Notes under the pieces: model-generated
The model's database searches: none
Told to the model about the DNA's origin: nothing
The model's input: only the letters and a program-made list of their open reading frames with translations
Source: Thermoplasmata archaeon
GTDB taxonomy: Archaea; Thermoplasmatota; Thermoplasmata; RBG-16-68-12; JAFNFQ01
DNA length: 64,000 nt
NCBI GenBank assembly: GCA_041489255.1
Contig: JBGPQV010000011.1
Coordinates: 3,528-67,527, forward strand
Direction of reading: 5' to 3'
In this document: piece by piece, positions 1 through 64,000 of the stretch
Layout of the letters: the number at the start of each line of letters is the position of its first letter
Numbering within the stretch: the stretch's first letter is position 1
Made by a program: the position numbers and the translations under genes

Positions 1-408
1 GCAGTTCGCGAAATAGCCCGCACTCCCCGGCTCGAACGCAAATCCGCCCCAGAAATCCGAGATGTTGTAGGAAGCCACTGAGATGTCATTGCTCGCTGTC
101 CCATTCGCCTCCAGTATCCCCTGGATGCTCACCTGTTTGTCCTTGTGCACCCAGACCTGCTCGCCTGGGCGGAGGATCAGGACATCTCCGGCGCACACCG
201 TGATGTTCTCAAGGATAGCGTACGTTCCTGGCAACATCCCCGGCCCAACCGCGCTCGAATTGGCTTTCACGTCCTCCAACGACCAGCGAACGCCAGTGCA
301 TGGAGTGGTGTAGGCGGCAGCTGAGGCGGGAGGAGTCCACACTACAATGGAAAGGAGAATGGCCGCGGCTGCATACAAGGCAAGGGTCCTCCAGAGAGTC
401 AAGCTCAA
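1..408 (-). CDS. Partial CDS, the N-terminal part of a secreted protein that runs off the window start
   Basis: The minus-strand frame is open from about 408 to position 1. A TTG start at about 408 or 402 is followed by a signal-like peptide (LWRTLALYAAAAILLSIVVWTPPASAAAY) and then ...GILEANGTASNDISVASYNISDFWGGFAFEPGSAGYFANC. The gene is not in the ORF track because its stop lies outside the window. Confidence 0.3.
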   Translation of the reverse strand, partial: MSLTLWRTLALYAAAAILLSIVVWTPPASAAAYTTPCTGVRWSLEDVKANSSAVGPGMLPGTYAILENITVCAGDVLILRPGEQVWVHKDKQVSIQGILEANGTASNDISVASYNISDFWGGFAFEPGSAGYFANC

Positions 409-541
409 TACCCCGTGTCGTTGATTCCAGCTTCTCTATATATAGTTCCCTCAGTGTGCAAACATCTCATGGACCGCCGCGAAACAGCGGCATCCGGAAA
501 AGCCCTAAGTATTCAGCCCGATACGGAGGGCGAGCGAGAGC

Positions 542-1012
542 ATGGCGGCGACGACGAAGCAAGTCGATCTGTTTGGCGGGGAAGTCGAGGATTGCGTCTT
601 CTGCAGGATCGCGCGAGGGAAATTGCAGAGCCTTCTCGTGTTCGAGGATGATGTGTCGGTGGCCTTTCTGGACAACAACCCCGTCTTCCCCGGTCACTGC
701 CTGCTCGTCCCGAAGGTGCACCACCAGCTGATCGAACAACTCCCCAGGGAATTCATCGACCCCCTGTTCGCGAACCTCCAGTTGATCTCCAAGGCGGTCA
801 AACTCGGGATGAAGGCGGACGGCACCTTCCTCGGAATCAATAACGGCGTGAGCCAGCACGTCCCTCACCTGCACATACATGTCATCCCTCGCAGGAAGGG
901 CGACGGGTTGAAGGGCTTCTTCTGGCCGAGTTCCAAGTATCCGGATGAGAAGACGGCCGAGGACATCCAGCATGCAATCAAGTCAGCTATCGACGAACTG
1001 AAGTCTCATTAG
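542..1012 (+). CDS. HIT-family (histidine triad) hydrolase
   Basis: A 156-aa protein with the histidine-triad motif HVPHLHIHVIPR and an N-terminal CVFCRI... that is typical of Hint proteins. Confidence 0.8.
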   Translation: MAATTKQVDLFGGEVEDCVFCRIARGKLQSLLVFEDDVSVAFLDNNPVFPGHCLLVPKVHHQLIEQLPREFIDPLFANLQLISKAVKLGMKADGTFLGINNGVSQHVPHLHIHVIPRRKGDGLKGFFWPSSKYPDEKTAEDIQHAIKSAIDELKSH

Positions 1013-1030
1013 CCCCGCCATCGTTCCGCG

Positions 1031-1567
1031 TCAATCTTTGAGCAGCTTCCCGAGCTCGAGCCTGACCTCCCCCTTCTCGGCGTCCTCGTTGCTGTACGCG
1101 GTCCTGTCGAAACCGACGAGGTCGAAGCCGAATCCCAGATAGAACGCCATCGCCCCGACGTTGCAACTCTGCATCTCGAGCACGAGCATCCTCGAACCTG
1201 CCTCCCTCGCGACCTCCTCCGCCTTCCTCATGAGGGCGGTGCCTATGCCGCGCCTCTGGTACTCCTTCTGCACGAGGAACTCCCAGACCCTGGTCCTGTC
1301 CTTGAACGCGTTGAGGTCGATCTCGATCCAGCCGACCTCCCTCCCGCCCTCGACCGCTGCGAAAGCGCGAGGCTTCAGCACCATCCACTGGAACAGCTCG
1401 GACTCGCAGCTCTTCTCCAGCTCCTTCGGGAGCGGCTTGAGTTCGAGCCTGGCGGTCCAGCCTTTGTCATCCTTCTTGAGATTCAGCGCGTAATGCTGTC
1501 GGGTCGTGTACCGATAGACCAGTTTCGCGTGCTGTTTGCCGCCCTTCTTCAGCTCGACAATCTCCAT
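1031..1567 (-). CDS. GNAT-family N-acetyltransferase
   Basis: A 178-aa protein with the acetyl-CoA-binding motif QKEYQRRGIGTALM and a GNAT-like fold pattern. Confidence 0.7.
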   Translation of the reverse strand: MEIVELKKGGKQHAKLVYRYTTRQHYALNLKKDDKGWTARLELKPLPKELEKSCESELFQWMVLKPRAFAAVEGGREVGWIEIDLNAFKDRTRVWEFLVQKEYQRRGIGTALMRKAEEVAREAGSRMLVLEMQSCNVGAMAFYLGFGFDLVGFDRTAYSNEDAEKGEVRLELGKLLKD

Positions 1568-1571
1568 CCTC

Positions 1572-1883
1572 TCACCCGACTACTCCACGTGTTCTTTTTC
1601 GCTTCGAACTATCATCGTGATGTTCAACCATGATCGTCAGGTTCGGTTTGATACCGGCCAGCGCGGGTAGGAGATGATTCAGGACTTGCTCGGCGGTCAT
1701 CCGGAATGTTCGGCCGCGCGCGCTCGCCTTCAGCCAGCCGGTCCTGTCGCGGTAGTAGCGCTCAGTGAAGGTCTTGGTACTGATCAGAATGACGTAGCTG
1801 TCATTGGTCAGGTTCATGGGACGAGAATCCACGATGGAGGTCTTAAGGGTGCCTTCCGGAAGCGTTGATTTACGCAATTGCAC
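1572..1883 (-). CDS. Hypothetical protein
   Basis: A 103-aa ORF with no motif I recognise. An internal Met (MNLTNDSYVIL...) is an alternative start. Confidence 0.25.
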   Translation of the reverse strand: MQLRKSTLPEGTLKTSIVDSRPMNLTNDSYVILISTKTFTERYYRDRTGWLKASARGRTFRMTAEQVLNHLLPALAGIKPNLTIMVEHHDDSSKRKRTRGVVG

Positions 1884-1972
1884 CCCATTGCAGGATGTCG
1901 AGGCTTTCCGCGATCAAGATGTGCCGAGTTGTGGAAGTTCTTCCACAACGACGCTTCCAGGGATAGGAGAGC

Positions 1973-2302
1973 TTGCTGACCGCAACCCTTACTATGCGGG
2001 CGACCATTCATAGATCGATGGCGGGAAACGAGCCCCTCGATATATCTGATTCTGAGCGCGAAGCTCGGAGAACCATCCGGGCGGCGATGATCGGGATCAT
2101 CATGCTGGTTGTCGGCCTCATGCTCGCGCTGAGCAATTTCGTGATTTACATCGGGGCATGGCCTGATGAGCGGCCGTTCTACTTGGGCGGCATCGGCGTA
2201 ATCATGTCCATCATAGGATTCATCGCTCTCGCCGCGGGGCTCATCATGTCGTGGGTATTCAGCCACGAGGCGAGCGTGCAGGCGGAAGCCCCGGGGCGGT
2301 GA
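1973..2302 (+). CDS. Hypothetical small membrane protein
   Basis: A 109-aa protein with two or three hydrophobic helices (IIMLVVGLMLALSNFVIYI, GGIGVIMSIIGFIALAAGLIM). Confidence 0.35.
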   Translation: MLTATLTMRATIHRSMAGNEPLDISDSEREARRTIRAAMIGIIMLVVGLMLALSNFVIYIGAWPDERPFYLGGIGVIMSIIGFIALAAGLIMSWVFSHEASVQAEAPGR

Positions 2303-2311
2303 CGACCATCG

Positions 2312-5300
2312 TCAGAGTTCCCCGCCGGGGCGATCACGCCGCTTCTTCATGCCTTCCGCCGCGATGGAGACGGCTGCCGCAATCCCCATGCTGACCACCG
2401 CCACAAGGGCGACAAGCATGTAGCCATTGACGGCAACCTCCGAGGAGCATTCCTGGTCGGTCGGGACGCTTGTGCCGTCAGGGCATGTCCTGAAGAGCTT
2501 CAGGATGAGGAACACGACGCTGGCGTTCCCTTTCCCTTCGTCGAGAGAATCTGCGCTGACCGTCAAGACGACCGGGGTCTGGTTGGAAGCCATCGAGTCG
2601 CTTGGCGGCGCCCTGAACCTCAACCTCGATGTCACGGAGCCGTTCCACTGGGATGGCTCGATGCCGTACGGCGGCTCGAGGGGCGGGTTCGTGGCGGCTG
2701 TCGCCTGAGAATCCGGCACGGCGAAGCCATCGCGGTCTGCGACCGAGACCTCAAACCAGATCGTGTCCGAGGTGGGGACGATGTCGGTGTCGAGGAATTG
2801 GATTGTCACTCCGAGGAACTTCGCCGCCGCGGGATAGACGGCGATGACGAAGCTCTTGCTCGATTCCGGGACCTCCTGGAATTGCGGGTATGTTGCCGTG
2901 GCGGTGATGGTGACATTGTAGATGCCGTCGACCGACGGCGCGGTGTATGTCAGCACCAATTTCCCCAGTGATGCCGTGGCGGTGATGTCATTGCCCGCGG
3001 GGCCACCGCCAGCGGAGAGATTGCCCGCCCACTCTGGGGTCACTGTCGCATGGACCAATGCGCCGTCGACCGGATTGCCATCCTGGTCTCTCACCTTGAT
3101 TGTGACAGCCGCGCTCTCGCCTGCCGTCACCGCAGAGGAAGACTCGATCGAAACATACAGCCGCATTCCGGTTGGCGGCCTGATGTTGAGCAGGGACCAG
3201 AAGTTCCACACGGTCCCGTGCAGTGGCTTCCAACCGATGAAGCGGCCTTGGTTGGTCGACTCGATGTTCGTCTTGAAGTAGAGAGTGTCGTATGGGAGCT
3301 TGTCCAAGACGATACCTTGCGCCCACTTGAACAGATCCGCCCGCCTCGTTGCATTCATTTCCCGTCTCGAGGAGTCGAGTACGGCGTCCATGAGCCCATC
3401 GTTGAAGCCCGCATAATTGTGTCCTGACGCCGCACGGGAGGAGTGGAGGAAATCGAAGAGGTAGTCAGGATCGTAGTCGCTGACCGTCCATCCAAAGACG
3501 TACATGTCGTATTCGTGCCACGTGATTATGTTTATGAGTCCGGTGGTCGAGGTCGATACCGTGCGCACATTCACCCCGAATCGACGCATCTCATCGGTAA
3601 TCAACGCGCAGGAATTCGCCTTAACAGGATCGTAGTCGGCTTTCGGGCACCAGAGATTGAATTCCGTGGGACCTATTCCCGGAAGTATGTAGTAGCCCGT
3701 CCCCGGATCCTTTGTGAACCAGGCAACTGCTTCGGGTGGACCGCCGTTGGCCGCCAGCCAGACTGCGTCAGCGTGCGCCAAATCCAATTCTGCGCTGGCT
3801 GCTGTCGTGTTGAAGTCGTAACCTATGAGAGAGGTGTTGTAGAATCTGACATTGTTCGGGCTCATTGGGACGAGTCCAGCGCGGCCGTATCCCTGCAGGA
3901 AGTCGTTCACGATGTGTGTCTTGTCGATCAAGTGCGCCACTGCTTTTCTGAAGTGATAACCCACGTCGAATCCATCTGCCTGCCCGTAATGCCACATCCC
4001 CACTGAAGGTCGCCTTAGGTTATAACCGAGATACGTGAACCCAGGATCGGGTCTAGCCCAGATTCGAACGTCCCACATGAGTTGAAGGCGCGGCACAAAC
4101 TCGGGTGGAGTGCCGGAGCGGCAGAAATCAATGTCCCGATTGCTTTCCATTCGTATGAAACAATAATAGCCTTCCCAAGGGACTGTGAATGTGATGCCGT
4201 CGATGAATGGCTGATTGATGTAAGTAGATAGGAATGAGTCGAGCACCGCGCCAGTCTTCGCGTCGCGTCCCACGAAGTAGAGCGGATTCTTGAGAACGCG
4301 GGTTGTCCTATATGACTCGTTAGACATCTCAAAGATGAAGGGGCCTGTTCCAATGACATCCATGTCCTCGGGCTGCCATTCCTCTGCGCTGTCAATCGCC
4401 GGGGTGTCGGATTTCAGGTAGACGTAGGGCTTGAAAGTCGTCTCGGTCATTGGCACACCCTGTCCGAATCTGGCGTCCGACTCGGGATAGATCGCGATGC
4501 CGAAATCCAGATGCAATGGGCCTACCTTGTCGCCGTAAAACGGGTCGATTCTCTCTGTATCGATCCTCCACCCGGTCTGCTCCCAGACATGGCGGGGGAA
4601 AAGCACGCAGCCCGCGAGTGTTCGATTGGCGAAGAGGACGAAAGGCTCCTGGAGCTGAAACCTGACCGCCACGCGGAGAGAGGGGTCCCCGACCTGAGGC
4701 TCGTCACCCCAGTTCTTCACCGCCGGTGTGACGAAAAGCCACCGTGTCGTCGAGTAGTTGCTCGCTGACCTTCCCGCCTTGTCCATCAGGACGAACAGGT
4801 CGCTGTTCTTTCGGGGATTCATCGCCGTCAGCTGATACGAGAAGAAGAGATCGCCGACAGTCGCCTGGACTCCGTCGTGGAAATAGACTCCGTTGAAGTC
4901 GTAGTATGCCGTGACGTTGAGGATGTCGCCGCTCTCCGGCTTCTCGAACTCGCCATATTCATTGCCCTTGAACATCCCGTCATCGTCCACATCGATCCCC
5001 TTCAATATGTATGGGGCGAGCGCGTCGGTCTCAGGGAGTGCTTTGCCAACGGCATCATAGACCAGGTCGAGCACGTCTTTTGTCGGGATATCCTGAGCAA
5101 TGGCGGGGAGCGGATTCCTTGTCTTCATGCTGCCCAGCTCGCCCACGACCAAGATCACCGGTTCGCCCTTCGTCTGATCTCCTGAGCCTCTTATCGCGAG
5201 GCCGCCGAGAACGATGAGCAGTGCCAATGCAATTGCTGGACAGAATCCGCGCCTCGCAGAATGCTGCTTCGACTGACTCCCTCCGATGTCATAATCGGGA

Positions 5301-5341
5301 TTATCCTTCGACATTCGGCGTCTTGCCATCGTCGACCACAT
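2312..5341 (-). CDS. Surface-anchored family-5 (OppA-like) extracellular solute-binding domain protein. It has an N-terminal signal/TM, C-terminal Ig-like domains and a C-terminal TM anchor.
   Basis: A 1009-aa protein with an N-terminal hydrophobic segment (AIALALLIVLGGLAI) and a large SBP_bac_5-like central region. The last 300 aa are Thr/Ser-rich beta-sandwich-like, followed by a C-terminal TM (YMLVALVAVVSMGIAAAVSIAA) plus KKRRDR. No ABC permease or ATPase genes are adjacent. Confidence 0.6.
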   Translation of the reverse strand: MWSTMARRRMSKDNPDYDIGGSQSKQHSARRGFCPAIALALLIVLGGLAIRGSGDQTKGEPVILVVGELGSMKTRNPLPAIAQDIPTKDVLDLVYDAVGKALPETDALAPYILKGIDVDDDGMFKGNEYGEFEKPESGDILNVTAYYDFNGVYFHDGVQATVGDLFFSYQLTAMNPRKNSDLFVLMDKAGRSASNYSTTRWLFVTPAVKNWGDEPQVGDPSLRVAVRFQLQEPFVLFANRTLAGCVLFPRHVWEQTGWRIDTERIDPFYGDKVGPLHLDFGIAIYPESDARFGQGVPMTETTFKPYVYLKSDTPAIDSAEEWQPEDMDVIGTGPFIFEMSNESYRTTRVLKNPLYFVGRDAKTGAVLDSFLSTYINQPFIDGITFTVPWEGYYCFIRMESNRDIDFCRSGTPPEFVPRLQLMWDVRIWARPDPGFTYLGYNLRRPSVGMWHYGQADGFDVGYHFRKAVAHLIDKTHIVNDFLQGYGRAGLVPMSPNNVRFYNTSLIGYDFNTTAASAELDLAHADAVWLAANGGPPEAVAWFTKDPGTGYYILPGIGPTEFNLWCPKADYDPVKANSCALITDEMRRFGVNVRTVSTSTTGLINIITWHEYDMYVFGWTVSDYDPDYLFDFLHSSRAASGHNYAGFNDGLMDAVLDSSRREMNATRRADLFKWAQGIVLDKLPYDTLYFKTNIESTNQGRFIGWKPLHGTVWNFWSLLNIRPPTGMRLYVSIESSSAVTAGESAAVTIKVRDQDGNPVDGALVHATVTPEWAGNLSAGGGPAGNDITATASLGKLVLTYTAPSVDGIYNVTITATATYPQFQEVPESSKSFVIAVYPAAAKFLGVTIQFLDTDIVPTSDTIWFEVSVADRDGFAVPDSQATAATNPPLEPPYGIEPSQWNGSVTSRLRFRAPPSDSMASNQTPVVLTVSADSLDEGKGNASVVFLILKLFRTCPDGTSVPTDQECSSEVAVNGYMLVALVAVVSMGIAAAVSIAAEGMKKRRDRPGGEL

Positions 5342-5446
5342 CCACCATCACTGGAGATTCATCCCCTATCTCGGTATAAAAACAGATTTGTACGGTTGCT
5401 TGTGGACTGCGTGGCGGTTGCTGTCCGAACTCAAGCTTATGAAGGA

Positions 5447-6364
5447 GTGCTGGTTCCGAGGCTCGTGCGTCGCGACTCGGCTGTGCTCCACGGTTCCCTT
5501 CTTGTCGCCATAGTTTTCTGGGGCCTGGCCTTCACCGCCATCAAGCTCGCGCTCGCGCACATGTCATGGATCACCCTGACCTTTCTCCGCCTCGCGATTG
5601 CCTCCGGGCTCTACGTGGTCTACCTGACCGCGATGAAACCTACGACGCGGATAGAGAGACGGGACTTCCCGAAGATCGCCCTGATAGGCTTCGTCGCATT
5701 CACCGCCTACCACCTCTTTCTGAACCTCGGTGAGATGGATCCGAACACAACGGCGGGCACGAGCGCTCTGGTGATCGCATCCGCTCCCGCGTTCTTAACC
5801 ATCCTGGCGGTGGTGATGCTCAAGGAGAAGGTGACTTCCGTCCGCGCACTAGGTATCGCCTTTGCCTTTGTCGGTCTGGCGGTGATGCTCCTGCTGAGCT
5901 CACCCGGCAGCGAGTATCGAGTCACGTTCACAGTGGGGGCGGCATTGATCATCCCCGCCGCTTTCTTCGCGGCGCTCTATTCCGCCCTTGCGAAGCCGCT
6001 GCTCTCTAAGTACCAGCCCTTCCAGCTCACCGCCTATGCCATGTTCTTCGGGACGATCTTCACGCTGCCTTTCGTGGCGGTGAATGGCGGTGGAACCATG
6101 AGCGATCTGGGCACGATGGGGATTGGCGGCGCTTTGCCCCTTCTGTTCCTCGGGCTTTTTCCCACCTTCCTCTCCTACGGACTCTGGTTCAGGGCATTGC
6201 AGAAGATGGAGGCCTCGGCCGCAGGCGCATACGTCTACCTGAGCACCCTCTTGGCGGTGGTGGCGGGGATAATCGTCCTCGGTGAAACCGTCGCCGCTCC
6301 CGCCATAATCGGCGGGGCGATGGTCATCGGCGGGGTCTACGTGGCCCAGCGCCGCTCAAGATAG
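5447..6364 (+). CDS. EamA/DMT-superfamily transporter
   Basis: About 10 TM helices with an EamA-like duplicated pattern. The ORF-track start at 5261 overlaps the upstream gene, and a GTG at 5447 immediately precedes TM1 (LLVAIVFWGLAFTAIKLAL). Confidence 0.65.
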   Translation: MLVPRLVRRDSAVLHGSLLVAIVFWGLAFTAIKLALAHMSWITLTFLRLAIASGLYVVYLTAMKPTTRIERRDFPKIALIGFVAFTAYHLFLNLGEMDPNTTAGTSALVIASAPAFLTILAVVMLKEKVTSVRALGIAFAFVGLAVMLLLSSPGSEYRVTFTVGAALIIPAAFFAALYSALAKPLLSKYQPFQLTAYAMFFGTIFTLPFVAVNGGGTMSDLGTMGIGGALPLLFLGLFPTFLSYGLWFRALQKMEASAAGAYVYLSTLLAVVAGIIVLGETVAAPAIIGGAMVIGGVYVAQRRSR

Positions 6365-7207
6365 CCCGGTGAGCCTCTCGCTCACTTCCCACAATCGCTT
6401 GGCCAGTCCCTCATCGTGCGAGGAATTCGAGGACTGTACTTCCCTGCAATTGCTGAAGTACTTGCCGGTGACGCCCTCCACCTCTGGCGATGAAGCGAGA
6501 TAGACGGCTGTCCGCGCACCTTCCTCAACTGACCGTCCCATGTGCCTGAAGAAGAAGCCGGATGGACCGCGGATGTGACGCCCTAAATCGGTCTTCGTCA
6601 TGCCAGGTGTGAAGCAGTTGGCGGTCACGCCAGTGCCCTTGAGTCTCCGGGCCAATTCGTAGGTGAAAAGCACGTTCGCCAGCTTCGATCTCCCATAGGT
6701 CCCGAAGAGGCTGTAGCCTCGCTCTGCCTGGAGATTGTCGAAATCGATCTTTCCCCTAGTGTGTATGCCAGAGGATGTGTTGACGATCCTCGCCGGCGCA
6801 CCGAGCTTGATGACGGCGAGAAGAAGGTTCGTGAGCAGGAACGGTGCGAGATGGTTGACGGCGAACTGCATCTCGAATCCGTCAGCACTGACCTCGCGTT
6901 TGGCGGGGATTGTGCCCGCGTTGTTCACGAGGACGTGGAGCCTCTGATGTCTGGACTTGAATTCGGAGACGAGGTCTCTGACTGCTTCGAGAGAGGAAAA
7001 GTCGACCGTCATGAGCGCCACGGAAGCATTTGGAACCTGAGTCAGAATCTCTTTCTGAGCAGCCTCCCCGCGCTCGCTGCTCTTTCCGACCATGACCACC
7101 GTCGCGCTCATCCGCGCAAGCGCCTTCGCGGTCTCTTTCCCGATCCCCGAGCTGGCTCCGGTGACCATGCAGACCTTGCCGCGCATCAGAGCATTGTCAG
7201 AGACCAT
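6356..7207 (-). CDS. Short-chain dehydrogenase/reductase (SDR)
   Basis: Has the Rossmann motif TGASSGIGKETAK and an NNAG motif (VLVNNAG); the YxxxK catalytic dyad was not located. Length is 283 aa. Confidence 0.8.
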   Translation of the reverse strand: MVSDNALMRGKVCMVTGASSGIGKETAKALARMSATVVMVGKSSERGEAAQKEILTQVPNASVALMTVDFSSLEAVRDLVSEFKSRHQRLHVLVNNAGTIPAKREVSADGFEMQFAVNHLAPFLLTNLLLAVIKLGAPARIVNTSSGIHTRGKIDFDNLQAERGYSLFGTYGRSKLANVLFTYELARRLKGTGVTANCFTPGMTKTDLGRHIRGPSGFFFRHMGRSVEEGARTAVYLASSPEVEGVTGKYFSNCREVQSSNSSHDEGLAKRLWEVSERLTGLS

Positions 7208-7260
7208 GATTGCTCACACTGAGACCACAGCACTGCTCCTGCTAGAACTTTGCCGATTGC

Positions 7261-8268
7261 TCAGACCGCTTCCATGGTGGACGGCGGCTTCGGGGTGACG
7301 TTGTAGGTCACGCTGACCACGCCCGGCACCTCTCTCGTCGTCCTGTCGGCTATCCTCTGCAATGCCGAAAACGGGATGTTCGACGGCGTGGCAGTCCTCG
7401 CGTCCAGGCTGTCCCAGCACCTGATCTCTATCTGCTGGCCGAAGTCCCTTTTCCCGTCCCTCATCCCGGTGACCTTGTCCTTGTGAAGGATGGCCATGTA
7501 CTGGAACGCGCCGGACTTCGCGAGCTCCTCCTCGACTATGATGGTGGCGGCCCTGACTACCGCAATCCGTTCTGGCGTCACCTCTCCGATGACCCTGCCT
7601 GCCAAGGCCGGTCCCAGGAATGGCATCCGGTTGTAGATCTCCTCTGGCAGCCCGAGCGCCTTGCTGACCTTCCTGACGCCATCCTTCCTCAGCTGTATCA
7701 ACGGCTCGAGGACCTGATAGCCAAACTCCTTCTCGGTGTCGATGCCGATCTGTGAGAGGATGTTGTGCTGCCTCTTGATTCCCGCAACGGTCTCATCGAC
7801 GTCGGTGAGTATCGTTCCGTGCATCAGGAACTTCGCGCCGGTATCCCTGACAAGCTTTCCGAAGACGTCGCGGTAGAACGTCCTGGTGATCGCCTCTCTC
7901 TTCTGCTCCGGGTCCTCGATTCCCTTCAGCGCATTGAAGAACTGCTGTTTGGCATCGACCAGCTCGACCTTGACGCCGAATTTCTTGAAGACGCTCACGA
8001 CGCGTTGCGGCTCGCCCTCCCTCATTAGCCCGTGGTCCACGAAGACGGTCCTGAGGCGGTCGCCCAATGCCTCGTGGCCCAGCATGGTGACGGTCGACGA
8101 ATCGACGCCACCTGAAAGGGCGTTAATCGCCAGCCCTTTACCCACGGTCTTTTTGATCTCCTCGACCTTCTCGGCGATGAACTTCTTCGAATCCAGCTCG
8201 CTTGCTTTGATTTCCTTAATCAACTCGCCACCCCGCCACGGGGATGTGATGATTGCGTATAAAGACAT
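7261..8268 (-). CDS. guaA: GMP synthase [glutamine-hydrolysing] subunit B (PP-ATPase subunit)
   Basis: Has the PP-loop SGGVDSS and a GMP-synthase C-terminal dimerisation region. The true start is MSLYAIITSPW (ATG at 8268), and the ORF-track N-terminal extension is spurious. The two-subunit archaeal form is about 305 aa. Confidence 0.8.
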   Translation of the reverse strand: MSLYAIITSPWRGGELIKEIKASELDSKKFIAEKVEEIKKTVGKGLAINALSGGVDSSTVTMLGHEALGDRLRTVFVDHGLMREGEPQRVVSVFKKFGVKVELVDAKQQFFNALKGIEDPEQKREAITRTFYRDVFGKLVRDTGAKFLMHGTILTDVDETVAGIKRQHNILSQIGIDTEKEFGYQVLEPLIQLRKDGVRKVSKALGLPEEIYNRMPFLGPALAGRVIGEVTPERIAVVRAATIIVEEELAKSGAFQYMAILHKDKVTGMRDGKRDFGQQIEIRCWDSLDARTATPSNIPFSALQRIADRTTREVPGVVSVTYNVTPKPPSTMEAV

Positions 8269-8518
8269 GATTCCCTGATGCACTGCCGTTCCGGCACGGC
8301 TGACATAGGGCATAGCTCGTCGGGAATATCGAGAGATGACCACGCCTCTGGGCCGAACCATGCGCCAAGAGAATGCGAGGCATGGCGGGGCCGCACTCAC
8401 CAGACCCTTGCCAGCCAAGCCTGGCCAGCGAATCTTTTTAACCCCTCCAGACGTATATCGTTCAAGGACATCCAGACCTTCTGAGAAGGGATAGGAAAGG
8501 GGCGGGGAGGACTAGTCT

Positions 8519-10303
8519 ATGATCGGGGTCGTGGCCATGCGAGTGGGACTATTGAAGCTGTCAATTGCCATGCTCCTCGTCTCTTCACTTTCTCTGGCGA
8601 CGATCCAAGGATGGACGGCACCAACCTTCACCGAGGCCGGAAAGCCCGGCTTGGCGGGGGCCGGAGGATGGCACTACTATACTGTCGACACGATCGGTCA
8701 GGTCGGCCCGTTCAACTCGCTCGCGGTCGACAAGTACGGAATCCCGCACATAAGCTATTTCGACGCCACGAACTCCGATCTCAAGTACGCCACATGGACG
8801 GGGAGTAACTGGAGAGTGGAGACGGTTGACTCGGATGGATACGTGGGGACCGATACCTCCATCGCCGTCGACAGCCAGGGATACCCGCACATCAGCTACA
8901 GGGCGATCAACTCAAGCACGAACTGGAACGACCTGAAGTACGCCAGCTGGACCGGCAGCAGCTGGAAGATTGAGACGCTTGAAACCGCCTACAGCACCGC
9001 GTTCTACACCTCCCTGGTCATCGACAAGGATGACCGGCCTCACATCAGCTTCTACGAGGGTTGGTCAGGCTACAGGATCCGCTACGCGACTTCGAATGGG
9101 AGCGGCTGGAGCATCGACACTGTTGACTACGTGAGCGGCACAATCACGCGCACCTCGCTCGCATTGGACAGCCTCGGTCACCCGCACGTCGCGTACTATG
9201 ACGGGGTGCCGGACTACACGCTGAAGCACTCATGGTGGGACGGGACTGAGTGGAGGAACGAGACTCTCAGCGGCACCAGGTACGTCTGCGGGTATGCCTC
9301 TCTCGCCCTTGACGTATCTGATACCACGCACATGGCTTATCAGAACCTGATGAACAACAACATCAGGTACGCGAGCCATGTGAGCGGCGGCTGGAACACG
9401 ACAACTGTCGACTCAGCGGGCGACGCATGCACGTTCGCGTCACTTGCCCTCGATGGAGCAGGGCGGGCGCACGTGGCATATTCGGAGACAATCCATCACA
9501 GCCTCAGATACGCCGAGGAAGCGACTGGCGGTTGGAATCCCGAGACGGTCAACGACACCGGTTTTGTCAGCTCGCACATTTCGCTCGCCTTGAATGTGAA
9601 CGGCACACCGCGCATCAGCTACTATGACGAGACGGGCCAGGACCTCTTGTACGCCGCGAAGGACGAACTCGGTCCGGGACAGGTGCCGACGCTCTCATTT
9701 TCCCCGCCATTGCTGGACTTCGGAAATCTCCAGCAGGGGAGCACGAGCACGATGACCTTTGATGTCTGGAACTCTGGCGGCGGCACGCTCAACTACAGCC
9801 TCTATGAGAATCTCTCGTGGATAACTGCAGTGAGTCCGGCTAACGGGTCGAGCACGGGGAATGTCGATGCGGTGAACATATCGATAGACACGACCGGGGT
9901 CCCTGTCGGCCTTCATTCAGGTTCAGTGGAAATCGCCTCGAATGGCGGGAACGGGACTGTCGCCGTCACCGTGAACGTGACCGCACCGCCCCGCCAGGTC
10001 ACTCTCAGGATCGAGCCGCGGACGCTCAACCTGAAGTCCAAGGGCAACTGGATAACCGCTCACCTCACGGTTGAGAAGGGGAGCGCGCGAGACATCAATG
10101 CCTCGACCCTGCTATTGAACGGAGTTGTCCCGCCAGCGTGGTGGAAGGTCACCAGCAACGACACGCTCCTCGTCAAGTTCGATCGCGCCGCCGTGCAGGC
10201 GATTCTGGCGGTGTCTGATTCGGTGGACATCGAAGTCGCGGGATACTTCTACGATGGCGGGAGTTTCGAGGCGCACGATGTGATCAGGGTCATCAATCCC
10301 TGA
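8519..10303 (+). CDS. Secreted protein with about 7 tandem propeller-type repeats and a C-terminal beta-sandwich domain
   Basis: Has a signal peptide (MRVGLLKLSIAMLLVSSLSLA). A roughly 47-aa repeat recurs about 7 times: LKYA-WTG-xW-ETVD-xG-x-SIAVDSxGxPHISY. The C-terminal 200 aa form an Ig/ASH-like region (GTVAVTVNVTAPP...). Confidence 0.55.
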   Translation: MIGVVAMRVGLLKLSIAMLLVSSLSLATIQGWTAPTFTEAGKPGLAGAGGWHYYTVDTIGQVGPFNSLAVDKYGIPHISYFDATNSDLKYATWTGSNWRVETVDSDGYVGTDTSIAVDSQGYPHISYRAINSSTNWNDLKYASWTGSSWKIETLETAYSTAFYTSLVIDKDDRPHISFYEGWSGYRIRYATSNGSGWSIDTVDYVSGTITRTSLALDSLGHPHVAYYDGVPDYTLKHSWWDGTEWRNETLSGTRYVCGYASLALDVSDTTHMAYQNLMNNNIRYASHVSGGWNTTTVDSAGDACTFASLALDGAGRAHVAYSETIHHSLRYAEEATGGWNPETVNDTGFVSSHISLALNVNGTPRISYYDETGQDLLYAAKDELGPGQVPTLSFSPPLLDFGNLQQGSTSTMTFDVWNSGGGTLNYSLYENLSWITAVSPANGSSTGNVDAVNISIDTTGVPVGLHSGSVEIASNGGNGTVAVTVNVTAPPRQVTLRIEPRTLNLKSKGNWITAHLTVEKGSARDINASTLLLNGVVPPAWWKVTSNDTLLVKFDRAAVQAILAVSDSVDIEVAGYFYDGGSFEAHDVIRVINP

Positions 10304-10353
10304 GCCGACGTCCCCTTTCCCGGGAAAAGACTTTAACCGCAATCGCGAATCCG

Positions 10354-11169
10354 TTGTCCCTCTGGGTGATTCGACTGGCTTTGAGGCTTGTCCGACTTGA
10401 CGAGGGCTTGGAGGAGAAGTTCTGGAACCATGTCAATCAGGATCCGCTCAACCATTACTTCTACATCCTCGACTGGCGGTTCCAGAGGGCCGACACCAAG
10501 ATCACTCTGGCCTTGGACAAGGAGAGAATCGAGGGCCTGATGCCTGTTTTCAAGGACACTATCGTCCAGCTCAGAGGGAGCCGCGAAGCCGTCCGATCTC
10601 TCGTGAAAGGACTAGAACTCCAAAAGATCGAATTGACAGCTCCCGCCAACTGCGGGGACATCATCTCCGAGTACTACGCTGCACCTGCGACATACGAGAT
10701 CATGATGATGCATCTCGACAAGGGACGGGAGACACCGCGGATCGTCCACCAGCCCGAGAAGCTCACTCCCGATGATGCGGAGGACATCGCGCGCGTGGTG
10801 CGGGAGGCGAACTATGGGTGGTGGGACGATACGACGGCGGAGCGCGTCAGGAACTCGATCAAGGATAACTTCTGGGCCGGGATAAGGCGGGAGGGCAGGG
10901 TGGTCGCCATGGGGAGCGCGCGCTTTGTCGACATCGGCTGCAACATCGGGATTGTCGCGACCGATGAATCATACAGGAACCAAGGCTTCGCCACATCCAT
11001 CGTTTCACACCTGGTGAAGGAGATATTTACAAGGCATTCGAAGGCACTGATACATGTCCTCACGAACAACTCCCCTGCAGTCCACGTCTATTCAAGAGTA
11101 GGTTTCAGACCCTACGCATCCTTCTTCATGATCAGAAAAGGAGAGAGGGTTTCCGGGAACCAGAGCTAA
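10354..11169 (+). CDS. GNAT-family acetyltransferase
   Basis: The C-terminal half has a GNAT motif (RNQGFATSIVSHLV, VHVYSRVGFRP). The start is uncertain, with TTG or GTG candidates. Confidence 0.55.
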   Translation: MSLWVIRLALRLVRLDEGLEEKFWNHVNQDPLNHYFYILDWRFQRADTKITLALDKERIEGLMPVFKDTIVQLRGSREAVRSLVKGLELQKIELTAPANCGDIISEYYAAPATYEIMMMHLDKGRETPRIVHQPEKLTPDDAEDIARVVREANYGWWDDTTAERVRNSIKDNFWAGIRREGRVVAMGSARFVDIGCNIGIVATDESYRNQGFATSIVSHLVKEIFTRHSKALIHVLTNNSPAVHVYSRVGFRPYASFFMIRKGERVSGNQS

Positions 11170-11205
11170 ACATTTAACTAAGTGCTCCGTGGTTGCCTCG
11201 CATCT

Positions 11206-11279
11206 GCCACCGTAGCTCAGCCGGTTAGAGCGAGAGTTTCGTAAACTCTAGGCCAGGGGTTCGAATCCCTTCGGTGGCT
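11206..11279 (+). tRNA. tRNA-Thr (anticodon CGU)
   Basis: Manual cloverleaf. The acceptor stem GCCACCG/CGGTGGC is a perfect 7 bp. D stem GCTC/GAGC, anticodon stem AGAGT/ACTCT with loop TTCGTAA (anticodon CGT), T stem AGGGG/CCCTT with T loop TTCGAAT, and discriminator U. No encoded CCA. A TTTAA-like box sits about 30 nt upstream. Confidence 0.8.
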
Positions 11280-11392
11280 CTTCATCCAGCTCTGAAGGAT
11301 TCGTCACTTGGACATGGACTCTATCGATGGTATCATTTCTGATAGCATCGCGGAGCCTCCGCACAGCAATTAAGTAGCCAAGATGCGATACA

Positions 11393-13762
11393 GTGATAGA
11401 AGGAGAGGGGACTCTGAGCGCATTCCTCGGCAAGCCTTTGGCATTCCTTGTGTCCCTGTGTTTGACTGTGACCGCGGCCGCTGCGATCGTGGACTTCACG
11501 ACGCCTGATTCTGGATCTGGTGGCTCGACGATGTCAAGCCCGGACCCGCCCAAGACGACCGGTTTCGACAGCCCGGTGACCCCTGTCGTGGGCTCGCGGC
11601 CCCTGCTCGTCGTGCTGCTGCAGTTCAGCGACCTCCCGGCGGACGTGCCGGCGTCGTTCATCCAGACGCAGGTGCACGGCCCGCGCCCGAGCTTGAACGA
11701 CTACTACCTGGAGACTTCCTACGGGATGTTCAGTTTCAGCAGCCTCGGCAACTTCGCGTGGGTCACCGCGTGGGATGACCCCGCCACGCCTGGCGACGAG
11801 TCCACAAGATCTTACTGGAGCAACCATTCCGACCCCGTATGGGGAGGCGGCTCGTTCCACTCCTGGGGCCTCATCAGCCTCGATAAGGCAGGCTACGACT
11901 TCGCACCGCTCGACATCGACGGTGACGGCACGATCAACCTCGGGCCCGAGGTCGCTTACTTCCTCGTGGACTCGCAGTGGTCAGGAGCGCGAGGGGGAGC
12001 GACGAGAGGACAGCCACCGATCACCCTGGATGGCAAGTCAGTCACCGGAGCGAACGCCGGGATTTCCGAGGACTCCCCGTGGATAACTCTCTTCGCGCAC
12101 GAACTGGGCCACCAGACCCTTGGCCTCCCTGACTACTACGGCATCACGCCCCAGAACATCGGCGTCTTCACCCTCATGGGGTACAGCGGGACTGGCGGCT
12201 GGGCGGGGCCGATAGGCCCGCAGCAGCTCGACCCCTATTCGAAGATGAAGCTCGGATGGCTGACGCCAACCGTCGTGACGAACGACGGATTCTACGACAT
12301 CCCCAACTCTGAGATGAACCCGGTCACGTACATACTCCATGAACCTGCCCGCGGCACTGACGAGTACTTCCTCGTGGAGAACAAGTGGCGGGGGACCTCA
12401 TACGACAACAGCGAGGCGCTGATACCGCCATTGACCCCTCCAATGCCTCCCGCCCATGAGGGCGTCGGCATCCCGGACGAGGGGCTGTTGGTCTGGCACG
12501 TCGACGAGTCACGCGCCTGGGATGGAATGACGACCGGTGGCTATTCCAAGGTCGCCCTCGAACGCCGCGGGGGCGGTGACGACACCGCCGCTTGGAATGC
12601 CGACGACCCCGGATACTACGACCTCAACGATCGCTCCGCACCCGTGAACTCCAATTGGAACGGGGGCGCTTTCAGCAAGACCGGAATCTGGTGCGTGTCA
12701 CCCGCTGGCGAGACCATGAGGGCCTGGCTGGACGTGCCGGGACCCGGGATACTCATCTGCTCGGGGCCACTGTCGGCCTCTGCCGTACCAGGAACCGCAA
12801 CGATGATAACGGTCCCGTTACGGAATACCGGAGACGTCGCCGATACGTTCTCAATCTCGATGACCACGCCGCCGGACGTGAGCGCGACCCTCCCTTCCCC
12901 GGTGACCATCGCCCCCGGGGCATTCACCTCAGTCGACGTCCAGCTGACGCCCATAAGGGCATGCACGACGGCACCTGGCCCGAGAACCGTCACCATCATC
13001 GCGAGCAGCACGACCGATCCCGCGGTGTCGAGTTCGACGACCGCGACATTGAATGTCCTCTCTTTCAGTGAACCTTCCGCAGCCATGCCGGTGAGCGTGG
13101 CGGCAGTGGACCCGGGAATGACCGCGACCTACAACGTCGACATTGCGAACGGAGGCAACGACCTGGACTCGTTTTCACTGTATTTCGCGGGCCTCGACTT
13201 CGGCACGGCATACCGTGCTGACCCGACCGCGATACCAACCTCATGGGTCTCGTTCAGCCCGACCGATCCGTCTGCTCCCGCCTGCGGCATGACCTCGTCG
13301 GTTCTGACAATCGCCGTCCCGCCTGATTGGGCGGGGATGGAGGACGCCAGGTACGACTTCACCGTCACGGTCTCGGGTTCCATCACATCGGATACAGACA
13401 CGGTCTCCGGGCAGCTGATCGTCCACGCCACGCCGGAGAGCATGATGTTCTACGTGAGGGTCGAGATAGTGAACCTCATCGCAGACGTGCTCGCCCTCCC
13501 GCCAGCTGACGTGAGGGATGGCCTCTACAGCAAGGCGAACTCCACGCTGAACAAGTTCGATCAGGCCGTGGACAGATACCTGATGGGCGGCGACCCTCCC
13601 GCCAGCAACCTCTTCAGGACGTGCCAGAACAAGCTCAACGCTTTCCTGCATCTTCTTGATGCGCAAAGAGGCAAGGCGCTGACCGTCGCCCAAGCCGACG
13701 ATTTGGCGGGAAAGGCGCAACAGATAATCGACGACCTCGACGCAATCCTGGCGAAGATCTAG
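11393..13762 (+). CDS. Secreted M6-family (immune inhibitor A-like) zinc metalloprotease with C-terminal Ig-like domains
   Basis: Has a signal peptide (LAFLVSLCLTVTAAAA). The zinc site HELGHQTLGLPDYYG matches the M6 signature HExxHxxGLPDxY. The C-terminal region is about 400 aa of beta-sandwich-like repeats followed by a helical tail. Confidence 0.7.
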   Translation: MIEGEGTLSAFLGKPLAFLVSLCLTVTAAAAIVDFTTPDSGSGGSTMSSPDPPKTTGFDSPVTPVVGSRPLLVVLLQFSDLPADVPASFIQTQVHGPRPSLNDYYLETSYGMFSFSSLGNFAWVTAWDDPATPGDESTRSYWSNHSDPVWGGGSFHSWGLISLDKAGYDFAPLDIDGDGTINLGPEVAYFLVDSQWSGARGGATRGQPPITLDGKSVTGANAGISEDSPWITLFAHELGHQTLGLPDYYGITPQNIGVFTLMGYSGTGGWAGPIGPQQLDPYSKMKLGWLTPTVVTNDGFYDIPNSEMNPVTYILHEPARGTDEYFLVENKWRGTSYDNSEALIPPLTPPMPPAHEGVGIPDEGLLVWHVDESRAWDGMTTGGYSKVALERRGGGDDTAAWNADDPGYYDLNDRSAPVNSNWNGGAFSKTGIWCVSPAGETMRAWLDVPGPGILICSGPLSASAVPGTATMITVPLRNTGDVADTFSISMTTPPDVSATLPSPVTIAPGAFTSVDVQLTPIRACTTAPGPRTVTIIASSTTDPAVSSSTTATLNVLSFSEPSAAMPVSVAAVDPGMTATYNVDIANGGNDLDSFSLYFAGLDFGTAYRADPTAIPTSWVSFSPTDPSAPACGMTSSVLTIAVPPDWAGMEDARYDFTVTVSGSITSDTDTVSGQLIVHATPESMMFYVRVEIVNLIADVLALPPADVRDGLYSKANSTLNKFDQAVDRYLMGGDPPASNLFRTCQNKLNAFLHLLDAQRGKALTVAQADDLAGKAQQIIDDLDAILAKI

Positions 13763-13838
13763 CGGAGACAGCTGTACTCCAGTCACATGACGGAAGATAG
13801 TCGAACCTCGGAAAGCCGGGCAGAGAGGATAATCCGTC

Positions 13839-15293
13839 TCAGGCCGGAGGCTTCGATTCGGGTTGCACTCTCCGCTTCGCTTTCCCGAATGGATGTTTAT
13901 GGCCTGACCTCGCGGGCCATGGCATCTTCCTGAGGACGGTGTAGATGAACGCCGAAAGAAGGAAGGACGGGATGCTGGCCCCGATTGAGAACCCGATGCC
14001 CTGGAAAGACGGAATCACGAGTCTCACGAGATCCGGCGTCAGCCAATAGTACAATACGACGCCAGGAATCCACGCAGCGAATGCCCGCCATCTGACGCTT
14101 GGCGCCCCGCCATAGAATTCCTTGATGTCGTAGTTGCCTCTCCGGACGAGCCAGAAGTCGGCGAGTACTATCCCGAGCAGCGGGACGAAGAGCGCCCCGA
14201 TCAGGTAGAGGAAATACTCGTAGCCGCCGCCGGTCAGCGGATCGCTGGCAGCCACCGCGGAGATGCGGTATGCCGCAACGAGGGAGATGACCGTGGCGAT
14301 GACTATCACAACGAACTGCTTCGTCTTCTTCCTGATGTTCTGGAAGCTCAGAGCCGCTGAGTAGACGTCCGCAAAGGCGTTGTCCGCCTCGTCGACGAGG
14401 ATGAGAAGGAGAGCCATGGAGCCCAGCCCCATCAGGCCGATCGCCGTTATCGCATCACCCGCTCCCGTCGAAACGATCATGGCAGCCCCGAGGAAGAAGA
14501 AGAGGAAGTTGGCGAGCGTGTAGCCGAGGATCGTCCCTATGGCCGCATCCTTCCGGCTCCTCGCGAACCGGTTGTAGTCCGATATGAGGGGCCACCACGA
14601 TATCGGCATCGCTATCACCAAGTCGATGGCGGGGAGGAAGTTGCCGCTGCCGCCTGGAGCGCAAGATGCAATGGGACTCCCGCCAGATACATCGAGGACA
14701 CACCTGGCATCCCACGAGACCGGGTGCGAGAAGATCTGGTAGGCGATGATGACCGTCGAGATGAGGACGAGCCATATCGCTATCTTCTCCAGCCAGGTCT
14801 TGATCACGACAAGTGGGCCGCCGACCGCGAGGGCGATGACGACAAGGGAGAAGATGCAGATCCAGAAGAGCATGGTCCACCCTCCCAAGAACGGCCCTGA
14901 CAGGATTGTCGCGGCATATCCCATGATGTAGAGCTCGAAGGCGGTCCAGCCGACCAGCTGGACTATGTTCAGGGCGGAGGGCACCCACGAGCCCTTTGTC
15001 CCCAAAATCGGGCGGAGGCTTACCATTGTGGGAACGCCGAATTTCGATCCGAAGACCCCCGCCCCAGCGAGCACCGCCGCGCCGACAATCGAACCAAGGA
15101 TTGCGGCGCCCATGGCTTCCCACAGCGTGAGCTTCGATTGGAAGATGAGCAGCGTGCCCGCGACGAAGACAAGCAGCCCCACAGCAAGGCTAGTCCAAAA
15201 AACAAATAGATCGAAGGTGCGGAGGATCCTTGCCTTCTCGGGAGTCGGATTCACCCCCCACTCCGGAGGCCGGCGAATACCGAGATTGCCCAT
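13839..15293 (-). CDS. NCS1-family nucleobase:cation symporter, a candidate HMP, thiamine or cytosine permease
   Basis: A 484-aa protein with 12 predicted TM helices and an NCS1-like topology. It is divergent from a ThiN-domain regulator gene, which suggests thiamine-precursor uptake. Confidence 0.6.
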   Translation of the reverse strand: MGNLGIRRPPEWGVNPTPEKARILRTFDLFVFWTSLAVGLLVFVAGTLLIFQSKLTLWEAMGAAILGSIVGAAVLAGAGVFGSKFGVPTMVSLRPILGTKGSWVPSALNIVQLVGWTAFELYIMGYAATILSGPFLGGWTMLFWICIFSLVVIALAVGGPLVVIKTWLEKIAIWLVLISTVIIAYQIFSHPVSWDARCVLDVSGGSPIASCAPGGSGNFLPAIDLVIAMPISWWPLISDYNRFARSRKDAAIGTILGYTLANFLFFFLGAAMIVSTGAGDAITAIGLMGLGSMALLLILVDEADNAFADVYSAALSFQNIRKKTKQFVVIVIATVISLVAAYRISAVAASDPLTGGGYEYFLYLIGALFVPLLGIVLADFWLVRRGNYDIKEFYGGAPSVRWRAFAAWIPGVVLYYWLTPDLVRLVIPSFQGIGFSIGASIPSFLLSAFIYTVLRKMPWPARSGHKHPFGKAKRRVQPESKPPA

Positions 15294-15356
15294 ACCTCAC
15301 CTTCGATCATCCAGCGTCATGTTTTTCTGATGATTAAGACTTTGTTGTAGAACACA

Positions 15357-16316
15357 GTGTTAAGTACTCGGTTTGACCTAACCCGACCGCGGGATAGCAT
15401 GAGACTGCCGGAGGAGACAGTTGCGGATTCGTTCCTCCCGACCTTTCGGTGCATGCTCGCGATGGAGCTGGCCTCTAGAGGATTGCGGGAGAGCAGGATC
15501 GCGGCCATGATGGGCCTGAGCCAGGCGGCGATCAGCAAGTACCGCCGCGGAACGACGAGGACGGAGAAGGCCTTCATGGAGGATGAAGCGACGGTGAAAA
15601 CTGTCAAGAAGGTCGCGGACGGTCTGCATCAGGGGAAGATGTCGGAGCTACAGGTGCTCGCAATCGTCATGCAATTGATCAGGAGCCAGGAGACGAGGGG
15701 TCTCATGTGCCGACTGCACGAACGGGAGTTCCCGATGATCGCCGGCACGGGGTGCAACCTCTGCATCGCGCCGAGCGGCGGCGACATGCTCGAGGAGGAG
15801 AACGTCCTCTCGAACCTTCGCTCCGCCCTGAGGATGCTGGAGTCCACGAAGGGGCTCCCCTCCATCATTCCGAACGTCGGCATGAACATAGCAATGGCCA
15901 AGAAGAACGCGAGGGACCTGAAGGATGTCGCCGCTGTACCTGGAAGAATATACGAAGTGAGGGGCGGCGTGAAGGTCCCCGCGGCACCCGAGTTTGAGGC
16001 GTCGACTCACGTGGCGGGGTTGATCCTGGTCGCAAGGAGGTCGGATCCGAAGATCTTCGCAGGCATCAACATCAAGTTCTCCGAGGAAATCATCGCCGCG
16101 TGCACGGCATTGGGATGGAAGCCATTGGAGGTGAGAGGGGAATATCAAGGGAGGGAGGCGGAAATCGATGGCAAGATGTCCAAAGGGAAGTCACACGCGC
16201 AGGTCGTGTACCACAGAGGAGCCTTCGGCATCGAGCCGATGGTCTACATCGTGGGCGAGACGGCCATCGATGTCGTCGAAAAGGTGAGGACGCTTCTCTC
16301 CCAGCTAGCGGCCTAG
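15357..16316 (+). CDS. ThiN-domain transcriptional regulator (ThiR-like: N-terminal HTH plus ThiN thiamine-phosphate synthase-like domain)
   Basis: Has an HTH (MGLSQAAISKYRRG) followed by a ThiN-like domain (GCNLCIAPSGGDM...IIPNVGMNIAMAKKNA...VPGRIYEVRGG). The likely start is the ATG at about 15399 (MRLPEET). Confidence 0.6.
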   Translation: MLSTRFDLTRPRDSMRLPEETVADSFLPTFRCMLAMELASRGLRESRIAAMMGLSQAAISKYRRGTTRTEKAFMEDEATVKTVKKVADGLHQGKMSELQVLAIVMQLIRSQETRGLMCRLHEREFPMIAGTGCNLCIAPSGGDMLEEENVLSNLRSALRMLESTKGLPSIIPNVGMNIAMAKKNARDLKDVAAVPGRIYEVRGGVKVPAAPEFEASTHVAGLILVARRSDPKIFAGINIKFSEEIIAACTALGWKPLEVRGEYQGREAEIDGKMSKGKSHAQVVYHRGAFGIEPMVYIVGETAIDVVEKVRTLLSQLAA

Positions 16317-17566
16317 GACTTGTGCTGCCCGCCGCCGAACTTCTTCTTCGATCGCTTCAGCGCCTCGACCAGGGGCAATTCCTTCCCCGCCAGCATCGTC
16401 AGGAGCGCGCCTCCGCCAGTGCTCACGTGGTCTATCCTGTCGCCTATGCCGAGTTGATCGACCGCCGCAATCGTGTGCCCGCCGCCCACGACGCTGAACG
16501 CCTCCGACTCGGCCACCGCGTTGAACAGCTCGCGAGTGCCGAGAGCGAACTCCTCCTCCTCGAAGATGCCGGCCGGGCCGTTCACGATGACGTTCTTGGC
16601 CGCCGCGATCTCCTGCCTGTATGCGACTATCGTGTCGAGGCCGATGTCCGAGATGAGGTGCGGTGAGGGGAGCTCAGTCACCTGGATGTTCTTCCGCGAG
16701 CCGTCAGCGTTGACCGCCACATCGGTCGGCACGAGAATCCGGCTCCTATAGGCAAGCAGGAGCTCTTTGCATTGCTTCACGTAGTCGTCGTATTCCTCGA
16801 TCTCCTTCCTCAGGAGCTCGACGCTGGGCTTGCCCAGCTCGATGCCCTTTGCCGCGAGGAACATGTTCGCGACGCCGCCCGTCGTGAGGACCTTGTCGAC
16901 GACGTTCCCTGCGAGCATGTTCTTGGCTACCGCAATCGAGTCGTCGGCCTTTATCCCGCCGAGTATCACGATCTTCGGCCTCTCGGCGCTCGTCAGCGCC
17001 CGGCCGACCATCACTAGCTCCTTCTCCATCACCCTGCCGGCTATCACAGGCATGACGTCGGCAAAGCCCACGAGAGACGGCTGGGCCCTGTGCGCGGCGG
17101 CGAAGGCGTCGAGGACGAAGTACTTCGCGACAGAGGACAGCCGCTTGACCATGTGCGACTTCGCCATCTTCTCTATCTTCGCGTCGGCCAGCGCGTCCTC
17201 CTCCGCGTAGAACCTCGTGTTCTCCAGAAGAATGATCTCGCCCTCGGCGAGGCCCCTTATCGCCTCCAAGGCCGTGTTGTTGAAGAGCCCGTCGATGTAC
17301 CTGACCTGCTTGCCGAGCAGCTGAGACAGCCTTATGGCGTGCTGCTCCATCGTGGTGAAGTCGTCCTTCCCCGGCCTCGACTGGTGCGCGAGGATCGCGA
17401 CCCTTGACCTGTGCAGGTCGCGGATGGTCACCATGTGCTCCCGCAACCTTGCGTCGTTCAGCAGCTCCCAGGTCGCAGGGTTGACTGGTGAATTGATGTC
17501 GACTCGGAGCAGGACCGTCTTACCTGCCAGGTCGAAATCGTCCAGCGTGAAGAAGTCCTTGGTCAT
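16313..17566 (-). CDS. pgk: Phosphoglycerate kinase
   Basis: The 418-aa protein starts at MTKDFFTLDDFDLAGKTVLLRVDINSPV and has the PGK N- and C-domain pattern. The ORF-track extension to 17737 is spurious. Confidence 0.8.
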   Translation of the reverse strand: MTKDFFTLDDFDLAGKTVLLRVDINSPVNPATWELLNDARLREHMVTIRDLHRSRVAILAHQSRPGKDDFTTMEQHAIRLSQLLGKQVRYIDGLFNNTALEAIRGLAEGEIILLENTRFYAEEDALADAKIEKMAKSHMVKRLSSVAKYFVLDAFAAAHRAQPSLVGFADVMPVIAGRVMEKELVMVGRALTSAERPKIVILGGIKADDSIAVAKNMLAGNVVDKVLTTGGVANMFLAAKGIELGKPSVELLRKEIEEYDDYVKQCKELLLAYRSRILVPTDVAVNADGSRKNIQVTELPSPHLISDIGLDTIVAYRQEIAAAKNVIVNGPAGIFEEEEFALGTRELFNAVAESEAFSVVGGGHTIAAVDQLGIGDRIDHVSTGGGALLTMLAGKELPLVEALKRSKKKFGGGQHKS

Positions 17567-17815
17567 GGGCGGATTTGGCAAAAGGATGAATGCTAATATT
17601 GTTTGCGGTCGGCCCGCACCGCTTCGGGACGAAGCGTTTATGACATGCGTGCGATTCTCGCGCAAGGTCCGGGAAAGACCCCGTCGGCATTGTTTTTCCT
17701 TTTCCAGCCACGGAATCCAGGAAAAGGGCCAGAGCACATGGTGCCAAGGCGGATGCTGGGGCGGCGACCGGGAGAATTAGGACGCCCCGCCATCCGTGAT
17801 TTAGAGGGGCGGTCG

Positions 17816-18478
17816 ATGAGCGAGAATTACCTGACGGAGGAGAACTTGGTGGAGAAGGCGAGGGAATGGCTCAGCGTTTCCTCCCGCCAAGAAAGCCGAC
17901 GAAAGCGGTTTGAGTTCAATGTCAATTCGGCCGCACTGCTCGTGCTGGACATGCAGAACTACTTCATGGACCCGGAGTCTCATGCCCATGTCCCATCGGG
18001 TCACGCCGTCCTCCCGAACATCAGGAGTCTGATCGGCTTCTTCCGGAGCGCGGGGCGCCCGGTGATTTTCACCCGCCACAGTCTCGAATCAGGCGAGGAT
18101 CCCGGGATCATGGGGCGGTGGTGGCGCGACAATGTGCGCGAGGACTCCTCAGAGTCTGCCATCATCGAATCGCTTGATGTCAAGGATTCCGACGCCGTCA
18201 TCCGCAAGACAAGGTACAGCGCATTCGTCGGGACTGACCTGGAGAGAATGCTGAAGTCGAAAGGCGTGGAGAGTCTCGTCATCGCCGGATTGACGACGCA
18301 TCTCTGCTGCGATAGTACAGCGCGAGATGCTTTCATGAAGGACTTCGCCGTCTTTTTCGTTGTCGACGCGACAGCGACATGGACCGAGGATCTCCACGTG
18401 TCCAGCCTGAAGGCCTTGTCCGATGGATTCGTGATCCCGGTCACGACGAAAGACATGCTGGATGGACCGAGGGATTGA
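17816..18478 (+). CDS. Isochorismatase-family (cysteine) hydrolase
   Basis: Has LVLDMQNYF and AGLTTHLCCDSTARDA, with a catalytic Cys in the isochorismatase/nicotinamidase fold. The start is MSENYL at 17816. Confidence 0.7.
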   Translation: MSENYLTEENLVEKAREWLSVSSRQESRRKRFEFNVNSAALLVLDMQNYFMDPESHAHVPSGHAVLPNIRSLIGFFRSAGRPVIFTRHSLESGEDPGIMGRWWRDNVREDSSESAIIESLDVKDSDAVIRKTRYSAFVGTDLERMLKSKGVESLVIAGLTTHLCCDSTARDAFMKDFAVFFVVDATATWTEDLHVSSLKALSDGFVIPVTTKDMLDGPRD

Positions 18479-19402
18479 ATGGACCGCAAAGTGCACAGGG
18501 TCGCAATAATCGGTGCGGGACCGGCTGGCATCGCTGCCGCCATCTATCTGAAGAGGGCGGGAATCAATCCGCTCCTCCTCGAACGGAAGAAGGTTGGCGG
18601 GCTGCTGGCCAATGCGAACTTGGTTGAGAATTACCCCGGCTTCCCGGACGGGATCTGCGGCGGGGATCTGGCCTCTTTGTTCAATGCCCAACTGAGGAAG
18701 TGGAAAATCCATGTCACCAAGGCGGACGTGAGGCGAGTCTCACGAGAATTGGGCCTCTTCCAGATCTTCGCCGGAGGCAGCAGGTACGTCTCACGATTCT
18801 TGATCCTGGCCACGGGGACGCAGCCCACGCGCATCGCTCTGCCCGGCCTCGACAAGATTTCCAAGGAGAAGGTCCTCTGCGAGATTGCCGATGCACCCAA
18901 TGATATGAAGGGAAAGGAGTTCCTTATCATCGGCGGCGGGGACGCGGCGTTCGATTACGCTCTGAATGTCGCACGGAGAGGCGGTTCTGCGGACTTGATA
19001 ATCAGAAACTCCAGCCCCACATGCATCCCCCTCCTTCTGCGGCGGGCAAATAAGCGGATGACAATCAGGATGTCGCTCAGAACGGTCCCCGTCTCGGTCA
19101 TTGAAACGCGCCGACAGATCGAGCTGACGTGCCGGCGGGGAGGGCGCGAGGAGATCCATGACGGCGATTACCTGCTGATAGCTTGCGGCAGGGAGGCCAA
19201 TCTCCGTCTGCTGTCGCCCAAGCTTCGTTCCGAGGCCGCAGCCGGGATGGATGGCCCCGGACTTTCGAATATGCATCTTGCCGGTGATGTGAAGAGGGGG
19301 CTGCACAGGCAGGTCGGCATCGCAGTCGGCGACGGGATAGCCGCTGCCATGCAGTTCGCGAGGCTTTTGGGGAAGGAGGCTTGGGATGAAGATAATCGGT
19401 GA
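18479..19402 (+). CDS. FAD/NAD(P)-binding pyridine-nucleotide oxidoreductase (thioredoxin-reductase-like)
   Basis: Has the N-terminal GxGxxG motif VAIIGAGPAGIAAAIYL and a second motif FLIIGGGDAAFDYAL. Its start directly abuts the stop of the preceding gene (TGAATG). Confidence 0.65.
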   Translation: MDRKVHRVAIIGAGPAGIAAAIYLKRAGINPLLLERKKVGGLLANANLVENYPGFPDGICGGDLASLFNAQLRKWKIHVTKADVRRVSRELGLFQIFAGGSRYVSRFLILATGTQPTRIALPGLDKISKEKVLCEIADAPNDMKGKEFLIIGGGDAAFDYALNVARRGGSADLIIRNSSPTCIPLLLRRANKRMTIRMSLRTVPVSVIETRRQIELTCRRGGREEIHDGDYLLIACGREANLRLLSPKLRSEAAAGMDGPGLSNMHLAGDVKRGLHRQVGIAVGDGIAAAMQFARLLGKEAWDEDNR

Positions 19403-20339
19403 GTTCGGACGGGAGGATATCGCGAAGCTGTACGTGGCCTCCATGAGAGACGGCGGGAACCACGTGGTTGAGTTCGTGGAATCCCTGCAGCCGCCAATCC
19501 CCCGCGACAGGAAGTGGGTCCTGATCGTCTCTTCCTCTTTCGGCTGTCCGATGGACTGTCTCATGTGCGATGCTGGCGGGAAATATTACGGGAAGCTGGA
19601 GACGGATGAGATACTCGCTCAGGTGGATCACATGGTGCTCCGGCGGTTCCCGGACGGACAGATCCCATCCGAGAAGTTCAAGATCCAGTTCGCAAGGATG
19701 GGTGAGCCCTCGTTCAACCCGAACGTACTCGACGCGCTCTCCGCAATCGCGGGGAGATATCACGCCCCTGGACTCATGGCCTGCGTTTCCACGATCGCGC
19801 CTGAGGGCTCTGGCGGTTTCTTCGAGAAGCTTGCGGGCATCAAGAGGAGCCTGTACCCTGACGGGAGATTCCAGCTGCAGTTCTCGATTCATACCACGGA
19901 CGATGAGAAAAGAGACTGGCTGCTTCCCGGCAGGAAGTGGGGCCTCGAGAGAATCGCGAGATTCGGGGATTGCTACCATGAAGAAGGTGACAGGAAGATC
20001 ACTCTCAACTTCGCGCTGACCCGAGGACTGCCAGTGGATCCAGGAGTCATCGCCGCGCATTTCGACCCCGACAAGTTCGCCGTCAAGCTGACCCCGCTCA
20101 ACCCCACCGCCAAGGCGATGAAGAACGGGTTGACATCCGCGCTGAATCCGCTCGAGCCTTCGACCGGAGCTGAACTCGCGAAGTCCTTCAACAACCTCGG
20201 CTTCGAGACGATCCTCAGCATAGGCGAACTCGAAGAGAACAAGATAGGCAGCAACTGCGGTCAGTTCGTCAGCATGGTCGACGATCGAGGCGTAAAGGTG
20301 AACGAGGGCTACGAGACGGCGAAGTACCGCCTCGCGTAA
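19386..20339 (+). CDS. Radical SAM domain protein of unknown function
   Basis: Carries CPMDCLMC (CxxxCxxC) near residue 55. It overlaps the upstream flavoprotein gene by 17 nt. Confidence 0.55.
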   Translation: MKIIGEFGREDIAKLYVASMRDGGNHVVEFVESLQPPIPRDRKWVLIVSSSFGCPMDCLMCDAGGKYYGKLETDEILAQVDHMVLRRFPDGQIPSEKFKIQFARMGEPSFNPNVLDALSAIAGRYHAPGLMACVSTIAPEGSGGFFEKLAGIKRSLYPDGRFQLQFSIHTTDDEKRDWLLPGRKWGLERIARFGDCYHEEGDRKITLNFALTRGLPVDPGVIAAHFDPDKFAVKLTPLNPTAKAMKNGLTSALNPLEPSTGAELAKSFNNLGFETILSIGELEENKIGSNCGQFVSMVDDRGVKVNEGYETAKYRLA

Positions 20340-22029
20340 TCCGATCTCGGATTGCGCGCTCCTGCAGGTCCCTCTTCAGCACTTTGCCGACTGGCGTCTT
20401 CGGCAGGGCCGGCACGAAGATGTAGGCCATCGGCCTTTTCCAGACGGCGACCCGCCCATCGGTGAAGGCGATGACTTCGTCACCAGCATCCTCTGACCCT
20501 TTTCTCAGCACGACGAAGGCAATCGGAACGTTCCCGCGCAGATCGTCCGGGATGCCGACCACCGCACATTCCTCCACCGCAGGGTGCTCCAAGATAGTCT
20601 TCTCAATTTCCCGGGGATAGACCTTCAGGCCGCCGCAGATCAGCATGTCCTTCTTCCTATCGACTATGTGGAAATACCCGTCATTGTCCATCAGAGCGAT
20701 GTCCCCCGTGAGGAGGAAAAGGCCGCGCATGACCACTGCGGTCTCGTCAGGCTTGTTGAAATATCCTTTCATGACCTGCGGTCCGCTGACGGCCAGCTCG
20801 CCGACCTCTCCGACGGGCATCTCGGCGAGACCGGTCTCGATGTCCACGATCTTGGCATCGGTGTCCGGGTATGGGATGCCTATGCAGTCCTTCGCGAGAC
20901 CGAAGAAAGGGTTGCAGTGAGTCACCGGCGAGGCCTCGGTAAGCCCATATCCCTCGACCAAATGTGCACCCGTGGCCTCCTCGAACTTCCTCCTGACATC
21001 CGGCGGGAGCGGTGCGGAGCCGGATATGCAGACGCGGATCGAGCTGATTTCGTGTTTGCACGCCTCCGGATCCCTGACTATGGCCGCGAATTGGGCGGGG
21101 ACTCCCGGGAATATCGTTGCCTTTGTCGCGTGGGCGAGCTCACTCGTGGTGACGCTCACCGTATGGTTCAACCGCATGACCATCGCGGCCGCCAGCCGAA
21201 TCGGGGCCAGCATCGCCGTCGTCAGGCCGTATGAGTGCGAGAACGGAACGAGGGAAAGGAAGACCTCCTTCCCCGGCTTCGCGTCCGGAAGCCAAGCGGC
21301 GGTCTGGCAAGCGTTCGCCATCAGGTTCGCATGAGTGAGCATCGCGCACTTGGGCGTGCCCGTCGTGCCCCCGGTGAACTGCAGCACCGCGACATCGTCG
21401 TGCGTCACGCCGACGTTCCTCGGATGGCGGGGGGAGTCGAGCGTCATCTCTTCAAAGCTGTGCATCCACGGTTCCTTCGGGACGACAACCTTCGCTCCCC
21501 CTCCCAGTCTCTCCCCGAGCGTCTTCTTCCTTAGCTGGAACAGCGGCCGCTCCATCGGCTGCAACCATTCCGCCGCATCGGTCATCACGATGTTGCCCAA
21601 GCGCGTATCGTCCTTGATCCTCAAGACCTTGCCCAGCAGGAAATCGAGGATCACCACGGTCTCCGTGCCCGTGTCGTTGTAGAGAGTCGCGAGTTCGCTC
21701 TGGCTCTGCATCGGGTCGGCCTGAACGATGATTCCGCCCGCCCTGAGAACGCCGAGGTACGTCATGACGGCTTGAGGGCAGTTCGTCATCAGCGGGGATA
21801 CCTTATCGCCCCTCGCTACGCCAATCGCCTGGAGTCCCGCCGCGAAGGTGTCGACCATCGAATCGAACTGCCCGTAGGTGATGATCCGTCCGTTGAAGTT
21901 GGTCGCCGGACTCTCGGGGAAGTCCCCTGCGGCATCTCGGATCAGGGTGTCCAGGGTCGTTTTCGGATACTCAAGGCTGCGAGGAACACCTTCGGGCCAA
22001 TGCTTGAACCACGGCCGCTCCGGCATCAT
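20269..22029 (-). CDS. AMP-dependent acyl-CoA synthetase/ligase
   Basis: Has the AMP-binding motif LQFTGGTTGTPKCAM, GYGLTEASPV, and a C-terminal Lys-containing motif. Confidence 0.8.
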   Translation of the reverse strand: MMPERPWFKHWPEGVPRSLEYPKTTLDTLIRDAAGDFPESPATNFNGRIITYGQFDSMVDTFAAGLQAIGVARGDKVSPLMTNCPQAVMTYLGVLRAGGIIVQADPMQSQSELATLYNDTGTETVVILDFLLGKVLRIKDDTRLGNIVMTDAAEWLQPMERPLFQLRKKTLGERLGGGAKVVVPKEPWMHSFEEMTLDSPRHPRNVGVTHDDVAVLQFTGGTTGTPKCAMLTHANLMANACQTAAWLPDAKPGKEVFLSLVPFSHSYGLTTAMLAPIRLAAAMVMRLNHTVSVTTSELAHATKATIFPGVPAQFAAIVRDPEACKHEISSIRVCISGSAPLPPDVRRKFEEATGAHLVEGYGLTEASPVTHCNPFFGLAKDCIGIPYPDTDAKIVDIETGLAEMPVGEVGELAVSGPQVMKGYFNKPDETAVVMRGLFLLTGDIALMDNDGYFHIVDRKKDMLICGGLKVYPREIEKTILEHPAVEECAVVGIPDDLRGNVPIAFVVLRKGSEDAGDEVIAFTDGRVAVWKRPMAYIFVPALPKTPVGKVLKRDLQERAIRDRITRGGTSPSRSPRSPLRLDRRPC

Positions 22030-22122
22030 TCTGTCTTTGGCGGTAGCCCAACTCTCCCTGATAAAGATGAGCGAGGAAGTTTTAAACGATGACCGAGCGC
22101 TCGCTCTCCGGGGTCAGACAGA

Positions 22123-22839
22123 TTGCGTAAAGATGTCATCACGAGCATGGACGGGCATGTGGCAGTACTCACGCTGAATCGCCCTCCCGCCAATCTGGTC
22201 AACAGGGAGCTACTCGCCGCGCTGGGGAAGGCGGTGGCAGGAGCCGTCGATGATCCCGATGTGCGTGTCATCGTGGCTATCGGCTGCGACAAGGTCTTCT
22301 CGGAGGGGCTGGACCTCGATTCATTCCTGGCGCTCGACGAAGATGGCAAGCGTGAACTGGTCCGGCTCGGGCGGGATGTCATGCGATCGCTGGAGCAGGC
22401 GCCAAAGCCGACAATCGCCGCCGTGGCGGGAAAGGCCCTAGGGGCAGGACTGGAGGTCGCCCTTGCGTGCGACATGCGCCTCGCGTCCGAGGACGCGCAG
22501 CTCGGCCACCCCGAGGTCTCACAGGGGCTGACACCTCTCTTCGGCGGCACTAATCGGTTGGAGCGGCTCATCGGAATGTCGCGATCGCGCTCACTGATAT
22601 TCACTGGCGAACCAATCCCCGCCTGGGAGGCGCTCGAGATGGGGCTCATCGGCAAGGTCGTGCCCCGCGGAGCCCTCCTGGAAGAGGCTCGAATCGCCGC
22701 CGCCAGAATCGCCAGCCAGCCCAACGATGCGGTGCAGGCTGCGAAGAGAATGATGTTGAGAGCAGAAGAGAAGGAGCGCGAGGAATCCGTCGATGATGTC
22801 GTGAAATCGATTTCGAGACTGTGCGGATTGAAGAAGTGA
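22123..22839 (+). CDS. Enoyl-CoA hydratase/isomerase (crotonase) family protein
   Basis: A 238-aa protein with a crotonase-fold pattern (VAVLTLNRPPANL...AIGCDKVFSEGLDL...AAVAGKALGAGLEVALACD). Confidence 0.75.
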   Translation: MRKDVITSMDGHVAVLTLNRPPANLVNRELLAALGKAVAGAVDDPDVRVIVAIGCDKVFSEGLDLDSFLALDEDGKRELVRLGRDVMRSLEQAPKPTIAAVAGKALGAGLEVALACDMRLASEDAQLGHPEVSQGLTPLFGGTNRLERLIGMSRSRSLIFTGEPIPAWEALEMGLIGKVVPRGALLEEARIAAARIASQPNDAVQAAKRMMLRAEEKEREESVDDVVKSISRLCGLKK

Positions 22840-22949
22840 ATCAGGACTGGCGCACTTTCCGAATCGAGAATGATAATCGTATCGTTCCCTTATTATGTCC
22901 CGCCTTCGTTGTATTGTGCGTGAAGAAGGCTGAAAGGCTAATCACTTTC

Positions 22950-23210
22950 ATGATTATCAATGGACCACCGGTCGAACTCCCAATCGAACTATCGACCACC
23001 CTCAGGAGGAAAGGCTGGCAGGCGCTCCGCCCTGGACAGATCTACGCCTTGTTCTGGGACTCGATCCTCACTGTCGACCAGGCAAATGCCGATAAGCTCA
23101 TGGAGCGCGTGATGGAGATTCACAGGGTCGCGACCCAGTTTGGCATCAACCACATGTTCAAGACGGTGAAGACGTCATCTGCGGACGCGAGGTATCCCGA
23201 GATCCTCTGA
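22950..23210 (+). CDS. Hypothetical protein
   Basis: An ORF with an AT-rich upstream region. The start was chosen at MIINGPP to avoid overlap with the upstream gene. No recognisable motif. Confidence 0.2.
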   Translation: MIINGPPVELPIELSTTLRRKGWQALRPGQIYALFWDSILTVDQANADKLMERVMEIHRVATQFGINHMFKTVKTSSADARYPEIL

Positions 23211-23249
23211 CAGCAGCGCTGTCTCCCCGATGAAATAGGCCGATATCCC

Positions 23250-24359
23250 TCACAGCGGGAACTGCTCGCTCGCCTCTCCCTTGTGTTTCCCGGCGCGCGC
23301 CCTGGTTTCCTCCATCTGTTCCCTGAGGTTCCACGGCATTTCCGCATAGACGTCCGTGAACATCGACTCGATTGGCGGTTTCGGGGCGGCCTCCTGCTCC
23401 TTGATGGCCGCGTTGAACTCCTCCTCTATCTGCTTGCGGATCTCCGCCTCCCACTTCTCATCCCACAGGCCTTTCGCCCGCAGGTAGAGCCTGAGGCGGG
23501 TGATCGGATCCCGCTTCCTCCACTCCTCCACTTCTTTGGCGTCGCGGTACCTCGTGGGATCGTCCGATGACGAGTGCGGCCCCATGCGGTAGGTGACCGC
23601 CTCTATCAGTGTCGGCCCCTTCCCCGCCCTCGCGTTCTCCACCGCGTGCTTCGTCGAGGTGTAGACGGCCAGGACGTCGTTTCCGTCGATCCTCACGCCC
23701 TCGAACCCGTAGGCCATGGCCTTCATCGCCACGCTCGGCGAGGCGGTCTGCCTGGTGAAAGGCAGCGAGATCGCCCACTGGTTGTTCTTGCAAAGGAAGA
23801 TGCAGGGTGCGTTGAACACGCCGGCGAAGTTCATCGCGACGTGGAAATCACCCGTGCTGGTCGCGCCGTCGCCGAAGTAGACCAGGGCCACGTTCCTCTC
23901 CTTCCTCATGCCCATCGCCATGGCCGCACCCACTGCCATCGGGATCTGGGTGGCAACGGGGCTGCTCGGGGTGACGAGGTTCGCGTCCCTGTCGCCGAGG
24001 TGGCTGGGCATCTGCCTGCCCTTGCTCGTGTCGATTGCGTTGCCGTAGATCTGGGCGACGATCTTCTTCAACGGCATGCCACGGACCAGCGCAGCGCCCG
24101 GCTCCCTGTACGCGGGGAAAACCCAATCGTCCTTCTCGAGGACCCACGCGCTCCCGACCTGGAGCGCCTCCTCGCCGGTCGATGGCACGTAGAAACCGAC
24201 TCGCCCCTGCCTCTGCAGCACGAGCATGCGGTCGTCCAGCATCCTCACCTTGACCAGGGTGCTGTACATCTTCCTGAGCTCGTCACCGGAGAGCTTCGGC
24301 TCGAACCTCTCGTCGAACCTGCCGTCGCTGCTGACGATCCTGAACAGGTTATCGTACAT
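23250..24359 (-). CDS. 2-oxoacid (pyruvate or branched-chain) dehydrogenase E1 component, alpha subunit (TPP-dependent)
   Basis: A 369-aa protein with the TPP-binding region YFGDGATSTGDFHVAMNFAGV and E1-alpha family conservation. No E1-beta or E2 gene is adjacent. Confidence 0.75.
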   Translation of the reverse strand: MYDNLFRIVSSDGRFDERFEPKLSGDELRKMYSTLVKVRMLDDRMLVLQRQGRVGFYVPSTGEEALQVGSAWVLEKDDWVFPAYREPGAALVRGMPLKKIVAQIYGNAIDTSKGRQMPSHLGDRDANLVTPSSPVATQIPMAVGAAMAMGMRKERNVALVYFGDGATSTGDFHVAMNFAGVFNAPCIFLCKNNQWAISLPFTRQTASPSVAMKAMAYGFEGVRIDGNDVLAVYTSTKHAVENARAGKGPTLIEAVTYRMGPHSSSDDPTRYRDAKEVEEWRKRDPITRLRLYLRAKGLWDEKWEAEIRKQIEEEFNAAIKEQEAAPKPPIESMFTDVYAEMPWNLREQMEETRARAGKHKGEASEQFPL

Positions 24360-25248
24360 CGGCCATCATCTCCCTCTTGCGCCGGGTCAGTGCCTCGATG
24401 AAGAACTCGCCGGCTCTATAAGAACTCCTCACCAACGGGCCAGAGGCCGTGTACAGGAAACCACGCTCCTGCGCTAGCCCGCGGTATCTCTCGAACTTCT
24501 CTGGCGGGACAAACTCTGAAACGGGCAGATGCCACTCGCTCGGCCTCAGGTACTGGCCGATTGTCAGCATGTCAACGCCGGCCTCGCGAAGGTCACTGAA
24601 GGACTTGAAGACCTCCTCCTCGGCCTCCCCGAGCCCGAGCATGATCGAGGACTTCGTGTAGATGTTCGGGTTCATGCGCTTGACCGCCTTGAGGACGGAC
24701 AGTGATTGGCGGTAGGTCGACCTCCTGTCCCTGACATTCGGTGTGAGCCTCTCCACGGTCTCGATGTTGTGGCCGATCACGTCGGGGCCCGCCTCGACCA
24801 CCTTGCTGAGTGCCTTCTCATCGGCACTGAAATCCGGGATGAGGGCCTCGATGATGATGCCCGGACTTGTCTCCTTGATCGCGGAGATCGTCTTCGCGTA
24901 ATGTCCCGCCCCGCCATCCCGCAGGTCGTCCCTGTCAACGGAAGTGAGGACCGCGTACTTGATGTCAAGATTGCCCAAAGCCGCCGCGACTTTCTGCGGC
25001 TCGCCCGGATCGAACATGCCACGAGGGTCACCGCTCTTCACCGCGCAGAACCTGCAGCCCCGCGTGCAGACATCGCCGAGTATCATGATGGTGGCGGTGC
25101 CGCCGCCCCAGCACTCCGCGGAGTTGGGGCACTGGGCCTCCTCGCACACAGTGTGGAGCTGCAGCCCCCTGAGAAGGTTCTTGACCTTGACGTAGGTCTC
25201 GCCGCTCGGGGCTCTCACCCTCAGCCATTCAGGTTTTTGCGCTGACAT
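24349..25248 (-). CDS. lipA: Lipoyl synthase
   Basis: Has CEEAQCPNSAECW (auxiliary cluster) and CTRGCRFCAV (radical-SAM cluster). The start is MSAQKPEWL at 25248. Confidence 0.85.
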   Translation of the reverse strand: MSAQKPEWLRVRAPSGETYVKVKNLLRGLQLHTVCEEAQCPNSAECWGGGTATIMILGDVCTRGCRFCAVKSGDPRGMFDPGEPQKVAAALGNLDIKYAVLTSVDRDDLRDGGAGHYAKTISAIKETSPGIIIEALIPDFSADEKALSKVVEAGPDVIGHNIETVERLTPNVRDRRSTYRQSLSVLKAVKRMNPNIYTKSSIMLGLGEAEEEVFKSFSDLREAGVDMLTIGQYLRPSEWHLPVSEFVPPEKFERYRGLAQERGFLYTASGPLVRSSYRAGEFFIEALTRRKREMMADVR

Positions 25249-25333
25249 TGAATAGCCGAGAAAAGGTCGACCCCCTTTATTTACATTGACGCTTGCCGGA
25301 GATTCCTTCGGGAGGAGGAAGGGGCGGGTCAGA

Positions 25334-25648
25334 CTAGCCGTACTTGTATTCCACGCCATAGCCGCCGCGCGGATAGTCCCAGGCGATCGCCTTGTTGCCC
25401 AGGCTGCGGCAGACGACTATGCAGGCGCCTAGCTCCATGCACCCCTCTATGTTGTAGACCAGCTCCTCGCCCTCGAGGCGGTAGACCTGGGCCGGGCACA
25501 CGTACAGACACGGCTTGCCCCTGCAATCCTTGCAGAGCTTCGTGTCGACGGTGATGAAAGGCTCCTCATCGTGGTCGAACGTGTCCAGGATGAGCTTGTC
25601 GTCCGGCGTGGCGGGCTTCTCGAAGGGCATCGAGGGCTTCTCGGTCAT
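25334..25648 (-). CDS. FixX-like ferredoxin (4Fe-4S)
   Basis: A 104-aa protein with CKDCRGKPCLYVCP...CMELGACIVVC. No etf/fixABC genes are adjacent. Confidence 0.65.
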   Translation of the reverse strand: MTEKPSMPFEKPATPDDKLILDTFDHDEEPFITVDTKLCKDCRGKPCLYVCPAQVYRLEGEELVYNIEGCMELGACIVVCRSLGNKAIAWDYPRGGYGVEYKYG

Positions 25649-25730
25649 CCGAGTTGCGATAGAGGCGCTCCATATTTAAGATGTCCGCGAGAGGTTTGCT
25701 CGATGAGAACGAGCCTTGGGTGCGGCCGTG

Positions 25731-26792
25731 TCAATACGCTGAAAAACGAACATCCATGCTCGGCAATGAAACGCCCGACCCTCGCCTCACCTCGCCTACC
25801 ACCTTCGCCTTCACGGACTTTCCGAGCGTCCGCATTATCCCTTTCACCTCGTCTTCGGGAGCGACAACGCACATTCCCATTCCCATGTTGAAGGTCCTGT
25901 ACATCTCGGTGTCTTCTATCCCCGCCAGCGTCTGGATTGCACGGAAGATCGGCTGCGGCTCGAGCGGGTCGGTGACGACAAACTCGACTTTCTCCTTGAG
26001 GCGTACGATGTTGGAGAGCCCGCCGCCGGTGAAGTGCGCCATGCCGTGCACCTCGTGCTTCCTCAGCACCGCCATGACCGGGCGGACATAGATGGCGGTT
26101 GGCTCGAGCAACGATTGGCCGACGCTGCCGCTCCCGCCAGGAAGCGAATCATGCACAGACAGACCGGCCTCCTTGAAAACGCGGCGGGCGAGCGTCAGGC
26201 CGTTCGAATGGATGCCCGTGCTACTCAGCCCTATGATGACGTCTCTATGCTTGATTGCCTTGCCCGCCACGATCTTGCTCTTCTCAACGATGCCCAGGCA
26301 AGTTCCCGCCAAGTCGAAGTCTCGTATGACTTCTGGCAGAATCGCTACCTCGCCACCGATGATCGATATGTTCGCTCGACGCGCCCCCTCGTTGAGGCCG
26401 ATGCCAATCTGCCTCGCGATCTCCTCGTTGTATTTCTCCACGGCAAAGTAATCGACGAATGCAATCGGCTCTGCTCCAATGCAGATCATGTCGTTGGCGT
26501 TCATGGCTACGCAGTCGATCCCCACAGTGTCCCACTTTCGCATCTGGGTCGCGACTAGCAATTTGGTCCCGACGCTGTCCGTGCACAATGACAAGGCGTG
26601 CTTACCGAAATCCGCGAGACCTGTGAAGTGGCCGATGCCGACCAGAGGTTTGCCTTTTCCCTTCCGGCTGTATGTCAGCTGCTCAACTATCGCCGAGATG
26701 TGCGAGGCTTTCCGGCTCTGATCGACTCCCGCCTCGGCGTATGTCCTGACAGCGGTCATCGAATAAGGCATCGCTTCATCCGACTTGAACAT
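25731..26792 (-). CDS. purM: Phosphoribosylformylglycinamidine cyclo-ligase (AIR synthetase)
   Basis: Has the PurM N- and C-domain pattern (YAEAGVD...GIGHFTGL...DSVGTK...GGEVAI...HFTGGGL). Confidence 0.85.
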   Translation of the reverse strand: MFKSDEAMPYSMTAVRTYAEAGVDQSRKASHISAIVEQLTYSRKGKGKPLVGIGHFTGLADFGKHALSLCTDSVGTKLLVATQMRKWDTVGIDCVAMNANDMICIGAEPIAFVDYFAVEKYNEEIARQIGIGLNEGARRANISIIGGEVAILPEVIRDFDLAGTCLGIVEKSKIVAGKAIKHRDVIIGLSSTGIHSNGLTLARRVFKEAGLSVHDSLPGGSGSVGQSLLEPTAIYVRPVMAVLRKHEVHGMAHFTGGGLSNIVRLKEKVEFVVTDPLEPQPIFRAIQTLAGIEDTEMYRTFNMGMGMCVVAPEDEVKGIMRTLGKSVKAKVVGEVRRGSGVSLPSMDVRFSAY

Positions 26793-26936
26793 TTGGCAGA
26801 CCGTTCAGGTGGACTTTGCGGCATTGCGACTCCTCGGTCCCCTCAATCCCTGATTCGTCCTCCATAAGCTCTTGGGTGTCCCCCTTCGAGCTGCCGAATC
26901 GAAGCATACAAGTCGGGGAAGGCGGTTCCACCCCGC

Positions 26937-27545
26937 ATGGGCAAGGCGTGGATCAAGCAGAGGAAGAGAGACGTGTACTACCGCGCCGCGAAGCGCGAAC
27001 ACTTCAGGAGCCGATCCGCCTTCAAGCTCATCCAGATCCAGGAGAAGTTCGGCGTGATGGAGGAAGGATGGGCGGTGCTCGACCTGGGCTCATCGCCCGG
27101 CGGCTGGTCGCAGGTCTCCAGGAATATGGTGGGCGACGACGGAGCGGTCTTCGCGGTGGACATCGTCGGGATGACTCCGATCGATGGCGTCAAGTTCTTC
27201 CACGGTGACCTCAGGGACGTGCGCTTTCTCAATGAACTCGTGGCGAGCATCGGGGCTGTGGATGCTGTGATATCGGATATGGCCCCCCGGCTCTCAGGCA
27301 ACAAGTCCTATGATCAGGCAAGAACATTGGAGCTGGCCGAGATTGCGTTCGATGTGGCATGCACTTGCCTCAGGGATGGCGGCAACTTTGTCGCGAAGGC
27401 GTTCAGGGGAGAGGATTTCGAGCCGTTCCTCTCGCGCGTCTCTTCTCGATTCAAGAGGACAAAAGCAATCTCGCCTCCAGCAACGTCGAAAGGCAGCGCC
27501 GAGGTCTACGTCGTCGCATTAGGTTTCAAAGGCCAGCGGACCTGA
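26937..27545 (+). CDS. rlmE: 23S rRNA (uridine-2'-O)-methyltransferase RlmE/FtsJ
   Basis: Has RDVYYRAAKREHFRSRSAFKLIQI and DLGSSPGGWSQV, the FtsJ signature. Confidence 0.85.
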   Translation: MGKAWIKQRKRDVYYRAAKREHFRSRSAFKLIQIQEKFGVMEEGWAVLDLGSSPGGWSQVSRNMVGDDGAVFAVDIVGMTPIDGVKFFHGDLRDVRFLNELVASIGAVDAVISDMAPRLSGNKSYDQARTLELAEIAFDVACTCLRDGGNFVAKAFRGEDFEPFLSRVSSRFKRTKAISPPATSKGSAEVYVVALGFKGQRT

Positions 27546-27560
27546 AGCTCATGGGTGAGT

Positions 27561-28727
27561 CTAGGCGCCTAGTGCCTTGGCCCTGTCCAAGCACTTCTGG
27601 GCCTCGTCCCTCATACCCAGCCTGGCGAGGACCTCTCCGCGGTTGAGCCAGGCAGCAACGTACCGTGGCTTGAGCCGCACGGCCTTGTCCTGGCACTCCT
27701 TGGCTTCGCTGAACTTCTTGGATACCGCCAGCGCCGCGCCCTTGTTGTTCCAGGCGATTGCGTATTTAGGCTTGAGCTCGAGGGCCTTATCGTAGCACTC
27801 TATCGCCTTCGCCGGGTCGCTCGACTTGAAGTAGATGTCGCCTTTGTTGCACCAGGCAATCTCATTCTCCGGGTCGAGCTTCAGTGCGACGTTCTGGCAA
27901 TGGAGCGCGTCCTCGAACTTGCCCATGCGCTTGAACGCAACCCCTTTGCTGGCCCAGGCGCTCGCGGGCTTCGAGCCCATGCGGATCGCTCGGTCATAGT
28001 AGTAGATGGCGTCCTGATAGCTCCCTTCCTTGACGAGCTTGTCGCCCTGGACGATGGCCGACGTGCTCATGCGGAGCAGCATCATGCCGGCTGCCATACC
28101 GATGATGGCCACGACGATGAAGACTACCAATATGATCGGATTCGCGGCTAGGGCCGAGGAATCGTACATCCTGCCCAGGGCGAAGATGATCAGCAAGGCG
28201 ACTACCGTCCCGGCGACGTCGACGTCGATCAAGCGCCCGTGGCCGACCTTGATCTTCGAGACGTCCTCCTCCGTGACCGAGACTGCGACAGGTGCCTCGG
28301 CCTCTTCCTCCGCCTCCGCAATAGTCTCCTCGACAGGCGCGGCCTCCTTGGCCTTGGCTTCCTCGGCCGCCACCTTGGCGAACCTGGCACCGCAATGCGT
28401 GCAGACCTCGGCATGGACTGGGAGCGGCGTGCCGCAGAGCGGGCACTCGAACTCCTCGCTCGGGGCAGCCTGCTCTTCGATCAACAGCGAATCGAGCAGC
28501 TCGTCGACCAGTTCCTTCTCGACATCGATGGACTCCTTTCCTCCCTCCGCCGACGCTGCCTCCGCTTCGCCGGGGGCCTCGATCAGCTCCTCGAGGAGCT
28601 TGTCGACATCCGCCTCTTCCTTGGCTGACGCGGCCTCGAGCTTGACGCCGCACGATTCGCAGAATTCTATTCCGGGCGGGTTATCGGCACCGCAGACCCG
28701 GCACTTGGCCTTGGAGTTATCAACCAA
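27561..28727 (-). CDS. Zinc-ribbon/TPR-repeat membrane protein
   Basis: Two CxxC...CxxC zinc ribbons (CRVCG...CESCG and CPLCG...CTHCG) are separated by an acidic linker. A double TM follows, then about 5 TPR repeats (WASKGVAFKRMGKFEDAL...). Confidence 0.6.
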   Translation of the reverse strand: MVDNSKAKCRVCGADNPPGIEFCESCGVKLEAASAKEEADVDKLLEELIEAPGEAEAASAEGGKESIDVEKELVDELLDSLLIEEQAAPSEEFECPLCGTPLPVHAEVCTHCGARFAKVAAEEAKAKEAAPVEETIAEAEEEAEAPVAVSVTEEDVSKIKVGHGRLIDVDVAGTVVALLIIFALGRMYDSSALAANPIILVVFIVVAIIGMAAGMMLLRMSTSAIVQGDKLVKEGSYQDAIYYYDRAIRMGSKPASAWASKGVAFKRMGKFEDALHCQNVALKLDPENEIAWCNKGDIYFKSSDPAKAIECYDKALELKPKYAIAWNNKGAALAVSKKFSEAKECQDKAVRLKPRYVAAWLNRGEVLARLGMRDEAQKCLDRAKALGA

Positions 28728-28820
28728 CGGTGCACCTTTAGGTTTTGAAGCCCGACTCTAGCATATATACCTTGCGAGACGGTTCTTGGTCGCGCGGTTT
28801 TCTCCGAATCGTTGACTCAC

Positions 28821-29486
28821 TCAGATGTTGGTGAGCAGGCCGGGTTGTTTCACCGCTGGTCTCAGTCCTTTCGCCACATAGACGAGAAGGAAATTGTTGG
28901 CGTAGAACTTGGTGAAGATGCTCGACAGCATGTCATGCACTTTGCTGACGCCGATGGGGAGGCGCGTGGCGATCACGTTGCTCGCGAAGATGTGCTGAGC
29001 CCAACCATCCACCTGGAATCCCCTGAGCTGTTGCAGAGTGAAAAAGTGGATATGGGTGGGATCGTCGCGGCTCACAACCTTGTCTCCATTCGGCACTTGG
29101 ATGACCACGACCTTCCTGGCGACCCTGCAGAGATCTTCGATGCAGGCTCGCGTATCTGGTAGATGCTCCAGGACCTGCAGGCAGCTGACCATATCGTACG
29201 ATTTCTCTTTGAAAGGCATGTGAGGGAGAGCAGCGAGCACGCAATCGCTCGTATATCCCCTGACATCGCACCTCGCGGTTCTTAGGCCGATTGTCTTGGA
29301 GAAAACCGCGTAAGGTTGTGTGTTGGCCCCGACATCGAGGTGAGAATCGCAGCCGTACCAGAGGATGTTATCGAGCAGGATCTTCGCCACGAGGGTGTCG
29401 ATGTCCCGAGGCCCCCACCCTTGCATCCAGCGCGGCAGCGTGACTAGTTTGGCGGTCGATGCTCGCGCTTCCGCGGTTCCGTTCAA
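28821..29486 (-). CDS. Class I SAM-dependent methyltransferase
   Basis: Has motif I HLDVGANTQPY and motif II YDMVSCLQVLEHLPD. Confidence 0.65.
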   Translation of the reverse strand: MNGTAEARASTAKLVTLPRWMQGWGPRDIDTLVAKILLDNILWYGCDSHLDVGANTQPYAVFSKTIGLRTARCDVRGYTSDCVLAALPHMPFKEKSYDMVSCLQVLEHLPDTRACIEDLCRVARKVVVIQVPNGDKVVSRDDPTHIHFFTLQQLRGFQVDGWAQHIFASNVIATRLPIGVSKVHDMLSSIFTKFYANNFLLVYVAKGLRPAVKQPGLLTNI

Positions 29487-29597
29487 GGCGGTTCCCTAGA
29501 CGAGGATGTACGGTATTAGTAGGTATCGCAGGCGGACACACCATGGCATCGCCGACTGGGAAAACGTTCATTAGTGAGGGGACAGCTTCCGGCCTCG

Positions 29598-30578
29598 ATG
29601 ACGAAGACCGCTTTCGTAACCGGCATCACAGGACAGGACGGATCATATCTGGCTGAGCTTCTCCTGAAGAAGGGTTACATCGTCTATGGGATGATCAGGC
29701 GCCTAAGCTCTCCCAACACGCGGAACATCGCGCATATCATGGACCAGGTCGACCTAGTTGACGGTGATATGACGGACCAGTCTTCCCTGATCACAGCACT
29801 GATGGAGTCCCAGCCTGACGAGATATACAATCTGGCGGCTCAGTCTTTCGTGGGCACCTCCTTCAGACAACCCGTACTCACCGCGGATGTGAACGGCCTC
29901 GGCGTGGTCAGGTTGCTCGACGCGGTCAGATCGACCGTTCCCGACGCCAAGGTGTACCAAGCATCGACATCGGAACTCTTCGGTAAGGCGACGGAGATAC
30001 CTCAGAGCGAGACGACACCTTTCCATCCACGCAGCCCATATGGAGTCGCCAAGGTCTTCGCCTACTGGGCCTGCGTGAACTACCGCGAGAGCTACGGGAT
30101 GCATGTCTCCAACGGCATCCTCTTCAACCACGAATCGCCGAGGCGGGGGATGGAGTTCGTCACGAGAAGGATAACCTGCGGAGTGGCGAGAATCCACAAC
30201 GGTCTCTCGAAGCACTTGACCCTGGGAAACCTTAACGCCAAGAGGGACTGGGGCTATGCCCCGGAATACGTGGAGGCCATGTGGAAGATGATGCAGCAGA
30301 AAGGAGCAGACGACTGCGTCATCGCGACCGGAGAGACGTATTCGGTGAAGGAGTTCATGGCGCTGGCTTTCAAGGAAGTCGGCATCAACAACTACAGGAA
30401 GTACGTGAGGATTGACGAGAAGCTGAAGAGGCCCGCAGACGTGCACACCCTTTGCGGCAACCCCGCGAAAGCCAAGAAGGTGCTCGGCTGGAAGGCGAAG
30501 ACGAAGGTGCCTGAACTCGTGAAGATCATGGTAGAGGCTGACCTGGAGAGAGTGAAGGAAGAAAGGCACCACCTCTAA
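29598..30578 (+). CDS. gmd: GDP-mannose 4,6-dehydratase
   Basis: Starts at MTKTAFVTGITGQDGSYLAELLLKKGY and has the catalytic motif YGVAKVFAYW and NHESPRRG, the Gmd hallmarks. Confidence 0.85.
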   Translation: MTKTAFVTGITGQDGSYLAELLLKKGYIVYGMIRRLSSPNTRNIAHIMDQVDLVDGDMTDQSSLITALMESQPDEIYNLAAQSFVGTSFRQPVLTADVNGLGVVRLLDAVRSTVPDAKVYQASTSELFGKATEIPQSETTPFHPRSPYGVAKVFAYWACVNYRESYGMHVSNGILFNHESPRRGMEFVTRRITCGVARIHNGLSKHLTLGNLNAKRDWGYAPEYVEAMWKMMQQKGADDCVIATGETYSVKEFMALAFKEVGINNYRKYVRIDEKLKRPADVHTLCGNPAKAKKVLGWKAKTKVPELVKIMVEADLERVKEERHHL

Positions 30579-30593
30579 AGTTGCGAGAGAACG

Positions 30594-31046
30594 TCAGCTC
30601 GCTATCCAGGCTTCGATCCTCTCCACGTCCTCTTTCAATCCCTTCTGGGTGGCCAGCGATTTGTCAATCCATTTCTCCATGAAGTCTTTCTCTTCTTGTA
30701 TGCTCGGATCGGCCCGGGCGAGTTGTCTCACTATCGCGATGTTCCCTCGCCGCCACGATACGATGTCCTTCGCCATCAGCCGCTCCTTCGAATAGGGATT
30801 GCGCTCCACCGCCACGTCGGACTGCTCGACCCAGAGTTTGAGGACGATGTCATAGATGAGCCCCATGAGCAGGAATACTCCGATGACGATCAGGAAGAGT
30901 ATCATCGTCCCGAGGAAATAGTCGCCTTGCCTCACGATTCCGAGGCTTACAAAGTGCTGGTGGAAGTAGTTCGGGTAGAAGACGCCGGCCAATGTCAGCC
31001 CCAGAAGAAGAGGCCGATTAGCGTCTGGCTCTGCTGTATCCGCCAC
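30594..31046 (-). CDS. Small two-TM membrane protein (paralog A). The N-terminus is frame-shifted relative to paralog B.
   Basis: About 45% identical to the 46049..46543 product (LTLAGVFY.NYF...DVAVERNPYS.ER...FMEKWI.KSLA). The upstream TTG/ATG at 31075/31057 encodes LVKKGFMVQLWRIQQSQTLIGLFFWG, which matches the B N-terminus but is in another frame and then stops. This implies a 1-nt deletion near 30990-31000. Confidence 0.55.
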   Translation of the reverse strand: MADTAEPDANRPLLLGLTLAGVFYPNYFHQHFVSLGIVRQGDYFLGTMILFLIVIGVFLLMGLIYDIVLKLWVEQSDVAVERNPYSKERLMAKDIVSWRRGNIAIVRQLARADPSIQEEKDFMEKWIDKSLATQKGLKEDVERIEAWIAS

Positions 31047-31112
31047 AGCTGCACCATGAATCCTTTCTTCACCAATTCGGCCACCTTGGGCTCGCTTTGA
31101 ACTGAGTCGATA

Positions 31113-31919
31113 TTAGTATGTGTCGCCCGCGAGATATCCGCCGTTTCGGCCGACCGTTGGCTTCACAACATTCTCAATGACACCGATGACCAATGCATTC
31201 GCTCTTCGACGTTGGTAATCATAAGGCACATCCCTAACATCCTCCCAGCCAGCTTCCTCCCAACGATTGCCAGTCTGCATCCTCTTCATGAAAAGCAACT
31301 TAGCGAATCTCAAAGCGCCGTCACGTATGTATCCATCTAGAGCGGGATTCAGCCCCAGAGGCATGGTCACGAGGATTCTCCCGCCAGGCGCCAATAGACT
31401 CACGAGGTTCTCGAAACCTCTCAGTACCTTCTCGGGCTCGCGGGGTTTCTCCTCCCAGCCAACATGTTCCATCGTTGATATGCTGACGATGAGGTCGTAC
31501 CTTTTCGGCGTCTGGAAGTCGACCACGTCGCGATTGACGACGCCGTCTGCGATTTCATACTTATCAACAACATCATGAGGAAAGGAGAAGTAATTTGGCA
31601 GAACGTTTCCGATTTCAAGTGTCGTCTTCCCAAGGCTGTCCCTGACCGCCGCCCAAATGACGGGGACTTCGACAGCCCTCTCGTTCTTCCATGTCTTGCC
31701 GTAGATGTGGTAGAAGTAGTGGTATGTTTTTCCGTCGAGACGAAAACTGTCCCCAGATCTGAATAATCTGTGGTAGCGATGGCCTATGTGGCCATCGAGA
31801 CGGAAGGTCACTTCTTTGATGACAGAGCGGATGACATGGAGGACTCCTTTCTCGCGGAGGGATGTTCTCAAACCCGGCAAGAGCCCCTGAAACCTCTCGC
31901 GGCTATGCTTCATGCTCAT
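31113..31919 (-). CDS. Methyltransferase-fold protein (degenerate motif I)
   Basis: Has motif II YDLIVSISTMEHV and motif III LAPGGRILVT. Motif I is degenerate (TLEIGNVLPNY). It lies inside a glycosylation operon. Confidence 0.45.
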   Translation of the reverse strand: MSMKHSRERFQGLLPGLRTSLREKGVLHVIRSVIKEVTFRLDGHIGHRYHRLFRSGDSFRLDGKTYHYFYHIYGKTWKNERAVEVPVIWAAVRDSLGKTTLEIGNVLPNYFSFPHDVVDKYEIADGVVNRDVVDFQTPKRYDLIVSISTMEHVGWEEKPREPEKVLRGFENLVSLLAPGGRILVTMPLGLNPALDGYIRDGALRFAKLLFMKRMQTGNRWEEAGWEDVRDVPYDYQRRRANALVIGVIENVVKPTVGRNGGYLAGDTY

Positions 31920-31976
31920 GTCTCAGCCTGAATGAGAGCTCGTTGGAAATAGCTTCCCGTTTCCTGGTGGGGAGGC

Positions 31977-33017
31977 TCATTTGTCGATTGCCCGCTCATA
32001 GGACGCAATGTACTGAGACGCGATCTTGTCCATGTTAGCAGTCTTCTCGACGAACTCATACGCTCGCACGCCCATCTCTCTGGTCGCCTGCGGGTCATGC
32101 ATGCCCTCCTGTATGCAGCTCCATATCTCTTCGGGACTCTGGGCGAGCCATCCGGTGATCCTGTTCTGGATGACATCTGGGATGTTGCCGAGCGGAGGTG
32201 CGATGACGGGTTTCTTGAAGGCTATGGGGAAGTAGATCGAACCCGAGGTCGTGATGTCCCTATAGGGCTGCACCACTACGTTGCACGCCTTGAACCAGTA
32301 CTGCAAATCAGCGTCTGAGATGAAGCCCAAGTGCGATATGAGGTCGGTTCGATGATTCGCCGCTTCACGGATTGCCGCCCCAAGTTCAGGTTCCCTGCAT
32401 TCGCCAAAGATGCAGAATCTGACGCTCCGAGCGGTGTCCATCGATAGAAGCTTCAGGAAGTCCTCCGTCCCCTTATAAGGGTGGGTCGGAGCATAGTGGC
32501 CCACGACGAACTCCTCTTCCCCGATTCCTAGGCGAGTCCTAGCTTCCTTCTCTGAGATTGTGTCCTCGAAGGCCCCGTTGAAATTCATGCAAGGTATGAC
32601 AACATCGTCTGCCTGCCAATTCTCAGGCAACCCCTTGGCGGCGAAAGCCCTCTTCGCGTCTGAAATGGATCTCTGGCTGTGCCAGACAGCGACACTCGTC
32701 CTGTCGAGATAGAGATGTGTGACCGAGAGGTCATCTTTGAACACAGGGTCATGGGGGGTGATGTTGTGCACCGTCCAGACCTTGGGAATCCGTTTTCGGA
32801 AGAACAGCTTGGCCATCGTCAGGGAATCGAAGACGTTCCAGTGGAGATGACAGACATCGTTGTCGCCAAGCGTCTTCACCCAGAACCTGATGTAGTTCCT
32901 CGGCCAGCGCAGGTACGGCATCGGCGCTTCATTCACTTCAACGCCATGGGCCCTGAGTGCAGCGTTCAGCCTCATCACATAGCCATGTCTTGTGCTGGGC
33001 ACGCAGAGCACTCTCAT
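31977..33017 (-). CDS. Glycosyltransferase family 4 (GT-B fold)
   Basis: The C-terminal GT1/GT4 domain pattern is present (...FGECREPELG...ISDADLQYWFKACNVVVQPY...), as is the E-x7-E-like region. Confidence 0.7.
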   Translation of the reverse strand: MRVLCVPSTRHGYVMRLNAALRAHGVEVNEAPMPYLRWPRNYIRFWVKTLGDNDVCHLHWNVFDSLTMAKLFFRKRIPKVWTVHNITPHDPVFKDDLSVTHLYLDRTSVAVWHSQRSISDAKRAFAAKGLPENWQADDVVIPCMNFNGAFEDTISEKEARTRLGIGEEEFVVGHYAPTHPYKGTEDFLKLLSMDTARSVRFCIFGECREPELGAAIREAANHRTDLISHLGFISDADLQYWFKACNVVVQPYRDITTSGSIYFPIAFKKPVIAPPLGNIPDVIQNRITGWLAQSPEEIWSCIQEGMHDPQATREMGVRAYEFVEKTANMDKIASQYIASYERAIDK

Positions 33018-33020
33018 GCA

Positions 33021-33890
33021 CTAGCCTTCTCGGACGAAAAACAGATTCGTGTATCTCTTGTTCTCCTGAGTGCATCTCTCCATGATTCCCGGGATGTCTG
33101 CTGGCCGTATCGTCCTCCTTCTTTCGTCGATTTCATGGAGAACGAAGCCCTGCTTCACGAAGAGGTCAATGTATTCCGCAGGCTCCGTGCCGAACTGCCT
33201 GAGTCCGAACGGCCAAAACTCCGACACGATCTTAAGGCGCCTATTCTTCTTGAGGAGATCGGGCATTCCTTGGACCGCTCCACCTTCGGCCCCTTGAATG
33301 TCCATCTTCATGAAGTCCACGCGCCCCCCGAAGTCTGCAAGGAAATCATCCAATCTAACGGCCTCTATCTCAATCGAAGTTCGACCGTCGTTAGGATCGT
33401 AAATCCTGTGATCTCCCTTGTTATCCTCCGAGAGGAAGAGTCGAATTCGCTCGGTTCTGTTGGCGACCGCCTTTTGCACGAGAATGACGTTCTGATAACC
33501 GTTCATCTCCACGTTATTCTTCAAGAGACCGAAGTTGGTCGGGTCTGGTTCGAAGGCGATGACCTTGCCATCTGGGCCAACCAATCTCGCTGCAATCAGC
33601 GTGTGATATCCTATGTTCGCTCCGATGTCAAAGACAACATCGCCTTTCTTTATCTCCCCGTTGAGGAGGCCCGTTTCGACGGGTTCGTATATTCCTCTAA
33701 TCGACAAAGCCATGCCATCATTCTGGTCGAGGAGCATCTTGTGTCCCTGGACTTCTGCGATTGCAGTCGGGTCCTTGAGACGAGACACTAGGTAGTGATA
33801 CGCAATCTTGACGGGATAAAGGTCCCCGACGCCTGGAGCGAGAAAAAGAGGCTCCATAATTCTAAAGGCTGGCAGTATCAGCTTCCGCAT
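33021..33890 (-). CDS. FkbM-family methyltransferase
   Basis: Has DIGANIGYHTLIAARLVGPDGKVIAFEPDP and a FkbM-like C-terminal region. The start is MRKLILPAF at 33890. Confidence 0.75.
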   Translation of the reverse strand: MRKLILPAFRIMEPLFLAPGVGDLYPVKIAYHYLVSRLKDPTAIAEVQGHKMLLDQNDGMALSIRGIYEPVETGLLNGEIKKGDVVFDIGANIGYHTLIAARLVGPDGKVIAFEPDPTNFGLLKNNVEMNGYQNVILVQKAVANRTERIRLFLSEDNKGDHRIYDPNDGRTSIEIEAVRLDDFLADFGGRVDFMKMDIQGAEGGAVQGMPDLLKKNRRLKIVSEFWPFGLRQFGTEPAEYIDLFVKQGFVLHEIDERRRTIRPADIPGIMERCTQENKRYTNLFFVREG

Positions 33891-34152
33891 TATGGCGGCG
33901 TCACCGGAGTTCGACCTTATAGCGTTTGCCCGAGGAGAGTCCGGTCCGAAGGCATCCTGAGGATGTGTTCCTTCGCGCTGACCATCGCCCACGACAAGCG
34001 CCTCGCCCCAGACTTCGCACTGACCATGACCATCGGATAAGGCATTGTCGATGCAACGGCTTTGAGCAACCACGAAATGGCAGACCCGTCGATTACGCGA
34101 AATATCAAGACATCGAACCGCGTCAACCGTCCGCTAGCTCGCTCTAGCAACG

Positions 34153-34161
34153 GATAAATAG
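34153..34161 (+). promoter_or_regulatory. TATA-like box GATAAATAG about 38 nt upstream of the 34195 start, with a GGAGA Shine-Dalgarno in the leader
   Basis: The same GATAAATAG box recurs at the same spacing upstream of the 37647 paralog, and a CTTATATC box does so upstream of the 41311 paralog. Confidence 0.4.
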
Positions 34162-34194
34162 AGCTGCATTGATTCTCCAGAGAGGAGATTAGGT

Positions 34195-37100
34195 ATGCAT
34201 GGGATTCGCTGTGCCGCTTTTCCTGTCTGTCTGTTGCTAGTGCTGACTGCTGCCGCTTCATTGATCGACTCGGAAGTCGCGGGCGAGCCCGTTCTCGGTG
34301 TCATTGATTTGCACTATTCGTCGCCCGCACTGGAGATCACCCCGGCACGCGAACCGCTTGAAGGTGACTTCGTCCGTGTCACCGCCCACGTAGAGCTTGA
34401 TGGCACGCAGAACTGGACGAAGCGTGGCGTTGTGCTAGATAAGGGGAATCCGGGGGATCCAGACGACACTCAGGTGTCAGCGCCATTCGTAATGTACACA
34501 GGTGGCGAGTATAAGATGTGGTATGTTGGCGACCCGGGTTCCTCCCCAACTTCATACATTATGTTCGCCAACTCAACCGACGGTGTCACATGGACGAAGC
34601 ACGGCACCGTTCTGAGCCCTTCTGGATTGCAGGAACAGGGCGTACACTACCCCGGCGTGATCTTGGATGGATCGACCTACAAGATGTGGTATGGCGGTTC
34701 AGACGGCACGTATTATAGGATTTTTTATGCAACCTCTCCCGACGGCCTTTCGTGGACGAGACAGGGGTTGGCTCTCGACCTCGGTCCACCCGGAGCCATG
34801 GATGACTCCTCCGTTTTTGCTCCGTTCGTCTTGAGAGAGGGTTCCACATATAAGATGTGGTATACCGGCGGCGACGGCAGCAACAACCGCGTGATGTACG
34901 TCGAGTCAAATGACGGCATCAATTGGGGAACCAGAGAACTGAATCTAGATCTCGGGACGCCTGGCTCGGAAGAAAGCGCACACGTGCAGTTTCCCCATAT
35001 ACTGGTGGAGGGAGGCACGTATCACCTGTGGTATGTTGGACAACTCGCCGCCAGAGACAGGATTTTCTATGCAACATCAGCTGATGGAAAGACGTGGACG
35101 CGGTTGGGGAAGGTCGTTGACCTCGGACCACCCGGTAGCACCGATGATGGACACTTGCTCATGCCGCGCATTCTCCATGAGTCAGGGAAGCCATATCAGA
35201 TGTGGTATGCAGGGAAGGGCACACTCCAGAATATACACCACGCCACGTTCGATTTACCGATCACTCTGCCCGTGTCGGCAAGCGTGGACTTCTATCTAGA
35301 CATGATTGGCCCAGGCACCAACATCGGATCGTCTGTTGTCCAAGTTGGCGCACTTGCACCGTCAAACGCCGACATGGTCTGGCTGGCCACGCCCGCCGGA
35401 GGTCATGTGATCTATGCCGTGATCGACGAAGCGAACTCTGTCGACGAGACCAATGAATCGAATAACGTCGCGTCTCTCGCGGTCAGGGTCGTGGCGAACA
35501 GCCCACCTGTGGCCGATGCGGGGAATGACCAGAGTGTGTTCCGGAACTCGATGGTTGTGCTGGACGGTTCAGCCACTTACGATCCCGAGGGCGACCCGAT
35601 CACTTACTTATGGATCCAGACCGCCGGGCTGCCGATGCCCATGTTCGGAAGCAACACTTCCACCCCATTGGTGGTCACCTACCTCTCTGGGTTCTACACA
35701 TTCCTCCTGACGGCATATGATGATCGTGGCGGGATTTCCACAGATATCACGAATGTGACGGTCACGAACCGGCCCCCCACCGCTGATGCAGGACCTGATA
35801 TTAGTGTCGCCAAGAGGACGCTCGTGATTCTTGACGGATCTGGTTCTTCAGACCCGGATTCCGACTTCCTTTCATACGATTGGGTGCAGACGGGTGGCTC
35901 TCCCGTGACTCTCCATGGCAGCAACACACCGAACCCCACTTTCATGCCTGCGACTGCCGGGCTCCGCACTTTCCGACTAACGGTAGATGACGGAGACCTC
36001 GGGGTCGCCAGTGATTCTGTCCAGGTCAATGTGACCAACCTAGAGCCAATCGCCAGCGCGGGATCGGATATGACCGTCAGGAAGAACACGCCCGTGACCC
36101 TGGACGGGACTGGCTCGAACGATCCTGATGGAGACATTCTCTCATATTTCTGGACCCAGACCGGTGGACCGGGTGTGACCTTGTCCCGCCCAAATTCGGA
36201 GACCGCCACATTTACACCATCTGTCGCCGCCATCTACACATTCAGCCTCTCGGTCAGCGATGGCAATGGCGAGACAGACTCCGATTCCGTCCAAGTCAAT
36301 GCCACTAACAGCGGTCCGGTGGCGAACGCGGGCATGGATTTCACGGCGAGGAAGCGCTCACCCACTATACTTGACGGCACGGGCTCATACGACCCGGATG
36401 GAGACGCCATCACGTTCCTCTGGACTCAGATGGGCGGTCCGCCAGTCATTCCAATGGGGATGGATACGGCCACGCCGACATTCACGCCATTGCGTGCAGG
36501 CCTCTATGAGTTCCGCCTCAATGTCACCGATGCCGACGGAGTGACCGGCTCCGACCAGGTTGGCGTAAGCGTCACGAATTCACTCCCAAGAGCGTATGCA
36601 GGACTGGATTTCACCGCCAAGAAGAAGACCATAGTGACCTTGGATGGAGGCGGGTCTTCCGATCCTGACTTGGAGGCGCTCACCTACGCCTGGTCGCAGA
36701 ATGGCGGCCTGAGTGTGATAATCGTGGACGCGGACAACGCCGTCGCGACATTCACCCCGCTTATGTCTGGCAATTATCTCTTTGAACTCACAGTGGCTGA
36801 CGGCGACGGGGGCATATCCGTGGACAGCGTCCAAGTGACCGTCATCAATGCCGACCCACTGGCGGAAGCAGGACCAGACCTGATTTGCGGGAAAGGCACT
36901 CTCGTGAGTCTCGATGGCACTTCCTCTTTTGACAGTGATGGCGACGTCCTTTCCTTTGTCTGGACTCAGACGAGTGGCCCGACCGTCTCTTTGGCGGGAA
37001 TGGACACCGACTCTCCCAGCTTCACGCCAGCGTCCGTGGGTACATACAAGTTCAGGTTGGCGGTGGATGACGGTGATGGCGGGACGGACACCGACACGGT

Positions 37101-37560
37101 ATTCGTGGTCGTCTACGGGATGGCGCCGACCGCTAGATTGACTGCGAGCGTACCGATGGCGCAGGCAGGCTCATCGATAGGCTTCGACGCCAGCCAATCG
37201 ACTGATTCCGACGGATCCATTGATGTCTTCCGTTTTGAATTCGGCGACGGGGTCAACGAGAGCACGAGCTCGCTTTCGGCTTCTCACACTTACTACGAAC
37301 CAGGCATCTACACCGTGACGCTGACAGTCGTGGATGATGACGGGAACACCAGTACTGCGAAAGTGACTGTGAGAATTCTCGCCGCTGAGCGCAACCTCCT
37401 CGCGGACATATGGTGGCTGATCGCCATCATTGTGATACTGGCGGCGAACGTGGTGTATTTCGCGCTTGAGTGGCGGCGATGGAGAGGGAAAGCCACGAAA
37501 ATCGGACTTGACGAACCAGACGAACTGGAGCCTCCACAGAGCACAGAGAGGAATCGCTGA
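34195..37560 (+). CDS. Giant surface protein 1: signal peptide, about 5 beta-propeller-like repeats, about 9 PKD domains, a TM anchor and a short cytoplasmic tail
   Basis: Has a signal peptide (AAFPVCLLLVLTAAAS). The N-terminal module repeats GxYKMWYxGxDGxxxRIFYATSxDGxxWTxxGxVLDLGPPGSxDD about five times. Then come about 9 PKD-like repeats (PPVADAGNDQSV...LDGSGSSDPDGD.I.Y.W.Q) and a canonical PKD (FEFGDGV...HTYYEPGIYTVTLTVVDDDGN). The C-terminal TM is WWLIAIIVILAANVVYFAL. Confidence 0.7.
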   Translation: MHGIRCAAFPVCLLLVLTAAASLIDSEVAGEPVLGVIDLHYSSPALEITPAREPLEGDFVRVTAHVELDGTQNWTKRGVVLDKGNPGDPDDTQVSAPFVMYTGGEYKMWYVGDPGSSPTSYIMFANSTDGVTWTKHGTVLSPSGLQEQGVHYPGVILDGSTYKMWYGGSDGTYYRIFYATSPDGLSWTRQGLALDLGPPGAMDDSSVFAPFVLREGSTYKMWYTGGDGSNNRVMYVESNDGINWGTRELNLDLGTPGSEESAHVQFPHILVEGGTYHLWYVGQLAARDRIFYATSADGKTWTRLGKVVDLGPPGSTDDGHLLMPRILHESGKPYQMWYAGKGTLQNIHHATFDLPITLPVSASVDFYLDMIGPGTNIGSSVVQVGALAPSNADMVWLATPAGGHVIYAVIDEANSVDETNESNNVASLAVRVVANSPPVADAGNDQSVFRNSMVVLDGSATYDPEGDPITYLWIQTAGLPMPMFGSNTSTPLVVTYLSGFYTFLLTAYDDRGGISTDITNVTVTNRPPTADAGPDISVAKRTLVILDGSGSSDPDSDFLSYDWVQTGGSPVTLHGSNTPNPTFMPATAGLRTFRLTVDDGDLGVASDSVQVNVTNLEPIASAGSDMTVRKNTPVTLDGTGSNDPDGDILSYFWTQTGGPGVTLSRPNSETATFTPSVAAIYTFSLSVSDGNGETDSDSVQVNATNSGPVANAGMDFTARKRSPTILDGTGSYDPDGDAITFLWTQMGGPPVIPMGMDTATPTFTPLRAGLYEFRLNVTDADGVTGSDQVGVSVTNSLPRAYAGLDFTAKKKTIVTLDGGGSSDPDLEALTYAWSQNGGLSVIIVDADNAVATFTPLMSGNYLFELTVADGDGGISVDSVQVTVINADPLAEAGPDLICGKGTLVSLDGTSSFDSDGDVLSFVWTQTSGPTVSLAGMDTDSPSFTPASVGTYKFRLAVDDGDGGTDTDTVFVVVYGMAPTARLTASVPMAQAGSSIGFDASQSTDSDGSIDVFRFEFGDGVNESTSSLSASHTYYEPGIYTVTLTVVDDDGNTSTAKVTVRILAAERNLLADIWWLIAIIVILAANVVYFALEWRRWRGKATKIGLDEPDELEPPQSTERNR

Positions 37561-37602
37561 CTTGATCAGTTCCTGCCCCAACCCATACGCCTGCCCACAA
37601 GT

Positions 37603-37611
37603 GATAAATAG
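37603..37611 (+). promoter_or_regulatory. TATA-like box GATAAATAG about 40 nt upstream of the 37647 start, with a GGGAGG Shine-Dalgarno
   Basis: Identical box and spacing as upstream of 34195. Confidence 0.4.
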
Positions 37612-37646
37612 GCCGGCCAGCAATGTTGATTCAGGGAGGTTGGGAT

Positions 37647-40600
37647 ATGATGAAGGAATGCATTGGTGGTTTGATTGCGCTGTTGCTTCTCTCCGTGTCC
37701 TTCTCGCCTGGCTTGCCGAATCTTACCTCGCTGCCGCAGCCAATCGTCAAGGACATAGACCTGCACTATGCACCTCCAACGTTGACGACTGATCCGCCTG
37801 GTAATCCCTACTTCAGGGACTCCGTCACGTTGCGTGCAACGCTTTCACTGGAGGCGAAGCAGACCTGGACGAAATATGGTGTGGTTCTTGACAAGGGTGC
37901 GCCCGGCGATAATGATAGCAGGGAGGTAAGCACGCCTTCGCTGCTGTACGACCAGGGCATCTACAAGATGTGGTATTCAGGCAACGATGGCGGTGAAGGA
38001 TCCTGGATACTCTACGCCACATCGCCAGACGGGATCTCATGGACCAGGCACGGCACCGTACTAGGTCCTGGGGGTGCTGGCGAAGATCGCAAATTGGTGT
38101 ACCAATTCGTCATGAAGGACGGCGCGATGTTCAAGATGTGGTACAGCGGCTTCGATGGCAGCAACTACAGAATATTCCACGCAACATCGCCTGACGGGAT
38201 TGCATGGACGAAGAAAGGGCTGGTTCTGGACCTTGGCCCTGCTGGGTCACAGGAAGACTTCTATGTCTACGATCCTTACATTCTGAAGGAAGGTAGCACT
38301 TACAGGATGTGGTACACGGGAAGAGACGTGAACCACTGCAGGATTTTCTACACCGAATCATCTGATGGTGTGAACTGGGGGCAACGCAGCGTCTCCCTGA
38401 ATCTGGGGAGCCCTGGCTCGGAAGACGACGCGCACGTCCAGAGTCCATCCATCCTCCGTGAAGGCGGCGGGTACCACATGTGGTACGCCGGGCAGCACGT
38501 CGGGGTAGACCGCATTTTCTACGCGGTGTCCATCGACGGCAAGACATGGACCGGAATGGGCAAAGTGCTGGACGTTGGGCCTGCGGGCGGGACGGAGGAC
38601 ATGAATGTGAATTTCCAGGACGTCCTGCACTTAACCAGCAAACCCAGCCAAATGTGGTATGCGGGCAGAGGTGGATTCGGGAACCTGAAGATACACTACG
38701 CAACTCTTGTACCATACCCGCTTCCCACCAATGTCACCGTGGGATTCTACCTCGACACGGTGGTCCCGAGCTCATTGATTGGGCTAGATACTGTCACTCT
38801 AGACTACTACTCGTCCGCGCAGGCGGAAGTGCAATGGAAAGCTGGACCCCGCGGGACGCACACGATATGCGCGGTGATCGATCCGTACAATAGCATCACT
38901 GAGATGAACGAAACGAACAACATGGCCTGCATCAATCGGGTTGTTCTGAACCATCCGCCAATCGCCGAGGCTGACGGCCCTTACTCCGCGTTCGAAGGGG
39001 GGCAGGTCATCCTTGATGGAAGCGGATCATACGACATCGACAACGACACCCTGCTGTATCGATGGGACTTCACGAACGACGGAGTCATGGACACACCCTG
39101 GCGCTCTAATCCGAAGTATCCTCACGTCTACGGGGACGATTTCGTCGGTCAGGTCGCTCTGTACGTGAACGACAGCTTCGATGTCAGCATGGACACAGCG
39201 AACGTGACTATCTCGAACGTTCTGCCCTCGGGCACGGTCACAATCACATCCGCACAGCACGAAGGCAGTCCGATAGCGTTCTCTGCTCACGTGACTGACC
39301 CGGGCAGCGACGACATCTTCTTCACGTGGCACTGGGGATTCGGAGCACCAGACGATCACTCCACCTACTACAACAACGGAGTCAGCCCTGACCCGTACCC
39401 GAGCACGGACGTCAACCCGAGGGACGTCACCGACGTTAAGAGTCACATCTACGGCGATAATGGAGCTTTCACTGTCACCGTCTTTATTCAGGACGACGAC
39501 AGCGGGAGCCAGGGTACGACACTCACCATCACCGCCACTCCTGACAACCTCCCGCCATCGATCTCAGTCTCCGGCGGTATGAACATCAACGAAGGCCAGT
39601 CAGTCTCCCTGACCGCCACCGCCACCGATCCTGGAAGCGACGACCTGAAGTTCGACTGGTCCTGGGGAGAGGGTTCGTCGGACTCAAAGACCTACTACAA
39701 CGACGGTGTCGGACCGGACCCGCCAGACAGCCCTGGCGGCACGTTCCCGTTCACAGCCACGGACACGAGGACCCATCCCTACGGCGACAATGGACTGTAC
39801 ACGCTCACATTGGCGGTGAATGACGACGATGGCGGTTCGACGACATGGTCCGGTCAGGTCGCGGTTGCCAACCTCCCGCCGACGATCATTCCGTTCGGAC
39901 CATTCGCAGTCGACGAGGGCAGTCCATTGGCGGCGAACACGACCGCCAACGACCCGGGGAGCGACGACTTGACTTTTGAGTGGTCTTTCGAGCTCGGTCC
40001 GGTCATGGTGAACATCCACTTTAACGACGGAGTCGGTCCAGACCCGCCACAGAGCCCGGACGGGACATATCCGTTCACGGCTCTCGACGGCGTCGAGCAC
40101 ACTTACGGGGATAACGCTGTCTTCACGATCACGCTGACTGTGACCGACGACGATGGCGGTTCCGCCACCTACACGACCAATATCACCGTCTCCAACCTCC
40201 CGCCATCGATCGCACCGTTCGGCCCCTTTGAACTGAACGAGGCTGATCCGCTCACGGTCGCTGCGAACGCCGTTGATCCGGGCAGCGACGACCTGACGTT
40301 CACCTGGAGCTTTGAGTATGGTCCGACAATCCCGCACATCTTCTACAACGATGGGGTCGGACCGGATCCTCCGAAGAGCCCCGACGGGGTCTTCCCCTTC
40401 AGCATCGACGATTCCGCCTCTCAAACATACGGAGACAACGGGGTCTTCAGAATCGCGCTGACCGCCGAGGACGACGACGGCGGCATCGCCGCGTACGAGA
40501 CCGTGGTCACCGTGCACAACGTCCCGCCGACGATTGTCGAGGCGAATGTGTTCATGCTCGCAGACATCTCGATAAGAGTGGCGGGGGAGAAGTGGCATGA

Positions 40601-41186
40601 CGTCATCCTCAAGCTCTACGAGGACGGACGGGAGGTCGGCTGGGCGCAGGTCATCAGGTACCCCGGCAGCCCGAACGGCCAGATGGCCACCCTACACGAC
40701 GTCGAGATAACGCTCGACAGGACCTTCTCCGCGGTCGCGTACTACACGCCCGACGACGATCCGATCAACGGGCAGCCCAACGGGGCGAACCCCGCCTGGC
40801 TCATCATCAGCTGGGAGAGCGGCATGGAGACGAAGCTGCACCACACCTTCAACGTCCAGCACCCTGACACATGGGTCTGGACTGTGGACAACCTCTACAT
40901 CTACGCGGTCAACCAGAGGATACACTTCAGGGCGACCGCAACGGATCCCGGGAGCGACGACCTGACGTTCACCTGGGACACCGGTGACGGGAGGACAATG
41001 ACTGGCGTTTACTACAACAACGGGGTCAGCCCGGATCCGTACCCGAGCCCCGAGGTGAAGCCGATCATCGCCACCGACGAGCAGGTCGTGGTCTATGCCA
41101 TCACAGGAACGTACACGATTGCCGTGACGGTCACGGATGATGATGGAGGAATGGCGTCCATCTCATTCACAATCTCAGTGGGCTAG
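37647..41186 (+). CDS. Giant surface protein 2: signal peptide, the same beta-propeller-like module, and about 7 PKD/cadherin-like repeats with no TM
   Basis: The start is MMKECIGGLIALLLLSVSFS (ATG ATG at 37647, 5 nt after GGGAGG). It has the same YKMWY/RIFYATSPDG repeat module as protein 1. Then come about 7 repeats of roughly 100 aa (PGSDDL.F.WS.G...YYNDGVGPDPP.SP.G.FPF...YGDNG.[FY]T[IL]TL.V.DDDGG). Confidence 0.7.
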   Translation: MMKECIGGLIALLLLSVSFSPGLPNLTSLPQPIVKDIDLHYAPPTLTTDPPGNPYFRDSVTLRATLSLEAKQTWTKYGVVLDKGAPGDNDSREVSTPSLLYDQGIYKMWYSGNDGGEGSWILYATSPDGISWTRHGTVLGPGGAGEDRKLVYQFVMKDGAMFKMWYSGFDGSNYRIFHATSPDGIAWTKKGLVLDLGPAGSQEDFYVYDPYILKEGSTYRMWYTGRDVNHCRIFYTESSDGVNWGQRSVSLNLGSPGSEDDAHVQSPSILREGGGYHMWYAGQHVGVDRIFYAVSIDGKTWTGMGKVLDVGPAGGTEDMNVNFQDVLHLTSKPSQMWYAGRGGFGNLKIHYATLVPYPLPTNVTVGFYLDTVVPSSLIGLDTVTLDYYSSAQAEVQWKAGPRGTHTICAVIDPYNSITEMNETNNMACINRVVLNHPPIAEADGPYSAFEGGQVILDGSGSYDIDNDTLLYRWDFTNDGVMDTPWRSNPKYPHVYGDDFVGQVALYVNDSFDVSMDTANVTISNVLPSGTVTITSAQHEGSPIAFSAHVTDPGSDDIFFTWHWGFGAPDDHSTYYNNGVSPDPYPSTDVNPRDVTDVKSHIYGDNGAFTVTVFIQDDDSGSQGTTLTITATPDNLPPSISVSGGMNINEGQSVSLTATATDPGSDDLKFDWSWGEGSSDSKTYYNDGVGPDPPDSPGGTFPFTATDTRTHPYGDNGLYTLTLAVNDDDGGSTTWSGQVAVANLPPTIIPFGPFAVDEGSPLAANTTANDPGSDDLTFEWSFELGPVMVNIHFNDGVGPDPPQSPDGTYPFTALDGVEHTYGDNAVFTITLTVTDDDGGSATYTTNITVSNLPPSIAPFGPFELNEADPLTVAANAVDPGSDDLTFTWSFEYGPTIPHIFYNDGVGPDPPKSPDGVFPFSIDDSASQTYGDNGVFRIALTAEDDDGGIAAYETVVTVHNVPPTIVEANVFMLADISIRVAGEKWHDVILKLYEDGREVGWAQVIRYPGSPNGQMATLHDVEITLDRTFSAVAYYTPDDDPINGQPNGANPAWLIISWESGMETKLHHTFNVQHPDTWVWTVDNLYIYAVNQRIHFRATATDPGSDDLTFTWDTGDGRTMTGVYYNNGVSPDPYPSPEVKPIIATDEQVVVYAITGTYTIAVTVTDDDGGMASISFTISVG

Positions 41187-41269
41187 CCACGTCGGCCGCG
41201 TCATGATGCCTTACGCTACGCACCTTTCTGCCAGAATCGGGCATGCCCCAAACATGCAAGGGCGACGCC

Positions 41270-41277
41270 CTTATATC
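41270..41277 (+). promoter_or_regulatory. TATA-like box CTTATATC about 37 nt upstream of the 41311 start, with a GGAGGAGG Shine-Dalgarno
   Basis: The spacing matches the boxes upstream of paralogs 1 and 2. Confidence 0.35.
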
Positions 41278-41310
41278 GGGAATCGGGAATATCCTCACGC
41301 GGAGGAGGCA

Positions 41311-44300
41311 ATGTTCAAGGAAGGTCGGCGTCTGATATCTGTGTCATTCATTCTTGCCACGTTGCTAGTTTCAACTGTTGCTGTCACAGCAATCGAGCCA
41401 GAGCCGATAGTGAGCCTCGCTGACCTGCACTTCGCCGCCCCGGGTCTCGAACTGCTGCCCGCAGGGAGCCCGGTCGAGGGCGACACGGTACGGATCGTGG
41501 GTCACGTCCAAGCGAGCGGAACGCAGGCCTGGACGAAGGCGGGTGTGGTGCTGGACAGAGGTTCTCCTGGCGAACCCGACAGTCACGAGCTCGGCGCCCC
41601 TTCGGTGATCTACGATGGCGGCGAGCATAAGATGTGGTATGCAGGGACCACAGGCAGCATGACCGGGTCGATACTGTATGCTACTTCGCCCGATGGGGCG
41701 TCCTGGACGAAGCACGGAGCTGTGCTCGCCCCAGGTTCTTCTCCTGAAAACGTCAATGTCCACTATCCTTGCGTGATGAAAGATGGCGTGACGTACAAGA
41801 TGTGGTACAGCGGATTCGACGGCTCTCACTACAGGATATTCTACGCGACCTCGGCCGACGGGCTGACCTGGAGCCGTCAGGGACTCGTCCTCAACCTTGG
41901 GCCTCCTGGTTCCTACGACGACAATTTCGCGTACGGACCCTTCGTGCTCAAGGAAGGAAGCGCCTACAGAATGTGGTATTCTGGGAGTGACGGTGCCAAT
42001 GTCCGCCTCCTCTATGCCACATCTCCCGATGGACGGGGCTGGACGAAGCAGGGCGTCAACCTGAACCTCGGTCCTCCAGGCTCACTCGAGAACGTGCACG
42101 TCTCGCCGAGCTACATCCTCGTGGAGGGCGGCGGATACCACATGTGGTACCGGGGAAGCGATGGCACCAACGACAGGATATTCTACGCGACTTCATCTGA
42201 TGGTCTCTCTTGGAGGCGGCGGGGAGTGGTTGTCGATGTCGGGCCGCCCGGCAGCACCGACGCTGTTCACATTCTGCTCCAATCCGTCCTCCACCTGCCA
42301 GGCATGCCCTACCAGATTTGGTACACAGGCCGAGGTCAGTCCACCATGTACGATAGGATTCACTACGCCTACATGACGTCGGTGCCGATGCCCGTGTCCG
42401 CCGAGGTCGAGTTTTACCTGGACGCAATCTCGCCCGGGAACAGCATGGGAGTGACCATAGCTCAGATCGGGATACTGCACGACTCCACGGCTACGCTGAA
42501 CTGGATTGCGGGACCACCCGGCTGGCACACGATATACGCGGTCATAGATCCGCTCGGCGGTATTCCCGAGACGGACGAGGGCAACAACACCGCCAGCGTC
42601 GATGTCTTCGTCAGGGCGCCCTTGCCGGACTATATACCGGCACAGCCTCGGCCCGTGTCGCCAGTGAAGACCGGGCTGACCCTGCCGCTCCAGCTGTCTC
42701 TCCAGGTCGCGAACATCGGCGGCGTAAACGTGACAGCCGACGCCACACTCGCGATCTGCGACGAGTCAGGGACTCCATTCGCCTCCTTCACGATTCCGTC
42801 CTTGGACTCGGGCAAGGTCTCGGCGCGGTTCACCGCCGCGTGGACATCTCCCGCAGTCCCCGGGACTCATCTTGTGTCCGCGGACGTGGACTACTACGAC
42901 AACGTTGCCGAGTGGGACGAGACGAACAATGTGTACACGTGGACGATTGATGTGGTGGCTGGTCCGGTCACCTCGCTGTCCGTTGGAAGTCCAAGCCACG
43001 TCTCTCCCGCCTTGGTGATGTACGTCAAGTCCTCCACCCCCCTCGACCTCTCCGTCCTCGACCAGGGCGGGTCTGGCATCAACCACACATGGTACAGGAC
43101 AGACAATCTCACTTGGATAGACTACTCCGCTCCGTTCTTCCTCTCCGGGGAGGGAGACCACTATGTCGAGTGGTACTCCGAGGATAACGTCGGGAACGTC
43201 GAGAATGTCTCGCGGCGGGTGCTGAGGGTCGACGACACTCCTCCCGCCACGGCCCTCTCAATAGGCGAGCCCAAGTACACGCTCGGCGGGAACTTCGTCA
43301 CGTCCTTCACTCCTCTCGCGCTTCATGCCGACGACGGCGGCGTCATGCCCGTCGGGACCGACTACACGGAGTACAGGGTGGAAGGCGGGAACTGGAACAC
43401 GTACTCGTCGCCGCTCTTCCTGACGACAGAGGGAATTCACACACTGGAGTTCCACTCCTACGATCTGCTCGCCAACCCTGAGCCCGTCCACTCGATCCAG
43501 GTAGTCGTGGACGACACGCCGCCGACGACGATGGTCGGCGTGGGAGAGCCGGAGTACCAGGCGGCTGACCTCTACGTCACCTCGTCGACCGGCATCAACC
43601 TGACATCAACGGACGGCGGCGCCATCCCGGTCGGGCTCGGCAGGACAGAGTACCGGGTGGATGGTGGTGGGTGGTTCATCTACGCTCACGACATCACGCT
43701 CTCCGGAGCGGACGGCCCTCGCACGATCCAATACAGGTCCGTGGACCTGCTCGGGAACATCGAGATCGTCAGGAGCATTCGCGTCGTCCTGGACAATACG
43801 CCTCCGACAACGACAATCTCCCCTGCAGCCGGGCCGTTCGCAGCGGACATGTGGTTCAACCTCACCACCACGGATTCCGGCTGCGGCGTCGCGGCCATGG
43901 AGTACAAGATAGACTCAGAGCAGTGGAGATTCTATGAAGGCAATTTCACGGTGCAAACCGGACTCCATACGATCTGGTTCAAATCCACGGACAACCTTGG
44001 CAACAGGGAGACGCCGAAGAGCCTCGAGGTGGATATTGAGGCTGAACGCCCGCCGGACATCGCAGTGGGCACGAACTACAAGCCCATGGTCGCGACCGTG
44101 TTCACAGTCGCCCTCCTGGTTGCGGGATTCTGGTCATCGAGGGGGAGACCTTGGAAGAACCGAAAGGACAGGGTGGCAATGCTCCAAGCATTCTGTGCCT
44201 ATTCTCTGCCATTCGCGACGGCCGAGACCGTGACCGGGCTGCTGTCTCTGGCGACCGGGGTCCTCTCAATCCCACCCGTGCTCGGACTCGGAACCGCGGT

Positions 44301-44403
44301 GGACGTGAGCATCCTGTCGATTGGATTTGCCGTGGCCATGCTAAACGTGGCTGGTAGGAAGCAGAAGGGGCCTCCCCCGGGGTCGCAGGACAGCATTGGT
44401 TAG
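41311..44403 (+). CDS. Giant surface protein 3: signal peptide, the same beta-propeller-like module, CARDB-like domains, tandem Ig-like repeats, and a C-terminal multi-TM anchor
   Basis: The start is MFKEGRRLISVSFILATLLVSTVAVTA at 41311. It carries the same repeat module (EHKMWYAGTTG...RIFYATSADGLTWS...). CARDB-like segments are present (IPETDEGNNTASVDVFV and DNVAEWDETNNVYTWTIDV). About 6 repeats of roughly 80 aa follow (Y.[TS]S.T...L...D.GG....G...TEYRV[DE]GG.W..Y..P..L..EG.HT.E..S.D.L.N.E.V.S..V.VD.TPP). The C-terminus has 2-3 TM helices. Confidence 0.7.
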   Translation: MFKEGRRLISVSFILATLLVSTVAVTAIEPEPIVSLADLHFAAPGLELLPAGSPVEGDTVRIVGHVQASGTQAWTKAGVVLDRGSPGEPDSHELGAPSVIYDGGEHKMWYAGTTGSMTGSILYATSPDGASWTKHGAVLAPGSSPENVNVHYPCVMKDGVTYKMWYSGFDGSHYRIFYATSADGLTWSRQGLVLNLGPPGSYDDNFAYGPFVLKEGSAYRMWYSGSDGANVRLLYATSPDGRGWTKQGVNLNLGPPGSLENVHVSPSYILVEGGGYHMWYRGSDGTNDRIFYATSSDGLSWRRRGVVVDVGPPGSTDAVHILLQSVLHLPGMPYQIWYTGRGQSTMYDRIHYAYMTSVPMPVSAEVEFYLDAISPGNSMGVTIAQIGILHDSTATLNWIAGPPGWHTIYAVIDPLGGIPETDEGNNTASVDVFVRAPLPDYIPAQPRPVSPVKTGLTLPLQLSLQVANIGGVNVTADATLAICDESGTPFASFTIPSLDSGKVSARFTAAWTSPAVPGTHLVSADVDYYDNVAEWDETNNVYTWTIDVVAGPVTSLSVGSPSHVSPALVMYVKSSTPLDLSVLDQGGSGINHTWYRTDNLTWIDYSAPFFLSGEGDHYVEWYSEDNVGNVENVSRRVLRVDDTPPATALSIGEPKYTLGGNFVTSFTPLALHADDGGVMPVGTDYTEYRVEGGNWNTYSSPLFLTTEGIHTLEFHSYDLLANPEPVHSIQVVVDDTPPTTMVGVGEPEYQAADLYVTSSTGINLTSTDGGAIPVGLGRTEYRVDGGGWFIYAHDITLSGADGPRTIQYRSVDLLGNIEIVRSIRVVLDNTPPTTTISPAAGPFAADMWFNLTTTDSGCGVAAMEYKIDSEQWRFYEGNFTVQTGLHTIWFKSTDNLGNRETPKSLEVDIEAERPPDIAVGTNYKPMVATVFTVALLVAGFWSSRGRPWKNRKDRVAMLQAFCAYSLPFATAETVTGLLSLATGVLSIPPVLGLGTAVDVSILSIGFAVAMLNVAGRKQKGPPPGSQDSIG

Positions 44404-44761
44404 ATGTTGGATGCGACTGCCGGACGATAGCTGGAAACATACCCGGGACGCTGTCCTATCAGCCAGCGCCTGACGTTGCGGCTAGGGGGCAAGAGGAACA
44501 GGATTCATCTGAAGAACGAAGCACCGGCAGGTCGACCGCGCCTGCGAAGCTTGACCGGGCTGCCGGTGTGCACCACATGAGGGGTTTCGAGTTGACGCGG
44601 ACTTCCCGCGATGCAGCAATCGCCTTGGACGATTCTTCAACACGATCCGTGACTGAATCAGCGGGTATCTGGATGGACTGCTGGTCTCGCGACGGTAACC
44701 CCGGGGGAGGCGATGACAGAAACACCTGAGAGTCAAGAGGAGGAAAAAGCATGAAGAGAAA

Positions 44762-44877
44762 TTCCCCGTCACCGAAAAACCGCCTCGACTCCGCCTCGTT
44801 CAGCAGGTGCTGCCCCAGGAGTCCGCTCGCCCCGATGATGAGAAACTCGGTCATGCGCGATGTCGCCCCGGGATCAG
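44762..44877 (-). pseudogene. 5' fragment (about 115 bp) of an rmlD-like NAD-dependent epimerase/reductase gene, a paralogous remnant of 46646..47521
   Basis: The DNA is nearly identical to 47410-47525. It encodes MTEFLIIGASGLLGQHLLNEAESRR against MTEVLIIGASGLLGQHLLNEAEARR, with a frameshift and loss of similarity beyond. It lies directly next to the IS. Confidence 0.6.
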
Positions 44878-44954
44878 ACCGACCTTCATTCTCCTGATGG
44901 TTGTCGGGTGCACGACAACCCACTTCCTTGATTGTTCCCTTCCCGCAGGATCGC

Positions 44955-45987
44955 TGTACAATCCTGTAATTAGTTTCCTGGAGGCGAAGGGAGTCATGCT
45001 GTCCGCTCCTTTAGTCTTTTCAGGTAGGCTTTCCTATCCTTAGGACGCAGCTTCCTCACGAACGCGTGCGCAGGCGTCTCGGCGTGCTCGAAGTCCAGCG
45101 ACTCGTGGGGCTTCACCTCGTTGTACCATCTCATGATTTCGTCCAGGCTACGGAACTCCTTCTTCCCGTCCGGCCACCTGGCGCGCAGCTTCGACTTGAT
45201 AGTCCCGAAGAGTCTCTCCACCTTCCCGCCGGTCTGAGGATGCTTGACCCTGGAGCGGATGTGCTGCACCTCTATCCCCCGCTCTTCCTCCAGCTCCCTC
45301 AGCTTCGCGTCGAAGTAGCCCTCGGCTTCATACTGAATCTTGGTGAATTGAGATCCGTGGTCTGTCAGGATCTGGCGGGGGAAGCCGTACCTCTCTCCCG
45401 CCGTCAGGAACGTCTGCCAGGCCATCTGTGCAGACGCACTCCTCGTCCTGGCGTAGCCCATGATCAGGCGGGAGGCGTCGTCCAGGATGACGAGCAGCCA
45501 GTCCCCCGGCCTCAGCAGGGTGTAGTCCATCTGCCATAGGGAGTTGGAGAAACGTCTCTCGAACCTGACCCACGACCTCCTCCTCTGCCTGGCGGGGGGG
45601 TCCTTCACGCGACCCGCCTCCTTGAGCACCACATAAAGGCGGTTGTGCGGTATGTGGCGGTTGTACGCCTCCATGATCTTGCGCTCCAGGGCGACTGGGT
45701 GGAGGTGAAACTCCCTCTCGCACTCGAGTATGAAGGCGATCTCCTCATCTGGCAGCTCCCTCCTCGGTCGACCGGCTTCCTTGAGCACCGGGATCTCTCT
45801 GCCGTATCCCGACCTCCTCCACAGCTCCCTCGCCCACTGAGGAGTGATGTTCCACTTCTTGGCGATCGAGTACACAGACTTGACCCCGCCTTCCATTGCG
45901 TCTATGATTCGTGCAACCTGCCCCCGCGTCAGCTTAGGCATGGGGGGTATTGCGGTCTCTCCAAGAAAGTGATTATGGGATTTGACA
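44955..45987 (-). mobile_element. IS481-family-like insertion sequence, 1033 bp, carrying a DDE (rve integrase-core) transposase
   Basis: The termini are 5'-TGT...ACA-3'. The imperfect terminal inverted repeats match at about 22 of 30 positions (TGTACAATCCTGTAATTAG... against the reverse complement of ...GTGATTATGGGATTTGACA). The element is flanked by the 16-bp direct repeat CTTCCCGCAGGATCGC (44939..44954 and 45988..46003), which is a candidate target-site duplication. Confidence 0.7.
44994..45941 (-). CDS. DDE transposase (integrase core domain, IS481-like)
   Basis: The 316-aa protein starts at MPKLTRGQVARII with an N-terminal HTH. The DDE triad lies in WQMDYT, ILTDHGSQF and KVERLFGTIK. The ORF-track N-terminal extension is spurious. 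Confidence 0.75.
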   Translation of the reverse strand: MPKLTRGQVARIIDAMEGGVKSVYSIAKKWNITPQWARELWRRSGYGREIPVLKEAGRPRRELPDEEIAFILECEREFHLHPVALERKIMEAYNRHIPHNRLYVVLKEAGRVKDPPARQRRRSWVRFERRFSNSLWQMDYTLLRPGDWLLVILDDASRLIMGYARTRSASAQMAWQTFLTAGERYGFPRQILTDHGSQFTKIQYEAEGYFDAKLRELEEERGIEVQHIRSRVKHPQTGGKVERLFGTIKSKLRARWPDGKKEFRSLDEIMRWYNEVKPHESLDFEHAETPAHAFVRKLRPKDRKAYLKRLKERTA

Positions 45988-46048
45988 CTTCCCGCAGGAT
46001 CGCCGCGCTCCGATCTGCTTGAGGCGCTATCGCAGTATGACGTTCCTG

Positions 46049-46543
46049 CTAGTCCATGACCCACTTTTCCAGGCCCTCGACGGTCTTCCTGAGGTCAGGC
46101 CGTTCCGCAAGGGACTTGGCGATCCACTTCTCCATGAACTCTATGTCTTTCTGGATTGCGCTGTCCGTCTTTGCGAGTTCCTTCATGATTGACACGCTGG
46201 TGCGCTTCCACTGCACGATTTCCTTCGGCTGCATCCGTTCAACCGAGTACGGGTTGCGCTCGACCGCAACGTCGGTCTGCTCTCTCCAGAGCTTCAGGTA
46301 TCTGTCGTAGATGAACCCCATGAGCAGTATCGCGGCAACAATGATGAAGAACAGATATATCGTTCCGATGAGATTGTTCGTCTGGTTGTCCACTTCTGAA
46401 ACAAGTCCCAATCTGATGAAGAAGGCCCTGAAATAGTTGTAGTAGAAGACTCCGGCGAGAGTCAGCGCCCAGAACACCAGGCTTATCAGGACTTGACTCT
46501 GCTGTATCCGCCATATCTGGACCATCAGGTATTTCTTGACCAA
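46049..46543 (-). CDS. Small two-TM membrane protein (paralog B)
   Basis: The 164-aa protein MVKKYLMVQIWRIQQSQVLISLVFWALTLAGVFYYNYF... has two N-terminal TM helices and a conserved C-terminal soluble region (DVAVERNPYSVER...FMEKWIAKSLA). It is a paralog of 30594..31046. Confidence 0.6.
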   Translation of the reverse strand: MVKKYLMVQIWRIQQSQVLISLVFWALTLAGVFYYNYFRAFFIRLGLVSEVDNQTNNLIGTIYLFFIIVAAILLMGFIYDRYLKLWREQTDVAVERNPYSVERMQPKEIVQWKRTSVSIMKELAKTDSAIQKDIEFMEKWIAKSLAERPDLRKTVEGLEKWVMD

Positions 46544-46645
46544 GTAGACCGCCTCGCCCCCGCGAAGATGAAGCGGGATATTAGTATGTGTCGTCCGCGA
46601 GCGGATATGAGTCGGCGCGAATTAAGCGTCTGCATGCTCCATTGA

Positions 46646-47521
46646 CTAGTGTCTGATCCTCATTTCCTCCAGACAGCTCTCGAAGCTGTTCATTGAGACG
46701 CCAAGCTTGGCCTCGATCTTCGTCGTTGATAAACATAGTTTGCGCGGGAGCAAGGCACCGAGCCCCGTATCCCCAAGGGTTGTTGGTTCCAGCCTTTCTT
46801 CGTCCAAGCCGAAGGCCTCGCAGACTCGCTTCCCCATTTCAAATCTGTTCAGTCGAGAACTGGTCGCGATGTGGAATATCCCTGATTCATCATTCCGCAG
46901 CAGATCGAATACATGTTCCGCGACCTTGGGCGCATACGACGGGGTTGCCCACTGATCAACCGGCAGGTCCACCTCCTGACCGCACCTGATTTTGTGCACG
47001 ATTGATGTGACCTCGTTCTCCCTCGGCCTCAGCCTGTTCCATCCGAAGTCCTCGCACGTCCTGATTGCAAGCGAGTCGGGGAGAGTCTCCATGACGCTGT
47101 TCTCCCCTTCTAGCCTGGTCCTTCCAAGGATATTAACCGGGTTCGCCTTTGAATCCTCTGCGTAAGGACCTGATTCGCAATTGAACACATGGACCGTGGA
47201 GAATAACGCCATCTTCGCGCCAATCGACCTGCAGACCTTCGCGATAACAAGAGGCGCCTCGGAGTTCACCTGCATCGCTCTCATGGGGTTGGATTCGCAC
47301 TCCGCTATCGAGGTCATCGCGGCGGGCAAGATGACGATGTCTGGTCTCCTTTCTGAAATCATGGTCTTCACTGCTTCGAAATCAGTCAAATCCAGTCTCT
47401 CCAGTCCCGCCACTTCCTCCGAGTAATATGTCCCTGTCACCGAATACCGCCTCGCCTCCGCCTCGTTCAGAAGGTGCTGCCCCAGGAGCCCACTCGCCCC
47501 GATGATGAGAACCTCGGTCAT
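46646..47521 (-). CDS. NAD-dependent epimerase/dehydratase family protein (dTDP-4-dehydrorhamnose reductase RmlD-like)
   Basis: Starts at MTEVLIIGASGLLGQHLL (GxxGxxG). It has an RmlD-like length of 292 aa and a YxxxK-containing region. The ORF-track extension to 47635 is spurious. Confidence 0.65.
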   Translation of the reverse strand: MTEVLIIGASGLLGQHLLNEAEARRYSVTGTYYSEEVAGLERLDLTDFEAVKTMISERRPDIVILPAAMTSIAECESNPMRAMQVNSEAPLVIAKVCRSIGAKMALFSTVHVFNCESGPYAEDSKANPVNILGRTRLEGENSVMETLPDSLAIRTCEDFGWNRLRPRENEVTSIVHKIRCGQEVDLPVDQWATPSYAPKVAEHVFDLLRNDESGIFHIATSSRLNRFEMGKRVCEAFGLDEERLEPTTLGDTGLGALLPRKLCLSTTKIEAKLGVSMNSFESCLEEMRIRH

Positions 47522-48164
47522 GCGACGACGGACCGGCGGCGGGAGGTCAAAACTTTTGTCCCGCCAGAATCCGAGATGATTCTCACCGATAACACGATGC
47601 ATCGCACGACGCCGGTTCGGCGGGTCCTCTGCCACTCCTTTTTACTTTCCGTTCTGATGGCGGGAGGCCGTATCCTTCCTTCCCTCCCTTAAAGTACGTC
47701 TGTGCGGCGGCTTTGGCGGTCATTTATGCTCCGAATCTGATCATCTGACGACCGATTTCGACTCTCTCACGACCGTCGCCGGACAGGTGCTAGCCTGCGG
47801 AAGCGAGATTCCTGTTCCGGAGGTCGGAGGCGGCCGTCAGGGCCTTTCTGACAATCTTCCATCGGACTCTTTCCGGCTCTCCGAGACCCGGTTCCGGCTC
47901 GCGGAGAACCGACGCAGACCGCCAGCGACCCGGTTCTGCCGCCGGGGGACGGCGACAGTTGACCGGGACTCACCGCACGCCGTCACCGGCGCGGTTCCGG
48001 CTCTCCGAGAGAGAGATACGGCGTGCGGGAGGTTACTTTCGAGGGCATGAACATCGGCTGTTCGCGGGGGAAGCTCAAGCATAGTGCCCCGCATGCCGCA
48101 ATCGTCGGGGAATCACCCGGCCTCGTTCGACTACTTCGTCACAGATTCCTTCCACGAAACGCCC

Positions 48165-48342
48165 CACTCCCACAGCCCCCTCGACCCACCGAGGAGCGAT
48201 GTCCCTCTTCCCGGCAATCGGATGAGCTGACTCAATCCCGCCTCCCTCACGTCTATCATCCATGCGCCTTGCCCCCCCCCCTCAGCCCGGGCGGAGGGTG
48301 GGAATCGCGGTTTCTCCAAGAAGGTGATCACTGGATTTGACA
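48165..48342 (-). mobile_element. Truncated second copy (right-end remnant, about 180 bp) of the same IS
   Basis: The segment ...CGGTTTCTCCAAGAAGGTGATCACTGGATTTGACA ends at the same ...GGATTTGACA boundary as the intact copy, with roughly 30 of 35 positions identical. Upstream of it is a degenerate transposase N-terminal coding fragment (MDDRREGGGIESAHPIAGKRDIAPRW against IDAMEGGVKSVYSIAKKWNITPQW). There is no flanking CTTCCCGCAGGATCGC repeat. Confidence 0.55.
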
Positions 48343-48402
48343 ATGATGATTTGGAACACAAGGATTATCTAGACCGTGGCACATATATGTCATATGACAA
48401 TT

Positions 48403-48696
48403 ATGTCAACCATATCCATTCCCAAGCAAATCATCGGTCCTGCCCCCGTTCTCACGACTCTCCATCAAATAGAGCTGATACTCAGAGACGCCGCCGCAAA
48501 GGACGCGGGGCCGTTGAGCCTCGCGGAGATCAAGAGGCGCATGCAGGCGAAGAGTGTGAGACATTTCACCGTTCGCACCTGCATCGACGAGCTGAAACGG
48601 TTGCACTTGGTGACTGAGGACGAGAAGAGGGGCGTGATGTGGACCCTCCATGAGGATCCGAAGTTCTGGCGCAAGAAGGGTCTGATCAAGCTCTGA
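48403..48696 (+). CDS. Small winged-helix DNA-binding protein, a putative antitoxin or regulator
   Basis: The 98-106-aa protein contains LSLAEIKRRMQAKSVRHFTVRTCIDELKRLHLV (a wHTH). The ORF-track start at 48376 would place the palindromic operator inside the coding region, so the ATG at about 48403 (MSTISIPKQ) or at about 48394 is preferred. Confidence 0.45.
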   Translation: MSTISIPKQIIGPAPVLTTLHQIELILRDAAAKDAGPLSLAEIKRRMQAKSVRHFTVRTCIDELKRLHLVTEDEKRGVMWTLHEDPKFWRKKGLIKL

Positions 48697-48724
48697 TTGT
48701 CTGTCACCCTCAGGAGGGATTCAA

Positions 48725-49021
48725 TTGCAGGAAATCGATGTTGTTGTCGATGAAGGTGAATTCCTCAAGGCGGGAGATATGCAGCGACGCGAGCTCCCCC
48801 AGTTGGCAAGGCGCCTGAAATCAGAACCTTTCCTCGGAGACCGCATCCCCCGCCGCCTCATGCCGAGGGAATTCAAAGGCCTGCCAAAACTGTTCCTCCT
48901 CGGACTCCCCGACGGCTGGCGGGCGCTCTGCACGGTGGCGAGCAATCCCTCAGAAGGCGCGCAGGTCAGGATATTGTGGATAGGTTCGCATTCCCGCTAC
49001 GATCGCCTTTTCGGATATTGA
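48725..49021 (+). CDS. RelE/ParE-superfamily toxin-like protein
   Basis: The 98-aa C-terminal region LPDGWRALCTVASNPSEGAQVRILWIGSHSRYDRLF resembles the RelE/ParE core (...GDYRVIY.V....V.IL.IGHR..Y). It lies 28 nt downstream of the wHTH gene. Confidence 0.45.
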   Translation: MQEIDVVVDEGEFLKAGDMQRRELPQLARRLKSEPFLGDRIPRRLMPREFKGLPKLFLLGLPDGWRALCTVASNPSEGAQVRILWIGSHSRYDRLFGY

Positions 49022-49033
49022 TGAAACCGAATA

Positions 49034-49696
49034 TTATCTCCATCCCTCGGCTCCTACCAGCGGCACGAATGCGCAAGGCGTGCCCCATCGTATGTCGACC
49101 TCTTCTGTCTCCAGCCTCGTCGCCACCGCCAATGTCTGATTGAACGTTGAGCTGCCTATCGGAGCGACGATTTTCCCGCCAACCTTCGCCTGCGCTATCC
49201 ATGACTTGGGAATCCTCGGAGCCCCCGCGGTCGCCATGATCAAGTCATACGGGGCCTCCGGCTCGTGACCGCGCGTCCCGTCCCCCATGATGACCTTCAC
49301 CTTGCCGTATCCCGTGCGCGTCAGGTTCCCGCCGCCCCATTCGACCAGCTCCGGGTACCTCTCGATGGTCAGCAGGTTCTCCTGCCCGACGAGCTCCGCG
49401 AGCAGTGCGGCGTTGTACCCCGAGCCGGTACCTATCTCGAGCGTCTTCATGCCGCGCCGAATCTCAGCCTCCTCCAGCATTATCGCGATCATGCTCGGGG
49501 CCGATATCGTCTGGCCGCAGAGGATCGGCAGCGGGTTGTCGGCGTAGGAATATCCTCGGTTGTCCTCGGTCACGAATTCCTCTCGCGGGACCGCCAGGAA
49601 AGCCCTCTCGACCTCAGCGCTCTTGATGTAGCCCTCCCTCTTCAGAGACTCGACGAGACGCTCTCTGCGAGTCTTGAAATCTGGAGGACCGCGCAT
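49034..49696 (-). CDS. pcm: Protein-L-isoaspartate O-methyltransferase
   Basis: Has LEIGTGSGYNAALLAELVG (motif I) and PIMT family conservation (YIKSAEVERAFLAVPREEF). Length is 220 aa. Confidence 0.85.
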   Translation of the reverse strand: MRGPPDFKTRRERLVESLKREGYIKSAEVERAFLAVPREEFVTEDNRGYSYADNPLPILCGQTISAPSMIAIMLEEAEIRRGMKTLEIGTGSGYNAALLAELVGQENLLTIERYPELVEWGGGNLTRTGYGKVKVIMGDGTRGHEPEAPYDLIMATAGAPRIPKSWIAQAKVGGKIVAPIGSSTFNQTLAVATRLETEEVDIRWGTPCAFVPLVGAEGWR

Positions 49697-49731
49697 AGCG
49701 GTGATTCAATCTCCCGCCATCTATTTAGAAT

Positions 49732-51003
49732 CTACATCAGGGAGACGAGCCAGAGCACCGCAGTCGCGGCGACGAGCGTGGCGGCAGCCACGAACAGCCC
49801 CGCCCTCACGAAATCCTTCATCCTGATCTGCACCCCTTGGCTGGAAGCGGACTGAGCGACGATCACGTTCGCGGCGGCACCGAGAATCGTCGCGTTCCCC
49901 GCCAGGGTGGACGATGCAGCGAGGGTCAGCCAAGCGACAGTGGTGTGCCCCGCGAAAGTAGTGCCGACCGTCGGCGAGAGCAGCAGCACCGCGGGGACGT
50001 TGCTGATCAGGTTCGACAGCAGCGCGCTGAGCCCGGAGAATCCCCAGAGCCCAGCGCCACCGCCGGTCGCGGACTGGAACCCGCCTATGATCGAGTCGAG
50101 GAGGCCCGACACCTCCACGCCCTTGAGCAGGATGAACAAACCGATGAAGAAGAGGAGGATAGACCAGTCGACGCGCTTGGTCAGCCCGTCATAGGTCGCC
50201 TTGGCGAAAAGCGGGAGGCATAGGAGGACCACCGCCCCGCCGATGAACGCGATGAGCGGGAGCCACTGCGGGTCAGTCGTGAGGAACGCGACAACCGCCC
50301 AGAAAAGGACGACGAGCACGAAGACGAGTCCGGTCTTCTGGATCATCGGTTTCCGGAGGGGGACGGCCGACTCCGGGCGGGAAATCGGGTTCGCCAGGTC
50401 CTTCCTGAATGCGAGCCAAGTGATCGGGATCGCGAGCGCGAGGCACATGGCGGTGATCGGGACCATGTAAGCGCTGTACGTCATGAACGGGATTCCGGAC
50501 GAGATGCCGATGAAGGCGTTCTGCGGGTTGCCGACCTCGGTGGCCACGCTCCCGACGTTGGCGGCGATAGCCTCTCCGACCAGGAATGGAACAGGTTTGA
50601 GGCCGAGGCTCCTGCAGCTCTTGATCACTATCGGCGTCATTAACAACACGATCGTGTCATTGAGCACGAGGGCGGACAAGACCGCTGTGGCAATCATGAG
50701 CATCGCGAGGAAGTGAGGGCCGCTGCGAGCCCGTGCCGCCGCCCGGATCGACACATAGTCGAAGAAGCCGCAGACTTCGAGGCCCGCCACCATGAGCATC
50801 ATGCCGAGCAGGAGCAGGATGACATTGAGATTGATCGACTGCATAGCTTGTGATGGGCTGACGATGCCGAACCCGACCATGAGCGCCGCGCCGAACAGCG
50901 CCACGGCGGGCATCTCGACGGAGACCCGCCCGATCCGCCTGACGGAAATCAGGACGTAGGTCAGCACGAAAATGATTGCGGCAGCGTACAGCGCGTACGA
51001 CAC
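49732..51003 (-). CDS. ArsB/NhaD-superfamily anion permease
   Basis: A multi-TM protein with an ArsB-like N-terminus (AAAIIFVLTYVLISV...PAVALFGAALMVGFGIV). The likely GTG start is near 51003, and the ORF-track extension to 51210 is non-membrane junk. Confidence 0.6.
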   Translation of the reverse strand: MSYALYAAAIIFVLTYVLISVRRIGRVSVEMPAVALFGAALMVGFGIVSPSQAMQSINLNVILLLLGMMLMVAGLEVCGFFDYVSIRAAARARSGPHFLAMLMIATAVLSALVLNDTIVLLMTPIVIKSCRSLGLKPVPFLVGEAIAANVGSVATEVGNPQNAFIGISSGIPFMTYSAYMVPITAMCLALAIPITWLAFRKDLANPISRPESAVPLRKPMIQKTGLVFVLVVLFWAVVAFLTTDPQWLPLIAFIGGAVVLLCLPLFAKATYDGLTKRVDWSILLFFIGLFILLKGVEVSGLLDSIIGGFQSATGGGAGLWGFSGLSALLSNLISNVPAVLLLSPTVGTTFAGHTTVAWLTLAASSTLAGNATILGAAANVIVAQSASSQGVQIRMKDFVRAGLFVAAATLVAATAVLWLVSLM

Positions 51004-51176
51004 GCTCCCGCGAACTCCATTGCGGCATATTGATTTCTCTCTGAGACTGATTCGCGAACACTTATATACCCCCCCAACTTTGGCCGCTGTACTTTGGCCT
51101 ATTCGGCCCTCTTTACTAGAGGGAGAAAGGCCACAAGTGACTAGGTTTCCAGCAGAGACTGGAGGAGTGAACAACA

Positions 51177-54100
51177 ATGAAGACCCCAGGAATGAGAACA
51201 TTCGGGGCACTTTTCCTAGTGCTCCTGTTCCTCATGGGAGCATGGGTAGTGCACCCCGAAGGGAGCGTGCAAGCGCAGCAGGGAAAGCCGATACAGGGAG
51301 TAATCGCTCAAGATGGCAACGTAACGATCGTCCCTGACGCGACTGTCACGCTCATCAACGTTCACTCTCTCGTCAACCTGACCGCAACGACCGGCCGGGG
51401 AAACGGGAAGCTGTACAAGTTCACCGATGCCACGCCTGGCTACTACTCCATCAAGGTCACCGCGAGCGGCTATTTCGATGGCGGTACCAAGCAGCCGTTC
51501 AGGTATGATGGATACACCCTGATCCAGCTGGACTTCAACCTGACGAAATGGCCGGACAGGAACAATAGTCTGGACGTGCTCGTCACCGATACATACCATA
51601 CAGCGCACAACGAAAGCGTCTACTTCCCGCGGTATAATGTCGCTGGCGAGGAGACGGTCACGACCTTTGTCCCGGATTACATAACCCTCGCCAACACGCC
51701 GGTCGTGCGGATAACGAGTCTGTACTTCACTGATTCCTACACAGGAGAGAAGAGGTTCCTTTTTTCAAATGAGTATCAATTCCCACCACCATACCAATGG
51801 AACGGACGCGTCAACATAACGAATTCCACTCTCGCGGGAAAGCTGGCGCAACAAGGCCCGATCTATTCCCTGACGGCCAAGTACATATACACAGCCACAA
51901 CCGGACAGCTCAATCACACCCCTGTCGCGGAAATGCCCTACATGGTTTTCAAGAACAGCAACGTCTGGGATCCGGTCAGCGGAGACTGGGACGTGGACAT
52001 CAACCTCGGCACGCTGACCATCAACAGGAACCTCGTCTGGGGCTCTGATAGCGTCTCGATGAGCTGGGACAGCACAGAAGGCCTTTCGGGCGCAAGAGTC
52101 ACCCTATATGAAACGGTCAGGAAGCAGGTCATCGACGGCCGGAACAGCAACGGCCAGGGTTGGGCGAACTTCAGCGTCTGGACCGGCAACTGGGAGGTCT
52201 GGGCATCCAAGGCGGACTACGAGACGACCGTGAAGCAGTTCGCCGTGCCGAGCAACCAGACCGTGAGAGTTGCGATGCCTTCCGGCATCTATGTGGACGG
52301 TTCCATCTCCGACAGAGTCATCGGCTTTCTGACCGATGACTCTAAGTTCCACGCTGTGGCCTACCTCTACAACATAAACCCGCTCACTCCACCTGTGAGA
52401 AAGGTGGTGAAAGCCACAGTCACCAAGGGCACCTTCACATTCGGGGCGTACCCGGGACAGTTCCTTCTCATCGTCGATGCTGACTGGCACAAGGCAAGCG
52501 TGACTCGATTGGACATCGGCACTGAGGGAATGACCGTACCGACCATCTACCTGGACGTCTCGATAGAGGAGAAGGTGGACGCCGTCATGGCCTTCAAGCA
52601 AGACAACTGGAGTCTCATGAGCGTCTACCAGAACTACACCCTCAACAGGGACAGCCAGATACCAGGCCTCGAACTGTCGTTCATCCGAGATGCGTTCCTG
52701 CAGATCGACTACGCTTTGGGAAACAGGGACGGGACACTGACCAGTGACGAGGTGAACAAGTTCGGCGCGTCTGTGCAGCAGAACGGCAGTTCGTACATCG
52801 ACACGGACGGACTCTTGACGACCAATGGCTACAAGTACCTCTCCAATGAAATCAGCGACATCAGCAGTGCCGACACGGAGTTCACAGCCACGCCCGACAT
52901 CGATTTGACTCAATCGAGGTCGCAGCCGATATGGATCAACACGACCACGCTCTACACAGTGAAAGACGTGTCCTATATCCCGTACATGAAGCCCCAGTAC
53001 TACGTGAACTTCACCGGCGCCTGGGACACCAACACCACCGTCTACCGCAATAACACGTACACAGTCGACCTGCCGCACCGCTACGAGATGACCTCCACGA
53101 CCTCCAAGAGCCCCGGCCTGGAAATCAAGAACTTCACGAGGATCGAACTCGACCCCGGGACAGGCACGGGCAACCCGACCGCCAACATGATAATCAAGCT
53201 CTCGGCGAACGGCACCGCCAGGGCGAGGGTCAAGGGTCCCGCGGGCAACTTCCAGGAGCTCAACACGAGCCTGGACAACTACACCGCGGTCGTCATGGCA
53301 TCGTACAACATCACCTACTCCGCCGACCAGAGCACGGACCCGATCGGTAAGATCTCCGACGCGAACTTCACGTGGTTCTTCGGCATCGCGGGCGATTACC
53401 GCTATGGCATGGACGCCGTCTACAACTACACGGCGGGTGGGCGGCACGACAACTGCATGCTCACGATCCGAGAGGCTGGCGGCAACATCACGACCAGACC
53501 GTTCCACTTAATCGTGGACGACACGCCACCAATCGCCCGCCTGTGGGCCAACAGGTCGGCCGGCGGTTCCACCGCGATCGCGAACGGCACGACGCTCAGG
53601 GTCAACGAGAGTGCGATGACCAGATTCGACTCGCTCAGGTCGATCGACAAGACGTACCTCAGCTACGACGGCAGCATCGCGAGCGCGCACTGGGACTTCA
53701 ACGGGGACGGCATCGAGGACGGTGTCCAGTCGCCGGGCAAGATAGTCAACCACAGCTTCGAGACTCCTGGAAACTTCACTCTGAAGATGTGGGTCTTCGA
53801 CTCGGTTGGCCACAGGTCGGTCAACGCGACGATGAATATCATCGTCAACGACACTACCCCGCCTAGCATCAACTTCGTCGTGTACGATTCCGCGACGGCG
53901 ACGACCCCGGTCACGCAGCTCACAGAGGGCATCCCGTACTTCTTCAATGCAACATCGAGCACGGACAATTACGACAGCCTCGCCAATCTCACCTTCACCT
54001 GGGACTTTGGCGACGGCTCCGCCAACATCACGGGATTAGGTCGAAACGGTGCCTACAACGTGACGCACATTTACGCCGTCTTCAACAACTCGTACAAGGT

Positions 54101-54746
54101 CAAGCTGAACGTCAGCGACACCGGCTTCTACCAGAACACGCCAAACTACGACGTGCTGACCAAAGATCTGACCGTGCAAGCCTCGATCACGAAGAGGCCG
54201 AGCATATCGATCAAGCTGGGTTCGTTCTCGGCCAACCCGAGCAACCCGGAGGAGGGCCAGGACGTCACGATCACCGTGACCGTGAACAACGACAAATCGC
54301 ACGGCCGCGCGTCGAACGTCGGCGTCAAACTCTCCGTGCGCACAGGCTCGACGTATTCCGAGGTCTCGATAAGCCCGAAGTTCCTCAACAACTCGGTCGA
54401 GGTCAACAACAGCCTCGAACCCGGGCAGGACAAGCAGATACGGTTCGTCTGGAAAGCCGACACGACAGGCTCGAGGAGCCTGAAGGTGACGGTGACGGAT
54501 CCGGAGGAGCCCTACACCTGGGCTGATGACAACAAAATCGAGGGCACCGTGAACGTCAAGGAAGCCGGCTGGAAGATGCCCCTGATCATCTTCGGGTTCA
54601 TCTTCGTCATCTTCGGCATACCGATCCTCTGGTATGTCATCAAGAGGATCAGGGCCGGAGAGTTGAAGCTGCCGAGGCGCAAGAAGGGCGAGGAAGGGGA
54701 GTCGAAGAAGGAAGAGGTCGAGAAGAAGGAGAAGAAGCGCCTCTAG
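51177..54746 (+). CDS. Giant sequon-rich surface protein (S-layer glycoprotein candidate): signal peptide, PKD-like and CARDB domains, a TM anchor and a Lys-rich tail
   Basis: Has a signal peptide (MRTFGALFLVLLFLMGAWVV). More than 35 N-x-S/T sequons were counted in 1189 aa. PKD-like segments are present (...WDFGDGSANITG...). A CARDB-like region is present (NPEEGQDVTITVTVNNDKSHGRASNVGV...NNSLEPGQDKQIRF). The C-terminal TM is MPLIIFGFIFVIFGIPILWYVI, followed by KRIRAGELKLPRRKKGEEGESKKEEVEKKEKKRL. Confidence 0.7.
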   Translation: MKTPGMRTFGALFLVLLFLMGAWVVHPEGSVQAQQGKPIQGVIAQDGNVTIVPDATVTLINVHSLVNLTATTGRGNGKLYKFTDATPGYYSIKVTASGYFDGGTKQPFRYDGYTLIQLDFNLTKWPDRNNSLDVLVTDTYHTAHNESVYFPRYNVAGEETVTTFVPDYITLANTPVVRITSLYFTDSYTGEKRFLFSNEYQFPPPYQWNGRVNITNSTLAGKLAQQGPIYSLTAKYIYTATTGQLNHTPVAEMPYMVFKNSNVWDPVSGDWDVDINLGTLTINRNLVWGSDSVSMSWDSTEGLSGARVTLYETVRKQVIDGRNSNGQGWANFSVWTGNWEVWASKADYETTVKQFAVPSNQTVRVAMPSGIYVDGSISDRVIGFLTDDSKFHAVAYLYNINPLTPPVRKVVKATVTKGTFTFGAYPGQFLLIVDADWHKASVTRLDIGTEGMTVPTIYLDVSIEEKVDAVMAFKQDNWSLMSVYQNYTLNRDSQIPGLELSFIRDAFLQIDYALGNRDGTLTSDEVNKFGASVQQNGSSYIDTDGLLTTNGYKYLSNEISDISSADTEFTATPDIDLTQSRSQPIWINTTTLYTVKDVSYIPYMKPQYYVNFTGAWDTNTTVYRNNTYTVDLPHRYEMTSTTSKSPGLEIKNFTRIELDPGTGTGNPTANMIIKLSANGTARARVKGPAGNFQELNTSLDNYTAVVMASYNITYSADQSTDPIGKISDANFTWFFGIAGDYRYGMDAVYNYTAGGRHDNCMLTIREAGGNITTRPFHLIVDDTPPIARLWANRSAGGSTAIANGTTLRVNESAMTRFDSLRSIDKTYLSYDGSIASAHWDFNGDGIEDGVQSPGKIVNHSFETPGNFTLKMWVFDSVGHRSVNATMNIIVNDTTPPSINFVVYDSATATTPVTQLTEGIPYFFNATSSTDNYDSLANLTFTWDFGDGSANITGLGRNGAYNVTHIYAVFNNSYKVKLNVSDTGFYQNTPNYDVLTKDLTVQASITKRPSISIKLGSFSANPSNPEEGQDVTITVTVNNDKSHGRASNVGVKLSVRTGSTYSEVSISPKFLNNSVEVNNSLEPGQDKQIRFVWKADTTGSRSLKVTVTDPEEPYTWADDNKIEGTVNVKEAGWKMPLIIFGFIFVIFGIPILWYVIKRIRAGELKLPRRKKGEEGESKKEEVEKKEKKRL

Positions 54747-54774
54747 CTTCCTCTCCATCTTTTCTTTTATTTCC
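54747..54774. terminator. T-rich intergenic tract between convergent genes, a candidate archaeal terminator
   Basis: The sequence CTTCCTCTCCATCTTTTCTTTTATTTCC lies between the stops at 54746 (+) and 54775 (-). Confidence 0.4.
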
Positions 54775-56493
54775 TCACATCTCAGCGGGAGCTCTAAGCC
54801 CGATGCAGTGCAGGGCGTTGCCGAGCACGGTCCTCGATATCTCGACGAGGGCGAGCCTCGTGCTCCTGAGCGGTTCCTCGGCCTGGAGCACCTGACAGTC
54901 GCGGTAGAAGATGTTGAAGTGCGATGCGGCCTCGTAGGCGTAGGAGGCGAGGAAATGCGGTCTCCGGCTCTCCGCGGCGACGGAGACGAGATGCGGGAAC
55001 TGCCCTAGAGTCTTCACGAGCCTCATCTCGCTCGGATGGGTCAGGGCGGACGGATCGGGAGTCCCGTGCCCTCCCGCCTTCGAGAGTATGCCGCACGTCC
55101 TGGCGTGGGCGTATTGGAGGAACGGGGCGCTGTTGCCCTCGAAATTCAAGGCCTCCTCCCACCTGAATACTATCTTCTTCTCCGGCTGCAGGCGGACGAT
55201 GTTGTACCGGAGGGCCCCTAGCCCGACTATTTCGGCGATCTCCTTGACCCTCTCCGGCGGGAGCTCAGGCCTCCTCTTCCTCACTTCCTCAGTAGCCCTC
55301 TCGACCAACTCGTCCGCGAGGTCGTCCAGCGAGACGACCCTTCCCGACCTCGTGGACATGCGGCCCTCGGGCAGGGCGACGAATGAATAGAACAGCGCCT
55401 CCGGGACTCCCGGCGCGCCTATGAGCTGCAAACCGACCTTGAGCTGCTGCTGCCCGAGCTTCTGGTCCTCGCCGAGGACGTTGATCGCGATGTCGCAGCG
55501 GTCGAACTTCGTCAAGTGGTAGGCGATGTCCCTCGTGGGGTAGAGGGTGGTGCCGTCCTTGCGCGTGAGAAACCACTTCGTGTTCTCGCCCTTGATGCCG
55601 TACGGCGCGAGGTCCAGGAAGAGGGCCCCGCCCTCGTCTAGGAACTTGTCGCGCAGCTTGTTCACAACCTGCCTCGCGCTCCCGCTCATTATCAGGTCGC
55701 TCTCCCAGTAGAAGCTGTCGATGTGAACGTCTATCCTGTCGAGGCTCTCGAGTATCCCTCTGAGGACTCTCTCCGCCACCGACCTGATCTCCCTCGTCAG
55801 GGCGACGTCGCCGCTCTCGAACCTCAGTATCATCTCGCTGATCTTCCTCTCGAGTTCCTCGTTGCCCTCGAGCAGCTCGTTCGCCTTCTGATAGTACTTG
55901 ACGAGGCGGAAGTCCTCCTTCTCCTTCTCCGGCGGCGGGACATCCTTGGGGTCTATGTTCTTAACGCCCCAGTAAAGCAGGACCATCTGGCGGCCGACGT
56001 CGTTCACGAGGTACTCGGTGCTGACCTCGTACCCCGCCATCCTCATGATGCGCGCCAGGGCGTCGCCGATTATCGGGTTCCTCGCCCGCCCTATGTGTAT
56101 GGGACCGGTCGGGTTCACGCTTGTATGCTCCAGGAGGACCCTCACCTTCTTCGGCGGGAGGCTGCCGTAGGAACCGCCAGCCGCCAAACCAGAATCGAGC
56201 ACCAGGCGGCTGAAAGCGCCCGTGTCCAGCCTCATGTTGACGTAGCCGCCGACCGCCTCGCTCGTCGCGATCAGCATACCCTTCGGCATCAGCGCTACGA
56301 GATCCTTCGCCACCTGGTCCGGGCCCTTCCTGAGCTGCTTCGCGTACGGGAAAGTCGCGAAAGCCAAATCCCCCCAGCCCTCCGGCGGGGTCTCCAAGGG
56401 GACCGGGATGTGCGCGACGCCCGCCGCGGCCTCCGCCTCCTTCCTCAGCTTCTCCGCCTCGTCGAGCACGGCGCCCCATGGGTCCGCGGTCAT
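54775..56493 (-). CDS. argS: Arginine--tRNA ligase
   Basis: The 572-aa protein starts at MTADPWGAVLDEAEKL. A HIGH-like motif is present (NPTGPIHIGRARN), as are the ArgRS catalytic and anticodon-binding domains. The start ATG overlaps the aRF1 stop by 1 nt (TGATG). The 861-aa ORF-track extension is an Arg-rich artefact. Confidence 0.85.
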   Translation of the reverse strand: MTADPWGAVLDEAEKLRKEAEAAAGVAHIPVPLETPPEGWGDLAFATFPYAKQLRKGPDQVAKDLVALMPKGMLIATSEAVGGYVNMRLDTGAFSRLVLDSGLAAGGSYGSLPPKKVRVLLEHTSVNPTGPIHIGRARNPIIGDALARIMRMAGYEVSTEYLVNDVGRQMVLLYWGVKNIDPKDVPPPEKEKEDFRLVKYYQKANELLEGNEELERKISEMILRFESGDVALTREIRSVAERVLRGILESLDRIDVHIDSFYWESDLIMSGSARQVVNKLRDKFLDEGGALFLDLAPYGIKGENTKWFLTRKDGTTLYPTRDIAYHLTKFDRCDIAINVLGEDQKLGQQQLKVGLQLIGAPGVPEALFYSFVALPEGRMSTRSGRVVSLDDLADELVERATEEVRKRRPELPPERVKEIAEIVGLGALRYNIVRLQPEKKIVFRWEEALNFEGNSAPFLQYAHARTCGILSKAGGHGTPDPSALTHPSEMRLVKTLGQFPHLVSVAAESRRPHFLASYAYEAASHFNIFYRDCQVLQAEEPLRSTRLALVEISRTVLGNALHCIGLRAPAEM

Positions 56494-57734
56494 CAGGTCA
56501 CCCTGTAGCGCAGGATCGCCGCCAGTCCGCCGAACGCTCTGACGAGGAGCTCTCCCTCCTCCGATTCCTTGGAGATCATCTCCACCCTCGTGCCCGTCTT
56601 CTCGGCGGTCGCAGTCAGCTCCTCTATCAGGTCGTGCGCCTCCGTGACGCTGAGCTGCGCCTCGCACTTGGGGCACTGGCCAGGACCATGTGCCGAGTCT
56701 ATCGTCTCGGTATTCTCGTATGAGCAGGAGGGGCACTTCAGCTTCGCCCTCGACTTCCTGATCCCCTCGGAGAGCAAGAGCATTTCCACGGCCCCGATGT
56801 CGAGCGCGTGGCGGACATTTGCCTCCCCGTACGCCGCCAGCCCGCCGTCGATCTTCGAGACCTCCAGCATGAGCTTCTGCACGAGGTCCTTCTCCCTCAT
56901 GAGATCCAAGCCCGTCAGGACGCTCCTCGCCCTCTCGACCATCTCCCTCAGGCCGTAGTCGTCCGTGTCGCCGACGTCGATGTAGGTCGGCAGGACCTTC
57001 TTCATGATCTCGTGGTGGACATAGTCGCCCTTGATGAAATATTCCTTCGTGTAGCCCGGGCCTCCGACGAGAACCCCCTTGATCTCCTTGCGGTTGAGGA
57101 AGGCCTCCGTCATCAGGTCCCCGACCTTCTTGTAGAACTCGTGAGCCGCCTGCTCGATGAGCCTCTCGAAACGGCGTGCGCTCTGCCCGCCCATCCTGTG
57201 CTTGCTGGGGACGAGGCTGTGCACGTTCTTGATGACCTCGATCCGCTTCCCCTTCAGCACGCCTAGCGTCGCCTCGGAGCGGTCGATTACCACGAGCCCG
57301 TAGACGTCGTGCTCGATGAGCATGTCGTGCAGGGGCTGTGTGAAGAACTGCGAGTCGCACCTGTAGATGAACGTGGGCACCGGTTCGGGGGGTTCGATGA
57401 CGTACTGCACCATCTCCGTCTGGTCCGCGCCGATCTGCTTGTGGCCGACGAACATCACAAGGCCGTTCGATGGCGGCTGCCTGTAGTACCTGAGGCGGGA
57501 GAGTATGCTCTCAAGGGCGCCTGTCACGTGCTTCCTCGTCGACGCGCTCTTGATGTTGGACGACTGCGCGTGCTCTCCTCGGACATAGTTCGCCACATCG
57601 GAGACCTGCCTCTCCGGCGGTACGTAGAGGGAGACGAGCTCGGTGCCTCTTCCCGAGGCCTTCTCTATCTCCTCGAGCTCTCTCAGGAACTTGTATCTGC
57701 TTAGCGCCACGCTCTCTGGCATTCCCCACCGCAT
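56493..57734 (-). CDS. prf1: Peptide chain release factor aRF1
   Basis: Has the GGQ motif (RMGGQSARRFERL) and NIKS-like SNIKS. The start is MRWGMPESVALSRYKF (57734), or MPESV at 57722. The C-terminal domain has a C4 zinc-ribbon insertion, CPSCSYENTETIDSAHGPGQCPKCEAQL. Confidence 0.85.
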   Translation of the reverse strand: MRWGMPESVALSRYKFLRELEEIEKASGRGTELVSLYVPPERQVSDVANYVRGEHAQSSNIKSASTRKHVTGALESILSRLRYYRQPPSNGLVMFVGHKQIGADQTEMVQYVIEPPEPVPTFIYRCDSQFFTQPLHDMLIEHDVYGLVVIDRSEATLGVLKGKRIEVIKNVHSLVPSKHRMGGQSARRFERLIEQAAHEFYKKVGDLMTEAFLNRKEIKGVLVGGPGYTKEYFIKGDYVHHEIMKKVLPTYIDVGDTDDYGLREMVERARSVLTGLDLMREKDLVQKLMLEVSKIDGGLAAYGEANVRHALDIGAVEMLLLSEGIRKSRAKLKCPSCSYENTETIDSAHGPGQCPKCEAQLSVTEAHDLIEELTATAEKTGTRVEMISKESEEGELLVRAFGGLAAILRYRVT

Positions 57735-57776
57735 CCTTTTTATGCTAAATACATTTTCTGACGGTAGGATTCTGGA

Positions 57777-58463
57777 TTGGCTCGAATTGTGCTGTCGATC
57801 GGCGGCTCCGTCCTCGTACCTGGCGACAAGGACGCCGAGTACATCGCCGACCTGGCGGCGCTGCTGGGGAAGCTCAGCTCCCGCCACAAGATGTTCGTCG
57901 TCACGGGAGGGGGGAAGGTCGCGAGGTACTACATAGAGAACGGGCGGGAACTCGGCATGCCGGAGCCTCAACTGGACGAGCTGGGCATAATCGCGACGAG
58001 GATGAACGCCAGGCTGCTCTGCGGCGCGCTGCACGGACTCTCGAATGCGATTCCGCCTGAGACGGTCGAAGGCGCCGCGTCGATCGAGTCGAAGCACCGC
58101 ATAGTCGTGATGGGCGGGACATCGCCTGGATGGACGACCGATTTCGTCGCCGCGTCCCTCGCCGAGAGCGTCAAGGCGGAAAGGCTCGTGAACGCCACGT
58201 CGGTCGACGGCGTCTACACCGCCGACCCCAAGAAGGACAGGAAGGCGAAGATGCTCTCGAAGATGACCTATGATGAGTTGATCGCGCTCTCCGGATCCGG
58301 GCACCGGAAGGCCGGCCCCTCGGTGGTCTTCGATCCTCAGGCGGCGCGCCTCGTGGCGAAGGCCGGAATCCCCCTGCTCGTCGTGAACGGGAGGGACCTC
58401 GAGGCCCTGCGCAGCTCCATCGAGGGCAAGCGGTTCCACGGAACGACCGTCCAGGAAGTATAG
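57777..58463 (+). CDS. pyrH: Uridylate kinase (archaeal type)
   Basis: The 228-aa protein starts MARIVLSIGGSVL from a TTG start per the ORF track. It has an amino-acid-kinase-fold pattern (VVTGGGKVAR...VVMGGTSPGWTTD). Confidence 0.8.
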   Translation: MARIVLSIGGSVLVPGDKDAEYIADLAALLGKLSSRHKMFVVTGGGKVARYYIENGRELGMPEPQLDELGIIATRMNARLLCGALHGLSNAIPPETVEGAASIESKHRIVVMGGTSPGWTTDFVAASLAESVKAERLVNATSVDGVYTADPKKDRKAKMLSKMTYDELIALSGSGHRKAGPSVVFDPQAARLVAKAGIPLLVVNGRDLEALRSSIEGKRFHGTTVQEV

Positions 58464-58464
58464 A

Positions 58465-58866
58465 ATGAAGATGGAGCGCCTCTATTTCTACCTCGGAATG
58501 CTCAGCCTCGCGCTCGCGATAGTCTTCCTCGCGCTCGGGCTCTTTGGCACTGCGGTCGGCACGCCTGACTCGCTGTTGGCGGGAGGCATCTGCTTCATGG
58601 TCTTCCTCCTGCCCGCCTTCCTTTTCCTGGACTACTGGTCGCGCAGGACCGGCCTGGACAAGCGGCTCAGGATCCTGGCGGACGTGCTGAAGGGCTACCG
58701 CCAGATCTCCATGGAGGACCTTGCGGGCAAGATCGACTGCAGCAAGGAGGACGCCGAGTTCCTCGTGGCGGCCTGCATCGGCCGTGGCTACGTGCGGGGG
58801 CGTATCGACGCGAAGGAGAAGACCTTCATCTCGGAGGAGCCGCCGGAGGAGGCGCAGCCCTCCTGA
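58465..58866 (+). CDS. Hypothetical membrane protein with a C-terminal wHTH-like region
   Basis: A 133-aa protein with two TM helices followed by a soluble region (VLKGYRQISMEDLAGKIDCSKEDAEFLVAACIGRGYVRG). Confidence 0.35.
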   Translation: MKMERLYFYLGMLSLALAIVFLALGLFGTAVGTPDSLLAGGICFMVFLLPAFLFLDYWSRRTGLDKRLRILADVLKGYRQISMEDLAGKIDCSKEDAEFLVAACIGRGYVRGRIDAKEKTFISEEPPEEAQPS

Positions 58867-58875
58867 AAGCTTAAT

Positions 58876-59451
58876 GTGCAGCGCGGGCTATCGCCACGCA
58901 TGCCTTTCAGGGCGTTCATATCGGTCGACCTGGAGCGGTTCAGCTCGCTCAGGTCGCTCGTCCAGGATGTCTCCGCCGCCAGCTCCGCGCTCAACGCCGT
59001 GAACACGGACCAGATGCACCTCACCCTGAAGTTCCTCGGGGACACCGCGGAGAACCTCGTACCCAGCATCGTCTCGATAATGAAGGACAGCGTCCAGGGA
59101 GTCGAGCCGTTCAAGATCCGCCTCGTAGGCACAGGCGCGTTCCCCAACCTGGACTACATGCGGGTCATCTGGGTCGGCCTGGACGACGGCGGGATCCTTG
59201 GGCCGATCGCGAGGAACCTCGACGTGAGCCTCAGCAAGTTCGGTTTCGAGAGGGAGGAGAGGGAGTTCTCCCCGCACGTGACGATCGCGAGGGTGAAGGG
59301 GTCGCAAGGGAAGGAGAAGCTGAAGGCGATACTCAACGAGCACAAGACAGAGGTCTTCGGCGAGCAGCAGGTGAGCGGCATAAGGCTCAAGAAGAGCGTG
59401 CTCATGCCCCAGGGCCCGGACTACTCCACGGTGGAGGAAGTCCGCATCTAG
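58876..59451 (+). CDS. thpR: RNA 2',3'-cyclic phosphodiesterase (2H phosphoesterase, LigT/ThpR)
   Basis: Has two H-x-T/S-x motifs (MHLTLKFLGD and SPHVTIARVK). Length is about 185 aa, and the alternative start MPFRAF is at about 58900. Confidence 0.75.
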   Translation: MQRGLSPRMPFRAFISVDLERFSSLRSLVQDVSAASSALNAVNTDQMHLTLKFLGDTAENLVPSIVSIMKDSVQGVEPFKIRLVGTGAFPNLDYMRVIWVGLDDGGILGPIARNLDVSLSKFGFEREEREFSPHVTIARVKGSQGKEKLKAILNEHKTEVFGEQQVSGIRLKKSVLMPQGPDYSTVEEVRI

Positions 59452-59832
59452 TCATTTCTTGTCAGCGTACAGGATCATCTTGTCCCATTCGACCGTGTGC
59501 TTGAGCCTGTGCTTGGTGAGGGTCCTGCTGATGGTCTCCGCCGCCGTCACGGTCTCGATCGTCTTCGCCCTCGTGTAGATGTAGAACTGCACTCCCTTGG
59601 GCACTATCGGGAAGATCATGCGCATGAATCCCTCGCGGTTGTGGCCCTCCGGCTTCCTGTTCTTCCTCAGGTCCCTCAGGTTCTCCTCGATGAGGACCTC
59701 CACGTTCTCCTTCTCCTCGGGCATCTGGTTGGTCTCCTCGAGGAACTTGATGAACAAGGCGCGGAACACCGGCGCGAGGTCCTTGTAGCGGACCTGCTTG
59801 TCGAAGATGAAGTGGCCGCTTCGGGCTTTCAT
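59452..59832 (-). CDS. Hypothetical protein
   Basis: A basic 126-aa protein with no motif I recognise. Confidence 0.3.
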   Translation of the reverse strand: MKARSGHFIFDKQVRYKDLAPVFRALFIKFLEETNQMPEEKENVEVLIEENLRDLRKNRKPEGHNREGFMRMIFPIVPKGVQFYIYTRAKTIETVTAAETISRTLTKHRLKHTVEWDKMILYADKK

Positions 59833-59874
59833 GAGACGCGGCGCGAATCAGGCAATCCCCTTATATAGCTGCTT

Positions 59875-61236
59875 GTGGCCGCTCGCGGGCGCTGGGTTAG
59901 AGTTATTAGGGGATACAACGTGGGCGACAGCGTGCGAAGCGCTCTGACCGTGGCGGGCAGCGATTCGGGCGGGGGCGCCGGCATACAGGCCGACCTCAAG
60001 TCCTTCGCGGCGGTGGGAGTGCACGGTTGCTCCGTCCTGACCGCAATAACCGCCCAGAACACCAGGGCTGTCGAATCGATATACCCTCTGCCGGTCGCGG
60101 AGATCGAGAAGCAGCTCCACGCCGTGCTCACGGACTTCGACATCGGAGCGGCGAAGACGGGGATGCTCTTTTCGGCCGACATCGTCAAGTCGGTCTCTAT
60201 GCGGCTCGGCAAGTGCGATTTCCCGATAGTCGTCGACCCCGTGATGATCGCGACTGTCGGCGACAAGCTCGAGGGTCGGGGGTTCAAGGACGCAATCATC
60301 AAGCATATGCTCCCGGAGGCCAGACTCGTGACGCCGAACCTGTACGAGGCGGGTCAGCTGGCGGGGATGGATGTGAAATCGGTCGAGGGCATGAGAGCCG
60401 CCGCCAAGAAGATACATCAACTCGGCGCGAGGGCTGTGCTCGTCAAGGGCGGGCACCTCAAGGGGAAGCTCGTCGACCTCCTCTTCGATGGCGGGAAATG
60501 CACCGAGATGACCGGGTTCAGGTACCCCAAGGAGCTCCACGGCAGCGGATGCACCCTGGCCGCGTCGATCACCGCGTACCTCGCAACCGGACTCTCGCTC
60601 CGCGAGGCTGTTAAGGCCGGGAGGGCTCGAGTTGCGGCAGGGTTCCAGACCTCGTACAAGGCGGGGAAGGGCGTCGAGGTCATCAACTCGCACTTCAAGC
60701 CTGACAGGTTCGAGGTCTGGCGGGAGGTCTCACTCGCAGCGGGCGAGCTGGCCGGCATGCTGCCGCTCGATTTCGTACCTGAGGTCGGGGTGAACATCGG
60801 CTACGCCATCGAGGGTGCGGTCAGTGCGGGCGGTGTCTGCGCCCTCACAGGCAGGATATACCGCCTCGGGGACGGCTTGAGGGTTGGCGGGCATGCCGAC
60901 TTCGGCGCCTCGAGGCACATCGCGCGCGTCATCCTGGCGGCCATGGCCTCCGATCCCCGGATGCGTTCTGCGGCGAATCTGAAATACAGGGAGAAGAATC
61001 TCCGCAGGGCGAAAGCGGCGGGCCTGCTGGTCGGCACGTTCGACCGCGGCGAGCAGCCCGAGGGCACGTCCACGATGGAGTGGGGCACGGCGCGCGCGAT
61101 AGAAGACCTCGGCAAGATTCCCGACGCCATCTACGACCTGGGCGACGCGGGCAAGGAGGCGATGATCAGGATAATCGGCAGGAACCCACGCGAAGTGCTC
61201 AGGAAGATTCGCCTCGTCGTCAGAGGTGGCCGATGA
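59875..61236 (+). CDS. thiDN: Bifunctional HMP/HMP-P kinase (ThiD) fused to thiamine-phosphate synthase ThiN
   Basis: The N-terminal ThiD region is ALTVAGSDSGGGAGIQADLK...GAAKTGML...LVKGGH. The C-terminal ThiN region is VNIGYAIEGA...GRIYRLGDGLRVGGHADFGASRH. The start is uncertain. The stop overlaps the next gene's ATG (ATGA). Confidence 0.8.
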   Translation: MAARGRWVRVIRGYNVGDSVRSALTVAGSDSGGGAGIQADLKSFAAVGVHGCSVLTAITAQNTRAVESIYPLPVAEIEKQLHAVLTDFDIGAAKTGMLFSADIVKSVSMRLGKCDFPIVVDPVMIATVGDKLEGRGFKDAIIKHMLPEARLVTPNLYEAGQLAGMDVKSVEGMRAAAKKIHQLGARAVLVKGGHLKGKLVDLLFDGGKCTEMTGFRYPKELHGSGCTLAASITAYLATGLSLREAVKAGRARVAAGFQTSYKAGKGVEVINSHFKPDRFEVWREVSLAAGELAGMLPLDFVPEVGVNIGYAIEGAVSAGGVCALTGRIYRLGDGLRVGGHADFGASRHIARVILAAMASDPRMRSAANLKYREKNLRRAKAAGLLVGTFDRGEQPEGTSTMEWGTARAIEDLGKIPDAIYDLGDAGKEAMIRIIGRNPREVLRKIRLVVRGGR

Positions 61237-62393
61237 AGGTAGCCCTGTTCACAGACACCTACCTCCCGACCGTGGACGGCGTGGTGACTTCCCTCATAGC
61301 CACAAGGCGGCAGCTGGAAACGCTGGGCCACGACGTGTTGGTATTCGCTCCCGGTCCGGGCAAGAACGGCGAGTCGAGGGAAGAAGGGGTCATCTACCTG
61401 CGCGCCAGGGCCTTCAGGTCCTACCCCGGCTACTACATGGCGATGTTCCCCTCCAGGGAGGTCGACCTCGTGAAGCAGCATGGGGTGGACATCATCCACG
61501 GGCATGGCCTTATGTTCATGGGCGTCAAGGGCCTCTGGGCCTCCTGGCAGGCGAAGATCCCGATGGTCCAGTCCGTCCACACGATGGTCGAGGACGCCCT
61601 CGCGTATTATTCGCCGATAAGCCTCAACCCGCACCTCCTCAGGCGGGGGCTGCGGCTCTACCTGAGGGTGTTCCTGCAGAAGTGCAAGAACGTCATCGTT
61701 CCGACGAAGGCCGTCATGGCCGAGATAAGGGCTCTGGCGCCCAGGGCGAGGATATCCGGCGTTGTGCCGACGGGCATCGACCTCTCCAGATTCAACCCTG
61801 AATTGGATGGTAGCGGGGTGAGGGAGAAATGGGGGCTGGACGCGCACGACGTCGTGCTGCATGTGGGGCGTGTCGCCGCCGAGAAGAACCTCAAGCTCAT
61901 CCTCGATGCATTCCCGTCTGTCATGAAGGAGAGGTCGGGCGCGAAGCTGCTCGTGGTCGGCCGCGGGCCGTACCTGCAGCACATCTACAGGCTGTCGAGG
62001 AGGCGGGGCTTGGCCAAGGACGTCCTGTTCGCCGGCTTCGTCAGCGACTTCGAGCTCCCGAAGTACTACGCGGCCTGCGACGCGTTCGCGATAGCGTCCA
62101 AGTTCGAGACGCAGGCGATCGTGGTGCTGGAGGCCATGGCTTGCGGGAAGCCCGTGGCGGGAGCGAACTTCCGCGCGATTCCCGAGTTCGTGCACGATGA
62201 CCAGAACGGCTACCTGTTCGATCCCGATGACAAGGCGGAATGCGCCGAGGCGATTGTCGGCTGCCTTGAGAACGCGCAGAACCTGCGGTACGGTGCCAGG
62301 GCTACTGCGGAGAAGTATTCTATCGAGAAGTGCACAAGACAACTCGTGTCGGTCTACAAAAACGTGATCGACGCCCATGCCGCAAAGGCATGA
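61233..62393 (+). CDS. Glycosyltransferase family 4
   Basis: Starts at MKVALFTDTYLPTVDGV and has a GT4 C-terminal domain (EKNLKLILDAF...LLVVGRGP...FVSDFELPKYYAACDAFAIASKFETQAIVVLEAMACGKPV). Confidence 0.75.
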   Translation: MKVALFTDTYLPTVDGVVTSLIATRRQLETLGHDVLVFAPGPGKNGESREEGVIYLRARAFRSYPGYYMAMFPSREVDLVKQHGVDIIHGHGLMFMGVKGLWASWQAKIPMVQSVHTMVEDALAYYSPISLNPHLLRRGLRLYLRVFLQKCKNVIVPTKAVMAEIRALAPRARISGVVPTGIDLSRFNPELDGSGVREKWGLDAHDVVLHVGRVAAEKNLKLILDAFPSVMKERSGAKLLVVGRGPYLQHIYRLSRRRGLAKDVLFAGFVSDFELPKYYAACDAFAIASKFETQAIVVLEAMACGKPVAGANFRAIPEFVHDDQNGYLFDPDDKAECAEAIVGCLENAQNLRYGARATAEKYSIEKCTRQLVSVYKNVIDAHAAKA

Positions 62394-62432
62394 AGGGCCA
62401 TCCTGCTCCCGCACACCTCCTGAGGATTTCCC

Positions 62433-63599
62433 TCAAGACAGAGCCTTGTACGACTTATCCCAGTCCTTCGCGATGATGCTCCAGTCGAACTTCTCGACCG
62501 CCCTTTTTCTCGAAGCCGCCCCAAGAGCCTTCCTGAGAGCGTCATCGCCCAACAAGAGCAGCAGCGTCTTCTCCAATGCCGCGGGATCCCTAGGTTCAAC
62601 GAGCATCCCGCACTCCTCGGAGACTATCTCCCGGATGCCGCCAACCGCCGTCGCGACTATCGGCTTGCCGCATGCGAGCGCCTCACAGAGCACCACCCCG
62701 AAGGCCTCGTAGAGCGAAGGGAGGGCGAAGATATCTGCGGCATTATAGAAGAGGGGCAGGCGGTCCTCTGGTATGCCTGTCGTGATGACGAAAGAGTCAA
62801 GGATCCCCAGGTCGGACGCCTGCCTGGTCAGCTCCTCCTTGAGCGGCCCCTTGCCAACGATCACGAGGTGGGCATCCCTGAACTCCCTCTTCACGCCCGC
62901 GAACGCCTCGAGGAGGTGCGAGAAGGCTTTCTGGGTGATGAGCCGCCCGTTCGACATGATGATCGGGCCGGAATCGCGGATGCCTAGGCTCTCTCTGACT
63001 CCCGCAGAACCCGCCTCGGGGGAGAAGAGATCCGTGTCAACGCCGTTGTACACCACCGCACATTTCGCGCGCAGGTCTTCGGGGACGGTAGCCTCGAGTG
63101 CCGCGCGGCTCACGCAGTTGATGCGGTCGCACGCGTCGAACATCAGCCGGCCGAACGTGTCGTCGTAGAACCCGCCCCAGAAGTCCACGTCGCGCGCGAT
63201 GCCTGTCGGCCTCGCGTTGTGGATCGTGAGCATGAGCTTCTTGCGGAGCAGCATCTTGACGGAAGCAAGCGTGCCCCACTGGTACCAGAACCTGTTGTGG
63301 ATGTGATAGACGTCCGCGCGGCCGTGAGAGAGGACCAGATGCCAGTTGAGCACGGGCGAGATGGTGAACGGCGGCGGGAGGAAGGAGGGCAGCCTCTCCA
63401 GATAAATCGAGGGAGTCCTGTGGACGCGCAAACCCCTGATGTCCTCGCGCTTGACTCCCCCCGCCGGGGGAATCATCGATGTCAGGACCTCAATCTCATA
63501 GCCGTGGTCCCTGACTAGCCTGCTCCCCACCTCAAGGACGACCTTCTCGGTCCCGCCAAAATAGGGATAGAAGAGGGGATCGAGCATGCAGACCTTCAT
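62433..63599 (-). CDS. Glycosyltransferase family 4
   Basis: Starts at MKVCMLDPLFYPYFGGTEKV and has a GT4 C-domain (DAHLVIVGKGP...ADIFALPSLYEAFGVVLCEALACGKPIVAT). Confidence 0.75.
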   Translation of the reverse strand: MKVCMLDPLFYPYFGGTEKVVLEVGSRLVRDHGYEIEVLTSMIPPAGGVKREDIRGLRVHRTPSIYLERLPSFLPPPFTISPVLNWHLVLSHGRADVYHIHNRFWYQWGTLASVKMLLRKKLMLTIHNARPTGIARDVDFWGGFYDDTFGRLMFDACDRINCVSRAALEATVPEDLRAKCAVVYNGVDTDLFSPEAGSAGVRESLGIRDSGPIIMSNGRLITQKAFSHLLEAFAGVKREFRDAHLVIVGKGPLKEELTRQASDLGILDSFVITTGIPEDRLPLFYNAADIFALPSLYEAFGVVLCEALACGKPIVATAVGGIREIVSEECGMLVEPRDPAALEKTLLLLLGDDALRKALGAASRKRAVEKFDWSIIAKDWDKSYKALS

Positions 63600-63686
63600 G
63601 TCATTCACCTTGCCCGAGGGGTCGCATCATGCGGAGGCTCAGATTGTATTCTTGCGGCAACTCGGCTGCGACATCGGCCGGCGGAG

Positions 63687-64000
63687 TTAATTCTTTTGTG
63701 CGGGAGGAGGCTTGCCCAATATCCGCTTCCTTCGAATCATCGCGGCCGCCACGCTCAACGCGACAATCACGACGACCGCCGCCAGGGTCAGCCATTGCGC
63801 CAGCTGTGGGTCGTACTCGACGCTGAGCCAGCCGACGAGCGCGAGCAGCAGCGAGTACTTCACCAGGGAACCGACGACGATGTAGAGGAACGACCTCTTC
63901 ACCCGCCAGTTGCACACCGCGATGAACACTCCGAGGAAGGGGACCGCCGGTGCGAACCTGTTGACGAGAATCACCCTCTCGCCCCGGACGATGAGTAACT
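63687..64000 (-). CDS. DedA/VTT-domain membrane protein (partial, N-terminus beyond the window end)
   Basis: VNRFAPAVPFLGVFIAVCNWRVKRSFLYIVVGSLVKYSLLLALVGWL matches the DedA C-terminal motif (RF.P..R......AG...M....F.......G...W). The frame stays open to position 64000. Confidence 0.5.
   Translation of the reverse strand, partial: LLIVRGERVILVNRFAPAVPFLGVFIAVCNWRVKRSFLYIVVGSLVKYSLLLALVGWLSVEYDPQLAQWLTLAAVVVIVALSVAAAMIRRKRILGKPPPAQKN

Follow-up and report, generated by a model that had tools for sequence, protein, structure and literature searches.

Genomic islands that encode exposed cell structures, a hallmark of which is under-recruitment in metagenomes, have been described in several prokaryotic groups. 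Replacement flexible genomic islands are known from aquatic prokaryotes (Lopez-Perez, Martin-Cuadrado and Rodriguez-Valera 2014, PMC4033161). Among archaea, the cell-wall island GI1 of Haloquadratum walsbyi encodes carbohydrate-binding surface proteins and combines purifying selection with recombination and transposable elements (Martin-Cuadrado et al. 2015, PMC4535781).

The locus described here belongs to a Thermoplasmata archaeon and was analysed within a window of 64,000 nucleotides. A variable cell-surface block of 19.5 kb (28,821-48,343) lies between housekeeping genes, as a preliminary description of this DNA had noted: PurM, RlmE and LipA on the left, and PCMT, an ArsB-like permease, ArgRS and eRF1 on the right. 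Nearly all elements in that description were located where it placed them, and its overall picture, an accessory, variable region for surface and glycosylation functions that bears mobile-element scars and is set between housekeeping genes, is borne out by gene content, composition and comparison with relatives. The block comprises two modules, a sugar module and three tandem paralogous surface proteins. Judging from its sequence and that of its relatives, it is probably a replacement-type flexible genomic island for the cell envelope, a fixed slot whose alleles and cassettes are exchanged by homologous recombination. Because the identical sequence occurs in one NCBI MAG, one JGI metagenome contig and two Logan contigs, the island is not an assembly artefact. 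The Logan contigs break at 45959, inside an intact insertion sequence (IS), and at 48047, inside a 710-nt insertion.

A fixed slot with variable content

The comparison covers about ten related loci, several of which end at contig ends, and the full island is known from this genome only. The slot is bordered by PurM-RlmE-TPR on one side and p97/p98-PCMT-ArsB on the other. At this site, a block of sugar genes and propeller proteins is present in all relatives examined whose flank identity is about 70% or higher, while relatives at 55-61% identity have no block there. Cassettes, gene order and alleles vary. For example, the sister species (L007/L008) match the left junction and order, with an extra methyltransferase and with the FkbM gene swapped for a different one, in L007 an unrelated Methyltransf_11 gene. 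In L048 and L049 the order is PCMT-p98-p97-RmlDlike-smTM-GT4-MT-GMD-...-large proteins, with a non-homologous GT4 (no ortholog of the GT4 described here was detectable in L048), and in L051 it is PurM-RlmE-TPR-MT-GMD-173aa-GT4-smTM-268aa-large proteins. TPR adjoins GMD in L053 and smTM, a small membrane protein, in L058. In the distant L052, which has a different sugar chemistry, another chromosomal site carries smTM and a large propeller protein together with a UDP-glucose dehydrogenase, an epimerase, an acetyltransferase and two GT4 genes; L059 shows the same linkage of sugar genes to smTM and propeller-PKD proteins. The island is not a strain-specific foreign insert: its position is conserved, although gene order varies and composition shifts.

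Within the island, synonymous sites have diverged 5-40 times as far as in the flanks; dN/dS is 0.05-0.13, and the mosaic breakpoints are sharp. Against the sister species, dS is 0.04-0.135 in the flanks, compared with 0.63 for MT11, 0.82 for GMD, 1.69 for large protein 1, 3.8 for GT4 and saturation for MT23. The island alleles are old and under purifying selection. The first smTM copy (smTM-A) has a dS of 0.04 although its neighbours exceed 0.8, and L060 is 100% identical to the window across 32.0-34.3 kb, falling to 76% in GMD. The island is a recombination mosaic. In the slot, each lineage would maintain its own assortment of functional, old alleles and cassettes that serve exposed structures; these would be exchanged by homologous recombination, with IS activity leaving scars. 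By analogy with known islands of this kind, the diversity is probably driven by virus and other surface recognition.

Compositional profiling against the flanks, suggested in the preliminary description, reveals a real shift: GC is 57.5% in the island and 60.2% in the flanks, GC3 is 0.72 and 0.80, and the tetranucleotide distance to the flanks is 23.0 ± 3.0 inside against 15.1 ± 2.7 outside (Mann-Whitney p 1.5e-4). Part of this shift reflects protein type, namely the amino-acid bias of surface proteins, because a surface-protein gene that lies beyond the island, at 51-54 kb, is deviant too.

The two small genes p97 and p98 (48403-48696 and 48725-49021, plus strand) are probably what had been taken for a toxin-antitoxin-like pair within the island. 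They lie just past the end originally given for it and have no match in Pfam, NCBIfam, PHROGs or PDB. In L048 and L049 they adjoin PCMT, at flank-like divergence (dS 0.26, dN/dS 0.16-0.24), and thus belong to the conserved flank, not to the island cargo.

Sugar and methylation genes

The first variable gene past the conserved TPR/zinc-ribbon gene encodes the class I SAM-dependent methyltransferase MT11 (28821-29486, minus strand; Pfam Methyltransf_11 at 31 bits, above the gathering score of 21.2), which also has a weak MftM-like match; it is found in L007 and L051 and missing from L053. Next to it lies GMD, a GDP-mannose 4,6-dehydratase (29574-30578, plus strand; TIGR01472 at 426 bits, above the cutoff of 415; PF16363, E 4e-128; PDB 1rpn, E 4e-119). 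Of the two SAM methyltransferases proposed earlier, MT11 stands; the other, the MT23-like putative methyltransferase (31113-31919, minus strand), has a sub-threshold match only (Methyltransf_23, E 1.4e-4, 22.1 bits against a gathering score of 27) and no PDB match, even with a six-sequence family profile. It is the most divergent gene of the sugar module, with 46-50% amino-acid identity to its counterparts in relatives. The GT4-family (GT-B) glycosyltransferase (31977-33017, minus strand; Glyco_trans_1_4 and Glycos_transf_1 above gathering score) has an amino-acid identity of 73% in the sister and 99% in L060. An FkbM-family methyltransferase (33021-33890, minus strand; 289 aa from an internal ATG; PF05050 at 73.6 bits, TIGR01444 at 109.8 bits) follows. 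At the far end of the island lies an RmlD-like NAD(P)H-dependent sugar-nucleotide 4-reductase (46646-47521, minus strand; PF04321, E 1e-51; PDB 2ggs, E 2e-30; TIGR01214 at 175.6 bits, below the cutoff of 224), 92% identical in amino acids to the L048 copy, which directly adjoins p97.

By family membership, GMD produces GDP-4-keto-6-deoxymannose, which the RmlD-like enzyme would probably reduce to a GDP-6-deoxyhexose; GT4 would transfer a sugar, and three to four methyltransferases would methylate the product. The reductase could alternatively belong to a dTDP-rhamnose pathway with the remaining genes elsewhere. The proposed theme of 6-deoxyhexose synthesis and O-methylation is plausible as GDP-6-deoxyhexose plus methylation, with the reservation that the reductase falls below the RmlD equivalog cutoff. 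GDP-D-rhamnose and other GDP-6-deoxyhexose pathways consist of GMD and a 4-reductase such as Rmd or GTS. The island resembles them in its bona fide GMD, SDR-type 4-reductase candidate, GT4 and several methyltransferases, which are co-clustered in L048 and L049. It differs in that its reductase is of the RmlD (PF04321) rather than the Rmd/GMER type, and in that gmd and the reductase gene are 16 kb apart in this genome.

No oligosaccharyltransferase, flippase or lipid-carrier priming glycosyltransferase was found within the island or the whole window, so the island could do no more than add sugars to a glycan begun elsewhere, or modify those present. Most likely, the sugar module adds a lineage-specific cap to such an envelope glycan (N-glycan or lipoglycan).

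Large surface proteins

The three surface proteins are tandem paralogs, as described earlier, although "giant" is a generous term at 1,030-1,187 aa; over their N-terminal ~430 aa, pairwise identity is 48-53%. All three genes lie on the plus strand, and all three products start with a signal peptide followed by a propeller; the further parts are given in their order along the protein. Large surface protein 1 (34195-37560) has a five-bladed propeller of GH130/GH43 fold, a CARDB domain, seven K319L-like PKD domains and a C-terminal TM anchor. In large surface protein 2 (37623-41186) the propeller, CARDB and PKD domains are followed by about five 108-aa tandem Ig-like repeats, encoded by 324-nt DNA repeats, and the protein has no C-terminal TM segment. 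Large surface protein 3 (41311-44403, 1030 aa) has two CARDB domains, Big-like repeats and C-terminal hydrophobic segments. The pseudo-five-fold-symmetric propeller head would thus sit distally on a CARDB/PKD stalk, with a predicted C-terminal TM anchor in two of the three proteins.

Each of the five blades repeats the conserved positions, among them one Asp, and no blade-specific conserved residues were found. Among homologs of the propeller, some have it fused to a MarR-type wHTH domain and others bear T9SS sorting tags. The MarR-type fusion places the propeller where a sensor domain would be expected and therefore suggests that it binds a ligand. Divergence within the large protein is fastest in the head, which is 48% identical to the L048 ortholog compared with 65% for the stalk. 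With its GH130/GH43 fold, the head appears to be carbohydrate-directed, a feature absent from the preliminary description, and it is more likely a binding module than an enzyme.

Sequons (N-X-S/T), which report on N-glycosylation sites only, were counted against the expectation from amino-acid composition. The three large proteins have 8-10 each (0.76-0.89 per 100 aa), with 5.8-8.9 expected. By comparison, a conserved surface protein just outside the island (51177-54746) has 40 where 14.6 are expected, and another at 8519-10303 has 14 where 6.4 are expected.

Small membrane proteins

Two paralogous genes on the minus strand encode small two-TM membrane proteins, smTM-A (30594-31076) and smTM-B (46049-46543). 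The latter is intact, while smTM-A is disrupted near its N-terminus, where a G-run has lost 1 nt (G4 in this genome and L007, G5 in L060); the intact version is P0138/L060. The family is lineage-restricted, about 160 aa long, and marked by the motif WREQ(T/S)DVAVERNPYS. Only 27 homologs were found, none with a Pfam domain. The predicted model of smTM-B is all-helical (pLDDT 80), and a structural neighbour search with it returned none.

AT-rich, TATA-like boxes lie upstream of both genes on the minus strand (31109-31133 for smTM-A and 46577-46601 for smTM-B) and are 96% identical repeats of each other; the former overlaps the end of the neighbouring MT23-like gene at its stop codon. In all relatives, an equivalent AT-rich box precedes the smTM start by ~35-40 nt, and the boxes are putative smTM promoters. 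This 160-aa protein, with a promoter apparently its own, always accompanies the sugar genes and may act as a membrane adaptor.

Insertion sequences and gene fragments

One intact IS, one truncated IS and one gene fragment had been reported, and all three are present. The intact IS481-like element (44955-45987, minus strand; 1,033 bp) encodes a 315-aa transposase with an rve domain (44994-45941; NF033577 IS481, E 2e-44) and has imperfect ~31-bp terminal inverted repeats beginning TGT. It is bounded by a 16-bp direct target-site duplication, CTTCCCGCAGGATCGC (44939-44954 and 45988-46003). L048 and L049 have the empty site, with a single copy of the 16-bp target; this, with the duplication, makes the IS a simple later insertion. 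Like the IS481 family, it combines a single ~315-aa DDE (rve) transposase, a length of ~1 kb, TGT-starting inverted repeats and a direct target duplication. Unlike that family, it scores below the NCBIfam cutoff (152 bits against 224). At 16 bp, the target duplication reaches or exceeds the upper limit of the range for IS481 elements.

A 710-nt insertion (47634-48343, minus strand), seen as an alignment gap against L048, is absent from L048 and L049. The ORFs of this insertion have no Pfam match. The truncated IS makes up its rightmost 234 nt (48109-48342) and is a decayed end of the same IS family that retains a terminal repeat and the 5' end of the transposase gene (alignment score 157 against 33 ± 4.4 for shuffles). 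The gene fragment comprises codons 1-32 of an rmlD-like gene (44759-44857, minus strand), with 93% nucleotide identity over 82 nt to 47443-47524 (tblastn E 9e-13). It occupies the spot where a GT4 gene starts in L048 and L049, and upstream of it the homology to L048 extends as far as the start codon.

Alternative explanations

A classical horizontally acquired island or integrative element, recently inserted from a foreign donor, would account for the lower GC and GC3, the deviant tetranucleotide signature and the transposase genes. It is nevertheless highly improbable: no integrase is encoded, the sole tRNA lies at a distance of 17 kb, the island is not bounded by direct repeats, and the IS arrived later with its own target duplication. 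The homologous modules that fill the same slot in all relatives down to ~70% identity largely refute it. A different proposal is that the sugar genes serve to make a dedicated glycan of methylated 6-deoxyhexose, with the three adjacent large proteins as its specific substrates. Sugar genes, smTM and propeller-PKD proteins are indeed linked in every relative, including L052 and L059, and in L060 a single inherited block, 100% identical, spans the GT4-FkbM cassette and the beginning of large protein 1. Selection shared by exposed structures accounts for this linkage just as well, however. The large proteins have sequon numbers near expectation, unlike the two other surface proteins, and the island and window lack the transfer, flipping and priming enzymes. 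The earlier claim that the glycan decorates these proteins thus finds no support in sequon density, and we regard a dedicated glycan as unlikely.

It is likewise doubtful that the large proteins serve in feeding, as polysaccharide-degrading enzymes displayed at the surface (GH130/GH43-like hydrolases or phosphorylases), with the sugar genes as unrelated neighbours. Pfam GH130 matches are weak and about threshold (26.5-33.4 bits against a gathering score of 26), homologs carry the JGI label "predicted GH43/DUF377 family glycosyl hydrolase", and the organism looks heterotrophic (acyl-CoA ligase, PDH E1, peptide-binding SBP). Known enzymes of the fold, comprising the GH130 mannoside phosphorylases and hydrolases and the GH43/32/68/117 five-bladed propeller clan, share only 11-18% sequence identity with the island propellers. 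In contrast to those enzymes, the island blades are near-identical 57-aa repeats whose conservation tracks the repeat, with no identifiable catalytic residues. The domain sits at the tip of PKD stalks; in homologs it is fused to wHTH regulators, a fusion that suggests ligand binding. GH130 phosphorylases are normally cytoplasmic, at odds with surface display, and a head that is the most divergent part between orthologs would be unusual for a conserved catalytic domain.

Comparison with known islands

The replacement-type envelope island favoured here shares several features with the islands of aquatic prokaryotes (PMC4033161). In both, the same locus is occupied in all related genomes by different genes or alleles on a theme of exposed structures, mostly synonymous substitutions increase abruptly at and within the island, exchange is by homologous recombination, and GC is below that of the flanks. 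Unlike those islands, which were compared among strains of one cultured species, the present one was compared across MAGs and metagenome contigs of relatives ranging from species to family level, and its host is an uncultured Thermoplasmata lineage.

GI1 of H. walsbyi (PMC4535781) is similar in being archaeal, in joining surface (glyco)proteins, many with carbohydrate-binding domains, to envelope biosynthesis genes, and in its purifying selection, its repeat-rich surface proteins and its diversity from homologous recombination and transposable elements. In contrast to GI1, the island yielded no identifiable S-layer gene, the surface proteins are of the GH130/GH43-fold propeller-CARDB-PKD type and are joined by a lineage-specific 160-aa membrane protein, and the sugar chemistry would be that of GDP-6-deoxyhexose plus methylation. 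In summary, the block is not a new kind of system but a good instance of a well-known kind of island.

Synteny of the island in related genomes

In genome comparison, the cell-surface and sugar-gene island (28821-48343) occupies a slot that is conserved across a genus- or family-level clade, with its content shuffled from locus to locus. A metagenome scan with the TPR protein of the left flank identified at least five loci. The left junction (PurM-RlmE-TPR) is present in L007, L051, L053 and L058, and the right junction (p97/p98-PCMT-ArsB) in L048 and L049. Among relatives, island proteins are 46-89% identical, compared with 87-99% for flank proteins.

For example, in the sister species (JAFNFQ01; contigs L007 and L008) the left junction is shared and the flanks are 92-96% identical to the window at the nucleotide level. 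The genes follow in the order seen here, namely the methyltransferase MT11, GMD, the small membrane protein smTM-A, an MT23-like gene, GT4 and large protein 1, and identity past GMD/smTM-A is only about 70%. An additional MT23-like paralog separates MT11 from GMD in L007 (5865-6842, minus strand), and an unrelated Methyltransf_11 gene replaces FkbM (1602-2288, minus strand); the set of methyltransferases varies more than any other part of the sugar module. In the JGI metagenome contigs L048 and L049, where right-flank proteins are 87-99% identical, p97 is directly followed by the RmlD-like gene, smTM, a non-homologous GT4, a methyltransferase, GMD, an MT23-like gene, a further methyltransferase and large propeller/PKD proteins. 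A more distant MAG (L051, flanks about 70% identical) has the order PurM-RlmE-TPR, methyltransferase, GMD, a 173-aa protein, GT4, smTM, MT23-like and large proteins, while TPR adjoins GMD in L053 and smTM in L058. Relatives at 55-61% identity keep PurM-RlmE or RlmE-TPR, followed by a helicase and other genes. The block had been proposed as a possibly strain-specific accessory island; gene content and order are indeed variable, as expected of accessory DNA, but the position is conserved in relatives and is not specific to this strain.

Gene content of the sugar module

Pfam and NCBIfam scans recovered most of the sugar genes listed in the preliminary description. These include a class I SAM methyltransferase (MT11, 28821-29486), a GT4 glycosyltransferase (31977-33017) and an FkbM methyltransferase (33021-33890), all on the minus strand. 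GMD (29574-30578, plus strand) passes the equivalog cutoff for GDP-mannose 4,6-dehydratase (TIGR01472, 426 bits against 415, residues 11-326) and matches PDB 1rpn at E 4e-119. The RmlD-like reductase (46646-47521, minus strand) reaches the fold-level family PF04321 (E 1e-51) and misses the RmlD equivalog cutoff (TIGR01214, 175.6 bits against 224); no rmlABC partner genes were found in ORF scans of the window. The second proposed SAM methyltransferase, the MT23-like gene (31113-31919), has sub-threshold matches only, and a PDB search with a family profile built for the purpose returned no relative.

The three tandem surface-protein paralogs, the two paralogous small membrane proteins, the intact and truncated IS and the gene fragment are also all present, the mobile-element and fragment limits now being exact. 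The toxin-antitoxin-like pair was not upheld. Its genes, p97 and p98 (48403-49021, plus strand), encode 97 and 98 aa, lie 28 nt apart and match no toxin or antitoxin family, nor any other entry, in Pfam, NCBIfam, PHROGs or the PDB; their likeness to such a pair is confined to the two-small-gene layout. In relatives they always stand next to PCMT and diverge at the level of the flank, to which they belong. By eye, the C-terminus of p98 may resemble RelE.

A lineage-restricted small membrane protein

The two small membrane-protein paralogs, smTM-A (30594-31046) and smTM-B (46049-46543), belong to a small, lineage-restricted family of 27 homologs of about 160 aa, always found among sugar genes. 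Its members are marked by a strictly conserved WREQxDVAVERNPYS motif and combine two TM helices with a C-terminal domain of three helices. The predicted structure is all-helical; the family has no Pfam entry, and the model has no meaningful structural neighbour.

A 25-nt repeat (31109-31133 and 46577-46601) is explained by the AT-rich, TATA-like box that smTM carries with it, about 35-40 nt upstream of its start codon. A recombination site was considered for this repeat and rejected, since every relative has such a box at the same spacing from the start codon, as would befit a promoter.

smTM-A is frameshifted here and in the sister species, one G having been lost from a run of five near the gene start (window 31040-31050; L007 ~4330), and is intact in L060 (~3345), a 95%-identical metagenome contig. 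This G4/G5 difference may reflect either pseudogenisation or a polymorphism that turns the gene on and off.

Propeller heads of the large secreted proteins

Three tandem genes (34195-37560, 37623-41186 and 41311-44403) encode large secreted proteins, each with a predicted signal peptide. The first ~430 residues are 48-53% identical among the three, and the C-terminal halves differ. Hydrophobic C-terminal anchors are found in large proteins 1 and 3, and protein 2 is without one. PKD/CARDB domains are predicted as well, and surface exposure is a prediction from these features and from the sugar-nucleotide and glycosyltransferase genes nearby. In large protein 2, positions 39285-41152 hold about five tandem 108-aa (324-nt) repeats of 63-85% DNA identity, each bearing a conserved 'DPGSDDL(T/K)F.W' motif. 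These repeats are a possible substrate for repeat-number variation.

The N-terminal ~330 residues consist of five 57-aa repeats with the consensus W-T-K...G..G..D...V..P.V...G..YKMWY.G.DG...RI.YATS.DG., and this head shows the five-bladed beta-propeller fold of GH130 and the GH43 clan. When 54 sequences were aligned, every invariant or near-invariant column, including one Asp per blade, fell within the five-fold repeat, and no blade-specific conserved residue was found. We infer that the head is carbohydrate-directed and more likely to bind than to catalyse. Orthologs share 48% identity in the head and 65% in the PKD stalk.

The propeller family is large, with more than 1,400 homologs at E below 1e-10. 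Its contexts are PKD stalks (Thermoplasmata), T9SS sorting domains (bacteria) and fusion to MarR-type wHTH domains. The last context, a fusion to winged-helix DNA-binding domains, was seen in five Thermoplasmata homologs (P0016, P0024, P0025, P0065 and P0086) and suggests that the propeller can act as the ligand-sensing module of one-component regulators. The homolog search returned no protein longer than ~760 aa and no sister-species ortholog; the island of the sister species is visible as far as L007 extends. A literature search on DUF377 in archaea found nothing relevant.

Mobile-element scars

The intact IS (44955-45987; 1,033 bp) ends in imperfect terminal inverted repeats of ~31 bp and encodes an IS481-like transposase of 315 aa, whose best NCBIfam match is IS481 at 152 bits, below the cutoff of 224. 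It is bordered by a 16-bp direct repeat, and L048 and L049 carry the empty site. In-silico removal of the IS and one repeat copy gives a gapless alignment to both.

Another end belonging to this IS family, now decayed, was recognised at 48109-48342 (alignment score 157, against 33+-4.4 for shuffles), within a 710-nt insertion (47634-48343) that is missing from L048 and L049. A search for a second IS in the window by transposase homology gave only a marginal 19-aa match; the 234-nt remnant came to light by DNA-level alignment. No Pfam match was obtained for ORFs in two non-coding stretches, of 741 nt and 370 nt. The rmlD-like gene fragment comprises the first 32 codons (44759-44857) and sits exactly where the GT4 gene starts in L048. 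The roughly 355 nt (44404-44758) that separate the large protein 3 stop codon from this fragment lack coding signal and resemble no fetched locus.

Is the island glycan attached to its neighbours?

The preliminary description had proposed a dedicated methylated-deoxysugar glycan decorating the three large proteins. The sequence gives this claim no support: each large protein has 8-10 N-X-S/T sequons, about as many as expected from composition (5.8-8.9), and the window encodes no oligosaccharyltransferase. An archaeal N-glycosylation (agl) cluster can be set aside, since its marker genes (the oligosaccharyltransferase AglB, a flippase and a dolichol-phosphate priming glycosyltransferase) are missing from the island and window ORFs scanned. 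Given the lack of these genes in the window and the near-expected sequon counts, the most plausible role of the sugar module is to add or alter a terminal sugar of an envelope glycan assembled elsewhere, the carriers of which need not be the neighbouring large proteins.

Two other secreted proteins of the window are richer in sequons. One, a conserved surface protein of 1,189 aa encoded outside the island (51177-54746, plus strand), has 40 of them, or 3.4 per 100 aa, where 14.6 are expected, which makes it a stronger candidate than the island proteins for the principal N-glycosylated protein of the envelope. It combines a signal peptide and a C-terminal TM segment with CarboxypepD_reg, PKD and CARDB domains, and shares 91% identity with its L048 counterpart. 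In the left flank, a 594-aa BNR_4/Ig-like secreted protein (8519-10303, plus strand) has 14 sequons against 6.4 expected. A further secreted protein of 789 aa (11393-13762, plus strand), also in the left flank, starts with a signal peptide and matches no Pfam domain.

The linkage itself is robust: L052 and L059 also keep sugar genes, smTM and propeller together, at another chromosomal position and with another sugar chemistry, so a functional connection between the sugar module and the propeller proteins may still exist. One possibility is that the pseudo-symmetric heads are multivalent lectins reading the capped, lineage-specific glycan that the sugar module beside them produces, a matched locus of glycan and reader. 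This would explain the recurrent linkage, the faster divergence of head than stalk and the joint inheritance of the cassettes, yet we regard it as improbable. If true, such a glycan and lectin could serve self or kin adhesion, or the non-covalent tethering of the anchor-less paralog to the glycocalyx of its own cell, and the 160-aa membrane protein would be a new part that the glycan pathway requires.

Origin and evolutionary dynamics of the island

Compositional profiling bears out the anticipated shift between island and flanks, with a GC content of 57.5% against 60.2% outside, a mean GC3 of 0.72 against 0.80, and a tetranucleotide distance to the flanks of 23.0+-3.0 inside the island against 15.1+-2.7 outside. 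Part of this signal reflects protein type, because a surface-protein gene at 51-54 kb, beyond the island, is deviant too; so are the sugar genes of 29-34 kb. Flank genes include eRF1, a PCI-domain protein and ThiN-type thiamine genes, and the nearest relatives are labelled Thermoplasmata, Thermoplasmatota or 'Methanobacteriota archaeon'; both assign the sequence to an uncultured lineage of Thermoplasmata.

Divergence from the sister species rises sharply at the island. While dS is 0.04-0.135 in flank genes, it reaches 0.63 in MT11, 0.82 in GMD, 1.69 in large protein 1 and 3.8 in GT4, and is saturated in the MT23-like gene; mid-island, smTM-A forms a low-dS patch (0.04). dN/dS is 0.05-0.13 throughout. 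L060 is 100% identical to the window over 32.0-34.3 kb, with a stepwise decay to 76% within GMD. These patterns point to island alleles that are old, functional and reassorted by homologous recombination.

Several other origins were weighed. An assembly chimera is ruled out by independent assemblies, namely contig JBGPBK010000010.1 of MAG GCA_041481165.1 and a 99-kb contig of JGI metagenome 3300052989, each 100% identical to the window over the 20.7 kb covered, and two Logan short-read contigs, likewise 100% identical over the stretches covered. A recent foreign insertion, to which a compositional shift might be ascribed, is contradicted by the filled slot in relatives and by the pattern of dS and dN/dS. 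The filled slot also speaks against a classical integrative island, as do the lack of an integrase and of bounding direct repeats and the position of the only tRNA, at 11206. Positive selection as the cause of the divergence was rejected, given dN/dS of 0.05-0.13 with saturated dS.

The Logan contigs (L003 and L004) end at 45959, in the intact IS, and at 48047, in the insertion holding the IS remnant. These breaks are consistent with a multi-copy IS or population heterogeneity at those points.

Comparison with known flexible genomic islands

In summary, the feature appears to be a replacement-type flexible envelope island, a well-known kind. The description as an accessory, variable envelope island stands; a strain-specific insert does not, and a dedicated glycan for the neighbouring proteins is unlikely. 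This provides a clear, recombination-resolved example in an uncultured Thermoplasmata lineage that is not a marine model, and adds a case to the pattern already described for Haloquadratum, marine bacteria and ammonia-oxidising archaea. For users of MAGs, it highlights that such islands break assemblies and vary between otherwise nearly identical populations. It also flags two uncharacterised parts: nearly perfectly five-fold-symmetric secreted propellers of the GH130/GH43 fold and a lineage-restricted 160-aa membrane protein.

Replacement flexible genomic islands have been defined as a class (PMC4033161), and the dS jump and mosaicism seen here match that definition, as do a fixed position, a shared theme with differing genes and alleles, and a recombination signature. 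Another close parallel is the cell-wall island of Haloquadratum walsbyi, where surface glycoproteins with carbohydrate-binding domains occur together with purifying selection, recombination and transposable elements (PMC4535781).

Follow-up and report, generated by a model that had tools for sequence, protein, structure and literature searches.

Three adjacent archaeal genes encode large exported proteins that begin with the same type of head and continue into differing stalks. What are the heads for, and how did the three proteins come to differ? The locus lies in a stretch of 64,000 nucleotides (hereafter, the window) from an uncultured euryarchaeote, the closest relatives of which are Thermoplasmata MAGs. 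The reading that we favor, with modest confidence, is that the heads are non-catalytic glycan-binding or glycan-sensing modules of separately promoted, Sec-exported surface proteins encoded in a variable island.

Three paralogs with a common head module

The locus consists of three long, co-directional open reading frames (ORFs) on the forward strand (34195-37560, 37623-41186 and 41137-44403), which also carries the parts of P1-P3 mapped below. The P1 gene (34195-37560) encodes a protein of 1121 aa that comprises a signal peptide, the head, 7 PKD domains, a transmembrane (TM) anchor and a short charged tail. The second ORF opens at 37623, and the most likely start of P2 is the ATG at 37647, yielding a protein of 1179 aa (37647-41186) with a signal peptide, the head and a PKD-variant stalk with an insert. 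The third ORF is already open at 41137, and the start of P3 was placed at the ATG at 41311 by the signal peptide and the Shine-Dalgarno sequence GGAGGAGG, yielding a protein of 1030 aa (41311-44403) with a signal peptide, the head, an extra CARDB domain, four OmpL47-type repeats and a hydrophobic tail. The starts of P2 and P3 both agree with the deposited gene calls, and the resulting intergenic gaps are 86 nt (P1-P2) and 124 nt (P2-P3). The exact P1 protein is recorded in GCA_041481165.1 and JGI 3300052989, under the name 'PKD repeat protein/predicted GH43/DUF377 family glycosyl hydrolase', and all three proteins are labeled GH43/DUF377 hydrolases in IMG.

The initial annotation described three tandem paralogs that share a signal peptide and an N-terminal module of about 300 aa. 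The shared module is borne out by pairwise alignments of the N-terminal parts, with 48-53% identity (BLASTP E = 2e-160, 4e-149 and 9e-127), but it extends over ~430 residues, including the signal peptide, which is present in each protein, ~40 aa, 5 blades of ~57 aa and a CARDB-like domain. The head modules map to 34285-35493 in P1 (aa 31-433: N-terminal closing strand, 5-bladed Asp-box propeller and CARDB-like sandwich) and, from sequence alignments with the paralogs, to 37737-38936 in P2 and 41395-42618 in P3; no further copy was found elsewhere in the window.

The head contains a five-bladed Asp-box propeller of the GH130/GH43 fold, with the N-terminal strand closing the last blade, followed by a CARDB-like beta-sandwich; the whole forms one integrated 400-aa unit that would be displayed distally on an Ig-like stalk. 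Blade-to-blade identity is 39-43%, and the Asp-box motif SxDGxxW follows strand 3 in blades 1-4. The heads score at or barely over the gathering cut-off of the Pfam GH130 model (26.5, 28.8 and 33.4 vs 26) and belong to a separate, large clade that is annotated solely as 'GH43/DUF377'. They resemble Asp-box (BNR) beta-propellers, in the definition of Quistgaard & Thirup 2009 (PMC2716378), in that the hairpin SxDxGxxW, located between strands 3 and 4, recurs in successive blades; however, the classical representatives (sialidases, Vps10) are 6- or 10-bladed and irregular, whereas the heads are 5-bladed and regular. In the high blade-to-blade identity, they are similar to recently amplified symmetric propellers (PMC9218822), as is one member of the head family, P0012, in which all five blades are nearly identical.

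Stalks and anchors

The P1 stalk (35494-37383) consists of 6 K319L-like PKD repeats of 90 aa and one classical PKD domain (Pfam PF22352, E 2e-110; PF18911, E 2e-66), that is, 7 PKD-type domains where about 9 had been counted, and is followed by the expected single TM helix (aa 1064-1094) and a cytoplasmic tail, as delineated by a hydropathy scan (37384-37557). The P2 stalk (38937-41183), thought to contain about 7 repeats of 100 aa, has 6 PKD-type domains, namely, one PKD and five PKD-variant repeats with the 'DPGSDD' motif (four of 108-109 aa and the last one of 97 aa), along with a 124-aa insert before the last repeat (ORF aa 967-1090) for which no Pfam or PDB sequence match was found. P2 indeed has no anchor, so that other proteins would have to hold it if it is not released. 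In P3, the head is followed by the extra CARDB domain (42619-42954; Pfam PF07705, 59 bits vs a cut-off of 22.7, two stretches), four OmpL47-type/Big_13-like repeats of 88-94 aa, instead of the reported six of 80 aa (42955-44061; NCBIfam NF047446, 176 bits, cut-off 40, four stretches), and a tail with ~3 hydrophobic segments in the hydropathy scan, in line with the multi-TM tail initially described (44062-44400; 90% identical to the counterpart in the sister genome L001). P1 would be tethered by one C-terminal helix and P3 by its multi-helix tail.

Taken together, these paralogs, with a signal peptide, a common type of head, differing Ig-like stalks and a membrane anchor that is present or absent, make up a modular cell-surface family, as had been surmised. 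The description of the arrays as completely different holds for P3 but is overstated for P1 and P2, both of which belong to the PKD superfamily and align at ~25%. The stalk repeats are old, and Tandem Repeats Finder detected no domain-sized arrays at the DNA level. Through its four repeats, P3 matches the barrel domain model of Leptospira OmpL47 (NCBIfam NF047441/NF047446), but it falls short of the full-length equivalog (152 vs 250 bits), and OmpL47 resides in the outer membrane whereas P3 is archaeal, anchored by TM helices and propeller-headed.

Mosaic divergence

The trio is syntenic in L001, and the comparison of three genomes, all of them MAGs or metagenome contigs, reveals a mosaic pattern of divergence. 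The P2 stalk is 89% identical to its L001 counterpart at the protein level, whereas the head is only 57-60% identical to that of the syntenic gene, which is the level of paralogs; the head of L001 gene 2 (o2) is as close to the heads of P1 and of L001 gene 1 (o1) as it is to the head of P2. At 38952, nucleotide identity climbs from 64% to 97% over a few tens of nucleotides (likelihood-ratio chi-square 131), reaching up to 98% further on. Both maximum-likelihood breakpoints, 35477 and 38952, fall within head/stalk linkers, indicating that whole heads have been exchanged between otherwise conserved stalks. Relative to L001, dS is saturated in the propeller, with omega of ~0.1, and amounts to 0.36-0.67 in the stalk. 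In addition, the L001 ortholog of P3 lacks two of the four OmpL47-type repeats, and a near-identical strain, L082, carries a fourth paralog, with the same structure in two independent assemblies.

The domain shuffling proposed at the outset is real and directly evident from this comparison, and it is further supported by the combination of the same stalk type with unrelated heads in other Thermoplasmata. Hundreds of PKD-repeat surface proteins from Thermoplasmata and Methanomassiliicoccales ('PKD repeat protein' in IMG) contain the P2 stalk type together with the 124-aa insert, at 40-74% identity and with the same order of signal peptide, head and PKD array. Unlike the P2 propeller, the heads in these proteins are PQQ/BamB, VWA, Kelch, SBBP, beta-helix or small non-propeller domains, the latter in P0265, where the stalk is 74% identical. 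The island changes by several routes: recombination at the head/stalk linker that replaces whole head cassettes, gain and loss of paralogs and stalk repeats, and insertion of IS elements.

Promoter-like elements

In agreement with the initial annotation, each gene is preceded by a TATA-like box, 41-43 nt before the ATG, and by a Shine-Dalgarno-like site, 3-8 nt ahead of it. The putative promoter element ATAAATAG is located upstream of P1 (34154-34161) and P2 (37604-37611), its only two occurrences in the window, against 0.24 expected; a different box, CTTATATCGG, precedes P3 (41270-41279). The Shine-Dalgarno-like sites are GGAG (34184-34187, 8 nt 5' of the P1 ATG and conserved in L001), GGGAGG (37634-37639) and, for P3, GGAGGAGG (41301-41308). 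Upstream of genes 1 and 2 of the sister genome, ATAAATAG is conserved while the surrounding DNA has diverged: the P1 box is retained in DNA that is ~58% identical, and AATAAATAGA is found upstream of L001 gene 2 as well. In L082, the region upstream of P3 retains TTATATCGG and GGAGGAG despite differing flanking bases. Judging from the sequence, separate promoters for the three genes appear plausible. No oligo-T terminators are evident in the P1-P2 and P2-P3 gaps, so read-through may occur.

Binding or catalysis

Given the fold, the heads could be active surface carbohydrate enzymes, that is, divergent GH130/GH43-type glycosidases or phosphorylases engaged in the breakdown of environmental polysaccharides or in remodeling of the cell's own glycan, with the PKD/Ig stalks serving as spacers or substrate-binding modules. 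We consider this unlikely. In GH130, the Asp of the 'EDPR' motif is invariant, and the D142N mutant of BT3780 is inactive (PMC4599007). In a profile alignment with Teth514_1788 and 7fip, 'EDPR' falls before the Pro of blade 2, where the heads contain H-Y-P (P1), V-Y-Q (P2) and H-Y-P (P3), so that Tyr replaces the Asp in all three paralogs, and likewise in the L001 counterparts; the protein being pseudo-symmetric, the blade register of this assignment could be rotated. Across 71 family members, the positions before strand 1 are variable in all five blades, the conserved columns all repeat five-fold, and no conserved acidic residue is present at these positions, either among the paralogs or across the family. 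An unconventional active site may exist, considering that blade 3 of P2 reads Y-D-P and that some family members have Asp at pre-strand-1 positions. The near-identical blades of P0012 are incompatible with a single asymmetric active site, the NCBIfam enzyme equivalogs score only 30-39 bits, with cut-offs of 450-550, and the relatives P0043 and P0011, with the order TM - head - TM - HTH, use the head as an extracellular sensor domain fused to a regulator. The heads further differ from the characterized GH130 enzymes, which consist of a single domain and are found mainly in the cytoplasm or periplasm, in the likeness of the blades, each with an Asp-box, in their export, in the CARDB-like sandwich that follows and in the Ig-like stalks on which they sit. 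The presumed active-site face is also the most variable region, where paralog identity drops to 31% over the 5 residues preceding strand 1 and to 35% over loop 2-3, compared with ~80% in the second strand (YKMWYxG) and 64% in the third. The substitution of Tyr for Asp, the similarity of the blades and the variability of this face jointly favor a non-catalytic head that probably binds sugars rather than cleaving them. The ligand face would be the side of the funnel that is made up of the 2-3 loops and of the loops leading into strand 1, at which paralogs and strains appear to vary chiefly; no sugar-binding residues were identified in the heads. The proposed common recognition head is, then, common in its scaffold, whereas the putative ligand face is its least conserved part.

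The propeller might bind protein instead, the three proteins being structural envelope parts or protein-protein scaffolds (S-layer-associated, involved in cell-cell contact, or virus receptors or decoys). Beta-propellers often serve as protein-interaction platforms, conservation in the family is five-fold symmetric, giant multi-propeller members reach 5844 aa with 33 matched stretches, and surface proteins exposed to viruses typically vary among strains in the way seen at this locus (PMC4535781). We nonetheless deem a scaffold quite unlikely: all structural relatives act on carbohydrate, and no partner protein is evident. Nothing links P1-P3 to an S-layer, contrary to the association initially suggested. 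The density of N-glycosylation sequons in P1-P3 is only moderately raised (0.74-0.89 per 100 aa) and far below that of the probable major surface glycoprotein encoded at 51177-54746, which makes a role in the main envelope lattice unlikely. Very unlikely, in our assessment, is that the mosaic divergence arose because the heads evolve faster or because the MAG assemblies are chimeric, within a single operon where the internal TATA-like boxes are functionless. The small number of genomes, all metagenome assemblies, the frequency of rapid evolution in surface-exposed domains and the short gaps that lack oligo-T terminators are compatible with such a scenario. Yet synonymous divergence also jumps within one gene, from ~0.36 to saturation, while omega stays at ~0.1; the transitions are abrupt and located at domain linkers; similarity to the o2 head is no greater for P2 than for P1 or o1; the L082 structure recurs in independent assemblies; and ATAAATAG is confined to two upstream regions and conserved within diverged DNA.

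A variable surface-protein and glycosylation island

The locus is flanked by genes for a GDP-mannose dehydratase, a GT4 glycosyltransferase, methyltransferases, RmlD and an IS integrase. Modular surface-protein and glycosylation islands of this kind are known, and the present one is a fast-recombining but fairly ordinary case. Variation of the island would endow related cells with differing surface repertoires. In the cell-wall island of Haloquadratum, evolution proceeds through recombination and mobile elements, with the genes under purifying selection (PMC4535781). The two islands share a cluster of surface-glycoprotein genes that adjoins genes for glycan biosynthesis, differences between related genomes due to homologous recombination, gene gain or loss and mobile elements, and purifying selection on the genes. 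They belong to different lineages and encode different protein families, and the placement of breakpoints in domain linkers is a feature of the P1-P3 locus.

Three tandem paralogs share a propeller head

Three neighbouring genes on the forward strand of the window, P1 (ORF 34195-37560, 1121 aa), P2 (ORF 37623-41186, 1187 aa) and P3 (ORF 41137-44403, 1088 aa), encode tandem paralogs with a common N-terminal module, as the initial annotation had proposed. In pairwise BLASTP comparisons, the heads of P1 and P2 are about 50% identical (E 2e-160), the modules of P1 and P3 share 53% identity across 433 residues (E 4e-149), and those of P2 and P3 share 48% across 427 residues (E 9e-127). The module measures about 430 aa, rather than the 300 aa or so originally suggested. 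Searching the window with all three proteins by tblastn revealed no additional paralogs outside 34195-44403.

In all three proteins, the shared module starts with a Sec-type signal peptide, followed by a stretch of about 40 residues, one strand of which resembles the third strand of the blades and carries a degenerate Asp-box (FVRVTAHVELDGTQNW). Next come five blades, each ~57 aa long, that follow the pattern WTKxGxVL / DLGPPGSxDDxxVxxPxVL / EGxxYKMWYxG / xDGxxxRIFYATSxDG and show a blade-to-blade identity of 39-43% within each protein; the head is a five-bladed beta-propeller, the fold of the GH130 family. The Asp-box, an SxDxGxxW hairpin that links strands 3 and 4 and recurs over the blades, appears as ATSxDGxxW after strand 3 in blades 1-4 of P1, P2 and P3 alike, and the degenerate copy in the N-terminal closing strand reads ELDGTQNW. 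The S, D, G and W residues of the Asp-box are invariant or more than 90% conserved across the family. The module ends in a CARDB-like beta-sandwich (Pfam PF07705, 25.7 bits in P1 and 29.9 bits in P2, cut-off 22.7).

The head as a probable non-catalytic module

The proteins are named 'predicted GH43/DUF377 family glycosyl hydrolase' in IMG, and their whole-protein scores for Pfam PF04041 (GH130) are 26.5, 28.8 and 33.4 bits (gathering cut-off 26), the matches spanning 70-135 residues of the 320-position model. The family profile aligns with the GH130 structures 9fj8 (Teth514_1788) and 7fip at E ~1e-22. The NCBIfam models of characterized functions yield low scores, namely 30-39 bits for beta-1,2-mannobiose phosphorylase (NF052550, cut-off 450) and 19-26 bits for beta-1,2-mannosidase (NF058598, cut-off 550).

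The Asp of the (E/Y)-D-P motif is invariant in GH130, and the D142N mutant of the GH130 enzyme BT3780 is inactive (PMC4599007). This catalytic Asp is missing in the three heads: the 'EDPR' of 9fj8 and 7fip falls on H-Y-P of blade 2 in P1 and P3 and on V-Y-Q in P2, in an alignment of a pseudo-symmetric protein whose blade register could be rotated; blade 3 of P2 reads Y-D-P. In GH43, the catalytic carboxylates are an Asp in blade 1, an Asp in blade 3 and a Glu in blade 4. The inner-strand carboxylates of GH43, GH32 and GH117 (clans GH-F and GH-J) are not conserved in the heads, the residues preceding strand 1 in the five blades of P1 being S-A, H-Y, F-A, Q-F and L-M; these positions are non-acidic, differ among P1-P3, and are as non-conserved in P2 and P3 as they are in P1. 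They are also variable over 71 relatives, in which each strongly conserved column recurs five-fold, and the five blades of one relative, P0012, are nearly identical. Two relatives from Thermoplasmata MAGs, P0043 and P0011, display the order signal/TM - head - TM - HVO_0163-type/MarR HTH, with the HTH domains in the cytoplasm; their heads are thus the extracellular sensor domains of membrane-bound transcription regulators. Taken together, the Asp position, the variable sites ahead of strand 1, the low equivalog scores, the P0012 blades and the HTH fusions argue against catalysis by the head, so far as sequence comparison can tell.

Strand topology places the 2-3 loops and the loops leading from strand 4 to strand 1 on the face that, in GH43 and GH130, houses the active site, and these loops are the least conserved elements of the head. 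For the five residues ahead of strand 1, identity is 53% between syntenic genes of the window and a sister genome and 31% between paralogs; for loop 2-3, the values are 59% and 35%, respectively. The corresponding values are 84% and 80% for the second strand (YKMWYxG) and 83% and 64% for the third (RIFYATS). Given the missing Asp, the variable pre-strand-1 sites and the variable active-site face, we favour the interpretation that the head is a non-catalytic, glycan-directed binding or sensing module whose specificity face is diversifying. The earlier notion of a common recognition head stands for the scaffold but not for the recognition face, since the ligand face varies (31-35% paralog identity).

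Stalks and anchors

The heads are mounted on differing stalks, for which the general layouts first proposed are sustained, with revised counts. In P1, the PKD array consists of seven domains, not about nine, six of them 90-aa K319L-like PKD and one classical (Pfam PF22352, 361 bits; PF18911, 221 bits; 7 stretches), and leads into a TM helix (aa 1064-1094) with a charged tail behind it. In P2, where about seven repeats of 100 aa had been counted, the stalk comprises one PKD and five PKD-variant repeats bearing DPGSDD, four of 108-109 aa and the last of 97 aa (PF18911, 132 bits, 4 stretches), so that tandem PKD domains above the Pfam thresholds are present in both P1 and P2; no hydrophobic anchor was found in P2. 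Between its last two PKD-variant repeats lies a 124-aa insert (ORF aa 967-1090; 40521-40892) that matched nothing in Pfam or, by sequence search, in the PDB. This insert is ~70% conserved in other Thermoplasmata stalks (P0265 and P0266); P0377, which has a propeller head, carries in its place a different insert, apparently non-homologous by sequence. In P3, the head is followed by one extra CARDB domain (PF07705, 59.1 bits, 2 stretches, cut-off 22.7), four repeats of 88-94 aa, rather than about six of 80 aa, and about three hydrophobic segments. These repeats match the OmpL47-type barrel domain (NCBIfam NF047446, 176 bits, cut-off 40, 4 stretches); the score of P3 against the full-length OmpL47 equivalog (NF047441, 152 bits) is below the cut-off of 250, and a PDB sequence search with the repeats gave no match. 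Hence the description of the repeat arrays as completely different applies to P3 but not to P1 versus P2, whose stalks both belong to the PKD superfamily and can still be weakly aligned.

Genes and expression signals

The window matches contig JBGPBK010000010 of GCA_041481165.1 and was also found in JGI metagenome 3300052989; the genes for aRF1 and ArgRS are located near the locus and mark the DNA as archaeal. The true starts of P2 and P3 are probably later than the openings of their ORFs, at ATG 37647, which is preceded by GGGAGG, and at ATG 41311, which is preceded by GGAGGAGG and where the signal peptide begins; the deposited gene calls, of 1179 aa and 1030 aa, respectively, agree with these starts.

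A TATA-like box and a Shine-Dalgarno motif precede each gene, as noted at the outset, the boxes lying 41-43 nt upstream rather than ~38. In the 64-kb window, ATAAATAG occurs only twice (0.24 occurrences expected), at 34154 and 37604, that is, 41 and 43 nt ahead of the start codons of P1 and P2; CTTATATCGG at 41270 lies 41 nt ahead of the P3 start. GGAG, GGGAGG or GGAGGAGG is located 3-8 nt ahead of each ATG. In L001, the syntenic contig of the sister genome, box and Shine-Dalgarno of genes 1 and 2 are kept amid neighbouring DNA that is only ~58% identical, and in L082, a contig of a near-identical third strain, those of gene 3 are retained within altered flanks. This conservation forms a phylogenetic footprint and is consistent with three putative promoters, so that independent expression is plausible. 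No oligo-T terminators were seen between the genes; therefore, transcriptional read-through is possible as well. Rfam and tRNA scans of the window matched only a tRNA-Thr (11206-11280) that is unrelated to the locus.

Mosaic divergence and its probable origin

Positions 26158-46616 of the window are syntenic with L001 (JAFNFQ010000059, 'Methanobacteriota archaeon bin_16'), which contains the same trio of genes, and the two sequences diverge in a strongly mosaic manner. Nucleotide identity is 85-98% in the conserved flanks, 63-76% in the P1 head, 75-88% in the P1 stalk, 54-71% in the P2 head, mostly 89-97% in the P2 stalk, 96-98% at the P2/P3 junction, 79-87% in the P3 propeller, 62-71% in the P3 CARDB and first repeats, and 87-95% in the P3 tail. 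Synonymous divergence (dS, Nei-Gojobori) has reached saturation in the propellers of P1 and P2 and amounts to 0.36-0.67 in their stalks; omega is ~0.1 in the propellers and 0.09-0.43 over the island comparison. Two-rate maximum likelihood placed breakpoints at 35477 (P1 aa 428, in the linker ...VANSPPVADAG), 37485, 38952 (P2 ORF aa 444, in the linker NHPPIAEA; identity rising from 64% to 97%, likelihood-ratio chi-square 131), 41435 and 42420. For the propeller of L001 gene 2, identity amounts to 60% with P2, 61% with P1 and 64% with o1, the L001 counterpart of P1, whereas the stalk of this gene is 89% identical to that of P2 at the protein level (97% in the DNA directly past the breakpoint). 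Thus, gene 2 of L001 is not a simple ortholog of P2, its propeller being as close to P1 and o1 as it is to P2 despite the similarity of the stalks. The P3 counterpart in L001 has two stalk repeats fewer.

The simplest account of these observations is that whole head cassettes would be replaced by recombination at the linker between head and stalk, alongside gain or loss of genes and repeats, with purifying selection maintaining the fold throughout. Recent gene conversion between paralogs of one genome was considered as another source of the mosaic and rejected, because heads of a single genome share no more than 48-58% identity at the protein level and 65-70% at the DNA level, the latter over short stretches. 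The linker itself could be envisaged as a site of microhomology, given that the peptide N-x-P-P-(V/I)-A-(D/E)-A is alike in P1, P2 and a fourth paralog encoded by L082; at the DNA level, P1 and P2 are not notably similar here, and no such role is proposed. Recent repeat expansion at a slippage-prone contingency locus can be discarded, too: Tandem Repeats Finder detected only trivial repeats of 6-11 nt, and the lack of DNA-level tandem repeats of domain size implies that the domain repeats are old. With cassette replacement as the preferred account, the domain shuffling proposed for the family is borne out by the 89% stalk and 60% head identity of P2 to L001, the break in the linker, and the presence of P2-type stalks under other heads elsewhere.

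Distribution of heads and stalks

At a clustering level of 50% identity, the propeller alone retrieves 8,990 clusters with E <= 1e-3, 936 of them with E <= 1e-30, among which are giants that reach 5844 aa and 33 matched stretches. Relatives of the head are found in Thermoplasmata and many bacterial phyla, joined to T9SS tails, PKD, FN3, DUF11 and further modules of extracellular proteins. The archaeal ORFs with such heads span 400-2800 aa, with N-terminal signal sequences and often C-terminal TM helices, and tandem copies are common. PF22847, which is listed among the precomputed matches of many relatives, was absent from the hmmscan results even at E = 10. Other heads (PQQ/BamB, VWA, Kelch, SBBP, beta-helix) sit on the P2-type stalk, insert included, in Thermoplasmata 'PKD repeat proteins' that number in the hundreds; in P0265, for example, a stalk 74% identical to this one carries a small head that is not a propeller. 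This recurrence indicates that shuffling of heads and stalks is a property of the lineage.

The existence of a modular surface family evolving by domain shuffling holds; the adhesin or S-layer-associated role first suggested for it is conjectural. The locus joins known kinds, namely PKD-stalked archaeal surface proteins, hypervariable surface/glycosylation islands and Asp-box propellers of the GH130 fold. In other respects it is of an expected type, since archaea were known before to possess glycosylation islands that vary and modular surface proteins on PKD stalks. Two points stand out: a large clade of GH130-fold heads that are labelled hydrolases is probably non-catalytic, and the recombination breakpoints fall on domain linkers. 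With its 89% stalk, 60% head and linker break, the locus is a clean case of module-level recombination in an archaeal surface island.

A more ambitious reading, which we offer as a tentative and rather doubtful conjecture, is that the entire clade of ~9,000 clusters, with its giants containing dozens of propellers, consists of five-fold symmetric, non-catalytic GH130-fold lectins or sensors mislabelled as hydrolases, and that Thermoplasmata-type archaea swap heads among conserved PKD stalks through recombination at the linker, promoter and signal peptide moving along with them. If true, this would provide for modular variation of surface specificity within populations, for instance, against viruses or for other glycan ligands. 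Thousands of proteins annotated as 'predicted GH43/DUF377 glycosyl hydrolase' would then be binding or sensing modules, not enzymes, and metagenome CAZyme counts would read differently, especially for Thermoplasmata and candidate phyla.

The surrounding island and the third strain

The genes flanking the trio encode a GDP-mannose 4,6-dehydratase, three methyltransferases, a GT4 glycosyltransferase, an RmlD-type reductase and an rve-family IS integrase, and the GC content drops to 54-56%. Identity across the island varies between 54% and 98% with sharp breaks; glycan-related neighbours, recombination, gene gain and loss, a mobile element and purifying selection, the hallmarks of a hypervariable surface/glycosylation island, are all present. 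The combination of recombination and gain or loss under purifying selection matches the pattern described for the cell-wall island of Haloquadratum (PMC4535781).

The IS-like element (44951-45988; integrase ORF 44994-46064, - strand) lies directly downstream of P3 and is found in the window only, being missing from both L001 and L082. The glycan genes at 33021-34073 and 31113-33017 (both - strand) diverge as well. The FkbM-type methyltransferase gene adjoining P1 is without an aligned counterpart in L001. The adjacent GT4 and methyltransferase genes are ~69-71% identical to L001 in nucleotide sequence (GT4 dS ~3.8) versus 88-92% in the outer genes, so that the glycan genes belong to the divergent block of the P1 head. 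Two small genes, 30594-31046 and 46049-46543 (both - strand), are paralogous (53% aa identity, E 2e-52), with predicted membrane helices and no Pfam match. They share the same orientation, one on either side of the variable island, and could represent its borders or recombination anchors.

The third strain (L082/L083) is ~93% identical to the window in nucleotide sequence throughout. At L082 1574-5101, it encodes the fourth paralog, of 1175 aa (head, about 8 PKD and TM), inserted at ~29.5 kb, where the window has an 88-bp intergenic gap (29486-29574); the propeller of this paralog shares no more than 50-55% identity with the other heads. The P3 counterpart (L082 17169-20490) is split by a frameshift in blade 4 into ORFs of 232 aa and 888 aa. 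Since the split is identical in two independent assemblies (ENA and JGI), it is probably real, reflecting a pseudogene or a phase change.

N-glycosylation sequons occur in P1-P3 at 0.74-0.89 per 100 aa, compared with 0-0.3 in cytoplasmic proteins. A protein of 1189 aa encoded at 51177-54746 (+ strand), built of PKD, CARDB and CarboxypepD_reg domains, has 3.4 N-x-S/T sequons per 100 aa (40 in total) and, on these sequence features, would be a better candidate than P1-P3 for the major surface or S-layer glycoprotein. The family-5 extracellular solute-binding protein encoded at 2312-5341 (- strand) is unusually long (1009 aa) and carries 12 N-glycosylation sequons.

Follow-up and report, generated by a model that had tools for sequence, protein, structure and literature searches.

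Three tandem genes (A, B and C) in the window, the whole 64,000-nucleotide stretch of DNA that was analysed, encode paralogous proteins whose heads are five-bladed beta-propellers of glycoside-hydrolase ancestry that have lost the canonical catalytic acids of their relatives. The reading we favor, to which we give a probability of roughly 0.55, is that the head is a non-catalytic ligand-binding propeller, with a glycan as the probable ligand, on the membrane-anchored stalk of exported surface proteins. As the head lacks essential acidic residues of its sugar-cleaving relatives, a role in ligand binding is more probable than one in sugar cleavage, and its ancestry makes a glycan the most probable ligand.

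Gene A (34195..37560, 1121 aa) and Gene B (37623..41186, 1187 aa) were delimited from their open reading frames, Pfam matches and hydrophobic segments; Gene C (41311..44403) codes for 1030 aa according to the public gene call, in a frame that is open from 41137. All three are on the + strand, and each contains five consecutive repeats of about 57 aa. Blades 1 to 4 of A are at 34435..34605 (aa 81–137), 34603..34773 (aa 137–193), 34774..34944 (aa 194–250) and 34945..35115 (aa 251–307), and blade 5 is at 35119..35250 (aa 309–352), the end being approximate. The five blades of B occupy 37887..38705 (aa 89–361) and those of C 41551..42372. A first-pass annotation of the DNA had described five consecutive units with the correct repeat motif, and had placed them at 34380–35230, 37800–38700 and 41500–42350; these ranges are accurate to a few tens of bases, with blade 5 of A extending slightly beyond 35230. 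Blade 5 is truncated and has strands A to C only, without the S-x-D-G-x-x-W hairpin and the fourth strand. The latter is provided by the segment directly before blade 1 (WTKRGVVL, 34414..34437, + strand, aa 74–81; strand 46–52 of the model), which thus acts as strand D of blade 5, and weak blade-HMM fragments upstream of blade 1, at HMM positions 46–57 (49–57 in A), back this closure.

Blades of the same protein are 36–39% identical, against 24±6% for shuffled blades. When the window was translated in six frames and searched with a blade HMM, A, B and C each gave exactly five blades and the rest of the window gave none, a result that is not fully independent since the HMM was seeded from these very blades; independent support that they are beyond chance comes from Pfam, from structure prediction and from 2,072 homologues in databases that share the five-fold consensus. 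Equivalent blades of the three paralogues are 45–62% identical, more than blades within one protein, indicating old repeats that were already in place before the A/B/C duplication. Tandem Repeats Finder detects no tandem repeat at the DNA level, and recent blade amplification is therefore rejected.

In the AlphaFold2 model of A the head is a five-bladed propeller (pLDDT ∼97 over the propeller) of five times four strands (20), the last blade being completed by the N-terminal strand. The best Foldseek matches are the GH130 proteins Teth514_1788 and 1789 (9GPH and 7FIP; E 1e-14, target TM-score 0.77–0.78), followed by BT_0996 (GH137-type), GH117, GH159, GH43 and GH32, and all of the 50 best neighbours are glycoside hydrolases, phosphorylases or putative glycosidases. 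The family profile also matches 7fip (E 1e-21) and 9fj8 (E 5e-21). The suggestion of a 5-bladed propeller of the GH32, GH43 and GH130 kind is thus borne out by model, structural neighbours and profiles alike. Blades 1 to 4 of A contain the elements S-T-D-G-V-T-W, S-P-D-G-L-S-W, S-N-D-G-I-N-W and S-A-D-G-K-T-W, each between model strands 3 and 4 of its blade, and these conform to the S/t-x-D/n-x-x-x-W/f/y consensus of the short Asp-box; S, D, G and W are each 85–100% conserved across the propeller family. What had been called a shifted Asp-box is this published short Asp-box, a structural hairpin (PMC2716378). In five-bladed GH32 and GH43 propellers it has the same consensus and the same placement between strands 3 and 4, with a structural role (Quistgaard & Thirup 2009, PMC2716378), although it is usually found there in one to three blades and here in four of five, which is as many as the closure of blade 5 allows.

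The propeller appears to be inserted into an Ig-like CARDB domain. Protein A consists of a signal peptide, a putatively split CARDB domain enclosing the propeller, seven PKD-type domains, a C-terminal transmembrane helix and a short charged tail, and has hydrophobic segments at aa 3–29 and 1066–1094. The probable N-terminal two strands of CARDB (34285..34410, + strand, aa 31–72) precede the propeller, and the C-terminal five strands (35257..35505, + strand, aa 355–437; Pfam CARDB, model strands 331–404) follow it; beyond these are the stalk of seven K319L-like PKD/PKD_4 domains (35512..37380, + strand; PF22352, E 2e-110, 7 stretches; PF18911, 7 stretches) and the transmembrane helix (37390..37476, + strand, aa 1066–1094). 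Protein B has a signal peptide, a putatively split CARDB domain with the propeller and a PKD array, and a search for a C-terminal transmembrane helix found none. In C the signal peptide and the putatively split CARDB domain with the propeller are followed by more CARDB domains, four OmpL47-type barrels and C-terminal hydrophobic segments. The split is suggested, for A and C, by removal of the propeller in silico. In the intact proteins CARDB (PF07705, a profile of ∼100 residues) is matched only at positions 37/51–100, after the propeller; with the propeller removed A matches positions 4–100 at 37.8 bits, compared with 46–100 and 30.3 bits for the C-terminal part alone, C matches 11–100, and the match of B is not lengthened. 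The model of A shows this region as 2 + 5 strands at pLDDT 53–78, the first two being strands 16–20 and 30–37. Each of the three would thus be an exported surface protein with its propeller at the far end of an Ig-like stalk, built of PKD domains in A and B and of CARDB domains and OmpL47-type barrels in C, and A and C would be anchored in the membrane through their C-terminal hydrophobic segments. The propeller is N-terminal and its closest relatives are in Methanobacteriota and Thermoplasmatota metagenome-assembled genomes (MAGs), in keeping with the first-pass view of it as the head of archaeal surface proteins.

That annotation had left the head without a named family. The Pfam family PF04041 (Glyco_hydro_130, formerly DUF377) is however matched above its cut-off of 26 by A, B and C (26.5, 28.8 and 33.4 bits), and also by 52 of 58 relatives, although the match is marginal and partial, spanning only profile positions ∼57–200 of 320. 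A match to GH32N (28.4 bits, cut-off 22.1) covers profile positions 43–175, with the nucleophile region outside, and none of these Pfam matches extends beyond about two and a half blades, the shortest spanning a single one. In the JGI annotation A and C are already entered as ‘predicted GH43/DUF377 family glycosyl hydrolase’. Within the propeller superfamily of GH130, GH117, GH43 and GH32, the head falls in the GH130/DUF377 branch, and the PF04041 match and the JGI label weaken the claim that it is novel. Both fold and superfamily are well known and current understanding is not overturned; a search of the literature on DUF377 and on inactive or lectin-like five-bladed glycoside hydrolase propellers found no account of the present propeller family. 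We note that PF22847 appears in precomputed annotations of many homologues and gave no match in our Pfam search even at E≤10. Matches by phmmer to antibody light chains were dismissed as chance (W-Y-Q-Q-R-P-G-S-S-P-T against K-M-W-Y-V-G-D-P-G-S-S-P-T).

One line of evidence against catalysis concerns the acid that is invariant and essential in GH130 (Asp142 of BT3780, Asp131 of BF0772 and Asp104 of UhgbMP; D142N is inactive; PMC4599007). A (Tyr152), B and C all have Tyr at this position: ‘LEDP’ of 9FJ8 lies opposite ‘VHYP’ of A in the pairwise alignment, and ‘EDP’ of 7FIP and 9FJ8 lies opposite an unconserved ‘aaP’ in the family-profile alignment. Two GH130 sugar-subsite residues, Asn74 and Arg89 of BT3780, also appear to be missing, as their likely 7FIP equivalents Asn39 and Arg54, matched by motif and spacing (15 in both) rather than by superposition, fall on the Pro of blade 1 and on the residue that follows M-W-Y, which is Val in A, Ser in B and Ala in C. 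GH130 enzymes also have basic phosphate-binding residues (in phosphorylases) or a Glu pair (in hydrolases), located in blades 3–5; the residue-level comparison with GH130 covered the invariant Asp and the two subsite residues. For GH117, in which Asp90, Glu167, Asp245, His302, Glu303 and Asp320 are essential (PMC11574756), the alignment covers two of these six, and Glu167 and Asp245 lie opposite Phe211 and Phe266 of A, taking chain residue E169 as Glu167 (an assumed offset of +2) and the Asp of H-D-P as Asp245.

The mouth of the central funnel, read from sequence position and not from superposed coordinates, is similarly poor in acids. In A it is lined by Ala96-Pro97, His151-Tyr152-Pro153, Ala209-Pro210-Phe211, Phe266-Pro267 and Met323-Pro324 of blades 1 to 5, respectively, so that the strand-A Pro is preceded by A, Y, A, F and M in turn; the corresponding residues are T, Y, D, S and F in B and A, Y, G, P/S and L in C. 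Asp and Glu are missing from every one of the five strand-A entry positions in both A and C, B has Asp before the Pro of blade 3, and no funnel-entry acid is common to all three. We take the Asp base, Asp modulator and Glu acid of GH43, and the N-D-P nucleophile, R-D-P and E-C of GH32, to be at the entry of the innermost strand; by positional equivalence these carboxylates, including the D-P acids of GH32 (NDP, RDP) and GH43, are presumably absent from the present propeller. Among related propellers, 63 of 89 are free of acids at all five equivalent positions; some relatives carry two or three. Per-position entropy over 469 blades is highest (3.4–4.0 bits) at positions 12, 13, 15, 16 and 18, at the funnel entry, and at 33 and 36–38 in the B-C loop, while there is hardly any variation in the blade core and the short Asp-box. 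This is the opposite of what would be expected for a conserved active site. Of the two functions that had been offered for the head, carbohydrate binding or hydrolysis, the second is thus disfavored, and we infer the first as the best reading.

It is nonetheless conceivable, if unlikely, that the proteins are active glycoside hydrolases or phosphorylases of the GH130/GH43 kind that remodel extracellular or cell-surface glycans with catalytic residues at non-canonical positions. Pfam places all three in Glyco_hydro_130, with GH32N also above its cut-off, the JGI name for A and C agrees, and every close structural neighbour (50 of 50) is of enzyme type, which counts against the non-catalytic reading. 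Genes for glycan biosynthesis adjoin the cluster, and a minority of relatives carry funnel acids (L047, L048, L058, L059, L053 and L066, for example). Furthermore, the clan tolerates odd catalytic machinery, with the substrate-assisted proton relay of GH130 and the His/Asp dyad of GH117 (PMC4599007, PMC11574756), so that unconventional chemistry would have a precedent. Against this are the Tyr in place of the invariant Asp in all three proteins, the probable replacement of the Asn74 and Arg89 equivalents, the two Phe of A at GH117 acid positions, the variability of the funnel and its want of a shared acid, and the shortness of the Pfam matches.

In the reading we favor, that of a non-catalytic binder, the propeller has lost the carboxylates that related enzymes carry at the funnel mouth, and the ligand would be bound by the variable top face made up of the funnel entry and the B-C loops. 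By sequence position the funnel entry of A is aromatic and uncharged, and the three paralogues may have three different specificities. The W-D and D-G loop motifs that are conserved in all five blades could form further sites; five equivalent inter-blade sites are not favored, since genuine GH130 and GH117 enzymes have the W-D/E motif too and their cited catalytic residues (PMC4599007, PMC11574756) are all outside it.

A purely structural or protein–protein role without a sugar ligand, with the propeller as an envelope lattice or cap domain or as a head recognising a protein on another cell, is also improbable in our estimation, although several family features would fit it. Conservation is limited to structural repeat residues (Y-K-M-W-Y-x-G, R-I-x-Y-A-T-S-x-D-G-x-x-W and G-x-W/x-D), propellers occur in arrays of two or three and in far greater numbers in giant proteins, there are fusions with peptidases and Kelch propellers, and propellers commonly serve as protein-interaction scaffolds (PMC9218822). 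The ancestry in a sugar-handling clan argues against it, as do the aromatic funnel-entry residues of A (Tyr152, Phe266 and His151), which are typical of sugar stacking. The hypervariable top face fits a binding surface, and would do so for protein and glycan alike.

Comparison with characterised propellers sharpens these distinctions. The head shares with GH130, its best Foldseek and profile match, the five-bladed fold and the blade motifs x-Y-x-M/L-x-Y, I-G-Y-A-x-S-x-D-G-x-x-W/F and W-E/D before strand A, although GH130 structures are only 17–19% identical to it. It differs in the Tyr for the Asp of ‘EDP’ and, by the motif-based mapping, in Pro and Val/Ser/Ala for the subsite Asn and Arg; moreover, GH130 proteins are soluble enzymes, whereas A, B and C are predicted to be exported and are fused to Ig-like stalks. 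Nearly the same motif recurs in all five blades here, apparently giving greater internal symmetry than the two aligned GH130 sequences have; with five-fold symmetry this high, the family lends itself to studying the origin of propeller enzymes from repeated blades, or their decay back to repeats. The GH117 alpha-1,3-(3,6-anhydro)-L-galactosidases (4AK5, 5TA7, 3R4Y and 3P2N) have the same fold and are the best single-sequence PDB matches (E 2e-8), with about 50 strikingly similar residues (I-W-Y-A-T-S-K-D-G-L-T-W ... G-A-Y-D-D-R-S-V-F-T-P-E-V), but the similarity to A is limited to essentially one blade, and Phe211 and Phe266 replace the acids. Tachylectin-2 and other propeller lectins are ligand-recognising propellers, and sugar binding is proven for tachylectin, whereas the A/B/C head is a putative binder. 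Tachylectin-2 resembles the head by functional analogy only, being five-bladed, highly symmetric, non-enzymatic and active in extracellular ligand recognition; it is missing from the 50 best Foldseek matches of A, all of glycoside-hydrolase type, and tachylectin belongs to another propeller supercluster (PMC8023676).

At E≤1e-10 the propeller family comprises 4,344 clusters (50% identity), and the 80 related loci retained after the genome scan all come from MAGs. Relatives have 5, 10 or 15 blades per protein, with up to 31 matched stretches in giant proteins, and fusion partners include secretion sorting tails, PKD, DUF11 and fn3 domains, M28 and S8 peptidases and Kelch propellers; an N-terminal hydrophobic segment is present in 56 of the 70 with a complete 5′ end. 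Tentatively, and with less confidence than we attach to the reading of A, B and C, these may form a large unrecognised family of pseudo-glycosidase propellers that kept near five-fold symmetry, lost catalysis and were re-used as modular, hypervariable lectin-like heads. Such heads, single or in arrays of two, three or more, might be carried by surface adhesins and giant proteins, perhaps across Thermoplasmatota, Asgard archaea, CPR bacteria, Chloroflexota and others. Were this so, a new family of carbohydrate-binding modules or lectins would lie under a ‘glycosyl hydrolase’ annotation. Pipelines label such proteins glycosyl hydrolases (GH43/DUF377, Pfam GH130), and our residue-level test suggests that the label probably overstates their function; this bears on how CAZymes are counted in metagenomes of uncultured archaea and CPR bacteria. 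A binding module would constitute a widespread recognition domain on organisms whose cell–cell and cell–substrate contacts are almost unknown, and the tandem paralogues, which differ in the lining of the funnel, would offer a ready-made panel of specificities.

That the blades are a compositional or chance artefact, or the reading frames not real genes, is scarcely credible given thousands of homologues with the same five-fold consensus, a confident structure prediction, identical proteins called in two independent assemblies (the exact A protein is in NCBI GCA_041481165.1 and JGI 3300052989), and retention of the A–B gene order in a related locus, L003, at 69% identity. Tandem paralogue clusters are also present in related archaeal MAGs. 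Sugar-nucleotide and glycosyltransferase genes flank the A/B/C cluster, a setting that would suit an enzyme or a lectin alike.

Three adjacent forward-strand genes, A (open reading frame 34195-37560, 1121 aa), B (open reading frame 37623-41186, 1187 aa) and C (1030 aa from its publicly annotated start at 41311, within an open frame that begins at 41137), each begin with a hydrophobic signal-like segment followed by a head of five successive repeat units, or blades, of about 57 aa. The blades lie on the + strand at 34435 to about 35250 in A, 37887-38705 in B and 41551-42372 in C. The head coordinates in the first-pass annotation, made from the sequence alone, are essentially right against this map, and the repeat motif it described is present in five successive units of all three proteins. 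Searched with a blade HMM, the six-frame translation of the window yields five blades apiece in A, B and C and none outside them. Within a protein, blades are 36–39% identical, compared with 24±6% after shuffling; corresponding blades of the paralogues share 45–62% identity and whole propellers 55–58%, and no tandem repeat is detectable at the DNA level. These comparisons argue that the five-fold repeat is old and that A, B and C are later products of gene duplication.

The head of A, modelled by AlphaFold2 from an alignment with B, C and 83 database homologues (mean pLDDT 85.7, about 97 across the propeller; pTM 0.83), is a five-bladed propeller of the glycoside-hydrolase kind, in line with the earlier proposal. 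Each blade has four strands, and blade 5 takes its fourth from aa 74-81 (WTKRGVVL), immediately ahead of blade 1. This closure agrees with the HMM matches, in which blade 5 covers positions 1-44 only and weak fragments of positions 46-57 lie upstream of blade 1. Foldseek comparison with the PDB gave only glycoside-hydrolase-type propellers among the 50 matches listed, the best being the GH130 enzymes Teth514_1788 and 1789 (E 1.5e-14, target TM-score 0.77–0.78), followed by BT_0996, GH117, GH159, GH43 and GH32.

The head, which the first-pass annotation could not place in a named family, is assignable to a named superfamily. The heads of A, B and C score 26.5, 28.8 and 33.4 bits against PF04041 (Glyco_hydro_130, formerly DUF377; cut-off 26), with a match spanning one to about two and a half blades, so that placement is marginal; A also matches GH32N (28.4 bits), and GH130 equivalogs in NCBIfam match weakly, far under their cut-offs. 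Single-sequence PDB searching gave GH117 anhydrogalactosidases as best (E 2e-8, over one blade only), and a family-profile search gave the GH130 structures 7FIP (E 1e-21) and 9FJ8 (5e-21). The element S-x-D-G-x-x-W, previously read as a shifted Asp-box, is indeed related to the Asp-box but is an already-known motif: it fits the published short Asp-box (S/t-x-D/n-x-x-x-W/f/y), a structural hairpin between strands 3 and 4 of GH32 and GH43 five-bladed propellers, where it usually occurs in one to three blades rather than the four of five seen here (PMC2716378). The fold and superfamily are well known, and A and C are already auto-annotated by JGI as 'PKD repeat protein/predicted GH43/DUF377 family glycosyl hydrolase' and 'predicted GH43/DUF377 family glycosyl hydrolase'; what stands of the suggestion of an undescribed domain is that we found no description in the searchable literature of the highly symmetric subfamily or its modular use as a surface head. 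We note that aa 106-122 of A (34510-34560; Y-K-M-W-Y-V-G-D-P-G-S-S-P-T-S-Y) give weak phmmer matches to antibody lambda light-chain framework 2 (W-Y-Q-Q-R-P-G-S-S-P-T). Kinship is rejected as a chance likeness, although the segment can pollute PDB searches with short queries.

In the propeller glycosidase clan the catalytic carboxylates lie at the entry of the innermost strand (strand A), typically at the residue preceding a conserved Pro; the motifs are N-D-P and R-D-P in GH32 and D-P in GH43. The Asp of the GH130 E-D-P motif (Asp142 of BT3780) is family-invariant, and D142N is inactive (PMC4599007); in GH117, Asp245 of H-D-P and Glu167, just past the Pro of the neighbouring blade, each inactivate the enzyme when singly mutated (PMC11574756). 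The conservation of such acids had been put forward as a check, and the canonical ones are lost here. Pairwise alignment sets L-E-D-P of 9FJ8 opposite V-H-Y-P of A, and profile alignment gives the same register for both 7FIP and 9FJ8, so the invariant GH130 Asp corresponds to Tyr152 in A, and B and C likewise have Tyr at this position. Two further GH130 residues, the Asn and Arg equated with Asn74 and Arg89 of BT3780 from the same motif and 15-residue spacing, lie opposite the blade-1 Pro and Val/Ser/Ala. GH117 Glu167 and Asp245 fall opposite Phe211 and Phe266 of A, assuming a +2 chain-numbering offset, which fits the two residues alike. With five-fold pseudo-symmetry an alignment could slip by one blade, so all five equivalent positions were checked; the residues before the strand-A Pro position in blades 1-5 are Ala, Tyr, Ala, Phe and Met in A, Thr, Tyr, Asp, Ser and Phe in B, and Ala, Tyr, Gly, Pro/Ser and Leu in C, with no acid common to the three.

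Relatives are numerous, with 2,072 homologues in a word-indexed search and, in an exhaustive HMMER scan of 1.84 billion cluster representatives, 8,871 at E<=1e-3, 4,344 at E<=1e-10 and 921 at E<=1e-30. All 80 related loci kept from species-representative genomes are in MAGs, with hosts that include Thermoplasmatota/Methanobacteriota, an Asgard archaeon, several CPR phyla, Chloroflexota, Lentisphaerae, Calditrichia, Bacteroidota and Omnitrophota. Blades come in fives: 64 proteins have five, eight have ten and three have 15, while in the six with a count of four one blade was presumably missed. Fifteen blades are seen at L006, L018 and L050, and locus L006 has 15, 15 and 5 blades in three adjoining genes. 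The shortest homologues are stand-alone proteins of about 320 aa and the longest exceed 5,800 aa; the giants P0121 (5844 aa, 31 matched stretches), P0122 and P0143 contain many tandem propeller copies. Most sampled members of the symmetric subfamily have no funnel acids, and 63 of 89 propeller units lack both Asp and Glu throughout their five funnel-entry positions. Across 469 blades, entropy peaks (3.4–4.0 bits of a possible 4.3) at funnel-entry positions 12, 13, 15, 16 and 18 and B-C loop positions 33 and 36-38, all of which we take from standard propeller topology to be on the top face, and the hydrophobic core, short Asp-box and W-D motif are nearly invariant.

A variable funnel entry around a nearly invariant core is the reverse of what an enzyme family would show, and we favor, at a probability of roughly 55%, a non-catalytic head, carried on an Ig-like stalk, that binds a ligand, probably a glycan. 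It would have its origin in the superfamily of propeller glycosidases, in the GH130/DUF377 branch, and owe its specificity to the hypervariable top face, which differs between the three proteins. That the head is an active enzyme relying on non-canonical residues seems unlikely, albeit plausible given the unusual machinery already known from GH130 and GH117. A minority of relatives, L047, L048, L058 and L059 (Bacteroidota) and L053 and L066 (Anaerolineae), do have two or three funnel-entry acids (for example S-D-C / E-T-x / E-G-P / Q-D-P), unlike most of the family, and may be real enzymes or a link to true GH43/GH130. It is similarly doubtful that the head is a structural or protein-binding module, and an artefact is excluded.

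The heads are used as extracellular modules. In A the head is followed by seven K319L-type PKD domains and a TM helix (aa 1066-1094) that leads into a charged tail. C carries additional CARDB domains and four OmpL47-type barrels, with hydrophobic segments at its C-terminus. B, which carries a PKD array, differs from A and C in ending in a PKD domain with no C-terminal hydrophobic anchor detected; it may be secreted or kept at the surface by another protein. An N-terminal hydrophobic segment is present in 56 of the 70 relatives with a complete 5' end, and fusion partners include secretion sorting tails and PKD, DUF11, fn3, Kelch, beta-helix, and M28 and S8 peptidase domains.

The propeller itself appears to be inserted in a CARDB Ig-like domain in A, C and the orthologue at L003, with a weaker case for B. 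Some 40 residues ahead of it are similar to CARDB strands 1 and 2, and roughly 80 residues past it match CARDB profile positions 37/51-100; these parts lie, on the + strand, at 34285-34410 and 35257-35505 in A (two strands before and five after the propeller), 37737-37862 and 38709-38954 in B, and 41401-41526 and 42376-42618 in C. When the propeller is removed in silico, the Pfam CARDB match grows to 4-100 in A (37.8 versus 30.3 bits) and to 11-100 in C, and is not extended in B. The AlphaFold2 model of A places 2 + 5 strands around the propeller with modest confidence. Among the 80 sampled loci the pre- and post-propeller segments are common only to A, B, C and L003.

The A-like to B-like gene order is kept in L003, a 69%-identical locus, and pairs or triplets of adjacent genes of this kind occur in other archaeal MAGs. 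Flanking genes at 29574-30578 (+), 31977-33017 (-), 33021-34073 (-) and 46646-47635 (-), with products GDP-mannose 4,6-dehydratase, GT4 glycosyltransferase, FkbM-type methyltransferase and RmlD-like reductase, suggest a cell-surface glycan or glycoprotein island. For the open frames at 11393-13762 (+, 789 aa) and 31113-31919 (-, 268 aa), Pfam searches gave no match at thresholds of E<=1e-5 and E<=1e-4, respectively. Two other large surface-type proteins, one of 1189 aa at 51177-54746 (+) with PKD, CARDB and CarboxypepD_reg domains and one of 594 aa at 8519-10303 (+) with a weak BNR_4 match and a HYDIN/VesB-like Ig domain, have no head-type blade by the blade HMM. An rve-type integrase (IS element transposase; 44994-46064, -) lies directly downstream of the three-gene cluster. 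The window sequence also occurs as contig JBGPBK010000010.1 of GCA_041481165.1 and is present in JGI 3300052989.
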